From the NCBI RefSeq assembly GCF_049243625.1, contig NZ_CP046975.1: a stretch of 32,000 nt of DNA; one strand, given 5' to 3'. Numbering within the stretch: the first letter of the stretch is position 1; each line of letters opens with the position of its first letter. The notes beneath the pieces were generated by a model. It did no database searches. It worked only from the letters and a program-made list of their open reading frames with translations, and was not told the origin of the DNA. This document shows positions 1 to 32,000 of the stretch, one piece after another. The translations under genes were made by a program, and so were the position numbers. Source of the DNA: Corynebacterium amycolatum. Lineage in GTDB: Bacteria; Actinomycetota; Actinomycetes; Mycobacteriales; Mycobacteriaceae.

Positions 1-2
1 GT

Positions 3-1055
3 GTGACGTTCGGTTTGGCCATGGACTATCAGGTCTTCCTGGTTTCCCGCATGCGCGAGCATTACACCCACAACAAGGGTGAATCCTCGCCAGAGTCGAA
101 GTACAACGCGGTCGAAGAATCGGTCGTCGAGGGCTTTACTCTCGGCGCTCGTGTGGTCACGGCCGCTGCGATTATTATGATCTCCGTCTTCGCGGCGTTC
201 GCCGGGCAGCCCCTGGCGATTATTAAGGTATTCGGTTTCGCGCTGGGTGCCGCAGTGCTTTTCGACGCCTTCGTTATCCGCATGACGTTCATCCCGGCAG
301 CCATGTTCTTGCTTGGCCGCGCTACGTGGTACATGCCGAAGTGGCTGGACAAGGTGTTGCCTTCTGTGGATGTCGAAGGCTCCGCCCTGGAAGAGGTTTC
401 CGAGGAGCTGGTGGAGAAGGGCCGCCGGGAGCGTATGGCTCGCGGTGAGTCCCTGTTGCCCGAAAGTGAAGGTGCCGGGCGTGGCTTTGGCGACGCTGAC
501 GAGGACGAGGACGAAACAGACAGTGCCGATGGTGAAGTCGGTGCTGGTGCAGAGGGGGCAGCCGCTGCAGCTGGTACAGGGGGTACAGCGGGCGGCACTG
601 CTGTGGCTGTCGCGACCAAGAAGCGTAACCGCTGGATTCCGAAGCGGAAGAAGGCAAAGCTGGAGGAAGTCGAGCAGGCTGACCAGGCTGAGCAGACTGA
701 ACAGGCCGAACAACCTGAGCGCTCCGAGCAGGCCGAACCGTCCGCCCCGACGGCACCAGCTGAGCCTGAGCAGGCCGAACAGCCGGAGCCGACTGAGCAG
801 CCGGAGCAGGCAGAGCCGACCGAACAGCTCATGCAGGCAGCGCCAGCTGAACCAACCGACGCCCAGCCGAACCCGGAAAATGCCAAGGATATCGAGGTCC
901 GTCCGTACTACAGCCCGGCTCGTAAGCGAAAGAAGATTACGGTTGCGGAACTGATGAAGCGCGAAGGACTCGAAGAGGAAGCGCCACGTCGTAGCCGCGC
1001 CGTGTGGGACCCGGAAAACGCTATTCAGCCCGAGGAAAACGACAGCGCTGAGTAA
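3..1055 (+). CDS. MMPL/RND-family membrane transporter, C-terminal fragment (5' end outside the window) with a long acidic Glu/Gln/Pro low-complexity tail
   Basis: The ORF is open from the window edge. The first ~115 aa (MDYQVFLVSRMRE..., hydrophobic helices, WYMPKWLDKVLP) look like the conserved end of MMPL transporters. The last ~200 aa are compositionally biased (EQAEQ/PEQ repeats). Confidence 0.8.
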   Translation: MTFGLAMDYQVFLVSRMREHYTHNKGESSPESKYNAVEESVVEGFTLGARVVTAAAIIMISVFAAFAGQPLAIIKVFGFALGAAVLFDAFVIRMTFIPAAMFLLGRATWYMPKWLDKVLPSVDVEGSALEEVSEELVEKGRRERMARGESLLPESEGAGRGFGDADEDEDETDSADGEVGAGAEGAAAAAGTGGTAGGTAVAVATKKRNRWIPKRKKAKLEEVEQADQAEQTEQAEQPERSEQAEPSAPTAPAEPEQAEQPEPTEQPEQAEPTEQLMQAAPAEPTDAQPNPENAKDIEVRPYYSPARKRKKITVAELMKREGLEEEAPRRSRAVWDPENAIQPEENDSAE

Positions 1056-1116
1056 CTTGCGAATAGTACCCAGGTAACCTCAATGCATTAGCACTGGACC
1101 ACAACCAAGGAGCTTC

Positions 1117-2418
1117 ATGTCGCAGTCGAGGACGACGGGCTTTGACGTCGTAAAGCAAATCGAAGGCGCGCGCGGACGTGCTGGCACCATCCACACCCCG
1201 CATGGCGATATTGCTACGCCGGCGTTCATTCCGGTCGGCACGAAGGCGACCGTGAAGACACTCACGCCCGAGCAGGTGCGATCCACCGGCGCGCAGGCGA
1301 TGCTGTCGAACGCGTACCACCTGTACCTGCAGCCCGGCGAGGAAATCGTCGACCAAGCCGGCGGATTGGCTAAGTTCTCCAACTGGAACGGTCCGACGTT
1401 CACCGACTCCGGTGGATTCCAGGTGCTCAGCCTCGGCGCGGGCTTTAAAAAGACCCTCGCGATGGACGTCACTGGCATGCAGAAAGACGACATCGTCGCC
1501 GAGGGCAAAGAGCGCAACGCGTTCGTCGATGAGGACGGCGTGACTTTCCGCTCGCACATCGATGGCTCCGAGCACCGTTTCACGCCGGAGGTGTCCATGC
1601 GTATTCAGCACGCGCTGGGCGCTGACATCATGATGGCATTTGACGAGCTCACCACGCTCATGAACACCCGCGGCTACCAGGAGGCGTCCGTCGCGCGCAC
1701 GCACCGCTGGGCGCGCCGTTGCCTGGAGGCTCACAACGAGCTGACAGTTTCGCGCGGTCAGGTCGACGGGCACGTCCATTCGCTTGACGACGGCCAGTTG
1801 CCCATCCAGCAGTTATTCGGTGTCGTGCAGGGTGCGCAGTACGAAGACCTGCGCCGCAAGGCCGCCCGCGGGCTGGTCGAGCTCTCCCGCGAGTTCGAGG
1901 ACGCCAGCCAGCTCGGTTTCCACGGCTATGGCATTGGTGGGGCGATTGAGAAGCAGAATCTGGGCCTGATCTGCGGTTGGGTCAATGACGAGCTTCCCGA
2001 CGACCGCGCCCGCCACCTACTGGGAATCTCGGAGCCGGACGATATTTTCGCCGCTGTCGGGGCCGGTGCCGACACCTTTGACTGTGTGGCTCCGACCAGG
2101 CTTGCCCGCCGTGGTGGTGTGTACACGCTCGATGGCCGGATGACCTTGACCAATGCCCGTTTCAAGAACGACTTCCGCCCCGTGGACGCGGAGGTGCCCT
2201 CCTACACGTCGCTGAATTATTCCCGGGCCTACCTGCATCATTTGTTGAAGGCCAAGGAGTATCTGGCCGGCACGCTGTGCACGATTCACAACCTGTTTTT
2301 CATGGTCAAGCTGGTGGAGAACATTCGCGCTGCAATCCTGGAGGACCGGTTCTTCGAGTACCGCGATGAGTTCATGGGCCGCTACTACGCCAATGGCGGC
2401 CGCGCGGTGGGGAATTAG
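1117..2418 (+). CDS. tgt: tRNA-guanine transglycosylase (queuine tRNA-ribosyltransferase)
   Basis: 433-aa ORF. TGT-family sequence throughout (TPAFIPVGTKATVK, NAYHLYLQPG, FTDSGGFQV, MAFDE, LFGVVQG, GYGIGG, LLGISEPDDI, DTFDCVAPTRLAR). Confidence 0.93.
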   Translation: MSQSRTTGFDVVKQIEGARGRAGTIHTPHGDIATPAFIPVGTKATVKTLTPEQVRSTGAQAMLSNAYHLYLQPGEEIVDQAGGLAKFSNWNGPTFTDSGGFQVLSLGAGFKKTLAMDVTGMQKDDIVAEGKERNAFVDEDGVTFRSHIDGSEHRFTPEVSMRIQHALGADIMMAFDELTTLMNTRGYQEASVARTHRWARRCLEAHNELTVSRGQVDGHVHSLDDGQLPIQQLFGVVQGAQYEDLRRKAARGLVELSREFEDASQLGFHGYGIGGAIEKQNLGLICGWVNDELPDDRARHLLGISEPDDIFAAVGAGADTFDCVAPTRLARRGGVYTLDGRMTLTNARFKNDFRPVDAEVPSYTSLNYSRAYLHHLLKAKEYLAGTLCTIHNLFFMVKLVENIRAAILEDRFFEYRDEFMGRYYANGGRAVGN

Positions 2419-2458
2419 CGGCTGAGGACTGGGGTGGGGCTAGACTTCTAGCTTTTCG

Positions 2459-2530
2459 CACTTCACGACAGCCATGTCACCTCGTGCCAGCTGTGGAGGT
2501 GGCATGAGGTGACACCCGTGTCGTGAAGTG
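2459..2530. repeat. Long imperfect inverted repeat (hairpin) downstream of tgt
   Basis: CACTTCACGACA-gccat-GTCACCTC (2459-2483) pairs with GAGGTGAC-acccg-TGTCGTGAAGTG (2506-2530), giving 12+8 bp of complementarity. The outer arms resemble the GCTTGACGACG motif with two mismatches. No U-run follows. Confidence 0.6.
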
Positions 2531-2597
2531 GAACTTGGGCCCGGGGACCTCAAAACTAGACCTAGCTCTACTGCGCGAGGCAGTCTCAACCGGCATC

Positions 2598-3560
2598 ATG
2601 GAGGGCATGATCACGGTTGAACGACTCAGCAAGAAGTACGGCTCGAAATTAGCCGTCGATGACCTGTCCTTCACCGTTCCCGACGGTGTAGTGACAGGTT
2701 TTCTCGGCCCAAACGGCTCCGGCAAGTCCACCACCATGCGCTGCATGCTGGGCCTCGATGCCCCGACCACGGGCCAGGCCTTGTTCACCGGGACGGATTC
2801 ACAGGGCAACACCTACAGCAACCAGCCCTTTTCCACGCTGAAGAATAAGCCCAGCGTCGCGGGCGCAATCCTGGATGCGACGTGGCACAACAAGGCTCGT
2901 TCGGGTCGTGCTCATCTGCGGGCCCTCGCCCGCGGCGCCGGCATCCCCGACACCCGTGTGGAGGAGTGCCTCGAGCAGGTCGGTATGACCGAGGCGGCGA
3001 AGGACAAGGTCGGCGGCTATTCGCTGGGTATGAAGCAGCGTCTGGGAGTGGCGGCGGCTCTGCTCGGCAAGCCGCAGCATCTGATCTTGGATGAGCCGGT
3101 CAACGGCTTGGACCCGGAAGGCGTCTCGTGGATGCGCCACACCATCAAGGCCCTGGCAGCACAGGGCTGCGCTGTTCTCGTGTCGTCGCACCTCCTTTCC
3201 GAGATGCAGCTCACCGCCGACCGCATTGTCGTCATCGGTCGCGGCCGCATGATCGGCGAGTACACCATGGACGAATTCCTCGCCGACGGCACGGTCGTCG
3301 AAGTTGAGGTCGATGATCCGGCTCGGCTGCTGCAGGCGTTGGGGCCGGTGGCGCGTGGGGTTGACGTCGATAAGCAATTGCGCATTCCGCTTTACGACGG
3401 CATCAGCGAGCAGCAACTCCGCCGCGACATTGCGGCTGCTGCCCTGCGTGAGGGGCTGCTGGTGACGCGGTTGAACACGAAGCGCGACAACCTAGAGGAA
3501 AAGTTCCTGGCTGCGACCCAGGAATCGCAGGAGTACCGCGCGCAGGCGATTGGGCAGTAG
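2598..3560 (+). CDS. ABC transporter ATP-binding protein (ABC-2/DrrA-like exporter type)
   Basis: Walker A GPNGSGKST, signature YSLGMKQRL, Walker B LILDEP. I moved the start to ATG 2598 (MEGMITVERLSKKYG) because the track start at 2523 lies inside the upstream hairpin. ATG 2607 is also possible. Confidence 0.88.
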   Translation: MEGMITVERLSKKYGSKLAVDDLSFTVPDGVVTGFLGPNGSGKSTTMRCMLGLDAPTTGQALFTGTDSQGNTYSNQPFSTLKNKPSVAGAILDATWHNKARSGRAHLRALARGAGIPDTRVEECLEQVGMTEAAKDKVGGYSLGMKQRLGVAAALLGKPQHLILDEPVNGLDPEGVSWMRHTIKALAAQGCAVLVSSHLLSEMQLTADRIVVIGRGRMIGEYTMDEFLADGTVVEVEVDDPARLLQALGPVARGVDVDKQLRIPLYDGISEQQLRRDIAAAALREGLLVTRLNTKRDNLEEKFLAATQESQEYRAQAIGQ

Positions 3561-3573
3561 GGGAGTGACTGAG

Positions 3574-4353
3574 ATGAGTTTTGGAAACGCTTTGCGGTCG
3601 GAATGGATGAAGCTAGCCAGCCTGCGCGGTACGTGGGTGTATGTGGTGCTGTTGGTCGGCTCGATAGCTGGGCCGATGGTGGCTTTCAGCATGGCGGCCG
3701 ACGTTGGTGCGACAGCTGATTGGGAATTGCTGCTGTTGGGGACGGTGATCTTCAACATGATTGTGGTTGCCTTTGGCGGCTCCACCCTGGCGGGTGAGTA
3801 CAACGATCAGATGAATGCGCATGCGTTCTTGACGCAGGATCGAAGGAGTTTGTGGCTGGCCGCGCGGATGACGCTGACGCTTGTGTTGATTGCTGCCTGT
3901 TGGGTCATCGGTGTAGCTATTGCCTGGTTGGCAGTGACAGTTTCGCCGCGCGTGGAGTTCGAGGGCGGTGACGCTGCCACGGACATGCTCGCCGGAGTGC
4001 TTGGCTTTGTCGTGTTTGGGCTGATCGCGATGTCGCTGGGAGTATTGACTCGCTCGCGCGTGGCCGCTGTCGCCATCCCGCTGGTGTGGATTCTCGTGGT
4101 GGAAAGCATGCTGGAGTTCGCGGCGCTGGCGTATGCGATTTTCCGGCCACTGTGGCTGGTCACGCCGGGGGCGCGCATTCAGCAGTTGTCAACGCAGCTG
4201 GGAGGTCTGATGGCAAACCCGGAGAATCCACGTCTCGGGTTTGAGGCTGGCATGACGCAGCCGATGTGGTTCAACATCGTGGTGCTGGTGGCCTGGATCG
4301 TTGTGGCTGTTGGCATTGCTCATTGGGCCAATGCCAAACGGGATGTGAAGTAG
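3574..4353 (+). CDS. ABC-2 type transporter permease
   Basis: Multi-pass hydrophobic protein directly after the ATPase. GGGAG lies upstream of ATG 3574. The track start at 3550 overlaps the ATPase stop. Confidence 0.72.
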   Translation: MSFGNALRSEWMKLASLRGTWVYVVLLVGSIAGPMVAFSMAADVGATADWELLLLGTVIFNMIVVAFGGSTLAGEYNDQMNAHAFLTQDRRSLWLAARMTLTLVLIAACWVIGVAIAWLAVTVSPRVEFEGGDAATDMLAGVLGFVVFGLIAMSLGVLTRSRVAAVAIPLVWILVVESMLEFAALAYAIFRPLWLVTPGARIQQLSTQLGGLMANPENPRLGFEAGMTQPMWFNIVVLVAWIVVAVGIAHWANAKRDVK

Positions 4354-4363
4354 AAAAACAAAA

Positions 4364-4409
4364 AGTGCCGCGACTACTCGCATCTCAGGCGAGGTCGCGG
4401 CACTTTTTT
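4364..4409. terminator. Bidirectional intrinsic terminator between the convergent permease and yhhQ genes
   Basis: AGTGCCGCGAC (4364-4374) pairs with GTCGCGGCACT (4394-4404). There is an inner CTCGC/GCGAG stem, an A-run upstream and a T-run downstream. Confidence 0.8.
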
Positions 4410-4414
4410 CGTCG

Positions 4415-5191
4415 TTAAGCGGGAACGTGAGTGTCGTAGTAGCCTTCGCGGCGCTTGACCCACGCGATGACGGCGTAGGTGATTGGCATGACTACGATTT
4501 CGACCGCGGTCTTCCAAATGAAGCCGACGATGACGTAGTTGATGAAGGTGCCCCAGGTGTCGATGCCGATTGCGGTGGCGGCGATGGAGCAGAAGATGAG
4601 CGTATCGACGAACTCACCAACCACAGTCGAGCCCATCAGGCGCGCCCAGAGCGCCTTTTCGCCAGTGCGCTTCTTAATGGCGTTGAGCGACCAGGCGTTG
4701 AGCAGCTGACCGACGACATAACCGGCCAGACCTGCGAGAACAAGCTGCGGGACGGTGCCCAGCACAGTGGCGAATGCTTCCTGATTTTCATACCACGGTG
4801 CCGCTGGGAGCTTGATGGCGGCAAAGAAGCAGAGCATTGCGCCGGCGAGAATGGCAAACCCGGTCCACACGGTGCGGCGGGTGGCTTTGTAGCCGTAGCA
4901 CTCGGAAAGCACGTCGCCGATGACGTAGCTCAAGGGGAAGAGGAAGAAGGCACCGTCGGTGGCCAGGCCGAAGATTTCCACGCCCTTGGTGGCGGTGATG
5001 TTGGAGACAATCAGCACGCCGATGAAAATAGCCGTGAACATCGGGTACAGCGATTTCGGTACCGGGATGTGGCGTGGCGTGTGTGCTGCGGATTCGGACT
5101 TAGTTGCGTTCTCGGGCGCGTGCGAGGTGCTCACAGCGGCAGCCTCGGCGTTGCCCGGCCCAGACTTGGGCAGGTTTTCGTTATTTGTCAC
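4415..5191 (-). CDS. yhhQ: Queuosine-precursor transporter (YhhQ/VUT, DUF165 family)
   Basis: 258-aa multi-pass membrane protein. The family-typical stretch is FLFPLSYVIGDVLSECYGYKATRRTVW. GTG start. Confidence 0.82.
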   Translation of the reverse strand: MTNNENLPKSGPGNAEAAAVSTSHAPENATKSESAAHTPRHIPVPKSLYPMFTAIFIGVLIVSNITATKGVEIFGLATDGAFFLFPLSYVIGDVLSECYGYKATRRTVWTGFAILAGAMLCFFAAIKLPAAPWYENQEAFATVLGTVPQLVLAGLAGYVVGQLLNAWSLNAIKKRTGEKALWARLMGSTVVGEFVDTLIFCSIAATAIGIDTWGTFINYVIVGFIWKTAVEIVVMPITYAVIAWVKRREGYYDTHVPA

Positions 5192-5305
5192 GGGAGGGAA
5201 TGTTACCTGCCGCTTAGGGCTCCAAGCGAGTGCCGATGAAGTCTTCGAGGTTGAATTTTCTAGCGAGAGCCGAAATCTCCGGGAGTCCAGTCTCTCTGCT
5301 AACCG

Positions 5306-5581
5306 CTAGGGCTTCTTCTCATCGTTAATATTTTTCATACGAATGCTGCAAATAAATAGTGCAATGCAGCTAACGAGGAGAGCAACTAGAGAGATTTCAG
5401 AATAGAGCAATGCCCTGTCGGCCTTTGCGGTGACAGCGGTTGCGCTCATGTGAGCAGTTTGCTGAGCAAGCTGCCCCAGCGTATACATGCCATTTGCGAT
5501 ACCTAGTATGCAAATAATGCTTACCGCTATTCCTGCAACGGAAATGAACTGTAGTGACTTTAATTGTAAATGTGGTGACAT
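5306..5581 (-). CDS. Hypothetical small membrane protein (two hydrophobic helices) in a lower-GC islet
   Basis: 91-aa ORF with an ATG start preceded by GAGGTG. No family recognised. Confidence 0.5.
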   Translation of the reverse strand: MSPHLQLKSLQFISVAGIAVSIICILGIANGMYTLGQLAQQTAHMSATAVTAKADRALLYSEISLVALLVSCIALFICSIRMKNINDEKKP

Positions 5582-6020
5582 TGCTCACCTCGGAAAGATC
5601 CGCTTACGAAAAGGCGGGCGCACATCATTCCAGGTTGGATATCAACGTTTTTTAGCGGTGCAAGTCCGTTGTTCCCTGGTTGAGTAATGCGTCAGCGTTA
5701 TGTGGGCTTGCGGAGGCTGTTCCTGGATGCATTGCGCAAAGAGATGTGACGGTAGCGCTTGCAGCCAGAATTAATGATGTGAATTTACGATGGGTTATGT
5801 TTTTCCTTTTTGGTCATTATTGAGTGTCCTCAAATATGTTTGATCGGCTGGCATGGGAAAATTATAACAAAATAATTAATGCCCTATGGGGAGGTAATTG
5901 CGTTATTTTGGCAACCGTCTAATCTGGGGGTAGCCGATAGTCAATAAATAAGATTGTATGAATTTTAATTGGATGAAGGGATTGTCGCATTTCTTCTAGT
6001 CGGCTCGCTAATCTGTAATA

Positions 6021-6995
6021 GTGGCCAATTCAAAGCAAGCGATAACCGTCAACAGTTCAAAGCTCCTACCTCCCACCGGCCGCTACGCCCCATCGCCGAC
6101 CGGTCGGCTGCACCTGGGAAACCTGCGCACCGCAGTGTTGGCCTGGGCGCACGCCCGTGCGCAGGGTGGCCGCTTCATCGTGCGTATCGAAGATATCGAC
6201 CGCCAGCGCTCCCGCCCCGAGTATGAGGCGCAGCAGCTCGCCGATCTGGAGGCCATCGGCATCAACTGGGATGGCACCCCGGTCCGCCAGTCAGAACGCT
6301 CTGACCTGTATGAATCCGCGCTCGCCGACCTCACGCAACGCGGCCTGACTTATCCCTGCTTCTGCACGCGCCGCGAAATCCTCGCCGCCTCCTCCGCGCC
6401 CCATGGCGTGCCAGGTCAGTATCCCGGTACGTGCCGTTCGCTTGACGACGAGCACCTCGCCGCGAAAAAAGCCGAATTTGCGGCGGCGGGGAGAAGGCCG
6501 TCGATACGCCTGAAATCGCAGGTGCGTGAGGGGACTGCGACCGATGAGCTGCATGGCGAGATTACCGCCCCGATCGATGACTTTGTCCTTCAGCGTGCCG
6601 ATGACATGTGGGCCTACAACCTTGCGGTCGTCGTCGATGATGCCGAGCAGGGTGTCACTGAAGTCGTGCGTGGTGATGACCTGATGTCCTCGGCTCCGCG
6701 GCAGGCTTACTTGGCTGGTCTTTTGGGGTATGCGGCGCCTTCGTTCGTGCACGTACCACTGGTGGTGAACTCGGAGGGGCGCCGGTTGTCCAAGCGTGAT
6801 GGTGACGTGACTCTCGGCGAGGTACCCGTGGGTGCAGCGCAGCGGTGGATTCTGGATTCGCTCGGTGGCGGTAACGGCAGTGATGGTGGCGATGGTAGCG
6901 ATGGTGGCGCGAGCGCAGAGCTCGACTCCATTGCCGACCTCCCTGAAGCCCTGCGTGCGGGTCTGGAAATTCCTCGCGGACAGGTGATTTTCTAG
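6021..6995 (+). CDS. gluQ: tRNA glutamyl-Q(34) synthetase (GluQRS, truncated GluRS paralogue)
   Basis: Class-I aaRS core: RYAPSPTGRLHLGNLRTAV (HIGH-type), FIVRIEDID, VVDD, LSKRDG (KMSKS-type). At 324 aa it lacks an anticodon-binding domain. The C-terminal region carries a GSDGGDGSDGG repeat. Confidence 0.9.
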   Translation: MANSKQAITVNSSKLLPPTGRYAPSPTGRLHLGNLRTAVLAWAHARAQGGRFIVRIEDIDRQRSRPEYEAQQLADLEAIGINWDGTPVRQSERSDLYESALADLTQRGLTYPCFCTRREILAASSAPHGVPGQYPGTCRSLDDEHLAAKKAEFAAAGRRPSIRLKSQVREGTATDELHGEITAPIDDFVLQRADDMWAYNLAVVVDDAEQGVTEVVRGDDLMSSAPRQAYLAGLLGYAAPSFVHVPLVVNSEGRRLSKRDGDVTLGEVPVGAAQRWILDSLGGGNGSDGGDGSDGGASAELDSIADLPEALRAGLEIPRGQVIF

Positions 6996-7249
6996 GGCCC
7001 GCCGAGAACTACGGCAAGCGCATACGTTAGGGGCAAGAGTGCGAATGCAACTAGTGCCGCCACGATTGTCAAACCGTTTGATCGGGCCTTCAGTGCTGCA
7101 AGAAAGCTAACCAGACCGAATCCGAAGACTCCGGCAGCGAGGGGTATTGTCCAGAAATTGGAGAGTGCAGTGCTGACGAAAAACAGTCCAATGTAGCAAG
7201 CCAAGGCTAGGAAGAGTGCGGCAGCGGCGAAGTTTCGGTAGCGATTCAT
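6992..7249 (-). CDS. Hypothetical small membrane protein
   Basis: 85 aa, almost entirely hydrophobic helices. It lies 10 nt downstream of the 7260-7607 gene on the same strand. Its stop overlaps the gluQ stop in a CTAG. Confidence 0.5.
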   Translation of the reverse strand: MNRYRNFAAAALFLALACYIGLFFVSTALSNFWTIPLAAGVFGFGLVSFLAALKARSNGLTIVAALVAFALLPLTYALAVVLGGP

Positions 7250-7259
7250 GATGCGGGGC

Positions 7260-7607
7260 CTAGGGCTCTGCTAGAGGATCTTTGCCGCCTAATTTCATTT
7301 CGAAGCTCTTGTAATCCTCGAGGGAAGCGAAGTGGCGAGAATAGATGTCGATGTCTGTATCGACGCGACCGTAAAGAGCGGGGGCGACATCTACGATGTG
7401 GCGCAACGTGACAGATCCGCCCGAGTGGGAAGACTCTTCTGGGGTTAATTCATTTTCGCGGGCTAGTGCTTCGACCTGTGCGTATGCGGCACTATCAGAA
7501 TCGGCATAGACAATGTATAAGTCCTCACGGAAGAAGCTCCCATTCACTGAGGTTGAATCTCTTTGCTTTATTAACTCAAAAACTGCAATTCCGATGTATG
7601 GTTCCAT
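7260..7607 (-). CDS. Hypothetical protein (possibly DUF4288-like; weak call)
   Basis: 115-aa ORF in lower-GC sequence. The composition looks like a real protein. The family assignment is only an impression from the N-terminal YIGIAVFELI pattern. Confidence 0.5.
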   Translation of the reverse strand: MEPYIGIAVFELIKQRDSTSVNGSFFREDLYIVYADSDSAAYAQVEALARENELTPEESSHSGGSVTLRHIVDVAPALYGRVDTDIDIYSRHFASLEDYKSFEMKLGGKDPLAEP

Positions 7608-7749
7608 CTAATTTTCCGTTCTTCGAATTCCGCCTAGTTCAGTACGAATTTGAGGCTTTCTTGTTGGATGCCACCACTACTCGAATTGATACACATTGGA
7701 TTGTTGCTGAAACCTATGCTTACCCTACTACTTCGTTACCCTCGGGGAT

Positions 7750-8202
7750 ATGCCTACTCTTCTTGTCGTCCACCATTCCCCAACCCCGCTCCTGCAGGAA
7801 GTCTTAAGCCACGTGCTCGAGGGCGCCAACGATCCCGCGCTAGAGGGCGTGGATGTCAAGGTCGTCGAGGCTCTCGATGCCACCATCGACGACCTGACCA
7901 GCGCCGACGCCATCCTGCTCGGCACCTCCGCCAACTTCGGCTACATCTCCGGCGCGCTCAAGCACTTCTTTGACACCACCTTCCGGGAGGCTCAGGAAGT
8001 CACCAAGGGTTTGCCATTTTCCTACTGGATCCGCGGTGGCTTCGACACCACCGGCGCGGAAAATGCCATGAAAACCATCACGACCGGCTACAAGTGGGAG
8101 CTTGCGGCCGAACCCGTCGTGTTTGTCGGTTCGCTTGACGACGACATCTCCGACCGCCTAGTAAATCTCGGTGGCACCATGGCTGCCCAAATTTTGGGCT
8201 GA
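7750..8202 (+). CDS. Flavodoxin-like fold protein (NAD(P)H-dependent oxidoreductase family)
   Basis: 150 aa. Flavodoxin-like layout: LLVVHHSPTP, ILLGTSANFGYISGALKHFFD. Confidence 0.75.
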   Translation: MPTLLVVHHSPTPLLQEVLSHVLEGANDPALEGVDVKVVEALDATIDDLTSADAILLGTSANFGYISGALKHFFDTTFREAQEVTKGLPFSYWIRGGFDTTGAENAMKTITTGYKWELAAEPVVFVGSLDDDISDRLVNLGGTMAAQILG

Positions 8203-8240
8203 TTGAAGATTTAGTGTCGGGGCCGTGAAATAATGGCCAG

Positions 8241-9509
8241 GTGAAAGATTCAGGGGTGCAAGGGGCGCAAGTGACGTCGTCAAGCGAGAAAAACCGCAAG
8301 CCCATGATGAGTCTGCTGGGGCCTGCGTTTGTGGCGGCGATTGCCTACGTGGACCCCGGAAATGTGGCTGCGAACCTGTCTGCGGGCGCGAGCTACGGGT
8401 ATCTGCTGCTGTGGGTGCTGGTGGTGTCCAACCTCATGGCGATGGTTGTGCAGTACCTGTCGGCGAAGTACGGCCTGGTGACGGGGCGGTCGCTGACTGC
8501 AGGTGTTGCCGACCGCTTTGGTTCGAACCGGCCGGGGCGACTGGCGTACTGGGTGCAGGCCGAAATCGTGGCAGCAGCGACGGATGTGGCGGAAATTATT
8601 GGTGGTGCCACCGCGCTGTATCTGCTTTTCGGGACGCCGATGCTGCTCGGTGGTGTCATTGTTGGTGTGGTCTCGCTGGGGCTGTTGCTGCTGCAGGGTG
8701 GGCGTTCGCAACGCACTTTTGAAGGCGTGATTGTGGCGTTCCTGCTGGTCATTACGGTGGGGTTCCTGGCCGGCCTGTTTGTTACGGGCTTGAGCCTCGG
8801 GGAGATGGCCAACGGAATTCTGCCACGCTTCCAAGGCGCGCACACCGTGGTACTGGCGGCGTCCATGCTGGGCGCGACCGTGATGCCGCATGCGGTCTAC
8901 CTGCACTCCGGGCTGGTGCGCGACCGCGAGTACAAGGTGGAAGATGACGCTTCGCTGCGCCAACACCTGCGTGCCACGCGTATCGATGTCTTCGGTGCCC
9001 TCGTGCTGGCCGGGTCGGTGAATATCGGCATGCTGTGTCTTGCGGCCGAAGCGCTTCCGGGAGTGGAGGGGACTGACTCCATCGAAGGTGCCCACGCTGC
9101 CGTGACCAGCGCACTTGGTCCCGTGGTGGGCATACTTTTCGGCGTTGGGCTGCTGGCCTCCGGGCTGGCGTCGTCCTCTGTCGGCTGCTACGCCGGCGAC
9201 CTGATTATGCGTGACCTGTTGAAAGTACACGTGCCGATGCTGGTGCGCCGCATAGTCACCATCATTCCGGCGCTGCTCATTATCGCCAGCGGTGCGGAGC
9301 CGACCTGGGCGCTGGTGCTCAGTCAGGTGGTGCTGTCGATTGGTATCCCGTTTGCGCTGGTCCCGCTGGTGTACATGACCTCCTCGCGTGCCGAGATGGG
9401 CATCTGGGCCAACACCCCACTACTGCGCCGGGTCGCGTGGGTTATCTGCGGACTCATCATCGCGCTCAACGTGGCGCTGGTGGTCCTGGTGCTGATGGGG
9501 AAGGGGTAG
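8241..9509 (+). CDS. mntH: Nramp-family divalent metal (Mn2+/Fe2+) transporter
   Basis: Nramp signatures AYVDPGN and GATVMPHAVYLHS, with about 11 hydrophobic segments. The start is uncertain: GTG 8241 or ATG 8304. Confidence 0.9.
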   Translation: MKDSGVQGAQVTSSSEKNRKPMMSLLGPAFVAAIAYVDPGNVAANLSAGASYGYLLLWVLVVSNLMAMVVQYLSAKYGLVTGRSLTAGVADRFGSNRPGRLAYWVQAEIVAAATDVAEIIGGATALYLLFGTPMLLGGVIVGVVSLGLLLLQGGRSQRTFEGVIVAFLLVITVGFLAGLFVTGLSLGEMANGILPRFQGAHTVVLAASMLGATVMPHAVYLHSGLVRDREYKVEDDASLRQHLRATRIDVFGALVLAGSVNIGMLCLAAEALPGVEGTDSIEGAHAAVTSALGPVVGILFGVGLLASGLASSSVGCYAGDLIMRDLLKVHVPMLVRRIVTIIPALLIIASGAEPTWALVLSQVVLSIGIPFALVPLVYMTSSRAEMGIWANTPLLRRVAWVICGLIIALNVALVVLVLMGKG

Positions 9510-9755
9510 TCAGCGGGCGAGGTGGAAGGTAGTAGCTTCCGGGAGGGGGAGGTGGGGGCTTCGTCGTAAAGCGTGCGGGAGATGGTAGACAAAGCTGTCT
9601 AGTTGGTGTTAGGGTGGGCGACACGATCACAAGATATCGACGAGAAATGGCCTTTGACAGCGTCGATAGGCAACCGCCCGATTCGCGGACCCGGTGCCCC
9701 AAAGGAAGATCAGCCCCACAGACCGCCTGCGGGGAAGAGCGAATAGGAGCGCCAA

Positions 9756-10109
9756 ATGCACACCACAATCAGCGACGTCCACATCATCCACCTCAGCCGT
9801 CACACCGCTGACCTCCTCGTCGACGGTCGACCCGTCGCCATCCGGCTGCAAGAAGCCGACATCGACCCCCACTCCCGGAATCTCGTCCAACTCCCCGTCG
9901 ACCCCGCCTTCTACGCCACCCTCCGCGGCCAACAACGCGCCGACTACCTCAGCGCCCACGTCCGCGACGGCGTACGCTACGGTCGCATCCTCTGGCATGA
10001 GCTTGACGACGGCCGCCACTTCCTCACCATCCCCACCGTCGGTGGCTACCACGTGCACCAGGTCTTTGAAGTCCGCCGCAGCCGTGAGGGAGTGTGGAGT
10101 CGGCACTGA
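9756..10109 (+). CDS. Hypothetical protein
   Basis: 117-aa ORF with an AGGAG RBS 7-8 nt before the ATG. Protein-like composition, no recognised family. It contains one copy of each over-represented motif. Confidence 0.6.
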   Translation: MHTTISDVHIIHLSRHTADLLVDGRPVAIRLQEADIDPHSRNLVQLPVDPAFYATLRGQQRADYLSAHVRDGVRYGRILWHELDDGRHFLTIPTVGGYHVHQVFEVRRSREGVWSRH

Positions 10110-10143
10110 GCTTGGTGCAGTGAGCTTCGCGTGATGGATGCGG

Positions 10144-10251
10144 CATTGCGTGGATGAGCGCGGCGCGTGGATGAGCGTGGTGATGAGCGCGGCGCGTCTG
10201 ATGTAGTGAGCGCGGCGTTGCGTGGGTGAGCGTGGTGATGAGCGCGGCGCG
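10144..10251. repeat. Degenerate tandem repeats (GTGRTGAGCG[CGGCGC] units) upstream of amn
   Basis: The 32-nt block GCGTGGATGAGCGTGGTGATGAGCGCGGCGCG (10165-10196) recurs at 10220-10251 with one mismatch. Shorter related units flank both copies. Confidence 0.75.
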
Positions 10252-10287
10252 GATGCGAACGGGAAACTCTCCGCCTAGCCTTGGGAT

Positions 10288-11808
10288 ATGCAGGTACGAG
10301 ACTCCGCAACACCCCCGTTCTGGCCCACCGAGGGCGAAGGCGATTTCTACACCGACCCCGCCGCAGCCGTCGACCGGCTCACCGAAATCCACCGGGCAGG
10401 AATGGCCTACCTAATCGAGCAGTACACCGCCGCCACTAACGGAAATTCCGGGAGTGGGCCGGTGCGCGCCTACTACCCCGAACTACGCTTCACCGTCCCA
10501 GCCGGCAGCGCCGTCGAGGATGTCGACCCCTCCCTGTCACACGGCTTCGTCGACCGCCCGGGAGTGTACGCCACCACCATCACTCGCCCGGTGATGTTCC
10601 GCACCTACCTCATAGAGCAAATCAACGACCTGCTCGCCAACCACGGTGGCGAAGTCGAGGTGCGCGTCTCTGACCAGCCCATCCCACTCCGGATGTGCCG
10701 CGGCTTCGATGCGGCCGCCGAGGAAGCGGCGGGGAGGGAAGGAGCGTCGGCAAGCGCGTTGGCGGCAGTGGAGAAAACGTTCACCCCCATCGACTCCGCC
10801 TGCATTGACGACACCATCGCCGACGGCGAAGCCGACTACCTGGGCCTTCCCATCAAACCTTTGAGCCTCTTTACCGCCCAGCGCATCGACCTCGCCCTCC
10901 AGCGCCTCGAGCATTACACCGGGTCGCACGCCGCCAACATCCAGCGCTTCGTACTGTTCACCAACTACCAGCTGCACACCGACGTGTTCCTCGAGTACGC
11001 CGCCACCCTCACTCCCGGAAATCCCCGCGGATACACGGCGCTGGCGTGCCCGGGTGGGAAGCGCTACGACATCGGTGCCATCCCCACTCCCGGAATTTGC
11101 CGTCAGCACGCGCACGCCTCGCAGATGCCGGCGTACCACCTGCTTCGCGACGACCAATGCGGCATCACCATCATCGACATCGGCGTCGGCCCCTCGAATG
11201 CCAAGACCATCACCGATTGCCTCGCCGTCACGCGCCCGCACTGCTGGATGATGGTTGGACACTGTGCTGGCCTCGACGGCCGCATGCGCATCGGCGACAT
11301 GATTCTCGCCAACGGCTACGACCGCGCCGACGGAGTCCTCGACAACTACGTGCCCCTGGAAAAGCCCATCCCGCCGATTGCGGAAATTCAGCTCGCCGTC
11401 ACCAACGCGCTCGCCCGCGTCTCCGGACTTTCCGGCGATGAGCTGAAAAAGCGCCTACGCACCGGCACCGTGCTGTCGACCTCCGATCGCAACTGGGAGT
11501 GGCGCTCCCAGACCGACCTCTACCGGGAGCTGCAGAAATCCACCGCCATCGGCGTCGAAATGGAATCCGCCACCATCGCCGCCAACGGCTACCGCTTCCG
11601 CGTGCCCTACGGCGCGCTGCTCAGCGTCTCCGACATGCCACTGCACGACAAACCCAAACTCCCGAAATCTGCCCGCGAGTTCTACCAATCCTCCAAGGAG
11701 GAGCACCTCATGGCCGCCGTGCGCGCGTGCGAGGACATGGCCACCGCTCCCGACACCCTCCACTCCCGGAAGTTGCGTCGGCCGGTGGGAGAGGTTGCGT
11801 TCCGGTAG
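10288..11808 (+). CDS. amn: AMP nucleosidase
   Basis: 506 aa. Amn-like N-terminal domain plus a nucleoside-phosphorylase-type catalytic domain (GITIIDIGVGPSNAKTITD, MMVGHCAGL, GVEMESATIA). Confidence 0.88.
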   Translation: MQVRDSATPPFWPTEGEGDFYTDPAAAVDRLTEIHRAGMAYLIEQYTAATNGNSGSGPVRAYYPELRFTVPAGSAVEDVDPSLSHGFVDRPGVYATTITRPVMFRTYLIEQINDLLANHGGEVEVRVSDQPIPLRMCRGFDAAAEEAAGREGASASALAAVEKTFTPIDSACIDDTIADGEADYLGLPIKPLSLFTAQRIDLALQRLEHYTGSHAANIQRFVLFTNYQLHTDVFLEYAATLTPGNPRGYTALACPGGKRYDIGAIPTPGICRQHAHASQMPAYHLLRDDQCGITIIDIGVGPSNAKTITDCLAVTRPHCWMMVGHCAGLDGRMRIGDMILANGYDRADGVLDNYVPLEKPIPPIAEIQLAVTNALARVSGLSGDELKKRLRTGTVLSTSDRNWEWRSQTDLYRELQKSTAIGVEMESATIAANGYRFRVPYGALLSVSDMPLHDKPKLPKSAREFYQSSKEEHLMAAVRACEDMATAPDTLHSRKLRRPVGEVAFR

Positions 11809-11824
11809 GGCACTTTCGGGAGTG

Positions 11825-11867
11825 CGTCGTCAAGCCCGTTTGTGCAGATTGTGCATGCTTTACGACG
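11825..11867. repeat. Inverted pair of the GCTTGACGACG motif forming a hairpin downstream of amn
   Basis: CGTCGTCAAGC (11825-11835) and GCTTTACGACG (11857-11867) form an 11-bp stem with one mismatch and a 21-nt loop. The stem begins 17 nt after the amn stop. Confidence 0.65.
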
Positions 11868-11928
11868 GCTGTGGACAACGCCAAAAAGCGATTGAAGCCG
11901 TCCCCTCCCGGACGCTAGCCTTAGCCCC

Positions 11929-13107
11929 ATGACGACATTGGGACTGCTCAGCGCGCTGGCGACACGGGGGATTGACGTGCTCGCCGACCTGCGCGCCGCA
12001 CTCCCGGAAAAATCCACCGGGCACCGGGAGTTGGCGGCCAGCATCGGCTTCGACCCCTTCCGGCTCAAGCGCCTGCTGTGTTGCGCCGAGCGGCTGTTCG
12101 GCACCGTCGAGAAGGATGTTGATGTCGAATCCCGCGACAAAGCCGTCGCGATTGCCCGGGAGCTAAAGCTGTCGCTGGACACGGTCATGCAGATCGACAA
12201 GCGCTCCGGGCAGCTCAACAATGTCGAAATCCGGGAGTACTACCGCCTGGACTTCACCCGCGCCGCCGCGGCCTACGACTTCGAGGGCCTCGACACCTAC
12301 ATGCGGACCAAGGTCAAGGAGCTCAACCGCACCGACGAGCCGCCGCAGCACCTGCGCGCCCACGTCTCCCGGAATCCGGACATTCGCGGGATGAAGCACC
12401 TGCAGGTCACCGGTCCGGCGAACATGATTGACGACCTGGTCGCGCCGCTGACCGTGCGTGCAGCCGAAATCGCCAAAGCGCACGAGGACTACACCCGGGA
12501 TCGGTGCGTCGGTCAAGCGCTGGCAGAGCGCCTGGCGCACGGGTCGGAAGGGCCGCTTGACGACGTCGATAAGCTCCGTTACCAGCCCGCGCTCATCGTA
12601 ACCGCGCAAGACATCGTGGAGTACAGCCCGCGGTTTGCGGCGACCTCCAACGGCTCCGTCCTCACTCCCGGACAATTCGTCGAGGCGCTGCTCGCAGACA
12701 CCGGCTGGGTGCTGGTCTACGACGAGCACAACACGCCGACCGACCTACTCCCGATGCACAACCCGCGCCTGGCGACGGAGGAGCAGCGCATTGCGATGAT
12801 CCTCGACAACCCCATCTGCGCGTGGCCCGGGTGCCCGCGCCCCGCCCACGCCGGGCAGGCCCATCACCTGGTCGCCAGGAAAAACGGGGGCGCCACGACC
12901 ATGGAAAACATGGTTATGACCTGCAAAGAGCACAACGCCGCCAACGATGACGACAGGCAAGGCCTCAACGGGCACCTCGAGCGTGACGACGGCTCCGGCG
13001 CGGTCTACCGTCACCCGCCGTCTCCGCACGCGCCGCCCGAATTCAACCTTGCCTTCCCGACAGCTCTCGCGGGGCGGGCCTACTCGGGCTACCGTCAGCG
13101 CGAATAG
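11929..13107 (+). CDS. DUF222/HNH endonuclease family protein (13E12-repeat-type actinobacterial HNH protein)
   Basis: 392 aa. C-terminal HNH module (CAWPGCPRPAHAGQAHHLVARKNGGATTMENMVMTCKEHN) after a long helical N-terminal region typical of DUF222 proteins. Confidence 0.82.
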   Translation: MTTLGLLSALATRGIDVLADLRAALPEKSTGHRELAASIGFDPFRLKRLLCCAERLFGTVEKDVDVESRDKAVAIARELKLSLDTVMQIDKRSGQLNNVEIREYYRLDFTRAAAAYDFEGLDTYMRTKVKELNRTDEPPQHLRAHVSRNPDIRGMKHLQVTGPANMIDDLVAPLTVRAAEIAKAHEDYTRDRCVGQALAERLAHGSEGPLDDVDKLRYQPALIVTAQDIVEYSPRFAATSNGSVLTPGQFVEALLADTGWVLVYDEHNTPTDLLPMHNPRLATEEQRIAMILDNPICAWPGCPRPAHAGQAHHLVARKNGGATTMENMVMTCKEHNAANDDDRQGLNGHLERDDGSGAVYRHPPSPHAPPEFNLAFPTALAGRAYSGYRQRE

Positions 13108-13111
13108 CTTT

Positions 13112-13138
13112 ACATATATACCCGTAGGGGGTATATGT
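13112..13138. promoter_or_regulatory. Putative CsoR operator in the cop promoter
   Basis: ATATACCC-gtagg-GGGTATAT: a G/C tract flanked by an AT-rich inverted repeat. It lies 7-30 nt upstream of the copZ start. The architecture resembles known CsoR operators, and csoR is encoded in the same operon. Confidence 0.65.
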
Positions 13139-13144
13139 TGGGGT

Positions 13145-13354
13145 ATGGCTAATCAAACTTTTACTGTTACTGGCATGACATGCGGGCACTGCGAGGCGTC
13201 GGTGCGGGAGGAAGTCTCTGAACTCCCGGGAATCACCGATGTCCAGGTTGACCGCTCCCGGAATTTCCTCTCCGTGACTTCGGAGGCAGACATCGACACC
13301 GCTGCCGTAATCGCAGCAGTGGATGAAGCTGGCTACAAGGCGGTCGCAAACTAA
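13145..13354 (+). CDS. copZ: Heavy-metal-associated (HMA) copper chaperone
   Basis: MANQTFTVTGMTCGHCEASV... is a single HMA domain with MxCxxC. The start is placed at ATG 13145. The longer track ORF (from 12947) overlaps the HNH gene. Confidence 0.88.
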   Translation: MANQTFTVTGMTCGHCEASVREEVSELPGITDVQVDRSRNFLSVTSEADIDTAAVIAAVDEAGYKAVAN

Positions 13355-13379
13355 CCCCCCCAAAAAAAGAGGAAAGTAG

Positions 13380-15578
13380 ATGTCCGAGCAGCAACTTCTC
13401 ACTCTTGATATCCCCGTCGGCGGGATGACGTGTGCGTCGTGCGCAAACCGTATTCAACGCAAGCTGAACAAACTTGATGGAGTTAACGCGAGCGTGAACT
13501 ATGCGACCGAGAAGGCGCATGTGGAGGCGCCGGCGGACATCAACCCGCAGCAACTCATCGACACGATCGTGGCGGCAGGTTACACTGCTGAGCTTCCGCA
13601 GGAGGAGTCCGAACAGGAACCGGAAGCTGCTCCCGAAGAAAAAGACCGGGAGCTGCAGGACCTGCGCAATCGCGTCGTCGGCGCTGTCATCCTCACGGTT
13701 CCCGTCATCGCGATGTCGATGATTCCTGCCCTCCAATTCACTAATTGGCAGTGGCTGTGCCTCACGCTCTCGGCGCCGGTCTTTGTGTGGGCCGGCTGGC
13801 CGTTCCATCGCGCGACGCTGAAGAACCTGCGTCATGGTGAAGTCACCATGGACACGCTGATCACCATGGGTACGACCGCCTCGTTCCTCTGGAGCGTCTG
13901 GGCGTTGTTCTTCGGGCGCGCCGGGCTGCCGGGGCTTAAGCACGAGTTCCACTTAACGGTCACTCCCGGCGATGCTGATATGAACATCTACCTCGAGGCG
14001 ATGGCCGGCATCATCATGTTTGTGCTGCTCGGTCGTTATTTCGAGAAGCGTTCTAAGCGCAATGCTGGTCAGGCGCTCCGGGAGTTGATGAAGCTCGGCG
14101 CCAAGGAGGTCTCCGTTCTCGAAAGTTCGGGAGTGGAGAAGCGGCTGCCCGTGGAACAGCTCCGCCCGGGAGTGGTGTTCGTCGTTAGGCCTGGTGAGAA
14201 GATCGCGACGGATGGCGTTGTCGTGGAGGGTGCGTCGGCGGTGGATGCGTCGATGCTGACCGGAGAGCCGATGCCTGTCGAGGTCGGCCCTGGCGATGAG
14301 GTGACAGGGGCGACGATTAATACGTCTGGGCGGTTGCTCGTGCGGGCGACGCGCGTGGGCTCGGAGACGCAGTTGGCGCAGATGGCAGCGATGGTCGAGG
14401 CGGCGCAGACGGGCAAGGCACCGGTGCAGCGGCTAGCGGACCGGGTTTCGGGAGTGTTCGTGCCCGCCGTCATCGCGATCGCCGTGGTCACGCTCGGTGC
14501 GTGGTTGCTCACGGGGCACGGCGCGAGTGAGGCGGTCACGGCTGCGGTCGCCGTACTCATTATCGCGTGCCCGTGTGCGCTTGGCTTAGCGACGCCCACA
14601 GCGCTCCTGGTCGGCACGAGTGAAGGTGCCAAGGCGGGTGTGTTGCTGCGCGGCCCGGAGGTGCTGGAGTCGGCGCGGAAGGTCGACACGGTTGTGCTGG
14701 ATAAGACCGGCACGGTGACTACGGGTGTGATGGAGTTGACGGAGGTTCCTCCCACTCCCGAAAATCTGGTGCCGCTTGCCGCTTCGGTGGAAGCGGCGTC
14801 GCACCACCCGATTGCGCAGGCAATTGTGCGTGCGGCGGATCCGGATTCCCTACTCCCGGTTTCTGATTTCCGGGATATTCCGGGAGTGGGGGTTGAGGGC
14901 ACCGTAGACGGCCACCGCATCGAGGTCGGCCGCTCCGGGGAAAATTCCGGGAGTGGGGGGACGGTGGTTGCGGTGCGCCGCGACGGCGAGCTCCTGGGCA
15001 CGTTGGAGGTGTCGGATTCGGTGAAGCCGACGTCGGCGGCTGCGGTCGCGAAATTCCGGGAGTGGGGAGTGCGGCCGATTCTGCTGACCGGCGACGCCGC
15101 CGGCCCTGCGTTTCGCGTTGCGGATAAGGTCGGTATTGCTCGCGAGGACGTGATTTCGGGAGTGATGCCGGAGGATAAGGTCGCGACGATTGAGAAGTTG
15201 CAGGCCAGCGGCGCGTCCGTGGCGATGGTCGGCGATGGCATTAATGATGCTGCGGCTCTTGCGCAGGCGGATTTGGGCATGGCGATGGGCACGGGCACCG
15301 ATGTGGCGATGGAGGCCGCGGATATCACGCTGGTGCGTGGTGATTTGTTGGCGGCTGCGGATGCGCTGCGGTTGTCTCGCCGGACGCTCCGCACGATTCG
15401 GTCAAATCTTTTTTGGGCGTTTTTCTACAACGTTTTGGCAATTCCTGTCGCCGCACTGGGGTTGTTGAATCCGATGTTGGCTGGCGCTGCAATGGCGTTT
15501 TCGTCGGTTTTTGTGGTCGGCAACAGTCTGCGTCTGCGCGGTTTTCTCCGAGTCAAACAGAAAGTTAAAAAGGAGTAA
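13380..15578 (+). CDS. copA: Copper-translocating P1B-type ATPase
   Basis: N-terminal GMTCASC HMA domain, CPC motif ([12 protein letters not shown]), DKTGT phosphorylation site, GDGINDA hinge. Confidence 0.95.
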
Positions 15579-15581
15579 TTC

Positions 15582-15929
15582 ATGAGTGAGTCTTGTTGTT
15601 CGTCTCAATCGCATTCGCTTGACGACGGTTCTTGCTGCCATGACACCACTGATCCCGGTTATCTTTCGGAGAAGCGGCGTTATGAGTCCCGTATTCGTCG
15701 CATTGAGGGGCAGGTTCGTGGCATTGGTCGGATGATTGAGAACGAAGAGTACTGTATCGATGTTTTGACCCAGATTTCGGCGGTGAATTCGGCGTTGAAG
15801 TCGTTGGCGTTGACTCTTCTGGATGCTCATCTTCATCACTGTGTGGTGCATGCGGCTGAGGGTGGCCAGGAGGAGTTGGATGCCAAGCTGGAGGAGGCCT
15901 CGGCGGCAATCGCTCGGCTGGCTAAGTAA
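15582..15929 (+). CDS. csoR: CsoR-family copper-sensing transcriptional repressor with a Cys-rich N-terminal extension
   Basis: DUF156/CsoR core (IRRIEGQVRGIGRMIENEEYCIDVLTQISAV...HLHHCV). Extra N-terminus MSESCCSSQSHSLDDGSCCHD. The start is 4 nt after the copA stop. Confidence 0.9.
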   Translation: MSESCCSSQSHSLDDGSCCHDTTDPGYLSEKRRYESRIRRIEGQVRGIGRMIENEEYCIDVLTQISAVNSALKSLALTLLDAHLHHCVVHAAEGGQEELDAKLEEASAAIARLAK

Positions 15930-15951
15930 CTCCCGGAAAAATTCCGGGAGT
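15929..15951. repeat. Perfect 23-nt palindrome ACTCCCGGAA-AAA-TTCCGGGAGT abutting the csoR stop codon
   Basis: 10-bp arms with a 3-nt loop. The first base is the last A of the csoR TAA. No U-run follows, so terminator function is not established. Confidence 0.9.
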
Positions 15952-16127
15952 GGGGTGGCCGTCGTGAAGCGAAACGGCGGTCAGCGGTCGGTGGTCGGGT
16001 GCCGTCTTTTGCTTTCGGTTGTTGGTTGCACTGGTGGTGTCGATAGTGCCACTTGAATTCTACGTTTCCCCTGTTCGTCGGCGTGTTTTGGGAAAATCGG
16101 ATTTGTTGGGTAGTCTTTAACGACGTT

Positions 16128-16213
16128 GGAGGATTCGACTAGCGGCCTATGTCACACGCCTGGAACGCGTGCGGGAGTCACATCCCTCGTGGGTTCAAAT
16201 CCCACATCCTCCG
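16128..16213 (+). tRNA. tRNA-Ser (anticodon GGA)
   Basis: Manual cloverleaf: acceptor GGAGGAT/ATCCTCC, D stem GAC/GTC, anticodon stem CACGC/GCGTG with loop CTGGAAC, long variable arm (GGGA/TCCC), T arm GTGGG-TTCAAAT-CCCAC, discriminator G. CCA is not encoded. Confidence 0.9.
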
Positions 16214-16215
16214 CA
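16197..16215 (+). repeat. attL core (AAATCCCACATCCTCCGCA; T-loop to 3' end of tRNA-Ser)
   Basis: Exact 19-bp direct repeat of 22012-22030. Confidence 0.9.
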
Positions 16216-16328
16216 AATGGGAACCCTCAGGTAGAAAACTACCTGGGGGTTTTCCCGTATCCATGCTGGTAAGGCACCATAAAGCATACACAATAAGTAT
16301 TGACTCGTCTCAACTGATATCGTTTGAA

Positions 16329-16351
16329 CTGTCACGAAAAGCTGTCACGCG
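16329..16351 (+). repeat. 23-bp block CTGTCACGAAAAGCTGTCACGCG (two CTGTCACG octamers), putative recombinase arm-type sites
   Basis: An exact copy lies at 21933-21955 in the same orientation. The block is located between attL and the int start codon. Confidence 0.8.
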
Positions 16352-16386
16352 GCGGTGGGCACGCACGCGAAAGGTTTTCACCTTTA

Positions 16387-17526
16387 ATGGCACGCAGAAC
16401 AAAGGGGCTTACCCCCCTGCCGTCTGGAAACGTCCGGGCACGCTACCAACACAAAGGCCGGACTTACTACAAGACTTTTCCTAACATGGAGCAGGCGAGA
16501 GCCTGGCGAAGCAAAGAGCTAACATTAATCCACGATGATGTTTGGACTCCGCCGGCCGAAAGAGAAGGTAGAAAGAAGCGCACCGGGCTAACGGTCGCTG
16601 AGTATTTCGAGACCCTGCCAACGAAACGGAATTGGGAACCGACCACAGAACGCGGTTACAGGTCAATGTTCACCAACGACATTGCGCCGACTTTCGGAGA
16701 AATGCACCTAGCGGCGATTACACGCGCCGAAGTACGCAAATGGTATGACAGCATGGTCAAGGCCAATAAAGACCGTAAAAAGCGGAATAGGGACGTTTAT
16801 AGCCTGCTTAAAACGATCTTCTCCCAAGCGGTTGAAGATGAACTTGTCCAAGTCAGCCCCGTGAACATCCCAGGAGCGTCTACGCGACCGTCTGCCAAAA
16901 AAGAGCAGGAGATCCCCACGGCACAGGAGTTCGCCAAGCTAGTTGCCGCAGTCCCCGAACGGTATCGAGTCCCCACAATGGTCGCAGCCGTGTGCGCGCT
17001 ACGCATTGGCGAATGGGCGGAACTTCGCCGAAAAGACGTGCGTAGGGACTCGGCTACAGGGGTTATGAAAGTCCACGTATGCCGACAAGTCCGTGAAGCT
17101 AAAGGGAAAAGCGGAAAGGTTGTGGTGCCGTTTACGAAGACCAAACAGGATCGTTGGGTCACAGTACCCGCCGCAATCGTTCCTGCACTTGAACAGCACA
17201 TTGGCACCTATGCAGGGGCGGGGCGTGACGGTTTACTGTTCCCGAACAAAGAAGGGGACTGGGTAGACCGTCGCCGCTTTAATCGAATGCTCAAGGCCGC
17301 ATGTCACGAAGCGCTGGGACATGACAATATCCATAGCCACATTCTTCGGCACTATGGCGGTACTCAATTCGCTATGGCGGGCGGCACAATGGCTGAGACT
17401 ATGGCGAGGTTGGGGCACACAACTACGTCAGCGGCTTTGCGTTATCAGCACGCGGCCGAGGTGCGCGATGTTGAGGTCGCTAACCGCATGGTTATGCCGT
17501 TGGTTGCGGTGCCAGACGTAGCGTAA
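16387..17526 (+). CDS. int: Tyrosine-type site-specific integrase
   Basis: Catalytic pattern R (ALRIGEWAEL), HxxR (HILRHYGG) and Y (ALRYQH), with an N-terminal SAM-like domain. The start is set at ATG 16387 (MARRTKGL...). The track start at 16324 would run through the arm-type repeats. Confidence 0.9.
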   Translation: MARRTKGLTPLPSGNVRARYQHKGRTYYKTFPNMEQARAWRSKELTLIHDDVWTPPAEREGRKKRTGLTVAEYFETLPTKRNWEPTTERGYRSMFTNDIAPTFGEMHLAAITRAEVRKWYDSMVKANKDRKKRNRDVYSLLKTIFSQAVEDELVQVSPVNIPGASTRPSAKKEQEIPTAQEFAKLVAAVPERYRVPTMVAAVCALRIGEWAELRRKDVRRDSATGVMKVHVCRQVREAKGKSGKVVVPFTKTKQDRWVTVPAAIVPALEQHIGTYAGAGRDGLLFPNKEGDWVDRRRFNRMLKAACHEALGHDNIHSHILRHYGGTQFAMAGGTMAETMARLGHTTTSAALRYQHAAEVRDVEVANRMVMPLVAVPDVA

Positions 17527-17548
17527 GACGAGAAGTAAAAGGCCCACC

Positions 17549-17585
17549 CCCCGTTGTGATGTCTATCACACAACGGGGTTTTTCT
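17549..17585 (+). terminator. Intrinsic terminator after int
   Basis: CCCCGTTGTG (17549-17558) pairs with CACAACGGGG (17569-17578), followed by TTTTTCTT. Confidence 0.75.
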
Positions 17586-17670
17586 TACCCACTGGTTCGC
17601 AAGCGCATGCGAGTCTGGCCATGAATAAAACACACGTTCCCTTAGTTGTTTGGTGAGTGAAAACTAGTCC

Positions 17671-17710
17671 CTGTAGACCCCTGTAGGTCACTGTAGGCCA
17701 CTGTGTGCCA
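17671..17710 (+). repeat. Four head-to-tail 10-bp repeats CTGTAGACCC CTGTAGGTCA CTGTAGGCCA CTGTGTGCCA
   Basis: Read directly from the sequence. The period is exactly 10 bp, in the AT-rich int-xis intergenic region. The nearby palindrome CGCATAATATGCG is at 17731-17743. Confidence 0.85.
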
Positions 17711-18020
17711 TAAGATGAAACGCAAGAAAAACGCATAATATGCGATATGTTGCAATATATTACGTGTTGCAAAAACGAGACAGCTAATGATAAAGCGAGT
17801 CAAGAGAACCTGACACCAGCACAACCAGGCCAAACAAGATAATATATGTCGTATCCAAACAAGTCATTACCTTCGACACATCACTTCGATTCAGTGCGTG
17901 CCCACCACGTAAGGGGGTAGCGACCCGTTTGGATGATCACCCCACTTAGAGCCAGCTACAGCCACCAAAGCAATACAAGGAAGAGTGAGAACGAGTAGTT
18001 AAGAAAGAGAGAAAATCTAA

Positions 18021-18200
18021 GTGGAAACATCATCTAAATGGGTTAAAGTTTCCGAAATTGCGAACGAATACGGCCTAACTAAAACAACCGTCTACAACCT
18101 CGTTCGTGACGGAAAAATCGAAGCTAGCTACATCACGAAACGACAGCTCCGCATCAACCGCGACTCTATGCAAGCGCACGTCAAAGCAAACGCCGCATAA
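18021..18200 (+). CDS. xis: Excisionase-family helix-turn-helix DNA-binding protein (59 aa; not in the ORF track)
   Basis: The GTG start is preceded by a purine-rich stretch (AAGAAAGAGAGAAAA). The translation VETSSKWVKVSEIANEYGLTKTTVYNLVRDGKIEASYITKRQLRINRDSMQAHVKANAA has the MerR-like/excisionase HTH pattern. Confidence 0.75.
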   Translation: METSSKWVKVSEIANEYGLTKTTVYNLVRDGKIEASYITKRQLRINRDSMQAHVKANAA

Positions 18201-18234
18201 GACAACCGCAACCACACAGATACGGAGAACCATC

Positions 18235-18375
18235 GTGATCAATATCAAGAAAATCGCAACCAGCGCCGGATACAACACAACTACCGGCACCGATCTCAAA
18301 GCAGAACCGGACACAATCAACCTGCAAGCCCTCAGCGACGATCTACGCGCATACGAGGATCTAACCGGCGAATAG
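18235..18375 (+). CDS. Small hypothetical protein (46 aa), or the N-terminal part of a longer gene interrupted by TAG
   Basis: GTG 18235 has GGAG 8 nt upstream. The upstream part of track ORF 18106-18375 overlaps xis out of frame. The gene ends at TAG 18373-18375, in the same frame as the next open stretch. Confidence 0.4.
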   Translation: MINIKKIATSAGYNTTTGTDLKAEPDTINLQALSDDLRAYEDLTGE

Positions 18376-18936
18376 CCCGCTGACGAACTGATCGAGCAGC
18401 ACCTAACCGCCTATCAGTGGTGCCACACATGCAGCCACAAACCAGGCTCACCAGTTCGTAATGGCATCGCATGGCAAATCGGCCTAGACACCGGAACCTA
18501 CGGCAACACCACCGAACTGCTACTAAGCCGCCGCCACCGCCGGCAGCTCCCTAACGTCCCGAAAGTCCGCGATTGGGAACTATTCGGCGCCGACGAATAC
18601 CTAGCCCGGCGCCAATGCCGCGAAGAAAAGCGACGCAGCCAGGGCAACACTCAGCCGGGCGGGTTTTACGACTCATGGACACCACGCGACCAGCTCGAAC
18701 GTTTCGGGTTCGTAGAGCCTGTCACAAGCGAACTGCTAGGCGCCGTGACCACGCACGACACCGGTAACGCCGTGAATTTCTGGCAGCGTAGCGACACCCC
18801 GGCCGTGGTGTACGTACAGACCACGACACAGGAAAAGGAGGGCGTAGCAGTCCCCTTAGACGGGGAAGATCTGTACTGGCTCGCTGAGGTTATCACGGAG
18901 ATTCTGGCAGACCAGGGCGAGGGGGAGATTAGCTAG
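18376..18936 (+). CDS. Hypothetical protein with an unresolved start
   Basis: 187 codons are open directly after the TAG at 18373. No ATG, GTG or TTG occurs in frame until GTG 18745 (the track ORF 18745-18936). The upstream 123 codons still look coding (WCHTCSH..., RQCREEKRR...). Confidence 0.4.
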   Translation, partial: PADELIEQHLTAYQWCHTCSHKPGSPVRNGIAWQIGLDTGTYGNTTELLLSRRHRRQLPNVPKVRDWELFGADEYLARRQCREEKRRSQGNTQPGGFYDSWTPRDQLERFGFVEPVTSELLGAVTTHDTGNAVNFWQRSDTPAVVYVQTTTQEKEGVAVPLDGEDLYWLAEVITEILADQGEGEIS

Positions 18937-19523
18937 TGACCACAGCAAAAACCCCCGGTTGGGAAACCCGGGGGCTAAATAAAGAGCTAAAAGGTGCGCG
19001 TAGCAATTATAGCGTATCCCCGCCGGTAAAGCCTATGGTTTGGGAAACGTTAGCGGAAGAAGCCTTAGCGCTACTAGCGTCCTGCACTGCTGAAATGACC
19101 GTGTACGTAATCAATCAGCACAAACTTAACGCGCAGCATTTTCCCGCGCTCTACAAGCTGGCATACCTAGACATTTCCAAGCGCGCCCATGCCCTCGTAA
19201 AGAGCGGTAAACCGTTAGACCGTGTGGACATGGTGGAGGTCGGTCAATGGCTACAGGAACAGCAGGAACGCGCCGGAACGCAGGTGTGGCGACGTATCAC
19301 CGGCAATCAACTGTTTTCCCCAGCCGTGCCGTATGGAATGGCGGAAACAGCGCTAATCGACCGCGCCGTAAAGGAGTTGAAGCAGCAACACAAATTCCAG
19401 TCGATTAACAACGTTCGGGAATACCTTACCGACTACTTGAACACCGGAGATCTTAAATACGCGATGTTGGCCGGGAACCGGCTCGCAGAGACGCTCAAAG
19501 ACTGGAAAGAGGTGGCAGTATGA
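18936..19523 (+). CDS. Hypothetical protein (195 aa)
   Basis: The GTG start overlaps the previous stop (TAGTG), suggesting translational coupling. No family recognised. Confidence 0.6.
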   Translation: MTTAKTPGWETRGLNKELKGARSNYSVSPPVKPMVWETLAEEALALLASCTAEMTVYVINQHKLNAQHFPALYKLAYLDISKRAHALVKSGKPLDRVDMVEVGQWLQEQQERAGTQVWRRITGNQLFSPAVPYGMAETALIDRAVKELKQQHKFQSINNVREYLTDYLNTGDLKYAMLAGNRLAETLKDWKEVAV

Positions 19524-19553
19524 TAAGCCCTTTTGAAAAATATCTACATGTCA

Positions 19554-19640
19554 CTGAGATTAGAGATTGGGGTTATTTATACGCTTTGACCTGCTTTAAT
19601 ATGTCTCAATTCCGTATTGAGATTGGCTGAGATTGGGGGG
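19554..19640 (+). repeat. Four GAGATT(GG) repeats plus a TCTCAAT/ATTGAGA inverted repeat immediately upstream of the primase gene
   Basis: GAGATT at 19556, 19563, 19619 and 19629. The inverted repeat is 19604-19610 with 19616-19622. Confidence 0.75.
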
Positions 19641-19645
19641 TTGAA

Positions 19646-21175
19646 ATGCAAGAAAAACTGTATGTGTTCAGCTCGTCTACCAGTCTCGATAATGCCGATG
19701 TACTCTACCGGCAGGTTTTTAAGGTTGATGGGTACGCCACTCTGTTCCGCAAGGAGTGCGGGGATTATTACTTGTGGTCTGATGGGGTTTGGGCTGACTG
19801 TCGTCGCAGTCGCGCGGAATCAGTACTAGCCAACCGGCTTGTTAATGCCCGTGTCCGCGCGATTCGGCCACCCTTGACGGGCGGGGGCGCAGGGTCGGCG
19901 CTCGATGATCCGCAGGAGCGGGAAGAGCAGCAGTCCCTAGAGTGGTCGGCGTCTAAGGTAGTCGCACTCGTTGACGGCATGGGGCAGCTCCACCCGTATG
20001 AAGAGCAGGATCTGGAAACCTCGCAGCGCTATATTGGTATGGCTAATGGCATGTACGACGTGGACACGGGGGAACTGCTGGACTGGTCTCCTCGGTTTGG
20101 TAATGAGTGGCGACTTCCGTTCGACTACCAACCCGAAGCTACGTGCCCAACGTTCGATAGCTACCTGGACTCGATAACGGAGGGCCTGCCACAAACGAAG
20201 AGGTTCCTACTGCAGTGGCTCGGCTATCTCGTATCCGGGCGGACGGACCTGCAAAAGGGTGTGTACTTGATGGGTGCAACCCGCTCGGGTAAGTCAACGT
20301 TCGCAGATGTATGCGCGGCATTGGTTGGGGAATCTAACACGGCGGCACCACGCGGAGACGTGGGGCAGTTCTCTACAAAGCAGTGGGAGGGTAAAAGCCT
20401 GGTGGCGTTTTCCGATGTCCGCAGCGTCAACGACCCCCGCAAGCTCGCTGAGATCCTGTTGCAGGTTATTGGCAATGATCGGGTGACCGTGGAGGGTAAA
20501 GGCAAAGATGAACGCACCGTTCGGCTCCATTCGCGGGTGATGGTCTGCTCCAATACTGCAATCCCTATTTACGATATTGCCGGGGTTGCCCAAAACAGGT
20601 TCATTGGCGTGTACCTGCCTATCTCATTTAGGGGCAAAGAAGATAGCGACCTGGGGCGGCGTATCGCGGCGGAAATGCCCGGCATTTTTAACCGCGCCCT
20701 CGATGGGCTGGCAGACCTCGAAAAGCAAGGAACATTCACTGAACCGGAACAACATGGCTACGTCATGGACCAACTGCGGATTGCAGGGTCAGCCGTTTCA
20801 GAGTTCTACAGCGAAGCGCTGGAAGCTGCTGGCATTGAGCATGTGCTGAGTGTGCAAGACATTAGAACCGCACTCGACGCATACCTCACAAGGCAGGGAA
20901 TCACTAAGGTTCCACGGGAGGAAAAGACTCTCAACGGCATCGAAGGGCGCTGTGCCCAATTGGACTATGAAGTCTCCAAACCTAAAGACGATGACGGAAA
21001 GAGTTGGCGCTGTGTCTCGGGCGTGAAGTTCACAGCACAGTTCGCCACCTATCGCACGACCCACAGCGACAACGCGGAGCGTGCTCGAAACGCACAGGCG
21101 CGCAGGGGCGACAAACCCAACATGCAACCACGAGACGAAAAAGCCGGTCACCCCGCACAGCTACAGCTGAATTAG
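19646..21175 (+). CDS. Phage/plasmid primase-helicase (P4/D5 family, SF3 NTPase C-terminal domain)
   Basis: 509 aa. Walker A GATRSGKST. The surrounding region is typical of D5_N/P4-family primase C-terminal domains (FLLQWLGYLVSG..., VAFSDV, VMVCSNT). Confidence 0.82.
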   Translation: MQEKLYVFSSSTSLDNADVLYRQVFKVDGYATLFRKECGDYYLWSDGVWADCRRSRAESVLANRLVNARVRAIRPPLTGGGAGSALDDPQEREEQQSLEWSASKVVALVDGMGQLHPYEEQDLETSQRYIGMANGMYDVDTGELLDWSPRFGNEWRLPFDYQPEATCPTFDSYLDSITEGLPQTKRFLLQWLGYLVSGRTDLQKGVYLMGATRSGKSTFADVCAALVGESNTAAPRGDVGQFSTKQWEGKSLVAFSDVRSVNDPRKLAEILLQVIGNDRVTVEGKGKDERTVRLHSRVMVCSNTAIPIYDIAGVAQNRFIGVYLPISFRGKEDSDLGRRIAAEMPGIFNRALDGLADLEKQGTFTEPEQHGYVMDQLRIAGSAVSEFYSEALEAAGIEHVLSVQDIRTALDAYLTRQGITKVPREEKTLNGIEGRCAQLDYEVSKPKDDDGKSWRCVSGVKFTAQFATYRTTHSDNAERARNAQARRGDKPNMQPRDEKAGHPAQLQLN

Positions 21176-21273
21176 GGGTTTATCTCAGCAATCTTAGCGA
21201 ATCTCAACCACTGAATACGCTGCATTATTGCAGTTCAGAGACGGTATCTAGGGGCTTATCTTCCAATCTCAGT
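21173..21273. repeat. Reverse-orientation copies of the GAGATTGG repeat and a ~22-bp direct repeat just 3' of the primase gene (candidate replication origin)
   Basis: CCAATCTCAG (21263-21272) is the exact reverse complement of CTGAGATTGG (19627-19636). AATCTC occurs at 21200 and 21265. TAGGGGYTTATCT..CAATCT occurs at 21173 and 21249, flanking the palindrome CTGCATTATTGCAG. Confidence 0.55.
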
Positions 21274-21663
21274 GTTTTGCAAAATTCTCCACTGAAAAAC
21301 ACGACAACACCAGCCGGGGATAAGTCCTAACCCGTCCAACATTGATGAAACTGTCACGTGCCCAACTCGTTCCCGGGCGCACGCGCGCGCGGTATATAGT
21401 CCAGAAACAAAAGAGCGCTGTGGCTCGTTTTAAGCGCTTGGGGGCTACTTAGGTATGTGCGCTTATCGTTCAACGCTTTAGAAGTGATTTGTGAACAGGG
21501 GTTTTGCAGAGTTTTGGGCGGGGCACACCGTCTATCGCCTAGCGAGACGCTAGAGCCTACGCGCACCGGGCTAAACCACGGCAGGGGCGGGGTATAGGTG
21601 CACCGCGCGACAATTTCCCCTACGCCCCGGTATCAGCCCGGCGCGCCGGGCGGGTCTAGTGGG

Positions 21664-21888
21664 TTACTCAGCGTCCATGTGTTCCCGCATGGCTCGATTG
21701 AATACGTCGGCAATATCGGCGCCCGCGTTTCGGTCAATGCTGAGTATCTGGTCTGTGATGATCTCTAGGTGAGTATCGGTGATTGGTTCGCCCTCACCGG
21801 GACTTGGTACGCCTGGGAACATTGCGGCCATGAGAAGGCTGGATAGCCCCTCATAGATCCGTTCTGTGAGTGTTGGCTGAGTGTCCAT
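21664..21888 (-). CDS. Small acidic hypothetical protein (74 aa)
   Basis: The start is set at ATG 21888 (MDTQPTL...) with AAGGA upstream. The longer track ORF (to 21939) would overlap the CTGTCACG repeats. Confidence 0.5.
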   Translation of the reverse strand: MDTQPTLTERIYEGLSSLLMAAMFPGVPSPGEGEPITDTHLEIITDQILSIDRNAGADIADVFNRAMREHMDAE

Positions 21889-21916
21889 AGTTGGGTTGGT
21901 TTCCTTTGGCTTTAGG

Positions 21917-21955
21917 CTGTCACGGACTGAGACTGTCACGAAAAGCTGTCACGCG
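21917..21955 (+). repeat. Three CTGTCACG octamers near attR, including the 23-bp block 21933-21955
   Basis: CTGTCACG at 21917, 21933 and 21946, with one further copy at 21351. All are on the + strand. Confidence 0.8.
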
Positions 21956-22011
21956 ACATGGTAAGCGGGTGAATAAGTGCCCCTCACCAGCGGAGGAGCG
22001 AAAAAGTGGCG

Positions 22012-22030
22012 AAATCCCACATCCTCCGCA
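22012..22030 (+). repeat. attR core (duplicate of the tRNA-Ser 3' end)
   Basis: Exact 19-bp copy of 16197-16215. Confidence 0.9.
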
Positions 22031-22036
22031 GATTGA

Positions 22037-22064
22037 AAACCCCCGGTTATCGCCGGGGGTTTTC
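22037..22064 (+). terminator. Intrinsic terminator, probably the original tRNA-Ser terminator displaced by the insertion
   Basis: AAAACCCCCGG-ttatcg-CCGGGGGTTTT immediately after attR. Confidence 0.75.
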
Positions 22065-22126
22065 TTATGTTTTCAGCCATATACGCCACTCCGGAGTACA
22101 GTTAGTTTTGTACGTCGAAGCACGGA

Positions 22127-23581
22127 GTGGTCATTATGTTTAATAAGCGCCCGAGAATCCGAAGAGCCGGTCGAGACCGTACAGGTGCTCCTTTCGGCTC
22201 TTTAGGTTCTGGCCGGAAATTACGAGCTGCCATCGCGGCGGTGTCGGCTGTATCGCTCGCCACGCTGGCGGCGGGTTGTGGTTCGGAGGCTCAGCAGGAT
22301 TCGGCGCCGGTACTGCGGATTATGGGTCCGGCGGATGGTTCGGATCAGTATACGCAGGCGGCGCAGAAGTGCTCGGATGCGTCGGGCGGGAAGTATCGCC
22401 TGGAGTATGACATTTCGGCGAAGCAGACGGATGATCAGCGTCTTCAGTTGGCTCGTCGCATTGTGGGCGGAGATTCCTCGTTCGACATAATGGGCCTTGA
22501 TGTGACGTGGACTCCGGAGTTTGCGGAGGCGGGCTGGGCGCTCCCACTCCCGGAAGATATGGCCGAGCGCGTTACGGAGGGTACCCTGTCGGGTCCGTTG
22601 GATACGGCGACGTGGCAGGATCAGCTCTATGGTGCTCCGTTGAATACGAATACGCAGCTCCTGTGGTATCGAAAGTCGCTGGTAGATGGCCCGCCGAAGA
22701 CGTGGGATGACTTAATCGCGACGGGGGAGAGGCTCGCCGATGAGGGCAAGCCGTCGATGATTGGCGTCCAGGCTGCCCAGTTTGAGGGCTCGGTGGTGTG
22801 GCTCAATTCGATGACAGCGTCGGCGGGCGGTCAGCTAGTCGCGCCGGATGGGCAGTCGGTCACAATTGCGGATAACGATGCCGCGGAGCGCGCCTTGAGC
22901 ACCATGCATCGCGTGGCCACGGCGAAGGGGCATGACCCGTCGATTTCGCAGTCGGATGAGAACCAGGCTCGTCTGGCATTCGACCGCGGCGATGCATTTG
23001 CGCAGGTGAATTACCCATTTGTTTATGCCGGTGCGAAGGAGAAGGCGGAGTCGGGAAATCAGGTGGCCAAGGAGGTCTTCGAAGACATGGCCTGGACCAC
23101 CTACCCGGCGATGGATGAGGGCACACCGGCGCAGGTCACGATTGGTGGCCTTAACCTTGCGGTGCCGTCGACGTCGAAGCACCCGGAGCTCGCTTTCGAG
23201 GCCATCGACTGCCTGCGCAATGAGCAAAACCAGCTCAACAACGCGTTGAAGGGTGGTCTGCCGCCGACGTTGGCGAAGCTTTACACGCAGGCCACGGATG
23301 AATTCAAGGAGGAATACCCGTTCTACCGCGAGATCTACGAGCAGTTGAACACGTTGGAGGAAGCCGATTCGGCTGAGCTGTCGCAGGAGGAGCGGGCGCT
23401 GTTACCGTCGCCACGCACGGCCGGTGTGGTGACGCGCCCGAAGTCCCCTGCGTACCAGTCGTTGTCGATTTTGATGGCGTCGCGCATTAGTCCACCGGAG
23501 GATGTTGATGCGAAGTCGCTGGTCGGCACGCTTGATGAGGAACTTCAGGCGGCCGTGAACTCGGAAGGCCTGGTGCCGTAA
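22127..23581 (+). CDS. Sugar ABC transporter substrate-binding lipoprotein (LpqY-like)
   Basis: Signal peptide with lipobox LAAGC. Family-1 solute-binding protein length. First gene of an SBP, two permeases and ATPase operon whose order and sizes match LpqY-SugABC-type trehalose importers of Corynebacteriales. The substrate is inferred only. The start could be 22127 or ATG 22136. Confidence 0.82.
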   Translation: MVIMFNKRPRIRRAGRDRTGAPFGSLGSGRKLRAAIAAVSAVSLATLAAGCGSEAQQDSAPVLRIMGPADGSDQYTQAAQKCSDASGGKYRLEYDISAKQTDDQRLQLARRIVGGDSSFDIMGLDVTWTPEFAEAGWALPLPEDMAERVTEGTLSGPLDTATWQDQLYGAPLNTNTQLLWYRKSLVDGPPKTWDDLIATGERLADEGKPSMIGVQAAQFEGSVVWLNSMTASAGGQLVAPDGQSVTIADNDAAERALSTMHRVATAKGHDPSISQSDENQARLAFDRGDAFAQVNYPFVYAGAKEKAESGNQVAKEVFEDMAWTTYPAMDEGTPAQVTIGGLNLAVPSTSKHPELAFEAIDCLRNEQNQLNNALKGGLPPTLAKLYTQATDEFKEEYPFYREIYEQLNTLEEADSAELSQEERALLPSPRTAGVVTRPKSPAYQSLSILMASRISPPEDVDAKSLVGTLDEELQAAVNSEGLVP

Positions 23582-24499
23582 ATGTCTGATAAATCTACGA
23601 AAACTAAGTCTGCGCTTTCCGACGGGCGCCGCGCCGAGCGTCGCCTCGGTCTGCTGTTGGTGGCTCCTGCGCTGATTTTGATGCTGGCGGTGACGGCGTA
23701 CCCCATTGGGTACGCGATTTGGCTGTCGCTGCAGCGCTATGACCTGCGTTTCCCCGATGACCGCGAGTTTATCGGCCTGCAGAACTACGCATCCGTGTTG
23801 ACCAGCAGTTATTGGTGGGAAGCGCTGGGCGTGACGGCGTTTATCACGCTGGTTTCGGTGGCGGTTGAACTGGTGCTTGGCATGGCTATCGCGATGGTGA
23901 TGTACCGCGCGATTTTCGGCCGCGGCCTGATCCGCACGGTGGTGTTGATTCCGTACGGCATCGTCACGGTGGCGGCGGCGTACTCGTGGAATTACGCGTG
24001 GACGCCGGGGACGGGGTATCTCGCTAATTTGCTTCCCGACGGCACCGCGCCGCTGACGGAGCAATGGCCGTCGATATTTATCATTATCGGCGCTGAAATT
24101 TGGAAGACGACTCCATTCATGGCGCTGCTGCTTCTTGCGGGTCTGGCGCTGGTGCCTGACGACGCGCTGAAGGCGGCCGAGTTGGATGGTGCGGGTTTCT
24201 GGCAGCGCTTTTTCAGGATCACGTTGCCGCTGATGAAGCCATCGATTGTGGTGGCTCTGCTGTTCCGCACTCTGGATGCTTTCCGAGTGTTCGACAACAT
24301 CTACATTCTGACCAAGGGCAATAATGGCACTGGTTCGGTGTCGATTCTGGGTTACAACAACCTGTTTAAGGCGTTCAACCTGGGTATTGGTTCAGCAATT
24401 TCGGTGTTGATCTTCGTGTGCGTGGCGCTGATTGCAATTGTGTTCGTCAAGGGCTTCGGGGCCTCGTCGCCAGGCGCGGCCACGGGCAAGAATAATTAG
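23582..24499 (+). CDS. Carbohydrate ABC transporter permease (SugA-like)
   Basis: 305 aa with six hydrophobic segments in a MalF/BPD-type permease layout. The ATG directly follows the SBP stop. Confidence 0.88.
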   Translation: MSDKSTKTKSALSDGRRAERRLGLLLVAPALILMLAVTAYPIGYAIWLSLQRYDLRFPDDREFIGLQNYASVLTSSYWWEALGVTAFITLVSVAVELVLGMAIAMVMYRAIFGRGLIRTVVLIPYGIVTVAAAYSWNYAWTPGTGYLANLLPDGTAPLTEQWPSIFIIIGAEIWKTTPFMALLLLAGLALVPDDALKAAELDGAGFWQRFFRITLPLMKPSIVVALLFRTLDAFRVFDNIYILTKGNNGTGSVSILGYNNLFKAFNLGIGSAISVLIFVCVALIAIVFVKGFGASSPGAATGKNN

Positions 24500-24511
24500 G
24501 AGGCGATTGCA

Positions 24512-25351
24512 GTGCACAACACGGATAAGACACCGAAGCAACGCGTCGCATGGACAATCGGCATCGCTTTGGTGGTCATTTACGCGCTGGTGCCGGTGCT
24601 GTGGATTGCCAGCTTGTCGTTCAAGCCGACAACCGATCTGCACGATGGCCACTTCATCCCGCGCAATTGGACGTTGGATAACTACCGCGGCATCTTCCAG
24701 ACCAGTGAATTTACCCGCGCGCTGATCAACTCGATTGGTATTGGGCTGATCACAACGCTGCTGGCGGTAATTGTCGGCACGATGGCGGCCTACGCAATCG
24801 CTCGCCTGGAGTTTCCAGGCAAGTCGGTGATTTTGGGAGTCTCGCTGCTAATCGCCATGTTCCCGCAGGTCTCCCTGGTCAGCCCACTGTTCGACATCGA
24901 GCGCAAGCTCGGTCTGTTCGACACCTGGCCGGGCCTGATTCTGCCGTACATCACTTTCGCACTTCCGATGGCGATCTTTATTCTGTCCTCCTTCTTCCGG
25001 GAGATTCCCTGGGAGCTGGAGAAGGCGGCGCAAATGGACGGCGCGACCCCTTTCCAGGCATTCCGCCTGGTGGTGGCGCCGCTGGCGATTCCGGGAATTG
25101 TCACCGCTGCAATTCTGGTGTTCATCTTCGCGTGGAATGACTTCCTGTTGGCGGTGTCGTTGACCTCGACGGAGGCGGCACGTACGGCACCGGCGGCGAT
25201 GGCGAACTTCACCGGCTCGTCGCAGTTCGAGGAGCCGACCGGTTCCATCGCGGCGGCCGCGATTGTCATCACCATTCCGATTGTCATCTTTGTGGTTATT
25301 TTCCAACGTCGAATTGTCGCTGGTCTTACCTCCGGCGCAGTCAAGGGCTAA
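24512..25351 (+). CDS. Carbohydrate ABC transporter permease (SugB-like)
   Basis: 279-aa MalG-type permease ([26 protein letters not shown] loop). AGGAGG precedes the GTG start. Confidence 0.88.
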
Positions 25352-25369
25352 AGAAGGTTAGAGCTAAAA

Positions 25370-26527
25370 ATGGCTGAAATTGAACTAAAGCACGTGTACA
25401 AGCGCTTTCCTGATGGTCACATCGGTGTGGAAGACGCGAATCTCAAAATCGACGACGGCGAGTTCATCATCCTCGTCGGCCCCTCCGGTTGCGGTAAGTC
25501 GACGATGCTGAACATGATTGCAGGGCTGGAGGACATCTCCGAAGGTGACCTGCTCATCGACGGCGAGCGCATGAACGATGTCGCTCCGAAGGACCGTGAT
25601 ATCGCCATGGTGTTTCAGTCCTACGCGCTGTACCCGCACATGAACGTCCGCGAGAACATCGCTTTCCCGCTCAAGCTGGCAAAACTGCCGAAGAAGGAGA
25701 TCGAGAAGAAGGTCAACGAGGCCGCCGAAATTCTCGATCTGACGGAGTTCCTCGACCGCAAGCCCGCGCATCTCTCGGGTGGTCAGCGTCAGCGCGTGGC
25801 GATGGGCCGCGCCATCGTCCGCCGACCGAAGGTCTTCCTCATGGACGAGCCGCTCTCAAACCTGGACGCCAAGCTCCGCGTCCAGATGCGCACCGAAATT
25901 GCCCAGCTGCAGGAACGCCTCAGCACCACCACTGTCTACGTCACCCACGATCAAACTGAGGCCATGACGTTGGGCGACCGCGTCGTCGTGCTGAAAAAGG
26001 GCGTTATCCAGCAAATTGGCGCTCCGCAAGAGCTCTACCACCGACCGGTCAACGTCTTCGTCGCCGGCTTCATCGGCTCGCCCGCCATGAACTTCCTGCC
26101 TGCCACTGTGCTTGACGACGGCCACAGCGTCGACACCGCCCTGGGCCACCTGCCACTCCCGGAAAAATTTGCCCCGGGCCGGAAGGCTATCGTCGGCTTA
26201 CGACCAGAGGCTTTCGAAGACGCCGCCCTGACCGACGACAATTGCGATGCACCAACGGTCGAGGTCGAGGTGTCCGTCCTGGAGGCGATGGGCTCCGAGC
26301 AGTTCATCCACTTCCCACTCCCGGAAATTGATTTGAAGGGTCATGCCGCAGCTGAGGAGGCTGGCCTGGCGGATAACCCGCATGCCATGTTGGTGGCTCG
26401 AGTCGATGCGGAGTCGAATGTGCGTCGAGGTCAGAAGATTACGTTGGCCATCAACACGGACAAGTTGAATGTCTTTGATTCTGAGTCAGGTGAGAACTTG
26501 GCGTTGAAGGCTAAGAACCAAGACTAA
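25370..26527 (+). CDS. Sugar ABC transporter ATP-binding protein (SugC/MsiK/MalK-like)
   Basis: Walker A GPSGCGKST, LSGGQRQRV, Walker B FLMDEPLS, H-loop VTHD, MalK-type C-terminal regulatory domain. Confidence 0.92.
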   Translation: MAEIELKHVYKRFPDGHIGVEDANLKIDDGEFIILVGPSGCGKSTMLNMIAGLEDISEGDLLIDGERMNDVAPKDRDIAMVFQSYALYPHMNVRENIAFPLKLAKLPKKEIEKKVNEAAEILDLTEFLDRKPAHLSGGQRQRVAMGRAIVRRPKVFLMDEPLSNLDAKLRVQMRTEIAQLQERLSTTTVYVTHDQTEAMTLGDRVVVLKKGVIQQIGAPQELYHRPVNVFVAGFIGSPAMNFLPATVLDDGHSVDTALGHLPLPEKFAPGRKAIVGLRPEAFEDAALTDDNCDAPTVEVEVSVLEAMGSEQFIHFPLPEIDLKGHAAAEEAGLADNPHAMLVARVDAESNVRRGQKITLAINTDKLNVFDSESGENLALKAKNQD

Positions 26528-26586
26528 AACTGTTGGCCTGGCAGTGGTGTGACTTTTTGTACGTAGCTGTAGTAGGCTGTCTTCAC

Positions 26587-26672
26587 GGATCCCATGTGGC
26601 GTCCATCTCGTGAACTCCCCCAGGGCAGGAATGCAGCAAGGGTCAGCGAGCTCTGACGGGTGCGTGGGGTCC
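26587..26672 (+). ncRNA. ffs: Signal recognition particle RNA (small/4.5S type)
   Basis: Domain-IV-like core CAGG-GCA-GGAA-UGC-AGCA-AGGG (GGAA tetraloop, conserved AGCA). Nested helices CUCG.UGA/UCA.CGAG and CGUC/GACG. Closing helix GGAUCCCAUGUG/UGCGUGGGGUCC followed by a U-run. The exact ends are uncertain by a few nt. Confidence 0.78.
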
Positions 26673-26698
26673 CCTTTTTTTATCCCCGGCGTTCTTCT

Positions 26699-26866
26699 GG
26701 CACTTGTGGCAAGGTTTCGGGCACTTGTCGACGGTTTCCTGTGACCTATCGATGTTTTTCGGCACTTATCCCCGCGATATTGGCCAGGCCATTTCACCTA
26801 TCGATGAGCTATTCACTTATGGCCACGCTGCAGCGCATCGATAGGTGAATACCTTGGCCACAAGTG
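26699..26866. repeat. Nest of direct and inverted repeats between SRP RNA and the SulP gene
   Basis: The outer inverted repeat is CACTTGTGGCAAGG (26701-26714) with CCTTGGCCACAAGTG (26852-26866). GGCACTTRT occurs at 26699, 26720 and 26761, and CACTTAT at 26814. (C)ACCTATCGATG occurs at 26744 and 26794 and inverted at 26836, so 26794-26806 and 26836-26848 form a perfect 13-bp inverted repeat. Confidence 0.8.
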
Positions 26867-26905
26867 GTCGCGTTTCGCGTTCGCTGGTCTGGAAGAATAC
26901 TGTGT

Positions 26906-28477
26906 ATGAGCGATGCCAACGACATGCGAGTGCCACCGCAGGCAACACGAGAACCGCTAGAAACTCCAGAACCACAACAGCCACAGGCCCGAGAAGTCCC
27001 AGCGCCAATGGGCGTGTGGGATTCCTTCCGGTTCGCAGTTTCTTCACCGAAGCGCCTGCGCACCGAGCTGCTGGCTGGCGCAGCGGTGTCGTTCGCGCTG
27101 ATCCCCGAGGTCATTTCGTTTTCCATCTTGGCGGGCGTGGACCCGGCGGTGGGGCTGTTTAGCTCGGTGATTATGGCCATCGTGATTGCCTTCACGGGTG
27201 GTCGCCCGGCCATGATTACCGCTGCCGCTGGTTCGGTTGCGCTCGTCGTCGCGCCGTTGTCGCGGACGTACGGGATGGATTACCTCATCCCGACGGTGTT
27301 GCTCGCGGGCGTGTTGCAGATTGCTTTTGCGGCGTTGGGGATCGCTAAGCTGCAGCGTTTCATTCCGCGTGCGGTCATGATTGGCTTTGTCAACGCGCTG
27401 GGCATCCTCATTTTCACCGCGCAGCTGGAGCATCTCATCGATGTGCCGTGGCTGGTGTATCCGCTGGTCGCTCTGGGTATTGCAATTATGGTGTTCCTGC
27501 CCCGCGTGTTCACCGCGATTCCGGCTCCGCTGGTAACTGTGCTCGTCGTCACGCTTGTTGCGGTGTTGGCGGATTGGCGCGTGCCGAACGTGAGCGATAT
27601 GGGTGAGCTCCCGGAATCTCTCCCGCAGCTGCTGATTCCGAATGTGCCCCTGACCTGGGAGACTCTGCAGCTGATTGCGCCGTATGCGGTGGGCGTGGCG
27701 ATTGTCGGCATCATGGAATCGCTGATGACGGCGAAGCTCGTGGACGACATCACCGACACGCATTCGGACAAGACCCGTGAGACGTGGGGACTCGGTGTCG
27801 CGAATATCGCGGGCGGTTTCTTCGGCGGTATCGCTGGCTGCGCGATGATTGGTCAGACGATGGTGGGTGTGAAGGAATCGTCGGGACGCACTCGCTTGAC
27901 GACGCTCTTTTCCGGCGTCTTCCTGCTCATTCTGGTCCTTCTGCTCAGTTCCGCAGTCGGTGCGATTCCGATGGCGGCGCTGGTTGCGGTGATGGTCGTG
28001 GTGTCGGTGGACACGGTCGATTGGCGCTCGATTTCCCCGCGGACATTGCGCCTGATGCCGCGTTCGGAGACGGTGGTGATGCTGGTGACGGTCATCGCCA
28101 CGCTGGCGACGGATAACCTCGCCATCGGCGTAGTTTCGGGTGTGGTCGTGGCGTCGCTGATGTTCGCGCGCCGTGTCGCTCACCTGGTCAGGATCGAAGT
28201 GCTTGACGACGACCCCAGCGCCCACTCCCGGACGTACAAGGTGCGGGGTCAGCTGTTCTTCGCCTCCAGTAACGACCTGGTGTACCAGTTCGACTACACC
28301 GACCCTGCGCAGCGCATTGTGATCGACATGTCGGAGGCCGAAATTTGGGATGCTTCCACGGTGGCGGCATTGGATTCGGTGCGGGTCAAGTTTGCTGACC
28401 GGGGCAAAGAGGTGGAAATTATCGGCTTGGAGGGGCCGAGTAAGCAGCGTCTGGATGCTCTGTCGGGGAAGTTGTAG
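26906..28477 (+). CDS. SulP-family inorganic anion transporter with a C-terminal STAS domain
   Basis: SulP N-terminal pattern (LLAGAAVSFALIPEVISFSILAGVDP), many TM segments, and a STAS-like tail (YKVRGQLFFASSNDLV...). The start is set at ATG 26906. The track start at 26864 lies in the repeat nest. Confidence 0.87.
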   Translation: MSDANDMRVPPQATREPLETPEPQQPQAREVPAPMGVWDSFRFAVSSPKRLRTELLAGAAVSFALIPEVISFSILAGVDPAVGLFSSVIMAIVIAFTGGRPAMITAAAGSVALVVAPLSRTYGMDYLIPTVLLAGVLQIAFAALGIAKLQRFIPRAVMIGFVNALGILIFTAQLEHLIDVPWLVYPLVALGIAIMVFLPRVFTAIPAPLVTVLVVTLVAVLADWRVPNVSDMGELPESLPQLLIPNVPLTWETLQLIAPYAVGVAIVGIMESLMTAKLVDDITDTHSDKTRETWGLGVANIAGGFFGGIAGCAMIGQTMVGVKESSGRTRLTTLFSGVFLLILVLLLSSAVGAIPMAALVAVMVVVSVDTVDWRSISPRTLRLMPRSETVVMLVTVIATLATDNLAIGVVSGVVVASLMFARRVAHLVRIEVLDDDPSAHSRTYKVRGQLFFASSNDLVYQFDYTDPAQRIVIDMSEAEIWDASTVAALDSVRVKFADRGKEVEIIGLEGPSKQRLDALSGKL

Positions 28478-28572
28478 AAATCCCAATCCGGAGTATGCCT
28501 TACACTTAGTTGCAAAGCCAGATGCGGCGCGGGGAAAAGGTTTTCCGTGCCAGGTTTGTCAGGTTTTAACTT

Positions 28573-29874
28573 ATGTCCGATACCTGGGAGGGTGCGTACA
28601 CCATGGCCGTGGATTCCTTTGATGTTCAGCAGTTGGCGGCACACAAGGATGAGTTTGCGAAGGCATATGAGGAACTGAAGTCCCGTAACCTCGCACTGAA
28701 TTTGACTCGCGGTAAGCCGTCGTCGGAGCAGCTTGATTTCGCGAATGCCCTGCTGGGTCTCCCGGCGCCGGATTACATTTCGGTTTCTGGGGAGGACGTC
28801 CGCAATTACGGCAACGCCAAGGGTATTACTGATATCCGCGCTATCTGGGCGGAACTGATGGATCTGCCGGTGGAAAACGTCCTGGCACAGGATGCTTCCA
28901 GCCTGAACATCGAGTTTGACCTGATTTCGTGGGCCATGCAGTTCGGCAACGTCGACTCGGAACGCCCGTGGAACGAGGAGCCGGTGCTTAAGTGGCTGTG
29001 CCCGGTTCCGGGGTATGACCGTCACTTTTCCATTACGCAGCACTTCGGCATTGAGATGATCCAGGTGCCGCTGAACGAAGACGGTCCGGATATGGATGTC
29101 GTGGAGAAGCTGGTTGCCTCTGACCCGCAGATTAAGGGCATGTGGAATGTCCCGATGTTCTCGAACCCGACGGGCGTGACCTACAGCGCTGAGGTCTGCC
29201 GTCGTCTGGTTGAAATGGAAACCGCTGCTCCGGATTTCCGTCTGATGTGGGATAACGCCTACATGGTTCACACGCTGACGGATGAGTTCCCGGAGATTCA
29301 CAACGTCATTAAGTGGGCGGAAGAGGCGGGCAATCCGAACCGCGTGTGGGCATTCGGCTCGACCTCGAAGATCACCTTCGCTGGTGCCGGCGTTGCTTTC
29401 TACGCTTCTTCGGATGCCAACTTGGAGGATTACCTCAAGCACGCTGGTATCCGCGGCATTGGCCCGAACAAGGTCAACCAGCTGGCTCACGCCAAGTTCT
29501 TCGGTGACGCGGAGGGTGTGCGCGAGCAGATGCGCCGTCATGCCGGGTCGCTGGCTCCGAAGTTTGAGAAGGTTCTGCAGATTCTGGATGAGCGCCTGAC
29601 GGAGTACGGCGTGGCAGAGTGGTCGAAGCCGACCGGCGGTTACTTCATCAACCTCGACGTGGTTGATGGCACCGCTCGTCGCGTGGTGGAGCTGGCTAAG
29701 GAGGCCGGTATTGCGCTAACCGGTTCTGGTTCTTCCTTCCCGCTGAAGCAGGATCCGAATGACCGCAACATCCGTCTGGCACCGTCGCTGCCTCCGATGG
29801 AGGAGCTCGAGGTCGCTATGAACGGCGTCGCTACCTGTGTGCTGCTCGCCGCCGCCGAGAAGGCGACTGCCTAG
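28573..29874 (+). CDS. PLP-dependent aminotransferase (class I fold; AspT-like aspartate aminotransferase of corynebacteria)
   Basis: 433 aa. The N-terminal LNLTRGKPSSEQLDF and the SKITFAGAGVAF lysine region fit this subgroup. Its position upstream of dnaX matches my recollection of corynebacterial synteny. The substrate is inferred. Confidence 0.8.
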   Translation: MSDTWEGAYTMAVDSFDVQQLAAHKDEFAKAYEELKSRNLALNLTRGKPSSEQLDFANALLGLPAPDYISVSGEDVRNYGNAKGITDIRAIWAELMDLPVENVLAQDASSLNIEFDLISWAMQFGNVDSERPWNEEPVLKWLCPVPGYDRHFSITQHFGIEMIQVPLNEDGPDMDVVEKLVASDPQIKGMWNVPMFSNPTGVTYSAEVCRRLVEMETAAPDFRLMWDNAYMVHTLTDEFPEIHNVIKWAEEAGNPNRVWAFGSTSKITFAGAGVAFYASSDANLEDYLKHAGIRGIGPNKVNQLAHAKFFGDAEGVREQMRRHAGSLAPKFEKVLQILDERLTEYGVAEWSKPTGGYFINLDVVDGTARRVVELAKEAGIALTGSGSSFPLKQDPNDRNIRLAPSLPPMEELEVAMNGVATCVLLAAAEKATA

Positions 29875-29908
29875 GCCAAGCAAGCCAGGTAGGTCGGGAT
29901 AGGACTGT

Positions 29909-30634
29909 ATGAACTTCGAAGAGACGAAGTTTTGGGTCTCCGGGCTTTTCCCCGGAGACCCCCAGGTCGGCGAGTATGTGACGGAGCTGCCGGCCAGTGG
30001 TCGGCACGGGCAGGAACACGATTCGGCACCGCTTCGGGTCGCTGAGTTCTCGCTTTACGACGAGCCGGAGTGCCAAGCGAACGAGCGTCGTCCGGAAACG
30101 GCAGCCGCCACGGTGGAGTTGGGTCGCAACTACTGTGGCCTGACCGGCGCAGCGGAGACCGATATCCGTGTGGAACTTTTCGCCGTCGCCTACGCGGACT
30201 TTCCCGTGGCCACCATGGTCGCGGCCGCGGGAGCGCTGGTGGAGGAAGAGCCGGAGTTTCTCTCGCCAATTCCGGGCCGTGTCATCCCGAATGCGGTGCG
30301 GCTGGTGTCCGATCGGGTTGCCGAGGTAGGGGAGTCGTCGTCAAGCACTGCCTTTACCGTGGTGCACGTGCTGTGCACGGTACCGTACGTGTGGAGCGAC
30401 GGGGTGCCGAATGTGTCCGAGATGCCGGGCAAAATCAGCCTGCATGAGGGCGATGTGGAGTCCCCGCAGGGGCGCATGACCACGATGACGCAGCTGGTGC
30501 CGATCACGGATGCGGAGCTGGAGTTTTATGAGCAGCAGGGTCCGCAGGCGCTGATGCAGAAGTTGGCCGAAGTGGATGCTGACCTGCGGGATTGGTGCCG
30601 TGAGTCGGTTGTTTCCCAGGAGGGTTCGAACTAG
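29909..30634 (+). CDS. Hypothetical conserved-looking protein (241 aa)
   Basis: Long ORF with protein-like acidic composition. I cannot place the family confidently. Confidence 0.6.
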   Translation: MNFEETKFWVSGLFPGDPQVGEYVTELPASGRHGQEHDSAPLRVAEFSLYDEPECQANERRPETAAATVELGRNYCGLTGAAETDIRVELFAVAYADFPVATMVAAAGALVEEEPEFLSPIPGRVIPNAVRLVSDRVAEVGESSSSTAFTVVHVLCTVPYVWSDGVPNVSEMPGKISLHEGDVESPQGRMTTMTQLVPITDAELEFYEQQGPQALMQKLAEVDADLRDWCRESVVSQEGSN

Positions 30635-30664
30635 CCGATCCGGGGTGGAAGGTAGGCTGAGCAC

Positions 30665-32000
30665 GTGGCTCTGTATAGGAAGTATCGTCCGGCATCGTTC
30701 GCCGAAGTGGTGGGGCAGCGGCACGTAACTGACCCGCTGTCGGCGGCGTTGGAATCTCGGGATGCGCAGGGGCGTCCCAACCGCATTAACCATGCGTATT
30801 TGTTTTCCGGGCCGCGTGGCTGTGGCAAGACCTCGTCGGCGCGCATTATGGCGCGCAGTTTGAACTGTGCGGAGGGGCCGACGGCCACACCGTGTGGTCA
30901 GTGTGCGTCGTGTCGTGCGTTGGCGCCGGGTGGCCCGGGCAATTTGGACGTTATTGAGCTGGACGCGGCTTCGCACAATGGTGTGGAAGATATGCGTGAG
31001 CTGCGGGAAAAGGCTATCTTCCAGCCGGCGGAGTCGCGCTACCGCATCTTCATTATTGATGAGGCGCATATGATTACCGCCTCGGGTTTCAATGCGCTGT
31101 TGAAGATTGTGGAGGAGCCGCCGGAGCACCTCATCTTCATTTTTGCGACCACGGAGCCGGAGCGTGTGCTGCCGACGATTCGCTCCCGTACGCATCACTA
31201 CCCGTTCCGGTTGCTGACTCCGCCGGATATGCGCGGGTTGCTTGAACGTGTGGTGACGGCCGAGGGCGTGCAGGTGGACCCGGACGTGTATCCGCTGGTC
31301 ATCCAGGCCGGTGGTGGTTCGCCGCGTGATTCGCTGTCGATTATGGATCAGTTGATCGCTGGCTCTGGCACCGATGGCGTGGATTATGAAACTTCTGCGG
31401 CCATTCTCGGTGTCACTGACAGCGTGATTATCACGGATGCGATCGAGGCGCTGGCAGCTGGTGATCGCGCGGCCATGTTTAGTGTGGTCGGGCGTGTGAT
31501 TATGTCGGGTCAGGATCCGGCGCGGTTTGCCTCGGATCTCCTTGGACGGGTGCGTGATTTGCTGGTGCTCTCGGCGGTGCCGAATGCGCTGGAGCAGGGT
31601 CTTGTGGAGATTCCGGAGAGCCAAATCGACGGTGTGCTGGAGCAGGCCGGAAAGATTCCTCCGGCTACCCTGACGCGCTTCACGCAGGTGCTCTCTGATG
31701 GTCTGCGGCACTTCCGCGGCGTGACGTCGCCGCGTTTGCTGCTCGAGGTTCTCTGTGCGCGCATGCTCCTGCCCGCCACCGAAGACTCCGTGGAGTCGCT
31801 GCTGCAGCGCGTAGAAGCATTGGAGCACGGCAGGCCCGCGCTTGCCGACGGTTCGGGGGCTGCAACGCCCGCAGCGGCACCGGTGTCTTCCGATGCGGGT
31901 GCGGCTGAAGCGTCGCCGATGCAGTCTGGCCAGTCGGCTCGGGAGGCATGGCGTCAGCGGAATGCCCAGCGGAAGAAGGGTGCGCAGTCGGTTTCGGTCA
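30665..32000 (+). CDS. dnaX: DNA polymerase III subunits gamma/tau, N-terminal part (continues beyond the window; absent from the ORF track)
   Basis: My own translation from GTG 30665 is MALYRKYRPASFAEVVGQRHVTDPL...YLFSGPRGCGKTSSARIMARSLNC...CGQCASCRAL...IFIIDEAHMIT. This gives the clamp-loader Walker A, the Zn module and the Walker B. The frame stays open to the window end. Confidence 0.92.
   Translation, partial: MALYRKYRPASFAEVVGQRHVTDPLSAALESRDAQGRPNRINHAYLFSGPRGCGKTSSARIMARSLNCAEGPTATPCGQCASCRALAPGGPGNLDVIELDAASHNGVEDMRELREKAIFQPAESRYRIFIIDEAHMITASGFNALLKIVEEPPEHLIFIFATTEPERVLPTIRSRTHHYPFRLLTPPDMRGLLERVVTAEGVQVDPDVYPLVIQAGGGSPRDSLSIMDQLIAGSGTDGVDYETSAAILGVTDSVIITDAIEALAAGDRAAMFSVVGRVIMSGQDPARFASDLLGRVRDLLVLSAVPNALEQGLVEIPESQIDGVLEQAGKIPPATLTRFTQVLSDGLRHFRGVTSPRLLLEVLCARMLLPATEDSVESLLQRVEALEHGRPALADGSGAATPAAAPVSSDAGAAEASPMQSGQSAREAWRQRNAQRKKGAQSVSV

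Follow-up and report, generated by a model that had tools for sequence, protein, structure and literature searches.

The 11-base word GCTTGACGACG, repeated in the 32,000-nt stretch of Corynebacterium amycolatum DNA analysed here as a whole (the window), is the C. amycolatum and C. lactis dialect, GCTT-[G>T]A-CGACG, of a Corynebacterium-wide bipartite motif, GCTT-N2-CGACG, which has nine fixed bases and a strict 2-nt spacer and occurs about once per kb in many Corynebacterium genomes. The motif is read at the level of double-stranded DNA and not as codons, and we put the probability that it is maintained by drive or selection at roughly 0.9. Its mechanism may be biased DNA uptake or recombination, with the motif as an uptake-signal-like self-recognition tag, a reading by analogy to which we give somewhat less than even odds. 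No prior report of GCTTGACGACG or GCTT-NN-CGACG in Corynebacterium was found in the literature searched.

The exact word and the genus-wide motif

The window contains 12 exact copies of GCTTGACGACG on both strands against an expectation of 0.02, as determined from 100 dinucleotide shuffles of the window with a maximum of 1 copy per shuffle, an enrichment of about 600-fold. A preliminary description had located all 12 copies correctly except for the first, which starts at 1782 and not at 1783. Base-5 variants add seven copies, five with T (3389+, 11857+, 30052+, 9562- and 1146-), one with A (4410-) and one with C (15960-); the earlier list of one-mismatch copies was right for six of these and overlooked the T variant at 1146. 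Because the remaining single-base variants occur only 0-2 times each in the window, at or near background, base 5 is the sole free base, with base 6 free more weakly. The copies have unconserved flanks, the word is non-palindromic, and the genes hosting it encode unrelated proteins.

Occurrences of the family motif, GCTT-N2-CGACG, number 29 in the window against 0.60 expected, and 20 against 0.37 and 21 against 0.28 in the relatives L089 and L090. Across 370 kb from 19 Corynebacterium loci it occurs 160 times, compared with 0-28 copies when one fixed base is changed and 2-16 copies when the spacer is 0, 1, 3, 4 or 5. The 1139 kb examined from other Actinobacteria, among them Mycobacterium, Rhodococcus, Nocardia and Gordonia, held 31 occurrences, no more than neighbouring words and so at background, and the motif is missing from five Corynebacterium loci (L007, L008, L015, L019 and L023). 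The favoured centre bases drift from lineage to lineage: GA (12 copies) and TA (5) in the window, most commonly GA in C. lactis, TC, CC or GC in L089, TG in C. sp. H78, AA or GC in L091, and xT in L087, C. lehmanniae, L011 and L020. Statistics for the C. amycolatum genome rest on 48.8 kb, with about 20 kb for each relative. The same genome carries at least one other hyperabundant word, the unrelated CACTCCCGGAA, at a similar density, and other Corynebacterium loci have additional abundant words of their own. The sites in the window are as follows.

257..267, plus strand: family site GCTTTTCGACG in an MMPL gene, L-F-D
1146..1156, minus strand: T variant GCTTTACGACG, antisense in tgt, FDVVKQI
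1782..1792, plus strand: exact word in tgt, S-L-D-D-G, variable loop
1992..2002, plus strand: family site GCTTCCCGACG in tgt, E-L-P-D-D, conserved protein motif
3365..3375, minus strand: family site GCTTATCGACG, antisense in an ABC ATPase gene, V-D-K
3389..3399, plus strand: T variant in the ABC ATPase gene, P-L-Y-D-G
4410..4420, minus strand: A variant GCTTAACGACG, its TAA the stop of Vut_1/yhhQ (4415-5191, minus)
6440..6450, plus strand: exact word in gluQ, S-L-D-D-E
8133..8143, plus strand: exact word in an FMN_red-like gene, S-L-D-D-D
8275..8285, minus strand: exact word, either ahead of mntH or within its opening codons, according to which start is taken
9562..9572, minus strand: T variant, intergenic, downstream of mntH
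10001..10011, plus strand: exact word in hypothetical gene 9756-10109, E-L-D-D-G
10745..10755, minus strand: family site GCTTGCCGACG, antisense in amn, S-A-S
11142..11152, plus strand: family site GCTTCGCGACG in amn, L-R-D
11825..11835, minus strand: exact word in the intergenic DNA that follows amn, forming an imperfect inverted pair as its left arm, with the other arm at 11857
11857..11867, plus strand: T variant, intergenic, pairing with 11825 as the right arm
12555..12565, plus strand: exact word in an HNH-motif gene, P-L-D-D-V
12564..12574, minus strand: family site GCTTATCGACG, V-D-K, overlapping the 12555 site by 2 nt
14584..14594, plus strand: family site GCTTAGCGACG in a P-type ATPase gene
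15617..15627, plus strand: exact word in csoR, S-L-D-D-G, variable N-terminus
15960..15970, minus strand: C variant GCTTCACGACG, intergenic after csoR, within a hairpin
16215..22030, no strand: integrated 5.8-kb island in tRNA-Ser(GGA) with integrase, HTH_17 and D5_N primase
23614..23624, plus strand: family site GCTTTCCGACG in an ABC permease gene, L-S-D
24031..24041, plus strand: family site GCTTCCCGACG in an ABC permease gene, L-P-D
26110..26120, plus strand: exact word in a MalK-like ATPase gene, V-L-D-D-G
27894..27904, plus strand: exact word in SulP, R-L-T-T (the other open sense frame)
28201..28211, plus strand: exact word in SulP, V-L-D-D-D
30052..30062, plus strand: T variant in a SUFU-like gene, S-L-Y-D-E
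30336..30346, minus strand: exact word, antisense in the SUFU-like gene, S-S-S
31840..31850, plus strand: family site GCTTGCCGACG in dnaX, L-A-D

The density of family sites is equal in native coding DNA (37 in about 36 kb) and non-coding DNA (8 in about 6.5 kb), and the motif occurs in both orientations and several frames. The ratio of sense to antisense copies is 13:3 for the exact word and, for the family motif, 27:10 in C. amycolatum and 35:26 in the relatives. None of GCTTGACGACG, the family motif and word 1 (ACTCCCGGAAA) occurs in the island, for which the native density would predict about 6 family sites. Among the nine forward intragenic exact copies, eight are read G-CTT-GAC-GAC-G (L-D-D) and one, in SulP, R-L-T-T, while two T variants are read L-Y-D; these frames agree with the preliminary description, as does the coincidence of the TAA at 4410 with the Vut_1/yhhQ stop codon. 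Its observation that the frame creating TGA is never used is true as well, but this is a necessity in coding DNA rather than a finding. The 8275 copy, described as lying in the 5' part of mntH, is inside the gene with the longest start (8241) or with start 8271, and is intergenic with the 401-aa start at 8304 called in some assemblies.

Codon usage and the origin of the sites

CTT is a rare Leu codon (9%), and yet all eight L-D-D tripeptides in the native window genes use it. Shuffling of synonymous codons gave 0.2 copies of GCTTGACGACG in the window against 10 observed and, over the extended 48.8 kb, 0.35 against 16 for the exact word and 1.8 against 37 for the family motif. Extreme codon bias, which had been raised as a way in which the word could be generated, is therefore refuted. 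L-D-D itself occurs 16 times against 4.0 expected, a fourfold excess; 12 of the 16 are encoded by GCTTGACGACG and the remaining four use other codons, and the entire excess is attributable to the word. The tripeptide V-V-K showed no enrichment. The earlier conclusion that protein homology does not explain the word is upheld, the word being a DNA-level feature for which the shuffles and tripeptide counts also rule out codon bias.

Comparison of orthologues points to how the sites arise. The tgt loop holding the 1782 copy is variable and absent from most Corynebacterium orthologues; its position reads GCTTGGCGACG (LGD) in L087, an 88% relative, and LQP, VEA or LGA, without the motif, in 80% relatives, so that L-D-D is lineage-specific and not ancestral, in keeping with the interpretation in the preliminary description. 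In gluQ, C. lactis has GCTTTCCGACG (LSD) at the 6440 position; L089 and L096 lack the motif there and read RNLSEEE. The 8133 position in the FMN_red-like gene has the same exact word in C. lactis, ACTTGACGACG in L090 and no motif in L089, L091 and L096. Relatives read HTLADGR or HRTRDGR at 10001, and C. lactis and L096 read GPVDAVD at 12555, all without the motif, and the position aligned with csoR 15617 holds word 1 in C. lactis instead. In SulP, the 27894 position reads GCTTGTCGACG (RLST) in L090 and GCTTCTCGACG (RFST) in C. lactis, and the exact word at 28201 is shared with C. lactis and absent in L090. The SUFU-like gene of C. lactis has GCTTTTCGACG (LFD) at the 30052 position and lacks the 30336 copy. 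Examples are the change of NLSEE or LLSDD into SLDDE (gluQ), of PVDAV into PLDDV (HNH gene) and of RLST or RFST into RLTT (SulP). New copies thus arise through amino-acid-changing point substitutions at tolerant positions or in variable loops, mostly as L-x-D in the sense frame.

Copies already present are maintained. All nine sites are unchanged in a relative of 95% identity, where the 99 columns show no difference although 4.4 would be expected (P = 0.012). The motif is also found at the position of the MMPL site (AVLFDAF) in L087, L089, L090, L091 and L094; the tgt 1146 site is kept in L087, L089, L090 and L091 with CT, GA, TA and TA as the respective centre bases; the ABC ATPase site at 3389 is GCTTCCCGACG (LPD) in L087; the amn 10745 site is conserved in L089, L095 and L096; and the 12564 site is conserved in L095 and L096.

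The preliminary description had also likened the copies to in-frame insertions such as Rickettsia palindromic elements. Those elements, like REP elements and MITEs, are repeats able to sit in frame within genes, but they are palindromic insertions of 20-150 bp with conserved sequence, unlike an 11-nt, non-palindromic word made by substitution between unrelated flanks. This likeness is rejected because codon alignments of orthologues show same-length substitutions and no insertions at the sites.

A proposed uptake-signal-like tag and its alternatives

Saturation at this level would seem to need molecular drive and not site-by-site selection; the word, which uses a rare Leu codon, accounts for all excess L-D-D. 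The sole established drive with such a pattern would be preferential uptake and recombination of species-tagged DNA, as with USS in Pasteurellaceae and DUS in Neisseriaceae, and it is on this match that we tentatively read the motif as an uptake-signal-like tag. A putative reader would contact GCTT and CGACG and, in this lineage, would also prefer K-A between them. USS and DUS are likewise words of 9-12 nt that occur about once per kb on both strands, mostly within genes, and published uptake sequences raise the frequency of the encoded tripeptide, favour one orientation and frame, prefer poorly conserved residues, which they reach by point mutation, and are absent from genes without homologues and from recently acquired genes (PMC2817400, PMC2346458). 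The resemblance suggested in the preliminary description extends to each of these features, and the island lacking the motif in tRNA-Ser, as recently integrated DNA, would fit a self-tag. Dialects with a conserved core and lineage-specific positions are a further likeness (PMC3630211).

Several observations count against uptake. The host is a Gram-positive actinobacterium, and neither natural transformation or competence nor uptake specificity was found reported for Corynebacterium in the literature searched. The motif, unlike USS and DUS, is bipartite with a 2-nt centre that is free or dialect-bearing, and it coexists with CACTCCCGGAA, where known USS and DUS species have one word. Its favoured frame uses the rare CTT, whereas frame choice in Haemophilus and Neisseria correlates with preferred codons (PMC2817400, PMC2346458). 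Coding tolerance may not fully account for the 13:3 sense bias together with the unenriched V-V-K. The terminator-forming inverted pairs common among DUS are not a feature of this genome's sites, the fold of the 11825/11857 pair being no better than shuffles (z = -0.56), and the five Corynebacterium loci without the motif also stand against this reading.

The motif could alternatively comprise sites at which a chromosome-associated protein (a nucleoid-associated protein, a segregation factor or actinobacterial topoisomerase I) binds or cleaves the DNA, under weak per-site selection, which we regard as unlikely. A bipartite motif that is orientation-neutral at the DNA level, evenly spread over coding and non-coding DNA, conserved at sites between relatives and common to the genus in its core would fit such a protein. 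About 1,000 individually selected sites, however, would be unlikely to override amino acids and saturate every accessible L-D-D, and the Mycobacterium and Rhodococcus loci show no enrichment. For topoisomerase I in particular, the mycobacterial strong site is C(G/T)CT↓T(C/G), with at least 20 nt needed and a bipartite binding mode described (PMC6379724); the GCTT core is shared, and 7 of the 12 exact copies read CGCTTG. But the preceding base, a required C, is unfixed (C 15, T 9, A 3 and G 2 among 29 sites), base 5 in the relatives is not limited to C or G, and the CGACG half has no counterpart.

Rather improbable is that the word results incidentally from repair or gene conversion biased towards a specific sequence, as proposed for very-short-patch repair and HIP1, in which an enzyme would write it into resident DNA. 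The conversion of near-matches into sites by point substitution, the strong over-representation of one position as variable and the absence of the word from a recently arrived island are consistent with this, and several unrelated abundant words are easier to obtain from several enzymes than from several uptake receptors. HIP1 (GCGATCGC) in cyanobacteria, the function of which is debated, is similarly a hyperabundant short coding-region word, clade-wide and conserved at orthologous positions. It is, however, an 8-bp palindrome recognised by methyltransferases, and known repair systems act on 4-8 bp, usually palindromic and methylated, whereas GCTTGACGACG is non-palindromic with 9-11 specified bases and no known methylation. 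No linked methyltransferase or Vsr-like gene is present in the loci seen, and the literature searched yielded no methylome motif for Corynebacterium.

A sense-strand signal in the transcript, such as a site where RNA polymerase pauses or an element of the mRNA, is very unlikely. It would suit the sense bias of the exact word and the family, and G1...C10-G11 of GCTTGACGACG would fit the elemental pause consensus, G-10 Y-1 G+1. Against it are 36 antisense and 13 intergenic family copies, the latter mostly antisense to flanking genes, a non-coding density equal to that in coding DNA, and nine fixed bases, far beyond what a pause requires.

We consider a polar signal for recombination or chromosome segregation, like Chi or KOPS/AIMS, highly improbable. 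Such words are also unusually frequent in the core genome and scarce in foreign DNA, here the island, and 9 of the 12 exact copies in the window lie on the strand with positive GC skew. They are 5-8 nt long, modestly enriched and replication-oriented, while GCTTGACGACG is much longer and far more enriched. The orientation of the motif tracks gene strand and not replication, with minus-strand L-D-D copies in the minus-strand genes PDH, GATase_3 and RNase_T, which argues against a replication-oriented signal, and strands are near balance in the relatives (9:11, 10:11 and 8:8).

Finally, chance, codon bias, a protein motif in common or traces of small mobile elements, to which the predominance of one frame read as L-D-D might have pointed, can be practically discounted: they are refuted by the synonymous shuffles, the rare Leu codon, the unrelated host proteins, the unconserved flanks, the equal-length substitutions in place of insertions, and the intergenic copies.

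Abundance of word 2 and its peptides

The 32-kb window holds 12 exact copies of the 11-mer GCTTGACGACG (word 2), of which 9 are forward and 3 reverse; dinucleotide shuffles predict 0.02. The preliminary list of copies was right overall, except that the first exact copy starts at 1782 rather than 1783 and that a T variant at 1146 had been overlooked. Among the 33 single-base neighbours of the word (for example GCTAGACGACG), only changes at base 5 stand out, all others having 0-2 copies each. The flanks of the 12 exact copies are unrelated, save for a tendency to (T)C ahead of the word. As read from the sequence, word 2 is not a palindrome and in this differs from the HIP1 type. The host genes of the exact copies encode TGT, a class I tRNA synthetase, FMN_red, Nramp, AMP nucleosidase, an HNH-motif protein, CsoR, an ABC ATPase and SulP, and since these belong to unrelated Pfam families, protein homology is ruled out as the cause, as had been claimed beforehand.

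Base-5 variants of word 2 in the window
1146, minus strand, T variant
3389, plus strand, T variant
9562, minus strand, T variant
11857, plus strand, T variant
30052, plus strand, T variant
4410, minus strand, A variant (the only one), its TAA being the stop codon of Vut_1/yhhQ
15960, minus strand, C variant (the only one)

The window is 100% identical to BAAIFS010000001.1, and the stretch was extended on that basis to 48,758 nt (48.8 kb). Its proteins are also found on the 2.47-Mb chromosomes CP120206.1 (C. amycolatum SB-1), CP008913.1 (Corynebacterium sp. ATCC 6931) and BAAIFS010000001.1. The statistics rest on these 48.8 kb of the source genome and on about 20 kb per relative. The 48.8 kb contain 45 sites of the wider bipartite family GCTT-NN-CGACG, of which 18 are exact copies of word 2 (12 read as L-D-D, 1 as L-T-T, 3 antisense and 2 intergenic).

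In native window genes, CTT makes up 9% of leucine codons and GAC 58% of aspartate codons, and all 8 L-D-D tripeptides read G-CTT-GAC-GAC-G. Synonymous-codon shuffling of the genes in the 48.8 kb gave 0.35 exact copies against the 16 present and 1.8 family sites against 37, which, together with the codon counts, rules out the codon bias or chance that the preliminary description had allowed might generate the word. L-D-D was observed 16 times in the 48.8 kb, compared to 4.0 expected from amino-acid frequencies; word 2 encodes 12 of these, and the remaining 4, which use other codons, equal the background expectation. The DNA word put L-D-D into the proteome and not the reverse, and about three quarters of the L-D-D here is owed to a DNA word and not to protein function.

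A bipartite motif in the genus

Relatives were fetched via homologues of Tgt (88%, 80%, 79% and 80% identity) and of the HNH-motif protein (including C. lactis). Exact word 2 is rare in these relatives, and many words of the types GCTTTCCGACG, GCTTCCCGACG, GCTTGCCGACG, GCTTTGCGACG and GCTTAACGACG are found instead. GCTT-NN-CGACG occurs 160 times in the 370 kb that 19 Corynebacterium loci provide together, while replacing any of the nine fixed bases leaves 0-28 copies and setting the spacer to 0, 1, 3, 4 or 5 leaves 2-16 copies in the same 370 kb. In 1139 kb of other Actinobacteria (Mycobacterium, Mycolicibacterium, Rhodococcus, Nocardia, Gordonia, Tsukamurella, propionibacteria and others), the motif was counted 31 times, which does not exceed the counts of its neighbour words. 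Family density ranges from 0.26 to 1.1 per kb across 14 Corynebacterium loci, including C. lactis, C. sp. H78, C. lehmanniae, C. aurimucosum, C. lubricantis and C. parakroppenstedtii, and is about 0 in five others (L007, L008, L015, L019 and L023). The GCTT..CGACG core is fixed in the 14 loci and NN depends on lineage, as in the dialects of the uptake sequences of Pasteurellaceae (USS) and Neisseriaceae (DUS). Word 2 is a dialect of a genus-wide Corynebacterium bipartite motif. Both word 2 and the family motif also share with USS and DUS a length of 9-12 nt, an excess of hundreds-fold, a density of about 1 per kb and presence on both strands.

Family motif counts (observed, shuffle-expected) and preferred NN; L numbers denote loci of relatives
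C. amycolatum: 29 against 0.60 in the window; GA 12, TA 5
C. lactis: GA commonest (5/23)
L089: 20 against 0.37; TC 5, CC 5, GC 4
C. sp. H78 (L090): 21 against 0.28; TG 6
L091: AA 4, GC 4
L087, C. lehmanniae, L011, L020: mostly xT

Orthologues were aligned at the codon level, and only equal-length substitutions, with no insertions, were seen.

Orthologous residues at word 2 sites
Tgt: HSLDDGQ in C. amycolatum; AALGDGQ (GCTTGGCGACG) in the 88% relative; unrelated sequence, motif absent, in 80% relatives
gluQ: SLDDE in C. amycolatum; LLSDD (GCTTTCCGACG) in C. lactis; NLSEE, motif absent, further out
SulP: RLTT in C. amycolatum; RLST (GCTTGTCGACG) and RFST (GCTTCTCGACG) in relatives
HNH gene: PLDDV in C. 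amycolatum; PVDAV in relatives
CsoR, variable N-terminus: word 2 in C. amycolatum; the unrelated word 1 (ACTCCCGGAAA) at the aligned position in C. lactis

In Tgt, the site falls within a loop missing from most Corynebacterium orthologues, and two exact sites (FMN_red and SulP) are common to C. amycolatum and C. lactis. The alignments of Tgt, gluQ and CsoR called for earlier show L-D-D substituted in relatives, with the Tgt loop and the CsoR N-terminus variable; as with USS and DUS, tripeptides are raised and poorly conserved residues are used. The equal-length orthologues and unrelated flanks rule out a mobile-element footprint or in-frame insertion, and the likening to Rickettsia palindromic elements made earlier is withdrawn. 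In a relative of 95% nucleotide identity (L094), 9/9 family sites that fall in the shared 7.7 kb are preserved; their 99 motif columns show 0 differences, where 4.4 would be expected (P = 0.012).

The window also carries an island.

16128-22047, island of 5.8 kb in the 3′ end of tRNA-Ser(GGA)
16197-16215 and 22012-22030, att repeats

A repeat of the tRNA 3′ end borders the island, which encodes a tyrosine integrase, HTH_17 and a D5_N/DUF5906 primase and looks satellite- or PICI-like. Its GC content is 0.52-0.55, compared to about 0.60 in the surrounding DNA; CP120206 and BAAIFS01 carry it, and CP008913 and KV787181 do not. No family site was found in its 5.8 kb against about 6 expected, which, on one island only, is consistent with the depletion of USS and DUS in recently acquired DNA.

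Orientation and pairing of sites

The 45 family sites of the 48.8 kb comprise 27 sense, 10 antisense and 8 intergenic ones, at about 1 per kb in coding and non-coding DNA alike, and 24 of the 27 sense sites are read in the L-x-D frame. Because the minus-strand genes PDH, GATase_3 and RNase_T bear minus-strand L-D-D copies, site orientation tracks gene strand and not replication direction within the 48.8 kb, which is one replichore segment. Four relatives gave 35 sense (27 L-x-D), 26 antisense (13 V-x-K) and 5 intergenic sites, with balanced strand totals (9:11, 10:11 and 8:8). A Chi- or KOPS-like polar word, following replication, is contradicted by this gene-strand orientation within the 48.8 kb and by the balance in relatives.

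No preferred arrangement of site pairs was apparent among 20 loci. The sole inverted pair (11825/11857, imperfect) folded no better than shuffles (z = -0.56), and with zero family sites in terminator-like hits as well, terminator pairs, frequent and inverted in Neisseria, were rejected for the family motif. A dimeric palindromic full site was likewise rejected, the overlapping arrangement GCTTGACGACGTCGATAAGC being found once only. This 20-nt near-palindrome, at 12555-12574 in the HNH-motif gene, is formed by two family sites overlapping head to head. The HNH-motif gene shares the peptide L-D-D-V-D with recR and GATase_3.

A sigma-70 -35 box (TTGACG) was dismissed, as it has no -10 partner and the promoter scan was at shuffle level, and also because the centre bases vary in relatives, destroying TTGAC. 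NAC (the variable codon) and GAC are Q-decoded codons, and tgt adjoins; a role in queuosine-dependent translation was dropped, since density is no lower for intergenic and antisense copies than for coding ones, and since relatives have C, T or G at base 6.

At both V-V-K sites (one at 1146-1156, the other outside the window, 6926 nt upstream), the rare codon GTA gives the T variant of word 2, where the common codon GTC would yield the exact word. The tgt V-V-K site (1146) has the same T-variant state in the 95% relative, and the other lies outside the region shared with L094; therefore, either the T variant is kept in its own right or G is preferred mainly in the sense L-D-D frame. At 30341-31828 (minus strand), a 495-aa ORF is spurious, running antisense over dnaX (plus-strand start 30665); the reverse word at 30336 would give it its TGA stop, and the real gene is SUFU-like on the plus strand.

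Further abundant words and candidate mechanisms

Word 1, CACTCCCGGAA, is unrelated to word 2 and stands at similar density in the same window, at variance with the one dominant word per genome of USS and DUS. In the form (CCC)CACTCCCGGAA(TTT), it has 27 copies of the core CTCCCGGA at 5278-28232, in both orientations and all frames (plus strand, e.g. 9872, 11012, 11087 and 26156; minus strand, e.g. 14946 and 15055), with clusters at 8-16 kb and 22.5-28.2 kb; the first 5 kb and the island are both free of it. It is abundant in C. lactis too (28 cores in 21 kb), takes the dialect form CACTCCCGGAC in L096, is weak in L089 and is absent from L087, L090 and L091. Other Corynebacterium species have words of their own, and several species-specific hyperabundant words per genome look like a property of the genus.

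Abundant words in relatives (about 21 kb each)
L023: AGGACGCC, 21 copies; CTCGTCGA, 20
L008: GGACGCCAAC, 11-13
C. aurimucosum (L010): GATACCACG, 9-10; ACTGAGAC, 10
L016: CGGGCAAC, 11; CCCGAAAG, 8
C. lehmanniae (L018): AGATCACC, 11

For word 2, mobile-element footprints are ruled out, as are codon bias, homology and chance, and we put the probability that it is a DNA-level motif under drive at about 0.9. The family motif, with nine fixed bases and a fixed spacer, works at the level of double-stranded DNA, and its core is conserved while its centre drifts between lineages. Copies are created by mutation at tolerant positions and then maintained, and newly arrived DNA comes without the motif. Molecular drive, rather than selection per site, would saturate the genome with the motif, and is favoured because all excess L-D-D uses a rare codon.

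Given that saturation argues for drive and that the motif behaves as uptake sequences do, an uptake-signal-like self-recognition tag is our best explanation. In coding regions, uptake sequences raise tripeptides, prefer poorly conserved residues and one orientation and frame, and are absent from genes without homologues (PMC2817400, PMC2346458); their dialects are described in PMC3630211. The family motif agrees with them on tripeptides, tolerant residues, orientation and frame, dialects and absence from acquired DNA. Searches of the open-access literature found no report of natural competence in Corynebacterium and nothing relevant on words 1 and 2, uptake sequences or hyperabundant words in this genus, on uptake sequences or competence in Actinobacteria, or on Corynebacterium methylome motifs. 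The uptake mechanism itself is more doubtful than drive and appreciably below even odds, because of this silence on competence, because word 1 coexists at similar density and further words occur in other species, because the favoured frame uses a non-preferred codon, and because the exact word is sense-biased 13:3, with V-V-K showing no gain.

Biased repair or conversion, as proposed for HIP1, would cope better with several words per genome, but no precedent exists for its acting on a motif of 9-11 nt that is not palindromic. A wider reading, to which we give only slightly less than an even chance, is that Corynebacterium chromosomes are written on by an undescribed sequence-specific drive that places several lineage-specific 9-11-nt words (the GCTT-N2-CGACG family, CACTCCCGGAA and others in other species), overrides amino acids at tolerant positions and differs in specificity from species to species. 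This drive would be either sequence-selective uptake that uses at least two signals side by side, in a genus not known to be competent, or a biased repair or conversion system that is guided by protein and has nothing to do with uptake. A selected array of protein-binding sites might include those of topoisomerase I, whose mycobacterial strong site is C(G/T)CTT(C/G) (PMC6379724). This is matched by 7 of the 12 exact copies, but the required upstream C is not fixed, being present at 15/29 family sites; base 5 is C or G at 18/29. A transcript-level signal is a further rival.

To our knowledge, hyperabundant species-tag words have so far been associated with USS and DUS, in two Gram-negative families, and with HIP1 in cyanobacteria. 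A genus-wide motif with dialects in Corynebacterium would point to unrecognised sequence-selective DNA exchange or to a new proteome-shaping drive. Among the members of the genus are C. diphtheriae, skin commensals, opportunists and the industrial C. glutamicum. The motif would make gene flow and species barriers within it open to testing and provide a simple sequence marker for native versus recently acquired DNA, and adding the tag could possibly improve transformation of recalcitrant strains.

In L091 (14422-16500), an Eco47II-type restriction enzyme and a cytosine methyltransferase lie between the FMN_red-like gene and amn, where C. amycolatum has neither. Right after the csoR stop (15930-15985), an inverted word-1 pair (CTCCCGGAAAAATTCCGGGAG) forms a perfect 10-bp hairpin and the next hairpin holds the C variant of word 2; together they fold at -34.8 kcal/mol (z = -5.8) and are probably the operon terminator. 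In six cases (9545-9572, 11822-11835, 11857-11912, 15950-15970, 26110-26163 and 28201-28232), word 1 comes within 13-48 nt after a word-2 family site and points the same way, and it is never found within 50 nt upstream of a family site. This tandem, in a small sample of six, may represent a composite signal or shared 'landing pads'.

Follow-up and report, generated by a model that had tools for sequence, protein, structure and literature searches.

The locus and its motif copies

The window, a stretch of 32,000 nucleotides from the chromosome of Corynebacterium amycolatum, contains at positions 11929–13107 (+) a gene, termed HNH-1, for a 392-residue nuclease of the HNH (beta-beta-alpha-Me) type, surrounded by mntH, ORF9756, amn, copZ, copA and csoR. 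The 10-mer ACTCCCGGAA is present in 15 exact copies in the window compared to 0.07 expected from shuffled sequences, and at 33 sites with at most one mismatch compared to 1.95 expected, distributed over both strands and all frames. Our recount reproduced the coordinates and strands of the 15 exact copies and all 14 one-mismatch copies reported in an earlier note on this DNA, and revealed four additional one-mismatch sites at 11658, 13222, 14754 and 25089. The biased flanks described there were likewise recovered (C at −1 to −4 in 10–14 of the 15 copies, A/T at +1 to +3), and the extended site can be written as a quasi-palindrome, cCCC-ACTCC-C-GGAA-wTT. The assigned host genes match Pfam families (Nramp, AMP nucleosidase, HNH, CopA, solute-binding protein, MalK-like ATPase), and coordinates and translations confirm the peptides TPG, HSR, LPE, NSGSG, PGV and FREW. 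Because all six frames are used, the constraint acts on the DNA and not on a single peptide, as the note had maintained; its statement that the word matches no described element also holds.

Twelve of the 15 exact copies fall within 6.9 kb (9055–15951), together with 12–14 one-mismatch copies, and this core extends from the 3′ end of mntH to csoR. Exact copies are found in mntH (9055–9064, −, read as P-G-V) and ORF9756 (9871–9880, +, H-S-R), and a one-mismatch copy at 9537–9546 (−) is exact in lineage L147. Those in amn comprise the exact copies at 10446–10455 (−, N-S-G-S-G), situated in a variable loop, at 11011–11020 (+, T-P-G), shared in orthologous position by the three syntenic species, at 11086–11095 (+, T-P-G), a derived state when compared with L257 and with orthologues further away, and at 11762–11771 (+), which encodes the family-invariant LHSRK of AMP nucleosidase, as well as a one-mismatch copy at 11658–11667 (+). 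The amn-HNH spacer contains a one-mismatch copy (11814–11823, −) that adjoins a copy of GCTTGACGAC, a second word which is evenly spread. Within HNH-1, an exact copy at 12000–12009 (+, L-P-E) forms the left arm of an inverted pair (12000–12031), accompanied by one-mismatch copies at 12229–12238 (−), 12365–12374 (+) and 12664–12673 (+), the last of which (ACTCCCGGAC, L-T-P-G-Q) is common to three species. One-mismatch copies are also located in copZ (13222–13231 and 13254–13263, both +) and in copA (14076–14085, −; 14446–14455, −, common to three species; 14754–14763, +; 15154–15163, −). The exact copies of copA lie at 14878–14887 (−, P-G-V), where three species agree exactly over 18 nt and the right arm of a second inverted pair (14852–14887) is formed, at 14945–14954 (−, N-S-G-S-G), which two lineages have lost through an in-frame deletion of 12 nt, and at 15054–15063 (−, F-R-E-W). 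Both inverted pairs are real and have 8-nt arms. At the end of the core a perfect inverted pair, ACTCCCGGAAaaaTTCCGGGAGT (15929–15951), is conserved in related lineages; it starts on the last nucleotide of the csoR stop codon and is not followed by a run of T.

Outside the core, one exact copy resides in a solute-binding protein gene (22546–22555, +), only about 3.6 kb from HNH-1 when a strain-specific island is removed, and two in the gene of a MalK-like ATPase (26155–26164 and 26317–26326, both +). The collapsed palindrome ACTCCGGAGT was found at 22088 and 22511, as claimed. Peripheral one-mismatch copies are positioned at 5277–5286, 7981–7990, 24995–25004 and 25089–25098 (all −) and at 27607–27616 and 28224–28233 (both +).

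A local cluster centred on the HNH gene

In the 48.7 kb of chromosome examined (C. amycolatum group), no exact copy of ACTCCCGGAA is present in the 18 kb to the left (−8884 to 9054) or in the 13.5 kb to the right (26327–39874). About 30 copies lie inside genes within ca. 4–6 kb on either side of HNH-1, and the profile per 2 kb is bell-shaped, its density dropping on both sides of this gene. The 8-mer ACTCCCGG reaches 2.6 copies per kb within 4 kb of the HNH-1 midpoint compared to 0.20 outside, and is the most locally enriched word of the window in an unbiased k-mer scan (p = 5.5e-11); A-type words top such scans with p = 5.5e-11, 7.6e-12, 5.8e-8 and 6.7e-5. A complete metagenome scan detected the 17-mer in multiple copies only at the window locus, although contigs of 50–214 kb from the same organisms were matched. 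The motif is a local "cloud" and not a genome-wide word, whereby local data cover ca. 49 kb of the own genome and ca. 21 kb per relative, and genome-wide absence refers to the single metagenome 17-mer scan. Confinement to the window, which the earlier note had regarded as speaking against its genome-wide signal, is thus essentially what is observed; the central position of the HNH gene had been overlooked. We know of no described motif cluster with such a gene-centred arrangement.

Loci with and without the HNH gene

The cluster is retained in two syntenic species. The densities of ACTCCCGG within 4 kb of the HNH gene and outside amount to 4.0 versus 0.15 per kb in L255, 2.6 versus 0.29 in L257 and 2.75 versus 0.68 in L259. 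In L259 a 55%-identical HNH gene is inserted between pknL and aroG, and 31 copies of ACTCCCGG are scattered over positions 2934–17582, covering divergently oriented genes. Two relatives with the gene order of L259 and no HNH gene contain one (L262) and five copies (L261, chance level at 77% GC), and the 10-mer ACTCCCGGAA is absent from both. A weak cloud is seen in L258, and none was detectable by the unbiased local-enrichment scan in the 9.7 kb of L260, which encodes a 47%-identical homologue.

A paralogue, HNH-2, is located next to glyA (L263), its protein clusters with C. amycolatum sequences, and the same named strains carry both paralogues. Its locus has its own word, ACATCCGGAmTTT, with nine of nine copies inside the 3.5-kb gene flanks and a core of TCCGGA as compared to TCC-C-GGA in the HNH-1 word. 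ACTCCCGG is absent from the 21 kb of this locus, and the HNH-1 loci contain 25–34 copies of ACTCCCGG and 0–3 of ACATCCGG. The HNH gene is the sole gene common to the contexts amn/copA, pknL/aroG and glyA, which are the only three independent ones. These loci demonstrate that unrelated neighbouring genes carry the word wherever the HNH family sits, and that relatives with the same neighbours and no HNH gene lack it.

Properties of HNH-1

HNH-1 gives a weak match to the Pfam HNH family, and a word-indexed search returned only 12 close homologues, all from Corynebacterium. The pattern CxxC...HH...N...C..HN is invariant in 11 homologues. Judging from this invariant catalytic motif and a dN/dS of 0.13–0.21, with 0.16–0.21 recorded for HNH-1, the gene is evidently functional. 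AlphaFold gave a poor model of the protein (pLDDT 52), and searches with Foldseek and in the PDB yielded nothing past the HNH motif. About 25 nt upstream of the start codon lies a near-cognate site, CCCCTCCCGGAC (11902–11913, +), which is an exact CCACTCCCGGA in five of seven related lineages; the HNH-2 gene has its own exact motif at the equivalent promoter-proximal position. Such a site would fit autoregulation.

Origin and turnover of the copies

In alignments with orthologues most copies are ungapped and differ by substitutions; a few coincide with in-frame indels of 9–12 nt. Derived point substitutions, often amino-acid changing, create copies at tolerant loops of the host proteins. As the alignments reveal substitutions with at most tiny indels, the copies are not remnants of an inserted palindromic element, one of the options in the earlier note, and they are not local duplications, since they occupy unrelated genes and arise through point substitutions. 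Core columns vary in 3.4% of cases compared to 10.9% for the flanks (p = 0.011), and the cores of the window and L255 are 90% identical compared to 79% elsewhere (p = 0.006). Close lineages show polymorphism at seven of 19 sites. Copies turn over between species while their total number stays the same, and the cloud lasts with 25–34 copies across a dS of 0.6–1.0; new lineage-specific copies arise in place, in L257 in a dialect of its own (GGACTTT).

Proposed explanation and alternatives

We tentatively regard the copies as candidate recognition sites, accumulated in cis, for a free-standing HNH nuclease that is chromosomal and restricted to one clade, with a probability of roughly 0.55. The earlier note had listed a site for a DNA-binding or recombination protein among its options, and the evidence favours this one as a predicted site. 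In this scenario the HNH protein, the presumed motif recogniser, would bind the motif as its DNA site, and a drive-like process with a reach of roughly one recombination tract might fix new copies in cis. Either the nuclease would act mainly near its site of production and nick-directed repair would be biased towards the cognate sequence, or sites facing the gene might be selected for promoting co-transfer or retention of the HNH gene. Once made by several substitutions, copies would be kept better than the surrounding sequence. Two considerations argue against the HNH nuclease as the cause: a trans-acting protein is expected to mark the whole genome and some cis restriction must therefore be assumed; and recombination initiator sites are normally lost via conversion (the hotspot paradox), which leaves the direction of any drive unexplained.

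The cloud might alternatively be a decaying tract of homologous recombination that brought in the HNH gene with a few kb of flanking DNA from an unsampled lineage rich in the word throughout its genome; the protein would then be irrelevant. Its width resembles that of a recombination tract, GC is slightly higher at 10–16 kb, and the genome-contig scan speaks only for the matches listed. However, amino-acid identity to the two syntenic species differs little between the cloud and its surroundings, divergence is alike among close strains as well, and by this measure the cloud is not an imported tract. The long persistence of the copies, the new ones and the dialect arising in place, the conserved cores, the different words of the two paralogues and the lack of a donor-like multi-copy locus in the metagenomes scanned further render import unlikely. 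Conserved cores would equally suit sites for another factor or a DNA/RNA function apart from HNH, such as the CsoR/RicR repressor encoded at this locus, a nucleoid protein or pairing between distant RNA segments of the operon; the genes of the core cluster are all co-oriented and plus and minus copies would therefore be complementary within one transcript. Yet the three contexts have only the HNH gene in common, the word changes with its paralogue, and the L259 cloud covers divergent genes, which makes such a function rather improbable. An array of CsoR/RicR sites is additionally disfavoured by the motif, which is not known to resemble their operator.

Footprints or miniature insertions of a small mobile element hopping locally around the HNH gene could produce the bell-shaped distribution and the few copies at indels. 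This origin is very doubtful given that most copies align gap-free, that terminal repeats and target duplications around them are lacking and that one copy encodes a conserved peptide. A genome-wide uptake-signal-like tag spread by biased DNA uptake or recombination, as suggested in the earlier note, is already contradicted. Word size, use of both strands and all frames inside genes, biased flanks, occasional inverted pairs and absence from the strain-specific island do resemble USS/DUS, but the empty 31 kb of flanking chromosome, the metagenome result and the copy-free HNH-2 locus leave it practically no probability.

Comparison with known systems

Haemophilus USS and Neisseria DUS share with the window word a core of 10–12 nt, weaker biased flanks, placement inside genes in every frame and on either strand, sometimes in inverted pairs, generation by substitution at tolerant positions and absence from recently acquired DNA. 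They occupy whole chromosomes at about one per kb and are recognised by the competence machinery, whereas the window word stays within ca. 5 kb to each side of a single gene and accompanies this gene to other loci. In REP/RAYT systems (REPINs), a single-copy nuclease-type gene is likewise flanked by its own short repeat, whose type co-varies with the protein clade. However, RAYTs are related to HUH/Y1 transposases, and REPs form hairpins outside genes and are dispersed genome-wide in hundreds of copies, while the present system has an HNH nuclease and strictly local copies, mostly single half-palindromes in coding sequences.

Free-standing HNH homing endonucleases such as I-HmuI and phage T4 MobE (PMC2790892) are also lone HNH reading frames between conserved genes, present or absent at one and the same position in relatives, with flanking DNA expected to move with the gene. 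They cut one site in gene-free genomes and the site of the carrier is disrupted or immune, in contrast to the 20–30 sites enriched here in the carrier's own flanks; moreover, HNH-1 is chromosomal, vertically inherited over a dS of ca. 0.6–0.9 and under purifying selection. The DUF222-HNH proteins of Actinobacteria (mycobacterial 13E12 repeat family) are remote sequence relatives of similar size with the same CxxC/HH/N/HN zinc-finger HNH module, and profile match P0305 has both DUF222 and HNH, but HNH-1 does not reach the DUF222 model. To our knowledge, DUF222 proteins have not been described as having a site cloud. The polar chromosomal words Chi and KOPS and the repair-driven words of VSP repair and cyanobacterial HIP1 are short as well, and their orientation or abundance is set by an enzyme that processes DNA and not by coding; they are genome-wide, however, and in no case do they surround the gene of the enzyme concerned. 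The parS sites likewise cluster locally around parB, the gene of their binder, the sites of the present locus being candidates. Yet parS is a 16-bp palindrome in few copies near oriC read by the CTPase ParB, and the window locus has no ParB domain.

Polarity of the copies at any single locus is not significant (p = 0.06–0.6), and polarity of the 8-mer ACTCCCGG is absent in the window, L255 and L257. Pooled over loci, orientation tends to converge on the HNH gene (16+, 6− versus 1+, 10−; p = 0.0008, with the pivot chosen after inspection of the data).

Distribution of the word

Counted over both strands, 15 exact copies of the 10-mer were found in the window, with forward copies (ACTCCCGGAA) starting at 9871, 11011, 11086, 11762, 12000, 15929, 22546, 26155 and 26317 and reverse complements (TTCCGGGAGT) at 9055, 10446, 14878, 14945, 15054 and 15942, compared to 0.07 copies expected from dinucleotide-preserving shuffles. 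With up to one mismatch to ACTCCCGGAA, 33 sites are obtained versus 1.95 expected. The copies and their C-rich 5′ and A/T-rich 3′ flanks agree with the earlier note; the consensus reads cCCCACTCCCGGAAwtt and nothing is conserved beyond ca. 17 nt. Equally reproducible are the palindrome ACTCCGGAGT at 22088 and 22511, the inverted pairs at 12000–12031 and 14852–14887, and the host genes, assigned by Pfam to Nramp/mntH, AMP nucleosidase, a weak HNH protein, CopZ, CopA, CsoR/RicR and a sugar ABC system. Most copies lie within coding sequences, in both orientations and all frames, and the encoded peptides vary with the frame as previously described (TPG, HSR, LPE, PGV, SGSG and FREW), so that no single peptide accounts for the word. 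The copy at 11762 encodes the peptide LHSRK, conserved without exception in AMP nucleosidases, those of Proteobacteria among them. Rfam revealed no RNA at the motif sites, its matches being a SAM-IV riboswitch and a tRNA, and a literature search for the word returned primers only.

The window was extended to 48.7 kb with loci fetched for the edge genes. Twelve exact copies fall into 9055–15951 and three into 22546–26326, and the flanking chromosome contains none in 18 kb on the left and none in 13.5 kb on the right. A scan of the complete metagenome collection for the 17-mer form CCCCACTCCCGGAATTT returned 111 stretches; those with more than one copy all map to the locus of the window, although contigs of up to 214 kb were hit, and the remaining matches are single and occur at about chance rate. 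Since the 31 kb of flanks are devoid of exact copies and multiple copies in metagenomes are restricted to this locus, the genome-wide signal considered in the earlier note was not borne out and the word is essentially a local one. A local k-mer excess can pass for a genome-wide signal if a single window is read. The window matches a portion of GCA_054653755.1 (BAAIFS010000001.1; 2.48 Mb) with full identity. In C. amycolatum SK46 the orthologous locus shows 94% identity, and protein cluster names indicate C. amycolatum and other Corynebacterium species. In viral-contig scans the 16-mer gave single chance matches only. Genome contigs were scanned with the inverted pair ACTCCCGGAA-N(0–20)-TTCCGGGAGT, and the matches listed include at least two orthologous Corynebacterium loci, swamped by unrelated hairpins from Chryseobacterium, Chloroflexota and gut MAGs. 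Among these matches, the 10-bp arms ACTCCCGGAA...TTCCGGGAGT were repeatedly found in two MAGs unrelated to each other, on numerous contigs of each, namely the Chloroflexota MAG FK_Sedi_A_Bin.40 (L022, L023, L052, L061, L073, L074, L093, L112, L113, L117 and L134) and the bin LJ_bin-0733 (L030, L032, L069, L081 and L095), and in numerous Chryseobacterium species, there at a single locus. In those genomes the arms probably represent hairpin repeats or terminators, and their recurrence shows that a random model greatly underestimates the frequency of hairpin patterns.

The HNH protein and its family

The local cluster of copies, referred to as the cloud, surrounds the gene of a 392-aa protein at 11929–13107 (HNH-1). 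The 8-mer core ACTCCCGG reaches a density of 2.6 per kb within 4 kb of the HNH-1 midpoint versus 0.20 per kb outside; after removal of a strain-specific island (16216–22011), the counts per 2-kb bin are 0, 1, 0, 3, 7, 5, 6, 1, 1 and 2. The sole database signal of the HNH-1 protein is an HNH motif most similar to that of IscB. Pfam and NCBIfam models yield this weak HNH match only and no HUH/Y1 (IS200/IS605-like) transposase, the PADLOC defence-system models give no match, the AlphaFold model is poor, and neither Foldseek nor PDB profile searches were informative. A word-indexed search detected 12 homologues, all from Corynebacterium. In an exhaustive profile search the number of cluster representatives was 46 at E<1e-30 and rose to 407 at E<1e-10, most of them full-length with ca. 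400 aa. The remote member P0305 matches DUF222 and HNH; the DUF222 model PF02720 matches neither the window protein nor nine closer relatives. The catalytic core CxxC...HH...N...C..HN is invariant (C297, C302, H312, H313, N327, C332, H335 and N336), and dN/dS against two species amounts to 0.16–0.21, similar to that of the neighbouring genes. No phage homologues were found, plasmid homologues are remote only, and a scan of viral contigs provided one weak HNH relative. The sole annotation of the family at present is 'HNH endonuclease signature motif containing protein'. The association described here, if it holds, may provide a first function for these actinobacterial HNH proteins of ca. 400 aa, which are remotely related to DUF222/13E12 and might also supply new sequence-specific nickases.

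A cognate or near-cognate site at 11902–11913 is positioned ca. 25 nt upstream of the HNH-1 start codon, with the exact motif present in five of seven lineages; autoregulation would fit this location. DnaA-box-like 9-mers, in many cases arranged as the inverted pair TGTGGATAA...N17...TTATCCACA, were observed 5′ of HNH-family genes in several unrelated contexts, as exemplified by TGTGGACAA at 11870–11878 upstream of HNH-1, by repeats ca. 60–100 nt upstream of the HNH start in two loci of the paralogue HNH-2 (L263 and L258), and by those in L260 and L257.

Comparison between loci

The gene order of the window recurs in two species, L255 and L257, whose AMN proteins are 88% and 74% identical to that of the window. 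They contain 16 and 5 exact 10-mers and 34 and 25 copies of ACTCCCGG around the HNH gene, respectively, L257 favouring the variant CACTCCCGGACTTT. Some sites are orthologous in position and others lineage-specific, new copies arising mostly by several substitutions in variable loops and occasionally together with a 9–12 nt in-frame indel. Amino-acid identity to both species is alike for genes inside and outside the cloud, which suggests that the entire region was inherited together rather than acquired by import.

More distant HNH homologues are embedded between unrelated genes; four different gene contexts are found overall. In L259, an HNH protein with 55% identity is encoded between the genes of a PknL-like kinase and a class II DAHP synthase, and 31 copies of ACTCCCGG are distributed over 2934–17582 with none in the outer 6.6 kb. 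In Corynebacterium sp. H78 (aroG 90% identical) and C. sphenisci, pknL directly adjoins aroG without an HNH gene. These empty sites hold one and five copies of ACTCCCGG, respectively, the latter in DNA of 77% GC, and none of CACTCCCGGA. Codon alignments against both empty-site genomes identified the L259 copies as derived changes, which are often non-synonymous. No cloud was detectable around a 47% homologue on a 9.7-kb contig (L260). Candidate dialects CCACCTCG (L260), AACTCCGC (L258) and CCTCCCGG (C. sphenisci) were rejected as ordinary frequent words with inconsistent flanks.

The second paralogue, HNH-2, belongs to a ca. 58% identical subfamily that adjoins glyA and is accompanied by its own word, yACATCCGGAmwTTT. 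In L263, all nine CATCCGGA copies lie within 9485–13894 and ACTCCCGG does not occur in the whole 21 kb; the orthologous L258 displays a similar, weaker pattern. Both HNH-2 loci carry their own exact motif at the same promoter-proximal position as in HNH-1. The two words are mutually exclusive between HNH-1 and HNH-2 loci, and their cores, TCC-C-GGA and TCCGGA, are one spacer base apart. According to cluster names, both paralogues are present in the same strains of C. amycolatum, sp. MSK035, sp. HMSC073H12 and C. lactis RW2-5.

A word-blind test was applied to all 8- and 9-mers with at least six copies, using the HNH gene and 3.5 kb on each side as the zone. A-type words were top-ranked in the composite (p=5.5e-11, 1358 words), L255 (7.6e-12), L257 (5.8e-8) and L259 (6.7e-5). 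In L263, CATCCGGA was top-ranked (2e-4 among 134 words), which is borderline after correction, and at the empty sites no word with consistent flanks stood out. Among six lineages of 93–97% identity, 4 of 116 core columns are variable versus 78 of 718 flank columns (p=0.011), and compared to L255 the cores are 90% identical versus 79% elsewhere (p=0.006). Core conservation is no higher than background compared to L257, and close lineages are polymorphic at 7 of 19 sites, one example being the copy at 14945, lost through a 12-nt deletion. Taken together, the sites are protected over short times but exchanged for others over longer ones, their number being maintained.

Site orientation was analysed for full-length cores within 5 kb, dropping hairpin pairs and pooling three independent contexts. 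Upstream of the HNH stop codon the sites are mostly on the sense strand, downstream mostly antisense (16 versus 6 and 1 versus 10, respectively; p=0.0008). Other pivots gave p values of ca. 0.01 and single loci 0.06–0.6; the 8-mer at all distances gave nothing significant in the syntenic trio. A convergence of site orientation on the HNH gene is therefore suggestive only. It is independent of gene strand because the genes in the core of the window are all on the plus strand.

Interpretation

The word is locally enriched under a constraint that acts on the DNA, and it accompanies the HNH gene across three independent contexts, with empty sites as control and a paralogue-specific word. These data suggest that the HNH protein recognizes the word; how the sites accumulate is more speculative. 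As two proteins in one cell each possess a private cloud, the process must be cis-restricted. The HNH protein might act chiefly beside its own gene, and some transposases do act mainly near their own gene. Alternatively, only sites linked to the HNH gene might gain a transmission advantage. Accumulation could proceed via biased nick-directed repair or via selection for co-transfer or retention. We tentatively consider, with a probability of roughly one third (0.35), a new selfish or domesticated element, in which a cis-only HNH protein inscribes its recognition sites in neighbouring genes as an oriented array and keeps this array intact. Nick-directed biased repair or co-transfer selection would thereby generate the array and impose amino-acid changes on the host proteins, and each paralogue would build a private array. 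As the main rival, the cloud might be a decaying tract received from a donor in which the word is genome-wide. This reading is less probable in view of the even divergence profile, the persistence of the cloud over dS values of 0.6–1.0, the emergence of gains and dialects in place and the paralogue-specific words.

Known systems share single features with the cloud. USS and DUS likewise occur within genes in both orientations and all frames and are made by substitution, but have a high, roughly uniform chromosome-wide density. In REP/RAYT (REPIN) systems, too, a gene is surrounded by a repeat type of its own, and repeat type and protein clade vary together; however, their protein is a HUH/Y1 transposase instead of a weakly matching HNH protein, and REPs are genome-wide extragenic hairpins, whereas the cloud copies are mostly coding and local. 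HNH-1 resembles free-standing homing endonuclease genes in its conserved HNH catalytic core and in the insertion pattern of a single ORF, which separates conserved genes and has empty counterparts in related genomes (L259 versus C. sphenisci and H78). Carriers of homing genes, in contrast, are immune or without the site; judged from the sequences, the opposite seems to apply here, since carriers are enriched in the sites and empty-site genomes lack them. The DUF222-HNH (13E12 repeat) family is distinguished by the PF02720 match that the window protein lacks. MITEs or small insertion elements have terminal repeats and target duplications, whereas the cloud copies appear as substitutions in gap-free codon alignments. 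In the searchable literature, including that on DUF222/13E12/HNH proteins and flanking recognition sites, no gene-centred intragenic cloud of sites was found, and we know of none.

If the link to the HNH protein holds, one nuclease gene can reshape unrelated neighbours, including their protein sequences, over several kilobases and long evolutionary time, which would constitute a natural sequence drive that is local instead of genome-wide. Comprising a single gene with a single word, plus a pair of paralogues whose words differ within one cell, it would offer a small, tractable system for studying how USS, DUS, HIP1 and REP words accumulate.

Other features of the window

A second abundant word, GCTTGACGAC (extended tTCGCTTGACGACg), occurs in 12 exact copies in the window (1782, 6440, 8133, 8276(-), 10001, 11826(-), 12555, 15617, 26110, 27894, 28201 and 30337(-)) and in 18 copies in 48.7 kb, evenly spread at ca. 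1 per 2.7 kb and also present in the flanks in L249 and L252. Both strands carry it, one codon phase (x-L-D-D or V-V-K) predominating, and it appears as the variants GCTTGCCGAC, GCTTCCCGAC, GCTTTACGAC and GCTTCACGAC in related species; it was not detected in the island, in C. sphenisci or in L260. A sense-strand or single-peptide account failed when the wider family was counted. The candidate for a genome-wide signal is GCTTGACGAC and not ACTCCCGGAA. In several contexts a copy of GCTTNACGAC lies within ca. 100 nt of the ends of HNH-family genes (L259 11258–11323; window 11826), and in L263 and L258 ca. 100 nt after the HNH stop codon, which could be a coincidence in view of the word density.

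The island has a lower GC content (52–55%), is located at the 3′ end of a tRNA-Ser(GGA) (16128–16214) and is flanked by the direct repeat AAATCCCACATCCTCCGCA. Its products are a tyrosine integrase, a D5/DUF5906 primase-helicase and an HTH protein; it was not found in strains L003 and L004, and holds neither abundant word. A SAM-IV riboswitch at 9625–9745 (+), scoring 48 bits versus a gathering score of 38, directly precedes an unannotated 117-aa ORF (9756–10109) without a family match. The spacer between this ORF and amn contains an imperfect tandem repeat (10153–10251) of 3.5 copies of a ca. 29-nt unit, GATGAGCGCGGCGCGTGGATGAGCGTGGT. Between the HNH stop codon and copZ (13110–13145; ca. 12900 in L255), a palindromic ATACCC-N-GGGGTAT, distinct from the ACTCCCGGAA motif, resembles what we take to be a CsoR/RicR-type operator of the copZ-copA-csoR operon.

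Follow-up and report, generated by a model that had tools for sequence, protein, structure and literature searches.

Two families of short DNA words in Corynebacterium amycolatum, one of them clustered around an HNH-nuclease-like gene

Two short words and an HNH-nuclease-like gene

The 32,000-nucleotide stretch of Corynebacterium amycolatum DNA analyzed here (the window) carries tgt, an Nramp gene, amn, the copZ-copA-csoR genes, a MalK-like gene, and a SulP gene, together with a gene whose product resembles HNH nucleases and an integrated island.

11929..13107, + strand: HNH-nuclease-like gene, 392 aa, at the center of the word-B cloud
16216..22011, unstranded: island integrated beside tRNA-Ser, missing from some strains

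In the product of the HNH gene, the CxxC..HH..N..CxxHN motif is intact and conserved (alignment A1). The protein matches Pfam HNH weakly, and a search of NCBIfam and of PDB sequences returned only IscB-type HNH matches, far below threshold. A structure model built from alignment A2 (56 sequences) has a pLDDT of 84, and only its HNH part resembles solved structures, again weakly; an earlier model on 11 sequences (pLDDT 52) was set aside. None of 11 family members matches Pfam DUF222 at E ≤ 1, whereas a remote relative, P0185, matches both DUF222 and HNH. The family is small, with 12 clusters at 90% identity; at 50% identity there are 407 clusters (E ≤ 1e-10). It was not found in viral contigs. 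At each of three different loci, the gene has been inserted on its own between conserved genes, and words sit right at the ends of its ORF.

Two words, which we call A and B, recur in the window far above chance and at the positions where the first-pass annotation had placed them. Word A is GCTTGACGACG, with the consensus GCTT[G/T]ACGACG. With at most one mismatch it has 24 matches against 1.03 expected, and 0 of 100 shuffles scored as high. There are 12 exact copies, among them the following.

1782..1792, + strand: exact word A in tgt, on the sense strand, frame xxG CTT GAC GAC Gxx
6440..6450, + strand: exact word A
8133..8143, + strand: exact word A
8275..8285, − strand: exact word A, intergenic
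10001..10011, + strand: exact word A
12555..12565, + strand: exact word A within the HNH gene
15617..15627, + strand: exact word A in csoR; the aligned position is word B in Corynebacterium lactis and at the L236 locus of a more distant species
27894..27904, + strand: exact word A
30336..30346, − strand: exact word A without a B word after it

Word A is over-represented in all loci sampled (156 kb, several species, and two separate loci of the same organism). In the Corynebacterium clade, each resident locus that was sampled has it at ≈0.8 per kb, and loci without word B have 15–20 matches per 21 kb. Scanned as GCTTNNCGACG, it has 130 copies in 156 kb of clade DNA, of which 74 lie in the sense and 34 in the antisense orientation, irrespective of gene strand; 66 of the 74 sense copies share one reading frame. 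For genes on the plus strand, sense and antisense copies number 43 and 17; for those on the minus strand, 31 and 17. The orientation of word A thus tracks gene strand rather than DNA strand, with no replication-strand bias across the 156 kb. By our own arithmetic, codon usage would yield ≈0.03 frame-matched copies, whereas 13 are seen. We rejected a protein-level origin of the words because copies sit in different genes, frames, and strands and because the expectation for the word-A frame is far below the count. A polarity of the Chi or KOPS type, with its strong leading-strand skew, was also rejected, as A follows gene orientation and B occurs on both strands.

Word B is ACTCCCGGAA, with the extended form (cc)CACTCCCGGAA(wtt) and the core ACTCCCGG. 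Allowing one mismatch, the window has 33 matches against 1.95 expected, and 15 copies are exact. The dense part of this cloud and the copies most relevant to what follows are listed here.

9055..15952, unstranded: stretch where the word-B cloud is dense, with 24 of the 33 window matches to ACTCCCGGAA at one mismatch or fewer
9055..9064, − strand: exact word B in the Nramp gene
9871..9880, + strand: exact word B in a small ORF, 9756-10109
10446..10455, − strand: exact word B in amn
11011..11020, + strand: exact word B in amn, position common to C. lactis and L236
11086..11095, + strand: exact word B in amn
11762..11771, + strand: exact word B at the amn 3' end, position common to C. lactis and L236
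11903..11913, + strand: B-like word CCCTCCCGGAC, 26 nt upstream of the HNH start codon
12000..12031, unstranded: inverted B-core pair ACTCCCGGAA ... CACCGGGAGT in the 5' part of the HNH gene
14878..14887, − strand: exact word B in copA
14945..14954, − strand: exact word B in copA, at the site of a 12-bp in-frame deletion in strain SK46
15054..15063, − strand: exact word B in copA, in a different reading frame
22546..22555, + strand: exact word B in a solute-binding protein gene, in the tail of the cloud
26317..26326, + strand: exact word B in the MalK-like gene

The core ACTCCCGG occurs 29 times in a 49.5-kb extended region, and 23 of the 29 copies lie within 2.9 kb of the HNH gene; the median distance from core to gene is 1.8 kb (p < 0.0001 versus uniform placement). 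Pooled over four loci, the density of word B is 3.1 per kb inside the HNH gene and 2.8–4.1 per kb at less than 2 kb from it, and then falls to 1.9 per kb at 2–3 kb, 1.0 at 3–5 kb, 0.5 at 5–7.5 kb, and ≈0.1 beyond; the peak is symmetric about the gene. Where the cognate gene is missing, 106 kb of clade DNA gives a background of 0.028 per kb. At the sampled loci, word B is ≈100-fold over background, and only within a few kilobases of one nuclease gene. Both strands and all three frames carry copies, some of which are intergenic; ≈85% of word copies lie within genes. Word A is present at its normal density inside the cloud, and the island at 16216..22011, which serves as an internal negative control, has zero copies of either word.

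Divergence among strains is the same inside and outside the word-B cloud, with no discontinuity. A recent foreign origin of the cloud was rejected on this equality and on the normal density of word A. A scan of the viral collection for CCCCACTCCCGGAA returned single chance matches only. Among 12 close genomes, most sites are fixed and a few toggle between match and near-match. Of 12 related genomes, 4 have an exact ACTCCCGGAA at the CCCTCCCGGAC site ahead of the HNH gene.

Conservation of the words and relatives of the HNH gene

Both words are maintained, as the first-pass annotation had argued, and they are maintained at the DNA level. In three genomes ≈5% apart, and with expectations matched by codon position, none of the 55 columns of word A varies (5.7 expected, P = 0.002) and none of the 121 columns of word B (9.7 expected, P = 3e-5), which makes 0 variable columns among 176. 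At third codon positions within word B, 0 of 37 vary, against 17.8% of background third positions. Single intragenic copies are as strictly conserved as the others.

The association of word and gene extends to other species and other loci. At orthologous loci, 30 copies surround the gene in C. lactis (L235), where the gene copy appears split and the cloud is nonetheless dense, and 24 surround it in the more distant species (L236). The L236 protein is 73% identical; its new sites mostly end in GGAC or GGAG, whereas shared sites keep GGAA. The word-B cloud is common to species that are 71–78% identical in DNA, yet lineage-specific sites keep being gained. In another lineage (L242), the insertion site is between pknB and aroG, and 31 copies, mostly of the GGAG type, center on a relative that is 55% identical.

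Two syntenic loci that lack the gene lack the cloud: one has 1 copy against a Markov expectation of 0.6 (L261) and the other 5 against 1.9 (L262). At only 65–78% DNA identity to L242, these empty sites give no date for when the cloud arose. Relative to both empty-site orthologs, 17 of the 21 coding words at L242 change amino acids, one is a four-codon insertion, and three reuse conserved residues via synonymous codons. Several lineage-specific words coincide with small indels, and cloud words alter amino acids in neighboring essential proteins, for example, PknB, AroG, and CopA.

A paralog beside glyA, 57–59% identical, is surrounded by a different word. Five to eight copies of ACATCCGGA lie within −0.6 to +2.7 kb of it, with none outside that interval at the glyA-side locus, and word B is absent there. 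The paralog in the same organisms thus has its own word, ACATCCGGAC, and in each of five metagenome samples that contain both loci, each locus has its own word only. In the paralog group, too, the cognate word lies 26 nt ahead of the start codon. The word co-varies with the divergence of the HNH protein, in the manner of a dialect. Three independent insertion loci were sampled in all; a fourth, L243, is ambiguous, as the candidate fourth word CCACCTCGA around its 47%-identical relative may equally be distributed over the whole 9.7-kb contig.

A possible driver of word accumulation

On balance, we lean toward the reading that the short DNA words of the window fall into two independent families and that the word-B cloud is driven by its HNH protein. 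Each word would be the putative recognition sequence of its HNH protein, and the protein the predicted driver of word accumulation. Acting mainly close to its own gene, the protein may trigger short-patch repair or gene conversion with a bias by which near-matches become matches; now and then a word would be inserted, and the process would have the force to alter amino acids in weakly constrained parts of neighboring proteins. A cloud of this kind surrounds members of the gene family at each of the three insertion loci. Sites cut by nucleases are normally lost by gene conversion rather than gained, and such a drive would therefore need a new mechanism. We put forward only tentatively the more specific idea that a chromosomal HNH nuclease writes its own 10–14-nt recognition word locally, overriding synonymous and nonsynonymous sites of adjacent housekeeping genes alike, that paralogs write different words, that the word coevolves with the protein, and that a related enzyme may have produced word A genome-wide.

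Existing explanations for hyper-abundant words in bacteria invoke DNA-uptake bias, transposase-borne REPs, or biased repair. Should the nuclease prove to be the driver here, the locus would represent a new kind of selfish or drive element that rewrites the sequence around itself. It would further offer a case in nature of DNA being rewritten locally and under sequence direction, and a tractable setting in which to study the molecular drive of words. We found no description of this pairing of HNH gene and word in the literature, and nothing relevant on the words themselves or on REP13E12.

Several known systems share part of this picture. The likeness to free-standing HNH homing endonucleases lies in the intact motif, the solitary insertion (at three loci), the empty sites of relatives (two), and the sporadic distribution, and a flanking effect that decays over kilobases recalls co-conversion tracts. 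Homing enzymes, however, have one long target at the insertion point, which is destroyed on insertion, and, unlike the HNH gene of the window, they are not known to be surrounded by dozens of copies of a short word. The DUF222-HNH proteins of Actinobacteria (the '13E12 repeat' proteins of Mycobacterium tuberculosis) come from the same phylum, are of similar size, and have a C-terminal zinc-finger HNH domain; the window protein differs in having no DUF222 match, and no report of word clouds for that family was found in the literature. In Vsr/Dcm very-short-patch repair, a sequence-specific nicking enzyme biases repair toward one word and raises its frequency. The effect of Vsr is weak, genome-wide, and confined to words of 4–5 nt, and it does not produce a local, ≈100-fold enrichment such as that of word B.

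The words could instead be signals of the DNA-uptake type, as the first-pass annotation had suggested, with A resident and the B- and ACATCCGGAC-rich patches recombined, together with the HNH gene, from donors that carry those words genome-wide. The uptake signals of Neisseriaceae and Pasteurellaceae (DUS/USS) are nonpalindromic words of 9–12 nt, over-represented hundreds of times at about one per 1–3 kb, on both strands, mostly or often in genes and in preferred frames. They alter residues in protein segments under weak constraint (PMC2817400). Inverted pairs of them stand after genes, recently acquired DNA lacks them, and their dialects differ among species (PMC3630211). The statistics of all three words are of this kind, in that they are short, nonpalindromic, present on both strands, and mostly genic. 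They also alter variable protein segments, occasionally form inverted pairs, and are absent from the recent island, and the decay length of a few kilobases fits recombination tracts. Word A matches every sequence-statistical feature examined, including copies in and between genes and the lack of replication-strand bias, and an uptake-signal-like character is possible for it.

For word B, the suggestion fares worse. Words B and ACATCCGGAC differ from DUS/USS in lying within a few kilobases of one gene family, which no uptake model predicts, and no B-rich genome was seen in the DNA sampled. The normal density of word A within the cloud and the continuous strain divergence across it speak against imported tracts. 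So do a cloud that species of 71–78% identity hold in common, still gaining sites in a lineage-specific dialect, and two paralogs of one organism surrounded by two different words. The literature we searched describes neither natural competence nor uptake signals for Corynebacterium, for which no uptake bias or receptor is known either. We regard this uptake account of all three words as unlikely. If word A were the product of an enzyme, hyper-abundant bacterial words would not need to signal DNA uptake; word A, or similar words elsewhere, should not be taken as proof of natural competence.

A reversal of cause and effect appears slightly less probable still. Here B-rich stretches would pre-exist, for example, as a series of target sites bound by a host protein, and a mobile HNH gene would insert into them by preference, its nuclease being directed at the word. 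Solitary insertion at three loci is what would be expected of a mobile nuclease gene, and words right at the ends of the ORF would also fit. The empty sites, however, have no cloud, the density peak is symmetric on the gene and reaches into it at 3.1 per kb, and the dialect tracks protein divergence.

Hairpins at gene ends and adjacency of the two words

Inverted copies of the words occur after several genes.

2455..2535, + strand: 81-nt hairpin after tgt, with A-like outer arms, ACTTCACGACA / TGTCGTGAAGT
11814-11823 (−), 11825-11835 (−), and 11857-11867 (+): B variant, word A, and A variant after amn
15929-15938 (+) and 15942-15951 (−): hairpin of word B, loop AAA, and inverted B, starting inside the csoR stop codon
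15960..15970, − strand: word A variant GCTTCACGACG, 8 nt past the csoR hairpin
15989..16015, + strand: terminator-like stem then TCTTTTGCTTTC, from the terminator scan, ≈40 nt past the hairpin

The arrangement after csoR is exactly as first described, ACTCCCGGAA-AAA-TTCCGGGAGT-GGGGTGGC-CGTCGTGAAGC. It folds at −27.7 kcal/mol (z = −5.5), and the hairpin is conserved in L164 and L230. The hairpin consists of two inverted B words, which, under the favored reading, simply ended up head to head there. No T-run or U-tract follows it, and GGGGTGGCC stands there instead. An intrinsic terminator is a GC-rich hairpin with a U-tract directly after it. We rejected the csoR hairpin as one, given that it lacks the U-tract and that a separate terminator-like site lies at 15989..16015, which is the better candidate for the intrinsic terminator of copZ-copA-csoR. 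In a scan of the genome collection for ACTCCCGGAA-N(0-20)-TTCCGGGAGT, the matches listed include more than 119 unrelated genomes, where the pattern forms ordinary terminators with a T-run; among the matches listed, Corynebacterium contributes only the orthologous csoR site, in two genomes.

Two further hairpins had been assigned to word B. At −55.1 kcal/mol and z = −8.5, the one after tgt is very strong; the arms on its outside resemble A, not B. After amn, the inverted pair at 11825-11867 consists of word A rather than word B, with a 21-nt spacer, and its weak fold (z = −0.24) is no better than that of shuffled sequence. A stable ACATCCGGAAATTTTTCCGGATGT hairpin lies between convergent genes at the paralog locus. 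The broader description of short signals scattered in coding DNA and occasionally paired as hairpins at gene ends is supported.

These structures could be the reason for which the words are kept, with inverted pairs acting as 3' hairpins (terminators or mRNA stabilizers) and intragenic copies as by-products. The stable hairpins after csoR and tgt and at the paralog locus would fit this idea, as would the use of the ACTCCCGGAA..TTCCGGGAGT stem with a T-run as a terminator in unrelated bacteria. Only a few of the ≈60 window copies are paired, however, and single intragenic copies are conserved just as strictly; the csoR hairpin lacks a T-run and is followed by a separate terminator-like site, and the fold of the amn pair is no better than that of shuffled sequence. 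We judge a hairpin function to be a quite improbable cause of the words.

The first-pass annotation had also combined A and B into one oriented unit on the strength of six cases in which B follows A on the same strand. Five of these are real, and at 30336 only ACTCCCC, and no B word, follows A. Two of the five lie after amn (11825/11814, gap 1) and csoR (15960/15942, gap 8); the other three are as follows.

9537..9572, − strand: A variant 9562-9572 then, 15 nt on, B variant 9537-9546, after the Nramp gene
26110..26164, + strand: word A 26110-26120, 34 nt, and word B 26155-26164, inside the MalK-like gene
28201..28233, + strand: word A 28201-28211, 12 nt, and B variant ACTCCCGGAC 28224-28233, inside the SulP gene

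Four of the five require one mismatch in A, B, or both. Our own arithmetic gives ≈2.6 close pairs expected from local densities in the B-rich stretch, against which five are unremarkable, and we propose that the adjacencies arise because both words are locally dense.

It is very improbable that one ≈60-bp palindromic REP- or MITE-like element, with A as its outer and B as its inner module, underlies both words and left the half-sites as its remnants: although none of the five window adjacencies is reversed and an inverted A variant follows the csoR hairpin, the order at sister loci is mixed (one A-then-B, four B-then-A, one convergent, and one divergent), A is abundant everywhere sampled, also where B is absent, while B is confined to one neighborhood, the palindrome A..B|B'..A' occurs neither in the window nor at any related locus, the consensus of neither word extends past about 11–14 nt, and ≈85% of copies are intragenic.

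The likeness to REP/REPIN-RAYT systems lies in a gene paired with a cognate repeat family, in paralogs that differ, and in repeats that flank the gene and can form hairpins. REPs are imperfect palindromes of 20–40 nt, intergenic and genome-wide, and their partner is an HUH/Y1 transposase, whereas word B is 10–14 nt long, nonpalindromic, mostly intragenic, and local, and its partner is an HNH protein. On these differences, we rejected membership in that class. A MITE, with terminal inverted repeats, a target-site duplication, and a 50–500-bp body, was also rejected, since the copies share no sequence beyond the words. The B variant at 9537-9546, in the pair after the Nramp gene, is polymorphic among strains.

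Abundance and maintenance of the two words

Both words are heavily over-represented in the window. Allowing at most one mismatch, word A (GCTTGACGACG) has 24 matches against 1.03 expected and word B (ACTCCCGGAA) has 33 against 1.95, and for all k between 8 and 14 the two rank as the top k-mers. The first-pass annotation proposed that the words themselves are maintained, and alignment of the window with Corynebacterium amycolatum SK46 and a Corynebacterium MAG (94-95% identity to the window; pairwise differences 5-6%) bears this out. Among window-exact words, 0 of 55 word A columns vary against a codon-position-matched expectation of 5.7 (P = 0.002), and 0 of 121 word B columns vary against 9.7 (P = 3e-5). 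Third codon positions within B are likewise invariant (0 of 37; background 17.8%), and the sole change in the three-genome alignment is the loss of 12 bp, in frame, at one B site in SK46. The absence of any variable word column indicates that both words are maintained as DNA sequence. The window is itself identical over the overlap to GCA_054653755.1, GCA_029338415.1, and GCA_014335175.1, and belongs to the C. amycolatum complex.

We placed the words on a 49.5-kb region with gene calls, made by joining neighboring loci to the window (window coordinates -8883 to 40634). The genes run in the order tgt, ABC ATPase, GluRS-like gene, Nramp gene, SAM-IV riboswitch with small ORF, amn, HNH-like gene, copZ, copA, csoR, and tRNA-Ser, and then a 5.8-kb integrated island, sugar ABC transporter, SRP RNA, SulP, aspartate aminotransferase, and dnaX. 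Selected features are as follows.

9625-9745 (+), SAM-IV riboswitch (Rfam, 48 bits), directly 5' of the small ORF
9756-10109, small ORF with no family match
11929-13107 (+), HNH-like gene, 392 aa, with an intact zinc-finger HNH motif
16128-22064, tRNA-Ser(GGA), then the 5.8-kb element with integrase, HTH_17 protein, and D5_N/DUF5906 primase-helicase; att-like repeat at 22012-22064
~22.1-26.5 kb, sugar ABC transporter genes
26584-26678 (+), bacterial small SRP RNA (Rfam, 65 bits), between the MalK-like and SulP genes

The 5.8-kb element is missing in two strains (L003 and L004) and contains zero copies of the words. The sugar ABC transporter genes are missing in some members of the complex (e.g. 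L246) and in C. lactis, and there SulP lies almost directly 3' of csoR.

Word A has 36 copies in the 49.5 kb, evenly spaced through the resident DNA. Genic copies are mainly sense, read in the frame xxG CTT nnC GAC Gxx, and this holds for genes on either DNA strand. Across six loci (156 kb), GCTTNNCGACG occurs 130 times; 74 copies are sense, of which 66 share one frame, and 34 are antisense. Word B is clustered: the 49.5 kb contain 25 copies, and 20 of them fall within 9055-15952, a stretch that has the HNH-like gene in its middle.

Word clouds around HNH-like genes

We compared loci encoding relatives of the HNH-like protein, which represent three independent insertion loci. The orthologous locus of C. 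lactis (L235) carries 30 copies of the B core ACTCCCGG around the gene and that of a more distant species (L236) carries 24, with none in the first 6-7 kb of either locus. In another lineage, a 55%-identical relative inserted at another place, between pknB and aroG (L242), is the center of 31 copies. Pooled over the four loci, the gene itself contains 3.1 core copies per kb and the DNA within 2 kb of it 2.8-4.1 per kb; density then falls to 1.9 (2-3 kb), 1.0 (3-5 kb), 0.5 (5-7.5 kb), and ~0.1 beyond. Clade DNA that lacks a cognate gene (106 kb) gives a background of 0.028 per kb. Clustering on the gene is significant at each locus (p from <0.0001 to 0.006). The gene-less syntenic pknB-aroG loci hold 1 copy versus 0.6 expected in Corynebacterium sp. 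H78 and 5 versus 1.9 expected in C. sphenisci.

The B core is 80-90% genic and is found in either orientation and in all three frames. Strain divergence is equal inside and outside the cloud, and this, together with the normal density of A within it, argues that the cloud is not a recently imported block. When the 21 coding words of L242 were compared codon by codon with two empty-site orthologues, 3 proved to use conserved residues through synonymous codons (e.g. CGG GAG TTx for R-E-F/Y/L), 17 have amino acids unlike both orthologues, mostly in variable segments (e.g. PTPGV versus PEARP), and 1 is a four-codon insertion. Many B sites are common to the window, C. lactis, and L236; others are lineage-specific, several of them at small indels. 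Most of the new sites in L236 have GGAC or GGAG as their last four bases and the common sites retain GGAA, and L242 mostly has GGAG; these lineage differences indicate that the word drifts together with the protein. In the csoR start region, A at 15617-15627 (also in SK46 and the MAG) aligns with B at 13741 in L235 and 13926 in L236, where one word appears to have been replaced by the other.

A paralogue next to glyA (L237, L238, and L240; 57-59% identical) has a word of its own. These loci have 0-1 copies of ACTCCCGG in 21 kb. A third word, ACATCCGGA(C), is present there in 2 to 7 copies per locus, two of the loci having 5 and 7; its copies are confined to the interval from -2.8 to +2.7 kb around the paralogue, and nearly all lie between -0.6 and +2.7 kb. 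In both paralogue groups the cognate word lies 26 nt 5' of the start codon. A metagenome search recovered B-type and glyA-type loci from the same five samples, each with its own word only, so a single organism has both paralogues, with a different cloud at each; word A occurs at ~18 per 21 kb at both locus types. A 9.7-kb contig encoding a 47%-identical member (L243) has 8 exact copies of CCACCTCGA versus about 0.1 expected; this may be either another cognate word, the fourth, or a word spread through that organism's whole genome.

Hairpins and the relation between A and B

The first-pass annotation had joined A and B as modules of one oriented palindromic unit. They are not such modules: A is present at all loci sampled, also where B is missing, and sister loci show a mixed order (A-then-B once, B-then-A four times, one convergent pair, and one divergent pair). 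For both words the consensus ends at about 11-14 nt, so A and B are words, not elements. Five of the six A-then-B adjacencies listed are as described, the case at 30336 being without a B word; the B stretch has 5 close A-B pairs versus about 2.6 calculated from the local densities.

The csoR hairpin has the sequence reported, folds stably (-27.7 kcal/mol, z -5.5), and consists of two B words head to head. No T-run follows it, and a terminator-like site lies downstream at 15989-16015; among the matches listed, the same stem in unrelated bacteria is an ordinary terminator. A similar hairpin built from the paralogue's own word, ACATCCGGAAATTTTTCCGGATGT, lies between two convergent genes at a paralogue locus. 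The hairpin ascribed to word B after amn is instead a pair of A words that folds no better than shuffled sequence. That after tgt folds very strongly, with arms that are A-like. This 81-nt, near-perfect structure (2455-2535; -55 kcal/mol, z -8.5) has A-like outer arms around a separate 40-nt palindrome and is far longer than a terminator needs. In the Chloroflexota MAG FK_Sedi_A_Bin.40, the palindrome ACTCCCGGAATCTCSGAGATTCCGGGAGT is present on at least 11 contigs (L119, L120, L149, L158, L170, L171, L190, L209, L210, L214, and L231); this family is REP-like and unrelated, sharing the B sequence by chance.

Possible origin of the clouds and the HNH protein

Word B and ACATCCGGA(C) are each associated with an HNH-like gene. 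We infer that each of these words would be recognized by the HNH protein encoded beside it, and that this protein, acting in cis mainly near its own gene, would start a local biased short-patch repair or conversion process from which the cloud arises. The main difficulty for this reading is that conversion normally loses cut sites rather than gaining them, and the C. lactis HNH-like gene looks split. The gene (L235 10001-11175) is called as 329 + 62 aa and copA (11516-13701) as 540 + 198 aa, reflecting either frameshifts or sequencing errors. The closest known systems, DUS/USS, REP-RAYT pairs, free-standing homing endonuclease genes, and repair-bias effects, each have some features in common with the clouds but fail on one defining feature, and the literature searched contained neither words A and B nor any gene-centered word cloud. 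The statistics of word A resemble those of uptake signals, with no natural competence reported for Corynebacterium in the literature searched; in light of the findings on B, A might equally well owe its origin to an enzyme.

The HNH family is small at high identity, with 12 clusters; among 50%-identity clusters, a cutoff of E<=1e-10 gives 407 relatives. It has no match to Pfam DUF222, both DUF222 and HNH are matched by a remote relative, and the family was not found on viral contigs. A structure model from 56 sequences (pLDDT 84) predicts an all-helical N-terminal domain, a small beta region, and an HNH domain; likeness to solved structures is weak and limited to the HNH part (a nicking HNH enzyme, McrA, and the Cas9 HNH domain).

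Word A lies within ~100 nt of the HNH ORF ends at each of the three insertion loci (window 11825-11867; L235 9951; L242 11260; L240 11238 and 11279; L237 and L238, about 100 nt 3' of the stop) and may mark a type of insertion site. Two DnaA-box-like sequences, TGTGGATAA ... TTATCCACA, form an inverted repeat 5' of HNH-like genes (window 11866-11880; L238 9890-9935; ~75-100 nt before the HNH start in L237, L240, L236, and L243). The full repeat is present in L236 and at the paralogues of the glyA locus, with only the half-site CTGTGGACAAC in the window, and may be an operator.

What the first reader, a model, noticed from the sequence alone, without database searches (positions are those of the whole stretch)
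16197..22030. Compact 5.8-kb tRNA-Ser element with int, xis and primase-helicase but no structural or transfer genes: satellite-like or minimal replicative island
19-bp direct repeats (16197-16215 and 22012-22030) delimit the element. It encodes a tyrosine integrase, an excisionase-type HTH protein, three or four unknown small or medium ORFs, a P4/D5-family primase-helicase, about 490 bp of non-coding DNA, and one small acidic protein on the opposite strand. I could not recognise any capsid, terminase, FtsK/Tra-type transfer or relaxase gene. Integrase, excisionase and primase-replicase with repeat-flanked origin-like DNA is the core layout of phage-inducible chromosomal islands and other satellites, which are poorly described in Actinobacteria. 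Alternatively it is a decayed integrative element. The unknown ORFs (18235-19523 and 21664-21888) are candidates for helper-interference, regulatory or defence functions.
Basis: partly seen in the sequence, partly recalled or inferred. Interest (0 to 1): 0.65.

Follow-up and report, generated by a model that had tools for sequence, protein, structure and literature searches.

The report
Minimal mobile island in skin Corynebacterium
A 5.8-kb self-integrating, probably self-replicating DNA island sits in a serine tRNA gene of Corynebacterium amycolatum; it has no genes for its own transfer and is laid out like the smallest known phage satellites, but no helper phage has been found.

Summary
Exact 19-bp repeats at 16197-16215 and 22012-22030 bound a 5,815-bp insertion in the 3' end of tRNA-Ser(GGA). 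Seven other strain contexts carry the exact empty site.

Gene content:
- A tyrosine integrase.
- An HTH_17 excisionase/AlpA-type protein.
- An orphan two-gene cassette, ORF233 and ORF195.
- A D5_N+DUF5906 SF3 helicase.
- A 74-aa acidic protein on the reverse strand.

- The "primase-helicase" has no detectable primase domain.
- In this window ORF233 is broken by an in-frame TAG at 18373. A sister copy has CAG there.

Evidence that it is a live mobile element, not a fixed remnant:
- Flanks that are nearly identical occur both with and without it, in two lineages.
- Integrase and helicase are under strong purifying selection (dN/dS 0.06 and 0.08).
- Two alleles differ more from each other than their flanks do.
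- Relatives sit at tRNA-Ala, tRNA-Pro and tmRNA, with swapped modules and cargo at the right end (a type I restriction-modification system; phage-type regulators).
- One relative was assembled across an attP-type junction.

The layout matches three of the four markers of the published model for phage-inducible chromosomal minimalist islands (PICMI). Integration next to fis is not met. Helper dependence is inferred only. I rate it a new variant of a known kind, of moderate interest.

The parts
16128..16214 (+). tRNA-Ser(GGA), the integration target. The element's attL core reconstitutes its 3' end.
   Evidence: ARAGORN; Rfam tRNA at 47 bits.
16197..16215 (.). attL core (19 bp).
   Evidence: Exact direct repeat. 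A single copy is present in the empty sites L015-L021.
16329..16349 (+). Two CTGTCACG repeats 40-55 nt upstream of the int start codon. Putative arm-type integrase sites or an operator.
   Evidence: The motif occurs 7 times in the window against 1.48 expected; six copies are in the element. A 24-nt block is exactly repeated at 21932-21955. The function is inferred.
16387..17526 (+). Tyrosine integrase, 379 aa from the ATG. The open frame starts at TTG 16324.
   Evidence: PF00589 E=1.3e-17, PF14659, phrog_1 E=5e-50. dN/dS 0.06 against L001. The R, HxxR, H and Y motifs are visible in the translation.
17546..17586 (+). Stem-loop followed by a T-run after int; likely the int terminator.
   Evidence: Inverted repeat I3/I6; sequence. 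Inferred.
17667..17704 (.). 3.4 tandem 10-bp repeats (CTGTAGGCCA), followed by an A+T-rich stretch to about 17870. Candidate operator or iteron region upstream of the xis operon.
   Evidence: TRF score 47-55; the repeat finder D1. Function unknown.
17923..18043 (+). 28-nt inverted repeat whose 3' arm covers the xis start codon. As RNA it is a stable long hairpin. Candidate translational control element or operator for the xis-ORF233-ORF195-helicase operon.
   Evidence: I1. RNA fold -37.5 kcal/mol, z = -4.57, 0 of 200 shuffles fold as well. The L001 change at 17927 (G to A) turns a G-U pair into A-U. Function inferred.
18021..18200 (+). 59-aa HTH_17 / excisionase-family protein (Xis/AlpA-type).
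   Evidence: PF12728 E=1.1e-9, TIGR01764 at 31.4 bits (cut-off 28.8), phrog_66.
18235..18936 (+). ORF233, an orphan gene. In this window it is a pseudogene or truncated gene because of an in-frame TAG at 18373-18375. It is intact (CAG) in L001, L006 and L011.
   Evidence: Translation; T against C at 18373. The TAG is present in all 10 contigs identical to the window. Only one distant relative (P0024, 47% identity over residues 4-142) among 1.84 billion representatives. dN/dS 0.15 between the intact copies.
18936..19523 (+). ORF195, an orphan gene predicted to be all-helical. Its start overlaps the ORF233 stop by 1 nt.
   Evidence: No family or PDB hit. AlphaFold2 pLDDT 56, five helices. A 41%-identical homologue sits at the same position in L096. 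dN/dS 0.57-0.76.
19520..19630 (+). Possible 36-aa ORF whose ATG overlaps the ORF195 stop (ATGA). The region also holds three GAGATTGG repeats just upstream of the helicase start.
   Evidence: Sequence. Called as a gene in L010, L108, L110 and L112. Motif count 4 against 1.1 expected, weak. Uncertain.
19646..21175 (+). 509-aa SF3 initiator-helicase of the D5/P4 family (D5_N + DUF5906 P-loop + C-terminal domain). No primase domain.
   Evidence: PF08706, PF19263, TIGR01613. Walker A, Walker B and motif C residues are invariant in alignment A2. The only PDB sequence match is 7OLA, PriRep5 of SaPI5. dN/dS 0.08.
21173..21344 (.). Two imperfect repeat units of about 76 bp (TAGGGGyTTATCT..CCACTGAA), small inverted repeats and one GTCCTAA, immediately downstream of the helicase gene. 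Candidate replication origin.
   Evidence: Repeats D5, D17, D19, I5, I10. The sister element has 7 GTCCTAA iterons at the same position. SaPI origins lie immediately downstream of rep (PMC9371898). Inferred.
21345..21587 (.). 243-bp conserved non-coding module ("D"). Sister element L006 keeps it at 92.6% identity even though its integrase and helicase are different. Candidate cis site (packaging, transfer or replication); function unknown.
   Evidence: blastn; alignment A3. No significant RNA structure on either strand (z -0.35 and +1.13). No Rfam hit.
21664..21888 (-). ORF74, a small acidic protein in the cargo position between the helicase and attR.
   Evidence: Called as a gene in all annotated copies. 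No family hit. dN/dS 0.23. A degenerate homologue is present at the right end of L096.
21917..21953 (+). Three CTGTCACG repeats between the ORF74 start and attR. In a circular form they would lie across the core from the two copies upstream of int.
   Evidence: The analogous 2+2 TAAGGGAA repeats flank the core in the L096 attP-type contig.
22012..22030 (.). attR core (19 bp). The native tRNA terminator hairpin follows at 22035-22064, outside the element.

Best explanation
This is a minimalist integrative island of Corynebacterium amycolatum that has been mobile recently and probably replicates on its own.

Proposed mechanism:
- The tyrosine integrase recombines a 19-bp core with the 3' end of tRNA-Ser(GGA). 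The CTGTCACG repeats on both sides of the core are probably its arm sites.
- The HTH_17 protein acts as excisionase and switch.
- After excision, the SF3 D5/P4-type helicase acts as a self-loading initiator-helicase on the repeat-rich DNA immediately downstream of its gene. Priming comes from the host or a helper.
- The element has no packaging or transfer genes, so it must hitch a ride. The most likely helper is a phage, as for PICMI-type minimal satellites.
- The slot between the helicase and attR is a cargo site. It holds ORF74 here, and a type I restriction-modification system or phage-type regulators in relatives.

Shown: the exact boundaries, presence/absence polymorphism, intact and selected int and helicase, the modular family, and an attP-type junction in a sister element.

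Inferred: the roles of Xis, the arm sites and the origin, and any helper dependence.

The window's own copy has a broken ORF233 and may be partly defective.
For: 1. Precise insertion, and an exact attB in seven other contexts.
2. Recent gain or loss in two lineages. Occupied L012/L013 differ from empty L020/L021 by 0.01-0.04% in the flanks. Occupied L014 has a right flank identical to empty L018/L019.
3. The two alleles (window and L001) differ at dS 0.10-0.23 in int and the helicase, against 0.012 in the left flank gene. This argues for separate acquisitions.
4. dN/dS is 0.06 for int and 0.08 for the helicase.
5. Family architecture is conserved at four att sites, and none of the members seen has a structural or transfer gene:
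- the window element at tRNA-Ser, 5.8 kb;
- L100-102 at tRNA-Ala, 14,386 bp, with an IS-like gene and a type I restriction-modification system as cargo;
- L091 at tRNA-Pro, about 9 kb, with repressor-like, phrog_5536 and Ant-fragment genes;
- L006, L011 and L096 at the tmRNA 3' end.
6. Modular exchange. L006 shares only the ORF233-ORF195 cassette (95%) and the 243-bp D module (93%) with the window. Its integrase is different and its helicase is DUF3987-like.
7. Contig L096 reads right end, core, left end. This is an attP-type junction: arm repeats lie on both sides of the core and there is no tmRNA body upstream.
8. The marker set int + PF12728 + PF19263/PF13148 equals the PICMI model. PICMI115 is 6,110 bp with 17-bp direct repeats, six genes, and a defence hotspot after prim (PMC10803314).
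9. The only PDB relative of the helicase is SaPI5 PriRep5, a self-loading satellite initiator whose origin lies just downstream of rep.
Against: - No attP or attB heterogeneity was found for this element itself.
- Exact-pattern scans for its right end and for the D module found nothing in IMG/VR or JGI metagenomes.
- All 19 contigs read that carry ORF74 show the integrated form.
- There is no similarity to any deposited phage and no cos or pac site was identified.
- No repressor gene was recognised.
- No primase was detected, although more distant helicase relatives have a separate Prim-Pol gene just upstream.
- ORF233 is truncated in the window lineage.
- ORF233 and ORF195 could not be modelled (pLDDT 40 and 56), so a hidden function cannot be excluded.
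- Presence/absence could arise from loss by excision alone, without intercellular transfer.
- The L096 junction could come from a tandem insertion rather than a circle.
Confidence: 0.55

Rival explanations
1. Rival 1: conjugatively mobilised island. A conjugative plasmid, ICE or actinomycete FtsK/TraB-type system in the same cell moves the excised circle by recognising a cis site (an oriT- or clt-like sequence), for example the conserved 243-bp D module or the 10-bp tandem repeats.
For: There are no packaging genes. A conserved non-coding module is kept across elements that have different integrases and helicases. Tandem short repeats are present. Many islands without a relaxase are thought to be mobilised in trans (review PMC11389934, listed but not read in detail).
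Against: No relaxase, coupling protein or FtsK domain was found in this element or in its close relatives L091, L100 and L006. No plasmid DNA similarity. The cargo of relatives is phage-type: repressor-like, Ant, phrog_5536. The marker combination HTH_17 + DUF5906/DUF3987 is the one used to define satellites.
Confidence: 0.17
2. Rival 2: decaying or domesticated remnant. The island can perhaps still excise but is no longer transmitted between cells. Its distribution reflects one old insertion followed by losses and by homologous recombination of the flanks.
For: Nonsense codon in ORF233 in the window lineage. No transfer functions. No excised form of this element was seen. dN/dS is relaxed for ORF195 (0.57-0.76).
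Against: Strong purifying selection on int and the helicase. The alleles are more diverged than the flanks. Occupied and empty sites occur in backgrounds that are nearly identical, in two clades. The ORF233-ORF195 cassette is 95% identical in an element at a different att site with a different integrase and helicase, which requires recent exchange between elements. A sister element was caught as an attP-type junction.
Confidence: 0.13
3. Rival 3: integrative episome with no dedicated helper. After excision it is maintained as a small plasmid-like circle, and it spreads by non-specific routes such as generalised transduction, vesicles or uptake of DNA.
For: A self-contained integration and replication module. 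No recognisable hijacking genes. Relatives carry defence cargo, which could by itself favour retention.
Against: No partition or copy-control genes. No matching record among 72,556 plasmids. All assemblies of this element show it integrated.
Confidence: 0.1

Closest known systems
PICMI (phage-inducible chromosomal minimalist islands, Vibrionaceae; PMC10803314)
   Same: - About 6 kb with short direct repeats: 6,110 bp and 17 bp in PICMI115, 5,815 bp and 19 bp here.
- The same gene order: int, (int-overlapping gene), AlpA/HTH_17, a variable unknown gene or genes, a DUF5906 or DUF3987 "primase", then accessory or defence cargo before the far att site.
- No capsid or packaging genes.
- Relatives carry a type I restriction-modification system in the same hotspot.
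- The sister element L006 even has an ORF that overlaps the integrase gene by 17 nt.
   Different: - The host is an actinobacterium.
- Integration is into tRNA or tmRNA genes, not next to fis, and the fis marker is mandatory in the PICMI model.
- The window copy has no int-overlapping gene.
- The genes between xis and the helicase are unrelated orphans.
- No helper, induction or concatemer packaging has been shown.
- Sequence-level relatedness to PICMI proteins was not tested because no PICMI sequences were available here.
SaPI/PICI replication module (Pri, Rep, ori; PriRep5 of SaPI5, PDB 7OLA; PMC9371898)
   Same: An SF3 initiator-helicase with a C-terminal domain, and repeat-rich DNA immediately downstream of its gene. 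It is the only sequence match in the PDB (E=2e-4, residues 127-330). The int, xis and replication genes come in the same order.
   Different: No Stl-type master repressor, no terS/ppi/cpm packaging module, no primase gene or domain, and about one third of the size. In de Sousa et al. 2023 (PMC10085698) such int + AlpA + primase sets are the ambiguous "type C" class.
P4-like satellites
   Same: Integrase, an AlpA-like HTH protein, the helicase part of the alpha protein family (TIGR01613, "P4 family"), and a defence-cargo hotspot.
   Different: No psu, delta, sid or epsilon genes, no cos site recognised, no primase domain, and half the size.
Actinomycete integrative and conjugative elements (AICEs, pSAM2 type; from my own knowledge of the family)
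   Same: An actinobacterial host, tRNA integration, and int-xis followed by a replication gene.
   Different: No FtsK/SpoIIIE-type Tra protein, no RepSA or Prim-Pol replication protein, no Nudix or spread genes. The element is 5.8 kb, against the usual 9-24 kb.
EPIPs of Mycolicibacterium (PMC12822802) and the Streptomyces satellites (MiniFlayer, PMC10690885)
   Same: Satellites reported from Actinobacteria, with small genomes.
   Different: EPIPs are 11 kb, use a serine integrase and encode terS, head and tape-measure proteins. None of these features is present here.

Membership tests
PICMI (SatelliteFinder model in PMC10803314) | Integrase (PF00589, PF00239 or PF07508) | tested here: met
   PF00589 E=1.3e-17.
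PICMI | AlpA-type regulator (PF05930 or PF12728) | tested here: met
   PF12728 E=1.1e-9 at 38.9 bits, cut-off 27.
PICMI | "Primase" carrying DUF5906 (PF19263) or DUF3987 (PF13148) | tested here: met
   PF19263 E=1.1e-16 at 62 bits, cut-off 27.6. The sister element L006 has a weak DUF3987 hit at 26.6 bits, cut-off 27.
PICMI | Integration adjacent to fis (PF02954), a mandatory marker | tested here: not met
   The insertion is in tRNA-Ser(GGA), between a CsoR-like gene and an ABC-transporter binding-protein gene.
PICMI | Induced by a helper phage and packaged as concatemers in helper capsids | not testable with these tools
   Only negative database scans are available.
PICI / SaPI | Packaging or capsid-redirection module (terS, ppi, cpm) and a master repressor | tested here: not met
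   No such family hit in Pfam or PHROGs for any ORF, and no coding space is left for these genes.
PICI / SaPI | rep gene with an iteron origin immediately downstream | tested here: inconclusive
   Two imperfect repeat units of about 76 bp lie after the helicase gene. Clear 7-copy iterons are seen only in the sister element. No functional test was possible.
P4-like satellites | Seven core components: int, alpA, alpha, psu, delta, sid, epsilon (PMC10085698) | tested here: not met
   Only int, an HTH_17 protein and the helicase part of an alpha-like protein were detected.
P4-family primase-helicase (bifunctional) | A primase catalytic domain (Prim-Pol or Toprim) fused to the SF3 helicase | tested here: not met
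   Hits cover only D5_N and the P-loop domain, and only the C-terminal half of primase PHROG profiles. TIGR01613, the C-terminal domain model, is just met at 110.9 against 108.7 bits. Distant relatives have a separate Prim-Pol gene; this element does not.
AICE (pSAM2-like) | FtsK/SpoIIIE-domain DNA translocase (Tra) | tested here: not met
   No PF01580 hit. The only P-loop protein is the SF3 helicase.
ICE / IME | Relaxase and/or type IV secretion genes | tested here: not met
   No hit. A cis-acting oriT cannot be excluded.
Prophage or prophage remnant | Any capsid, portal, terminase, tail or lysis gene | tested here: not met
   PHROGs returned only integration/excision and replication categories. 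There is no phage DNA match.
Site-specific integrative element (general) | Direct repeats that equal attB, an empty site in relatives, and an intact recombinase | tested here: met

The most novel reading that the evidence does not exclude
This could be the first recognisable family of minimalist phage satellites in Corynebacterium, a human-skin actinobacterium. On this reading, the orphan ORF233-ORF195 cassette together with the conserved 243-bp non-coding D module forms a portable helper-exploitation or packaging module. That module moves between islands that use different integrases, att sites and initiator-helicases.
Probability: 0.25. Interest if true: 0.7.

Novelty: new variant of a known kind. 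Interest (0 to 1): 0.45.

Why it matters
Phage satellites and other helper-dependent "hitcher" elements are barely described in Actinobacteria, and not at all in skin corynebacteria. This family gives a concrete, very small test system (5.8 kb).
- Occupied and empty strains that are near-isogenic around the site exist naturally.
- An intact allele and a nonsense allele of ORF233 are both available.
- Relatives carry defence cargo.

If a helper exists, finding it would reveal how a six-gene island gets packaged or transferred in a Gram-positive, high-GC host. It would also show what the orphan cassette and the conserved non-coding module do. If no helper exists, the family is still a clean example of modular exchange among tRNA/tmRNA-targeting islets that shape strain-level variation in the skin microbiome, including restriction-modification content.

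Tried and rejected
- Function of ORF233 and ORF195:
  - Pfam, PHROGs, NCBIfam and PADLOC gave nothing.
  - Profile searches of the PDB gave nothing.
  - tblastn against 50,697 phage records gave nothing.
  - IMG/VR scans with alignments gave nothing.
  - The word-indexed protein search found only near-identical copies.
  - A full HMMER scan of 1.84 billion representatives with ORF233 found one partial relative and its own fragment.
  - AlphaFold2 models were poor (pLDDT 40 and 56). A Foldseek search of the ORF195 model against the PDB gave no match with E<=0.001, so it is disregarded.
- ORF195 against the 191-aa protein in the same position in L002, and ORF233 against the 121-aa protein there: no detectable similarity.
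- Excised form of this element. Exact-pattern scans for the right end plus core returned 0 hits in IMG/VR and 0 in JGI metagenomes. Every context of the exact ORF74 protein is integrated. Two Logan contigs end near the attL core (L010, L110), but L110 runs through attR unbroken, so I do not count this as evidence of excision.
- D module. It is not a structured RNA by folding z-score and has no Rfam family. It was not found in IMG/VR or JGI metagenomes by an exact 37-mer.
- Whole-element blastn against phages and plasmids gave no match.
- Small (5-7 kb) IMG/VR contigs with related helicases have no terminal repeats and no integrase or Xis homologues. They look like phage fragments, not minimal satellites.
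- The genome-contig scan returned only distant relatives (22-40% identity), mostly in Streptomyces, Micromonospora and metagenome-assembled genomes. I did not annotate them further.
- My first dN/dS value for ORF233 used a start coordinate one base off.

Full report
**1. The observation**

ARAGORN finds a single tRNA in the window, tRNA-Ser(GGA) at 16128-16214. The 19-bp sequence AAATCCCACATCCTCCGCA is repeated exactly at 16197-16215 and 22012-22030. By my own arithmetic, about 0.002 such pairs are expected by chance in 32 kb.

I looked up the exact protein of the gene just upstream (a CsoR-like repressor, 15582-15929). This returned ten distinct genomic contexts:
- Three are occupied: L012, L013 and L014.
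- Seven run straight from the tRNA into the ABC-transporter operon: L015-L021.

In all seven, the junction is exactly left flank + one core + right flank. The element is therefore a 5,815-bp insertion with exact ends. GC is 0.49-0.57 inside it, against about 0.58-0.66 outside.

**2. Gene content**

| Coordinates | Feature | Evidence |
|---|---|---|
| 16387-17526 | Tyrosine integrase | PF00589 E=1.3e-17; phrog_1 E=5e-50 |
| 18021-18200 | 59-aa HTH_17 / excisionase-family protein | PF12728; TIGR01764 |
| 19646-21175 | 509-aa D5_N + DUF5906 protein | TIGR01613 at 110.9 bits, cut-off 108.7 |
| 21664-21888, minus strand | 74-aa acidic protein (ORF74) | called as a gene in all annotated copies |

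The helicase matches only the C-terminal, helicase half of phage primase-helicase profiles. In tblastn against phages it covers at most 72% of the query at under 35% identity. No Prim-Pol or Toprim domain is found. More distant relatives of this helicase have a separate Prim-Pol gene immediately upstream (L092 and L094). This element and its closer relatives do not. So "primase-helicase" should read "SF3 initiator-helicase of the P4/D5 family".

Its only sequence match in the PDB is 7OLA. That entry is PriRep5 of the satellite SaPI5, a self-loading initiator-helicase. Its C-terminal domain recognises an iteron origin that lies immediately downstream of the gene (PMC9371898).

**3. The unknown ORFs**

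The stretch 18235-18936 is one reading frame of 233 codons, interrupted in the window by TAG at 18373-18375. The 96%-related copy in C. amycolatum GCA_030232325.1 (L001) has CAG there and an intact 233-aa gene. All ten contigs that are essentially identical to the window (99.9-100%), including three complete genomes, carry the TAG. It is therefore a real allele of one clonal lineage and not a sequencing error.

ORF195 (18936-19523) overlaps the ORF233 stop codon by one base. A possible 36-aa ORF overlaps the ORF195 stop codon.

ORF233, ORF195 and ORF74 have no hit in Pfam, PHROGs, NCBIfam or PADLOC. Phage-record and IMG/VR searches and PDB profile searches, run for ORF233 and ORF195 only, also found nothing. 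A full HMMER scan of 1.84 billion representatives with ORF233 found a single partial relative. AlphaFold2 models were too poor to use.

Between the intact copies, ORF233 has dN/dS 0.15. ORF195 evolves fast, at 0.57-0.76. The counts behind these ratios are small.

**4. Non-coding features**

- The motif CTGTCACG occurs seven times in the window against 1.5 expected. Six copies are in the element: two just upstream of int, three between ORF74 and attR, and one at 21351. In a circular form, the 3+2 copies would flank the core. This is the layout expected for arm-type integrase sites, or for a shared operator.
- The int-xis spacer holds 3.4 tandem 10-bp repeats.
- The same spacer holds a 28-nt inverted repeat whose distal arm covers the xis start codon. 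As RNA it folds far better than shuffled controls (z = -4.57).
- Downstream of the helicase gene lie two imperfect repeat units of about 76 bp.
- After those comes a 243-bp module, D (21345-21587). It shows no significant RNA structure and has no Rfam match.

**5. Is it alive?**

Several observations argue that it is.
- dN/dS is 0.06 for int and 0.08 for the helicase between the window and L001.
- The two alleles differ by dS 0.10-0.23 in these genes, whereas the adjacent chromosomal gene differs by 0.012.
- Flank comparison shows that occupied L012/L013 are 0.01-0.04% from empty L020/L021. Occupied L014 has a right flank identical to empty L018/L019. So there were recent gain or loss events in two lineages, involving two alleles.

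No structural or transfer gene was found, and the element is neither inactivated in int or the helicase nor fixed.

**6. The family**

| Locus | att site | Size | Gene order and cargo |
|---|---|---|---|
| L100-102 (helicase 54% identical) | tRNA-Ala, 19-bp repeats | 14,386 bp | int, 116 aa, HTH_17, 121 aa, 191 aa, 32 aa, helicase; then an IS1595-like gene and a complete type I restriction-modification system before attR |
| L091 (helicase 42% identical) | tRNA-Pro | about 9 kb | int, HTH_17, 106 aa, helicase; then phage-type repressor-like genes, phrog_5536 and an Ant fragment |
| L006 / L011 | 3' end of the tmRNA gene (read from the sequence; ARAGORN did not call the truncated gene) | contigs of about 5.3-5.5 kb | a different 434-aa integrase, a 152-aa ORF overlapping it by 17 nt, HTH_17, ORF233 and ORF195, a DUF3987-like helicase followed by seven GTCCTAA iterons |
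| L096 | tmRNA-type core | 4,993-bp contig | a more diverged version of the L006 type |

L006 shares with the window only two segments: the ORF233-ORF195 cassette (95% identical) and module D (93%).

Contig L096 reads as follows: the element's right end (the same GCCCGGCGCGCCGGGCGGG palindrome, a degenerate ORF74-like ORF and two arm repeats), then the core, then two arm repeats, then int. There is no tmRNA body upstream. This is an attP-type junction, from either a circle or concatemer or a tandem insertion.

None of these elements has a capsid, terminase, FtsK or relaxase gene.

**7. Comparison with known systems**

The PICMI paper (PMC10803314) describes a 6,110-bp island with 17-bp repeats and six genes: int, iolg, alpA, up1, prim and up2. 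Its detection model requires an integrase, AlpA (PF05930 or PF12728), a "primase" carrying DUF5906 or DUF3987, and fis. In that family the slot between alpA and prim holds variable unknown genes, and deleting up1 did not reduce transfer. The region after prim is a defence hotspot that can hold type I restriction-modification systems.

The window element meets three of the four markers and matches the layout, including the cargo position. It fails the fis criterion. I therefore say it works like a PICMI, but I do not file it as a member.

De Sousa et al. (PMC10085698) note that sets of int + AlpA + primase ("type C") are numerous and ambiguous.

Membership of the P4-like, PICI/SaPI, AICE, ICE/IME and prophage-remnant classes fails on defining genes; the membership table gives the details. 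The satellites reported from Actinobacteria are different kinds of element: EPIPs (PMC12822802) and the Streptomyces satellite-helper systems (PMC10690885, listed). No paper on this element was found.

**8. What remains unproven**

- There is no evidence for a helper, for induction or for packaging.
- No excised form of this particular element was found.
- No phage shares DNA with it.
- The origin and the arm sites are inferred from position and repetition only.
- The window's copy may be partly defective because ORF233 is truncated. By analogy with up1 in PICMI, that slot may be dispensable for transfer.

**9. Verdict**

| Claim | Probability |
|---|---|
| Real, precisely bounded integrative island that has been mobile recently | about 0.9 |
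| Replicates autonomously after excision | about 0.6 |
| Depends on a helper for transfer | about 0.7 |
| The helper is a phage | about 0.35-0.4 |

It is a new variant of a known kind, of moderate interest.

Noticed in passing
window 18373-18375: An in-frame TAG splits the 233-codon ORF. The sister allele (L001, L006, L011) has CAG. Every contig identical to the window carries the TAG, including three complete genomes, so one widely sequenced clonal lineage holds a nonsense allele.
   Followed up: yes
window 21345-21587: A 243-bp non-coding module is conserved at about 93% in a sister element that has a different integrase, att site and helicase. It is not a structured RNA by z-score and has no Rfam family. 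Its function is unknown; it could be a pac, oriT or ori accessory site.
   Followed up: partly
window 17923-18043: A 28-nt inverted repeat encloses the xis ribosome-binding region and start codon. The RNA hairpin is -37.5 kcal/mol with z = -4.57. The one substitution in L001 (17927, G to A) keeps the pairing.
   Followed up: partly
L096 1-480 (Logan SRR23704139_39016): This contig of a sister element reads right end, core, left end, with TAAGGGAA arm repeats on both sides of the core and no tmRNA body. It is an attP-type junction from a circle, a concatemer or a tandem insertion.
   Followed up: partly
L100 4710-19114 (also L101, L102): A 14.4-kb relative at tRNA-Ala, bounded by 19-bp repeats, carries an IS1595-like gene and a complete type I restriction-modification system (HsdM, HsdS, a 125-aa ORF, HsdR) between the helicase and attR.
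   Followed up: partly
L091 6574-15559: A relative of about 9 kb at tRNA-Pro(CGG) carries phage-type repressor-like HTH genes, a phrog_5536 protein and a 57-aa Ant (anti-repressor) fragment downstream of the helicase.
   Followed up: partly
L006 4981-5150; L011 5147-5251: Seven GTCCTAA iterons, some inverted, lie directly after the DUF3987-like helicase gene of the sister element. The window keeps a single copy at 21324-21330.
   Followed up: partly
window 19520-19645: A possible 36-aa ORF has an ATGA overlap with the ORF195 stop codon. Three GAGATTGG repeats lie just upstream of the helicase start codon.
   Followed up: no
L021 (CP008913.1) and L020 against L012, L013, L105: Complete genomes of about 2.472 Mb (empty site) and about 2.475 Mb (occupied) differ by about one SNP in 9.6 kb of left flank. 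They may be near-isogenic strains that differ by this island.
   Followed up: partly
window 5300-6000: A low-GC patch (0.48) with no ORF of 110 aa or more, upstream of a tRNA-synthetase gene. It was not examined.
   Followed up: no
window 9625-9745 and 26584-26678: A SAM-IV riboswitch (48 bits) and the small SRP RNA (65 bits). Both are ordinary chromosomal features.
   Followed up: no
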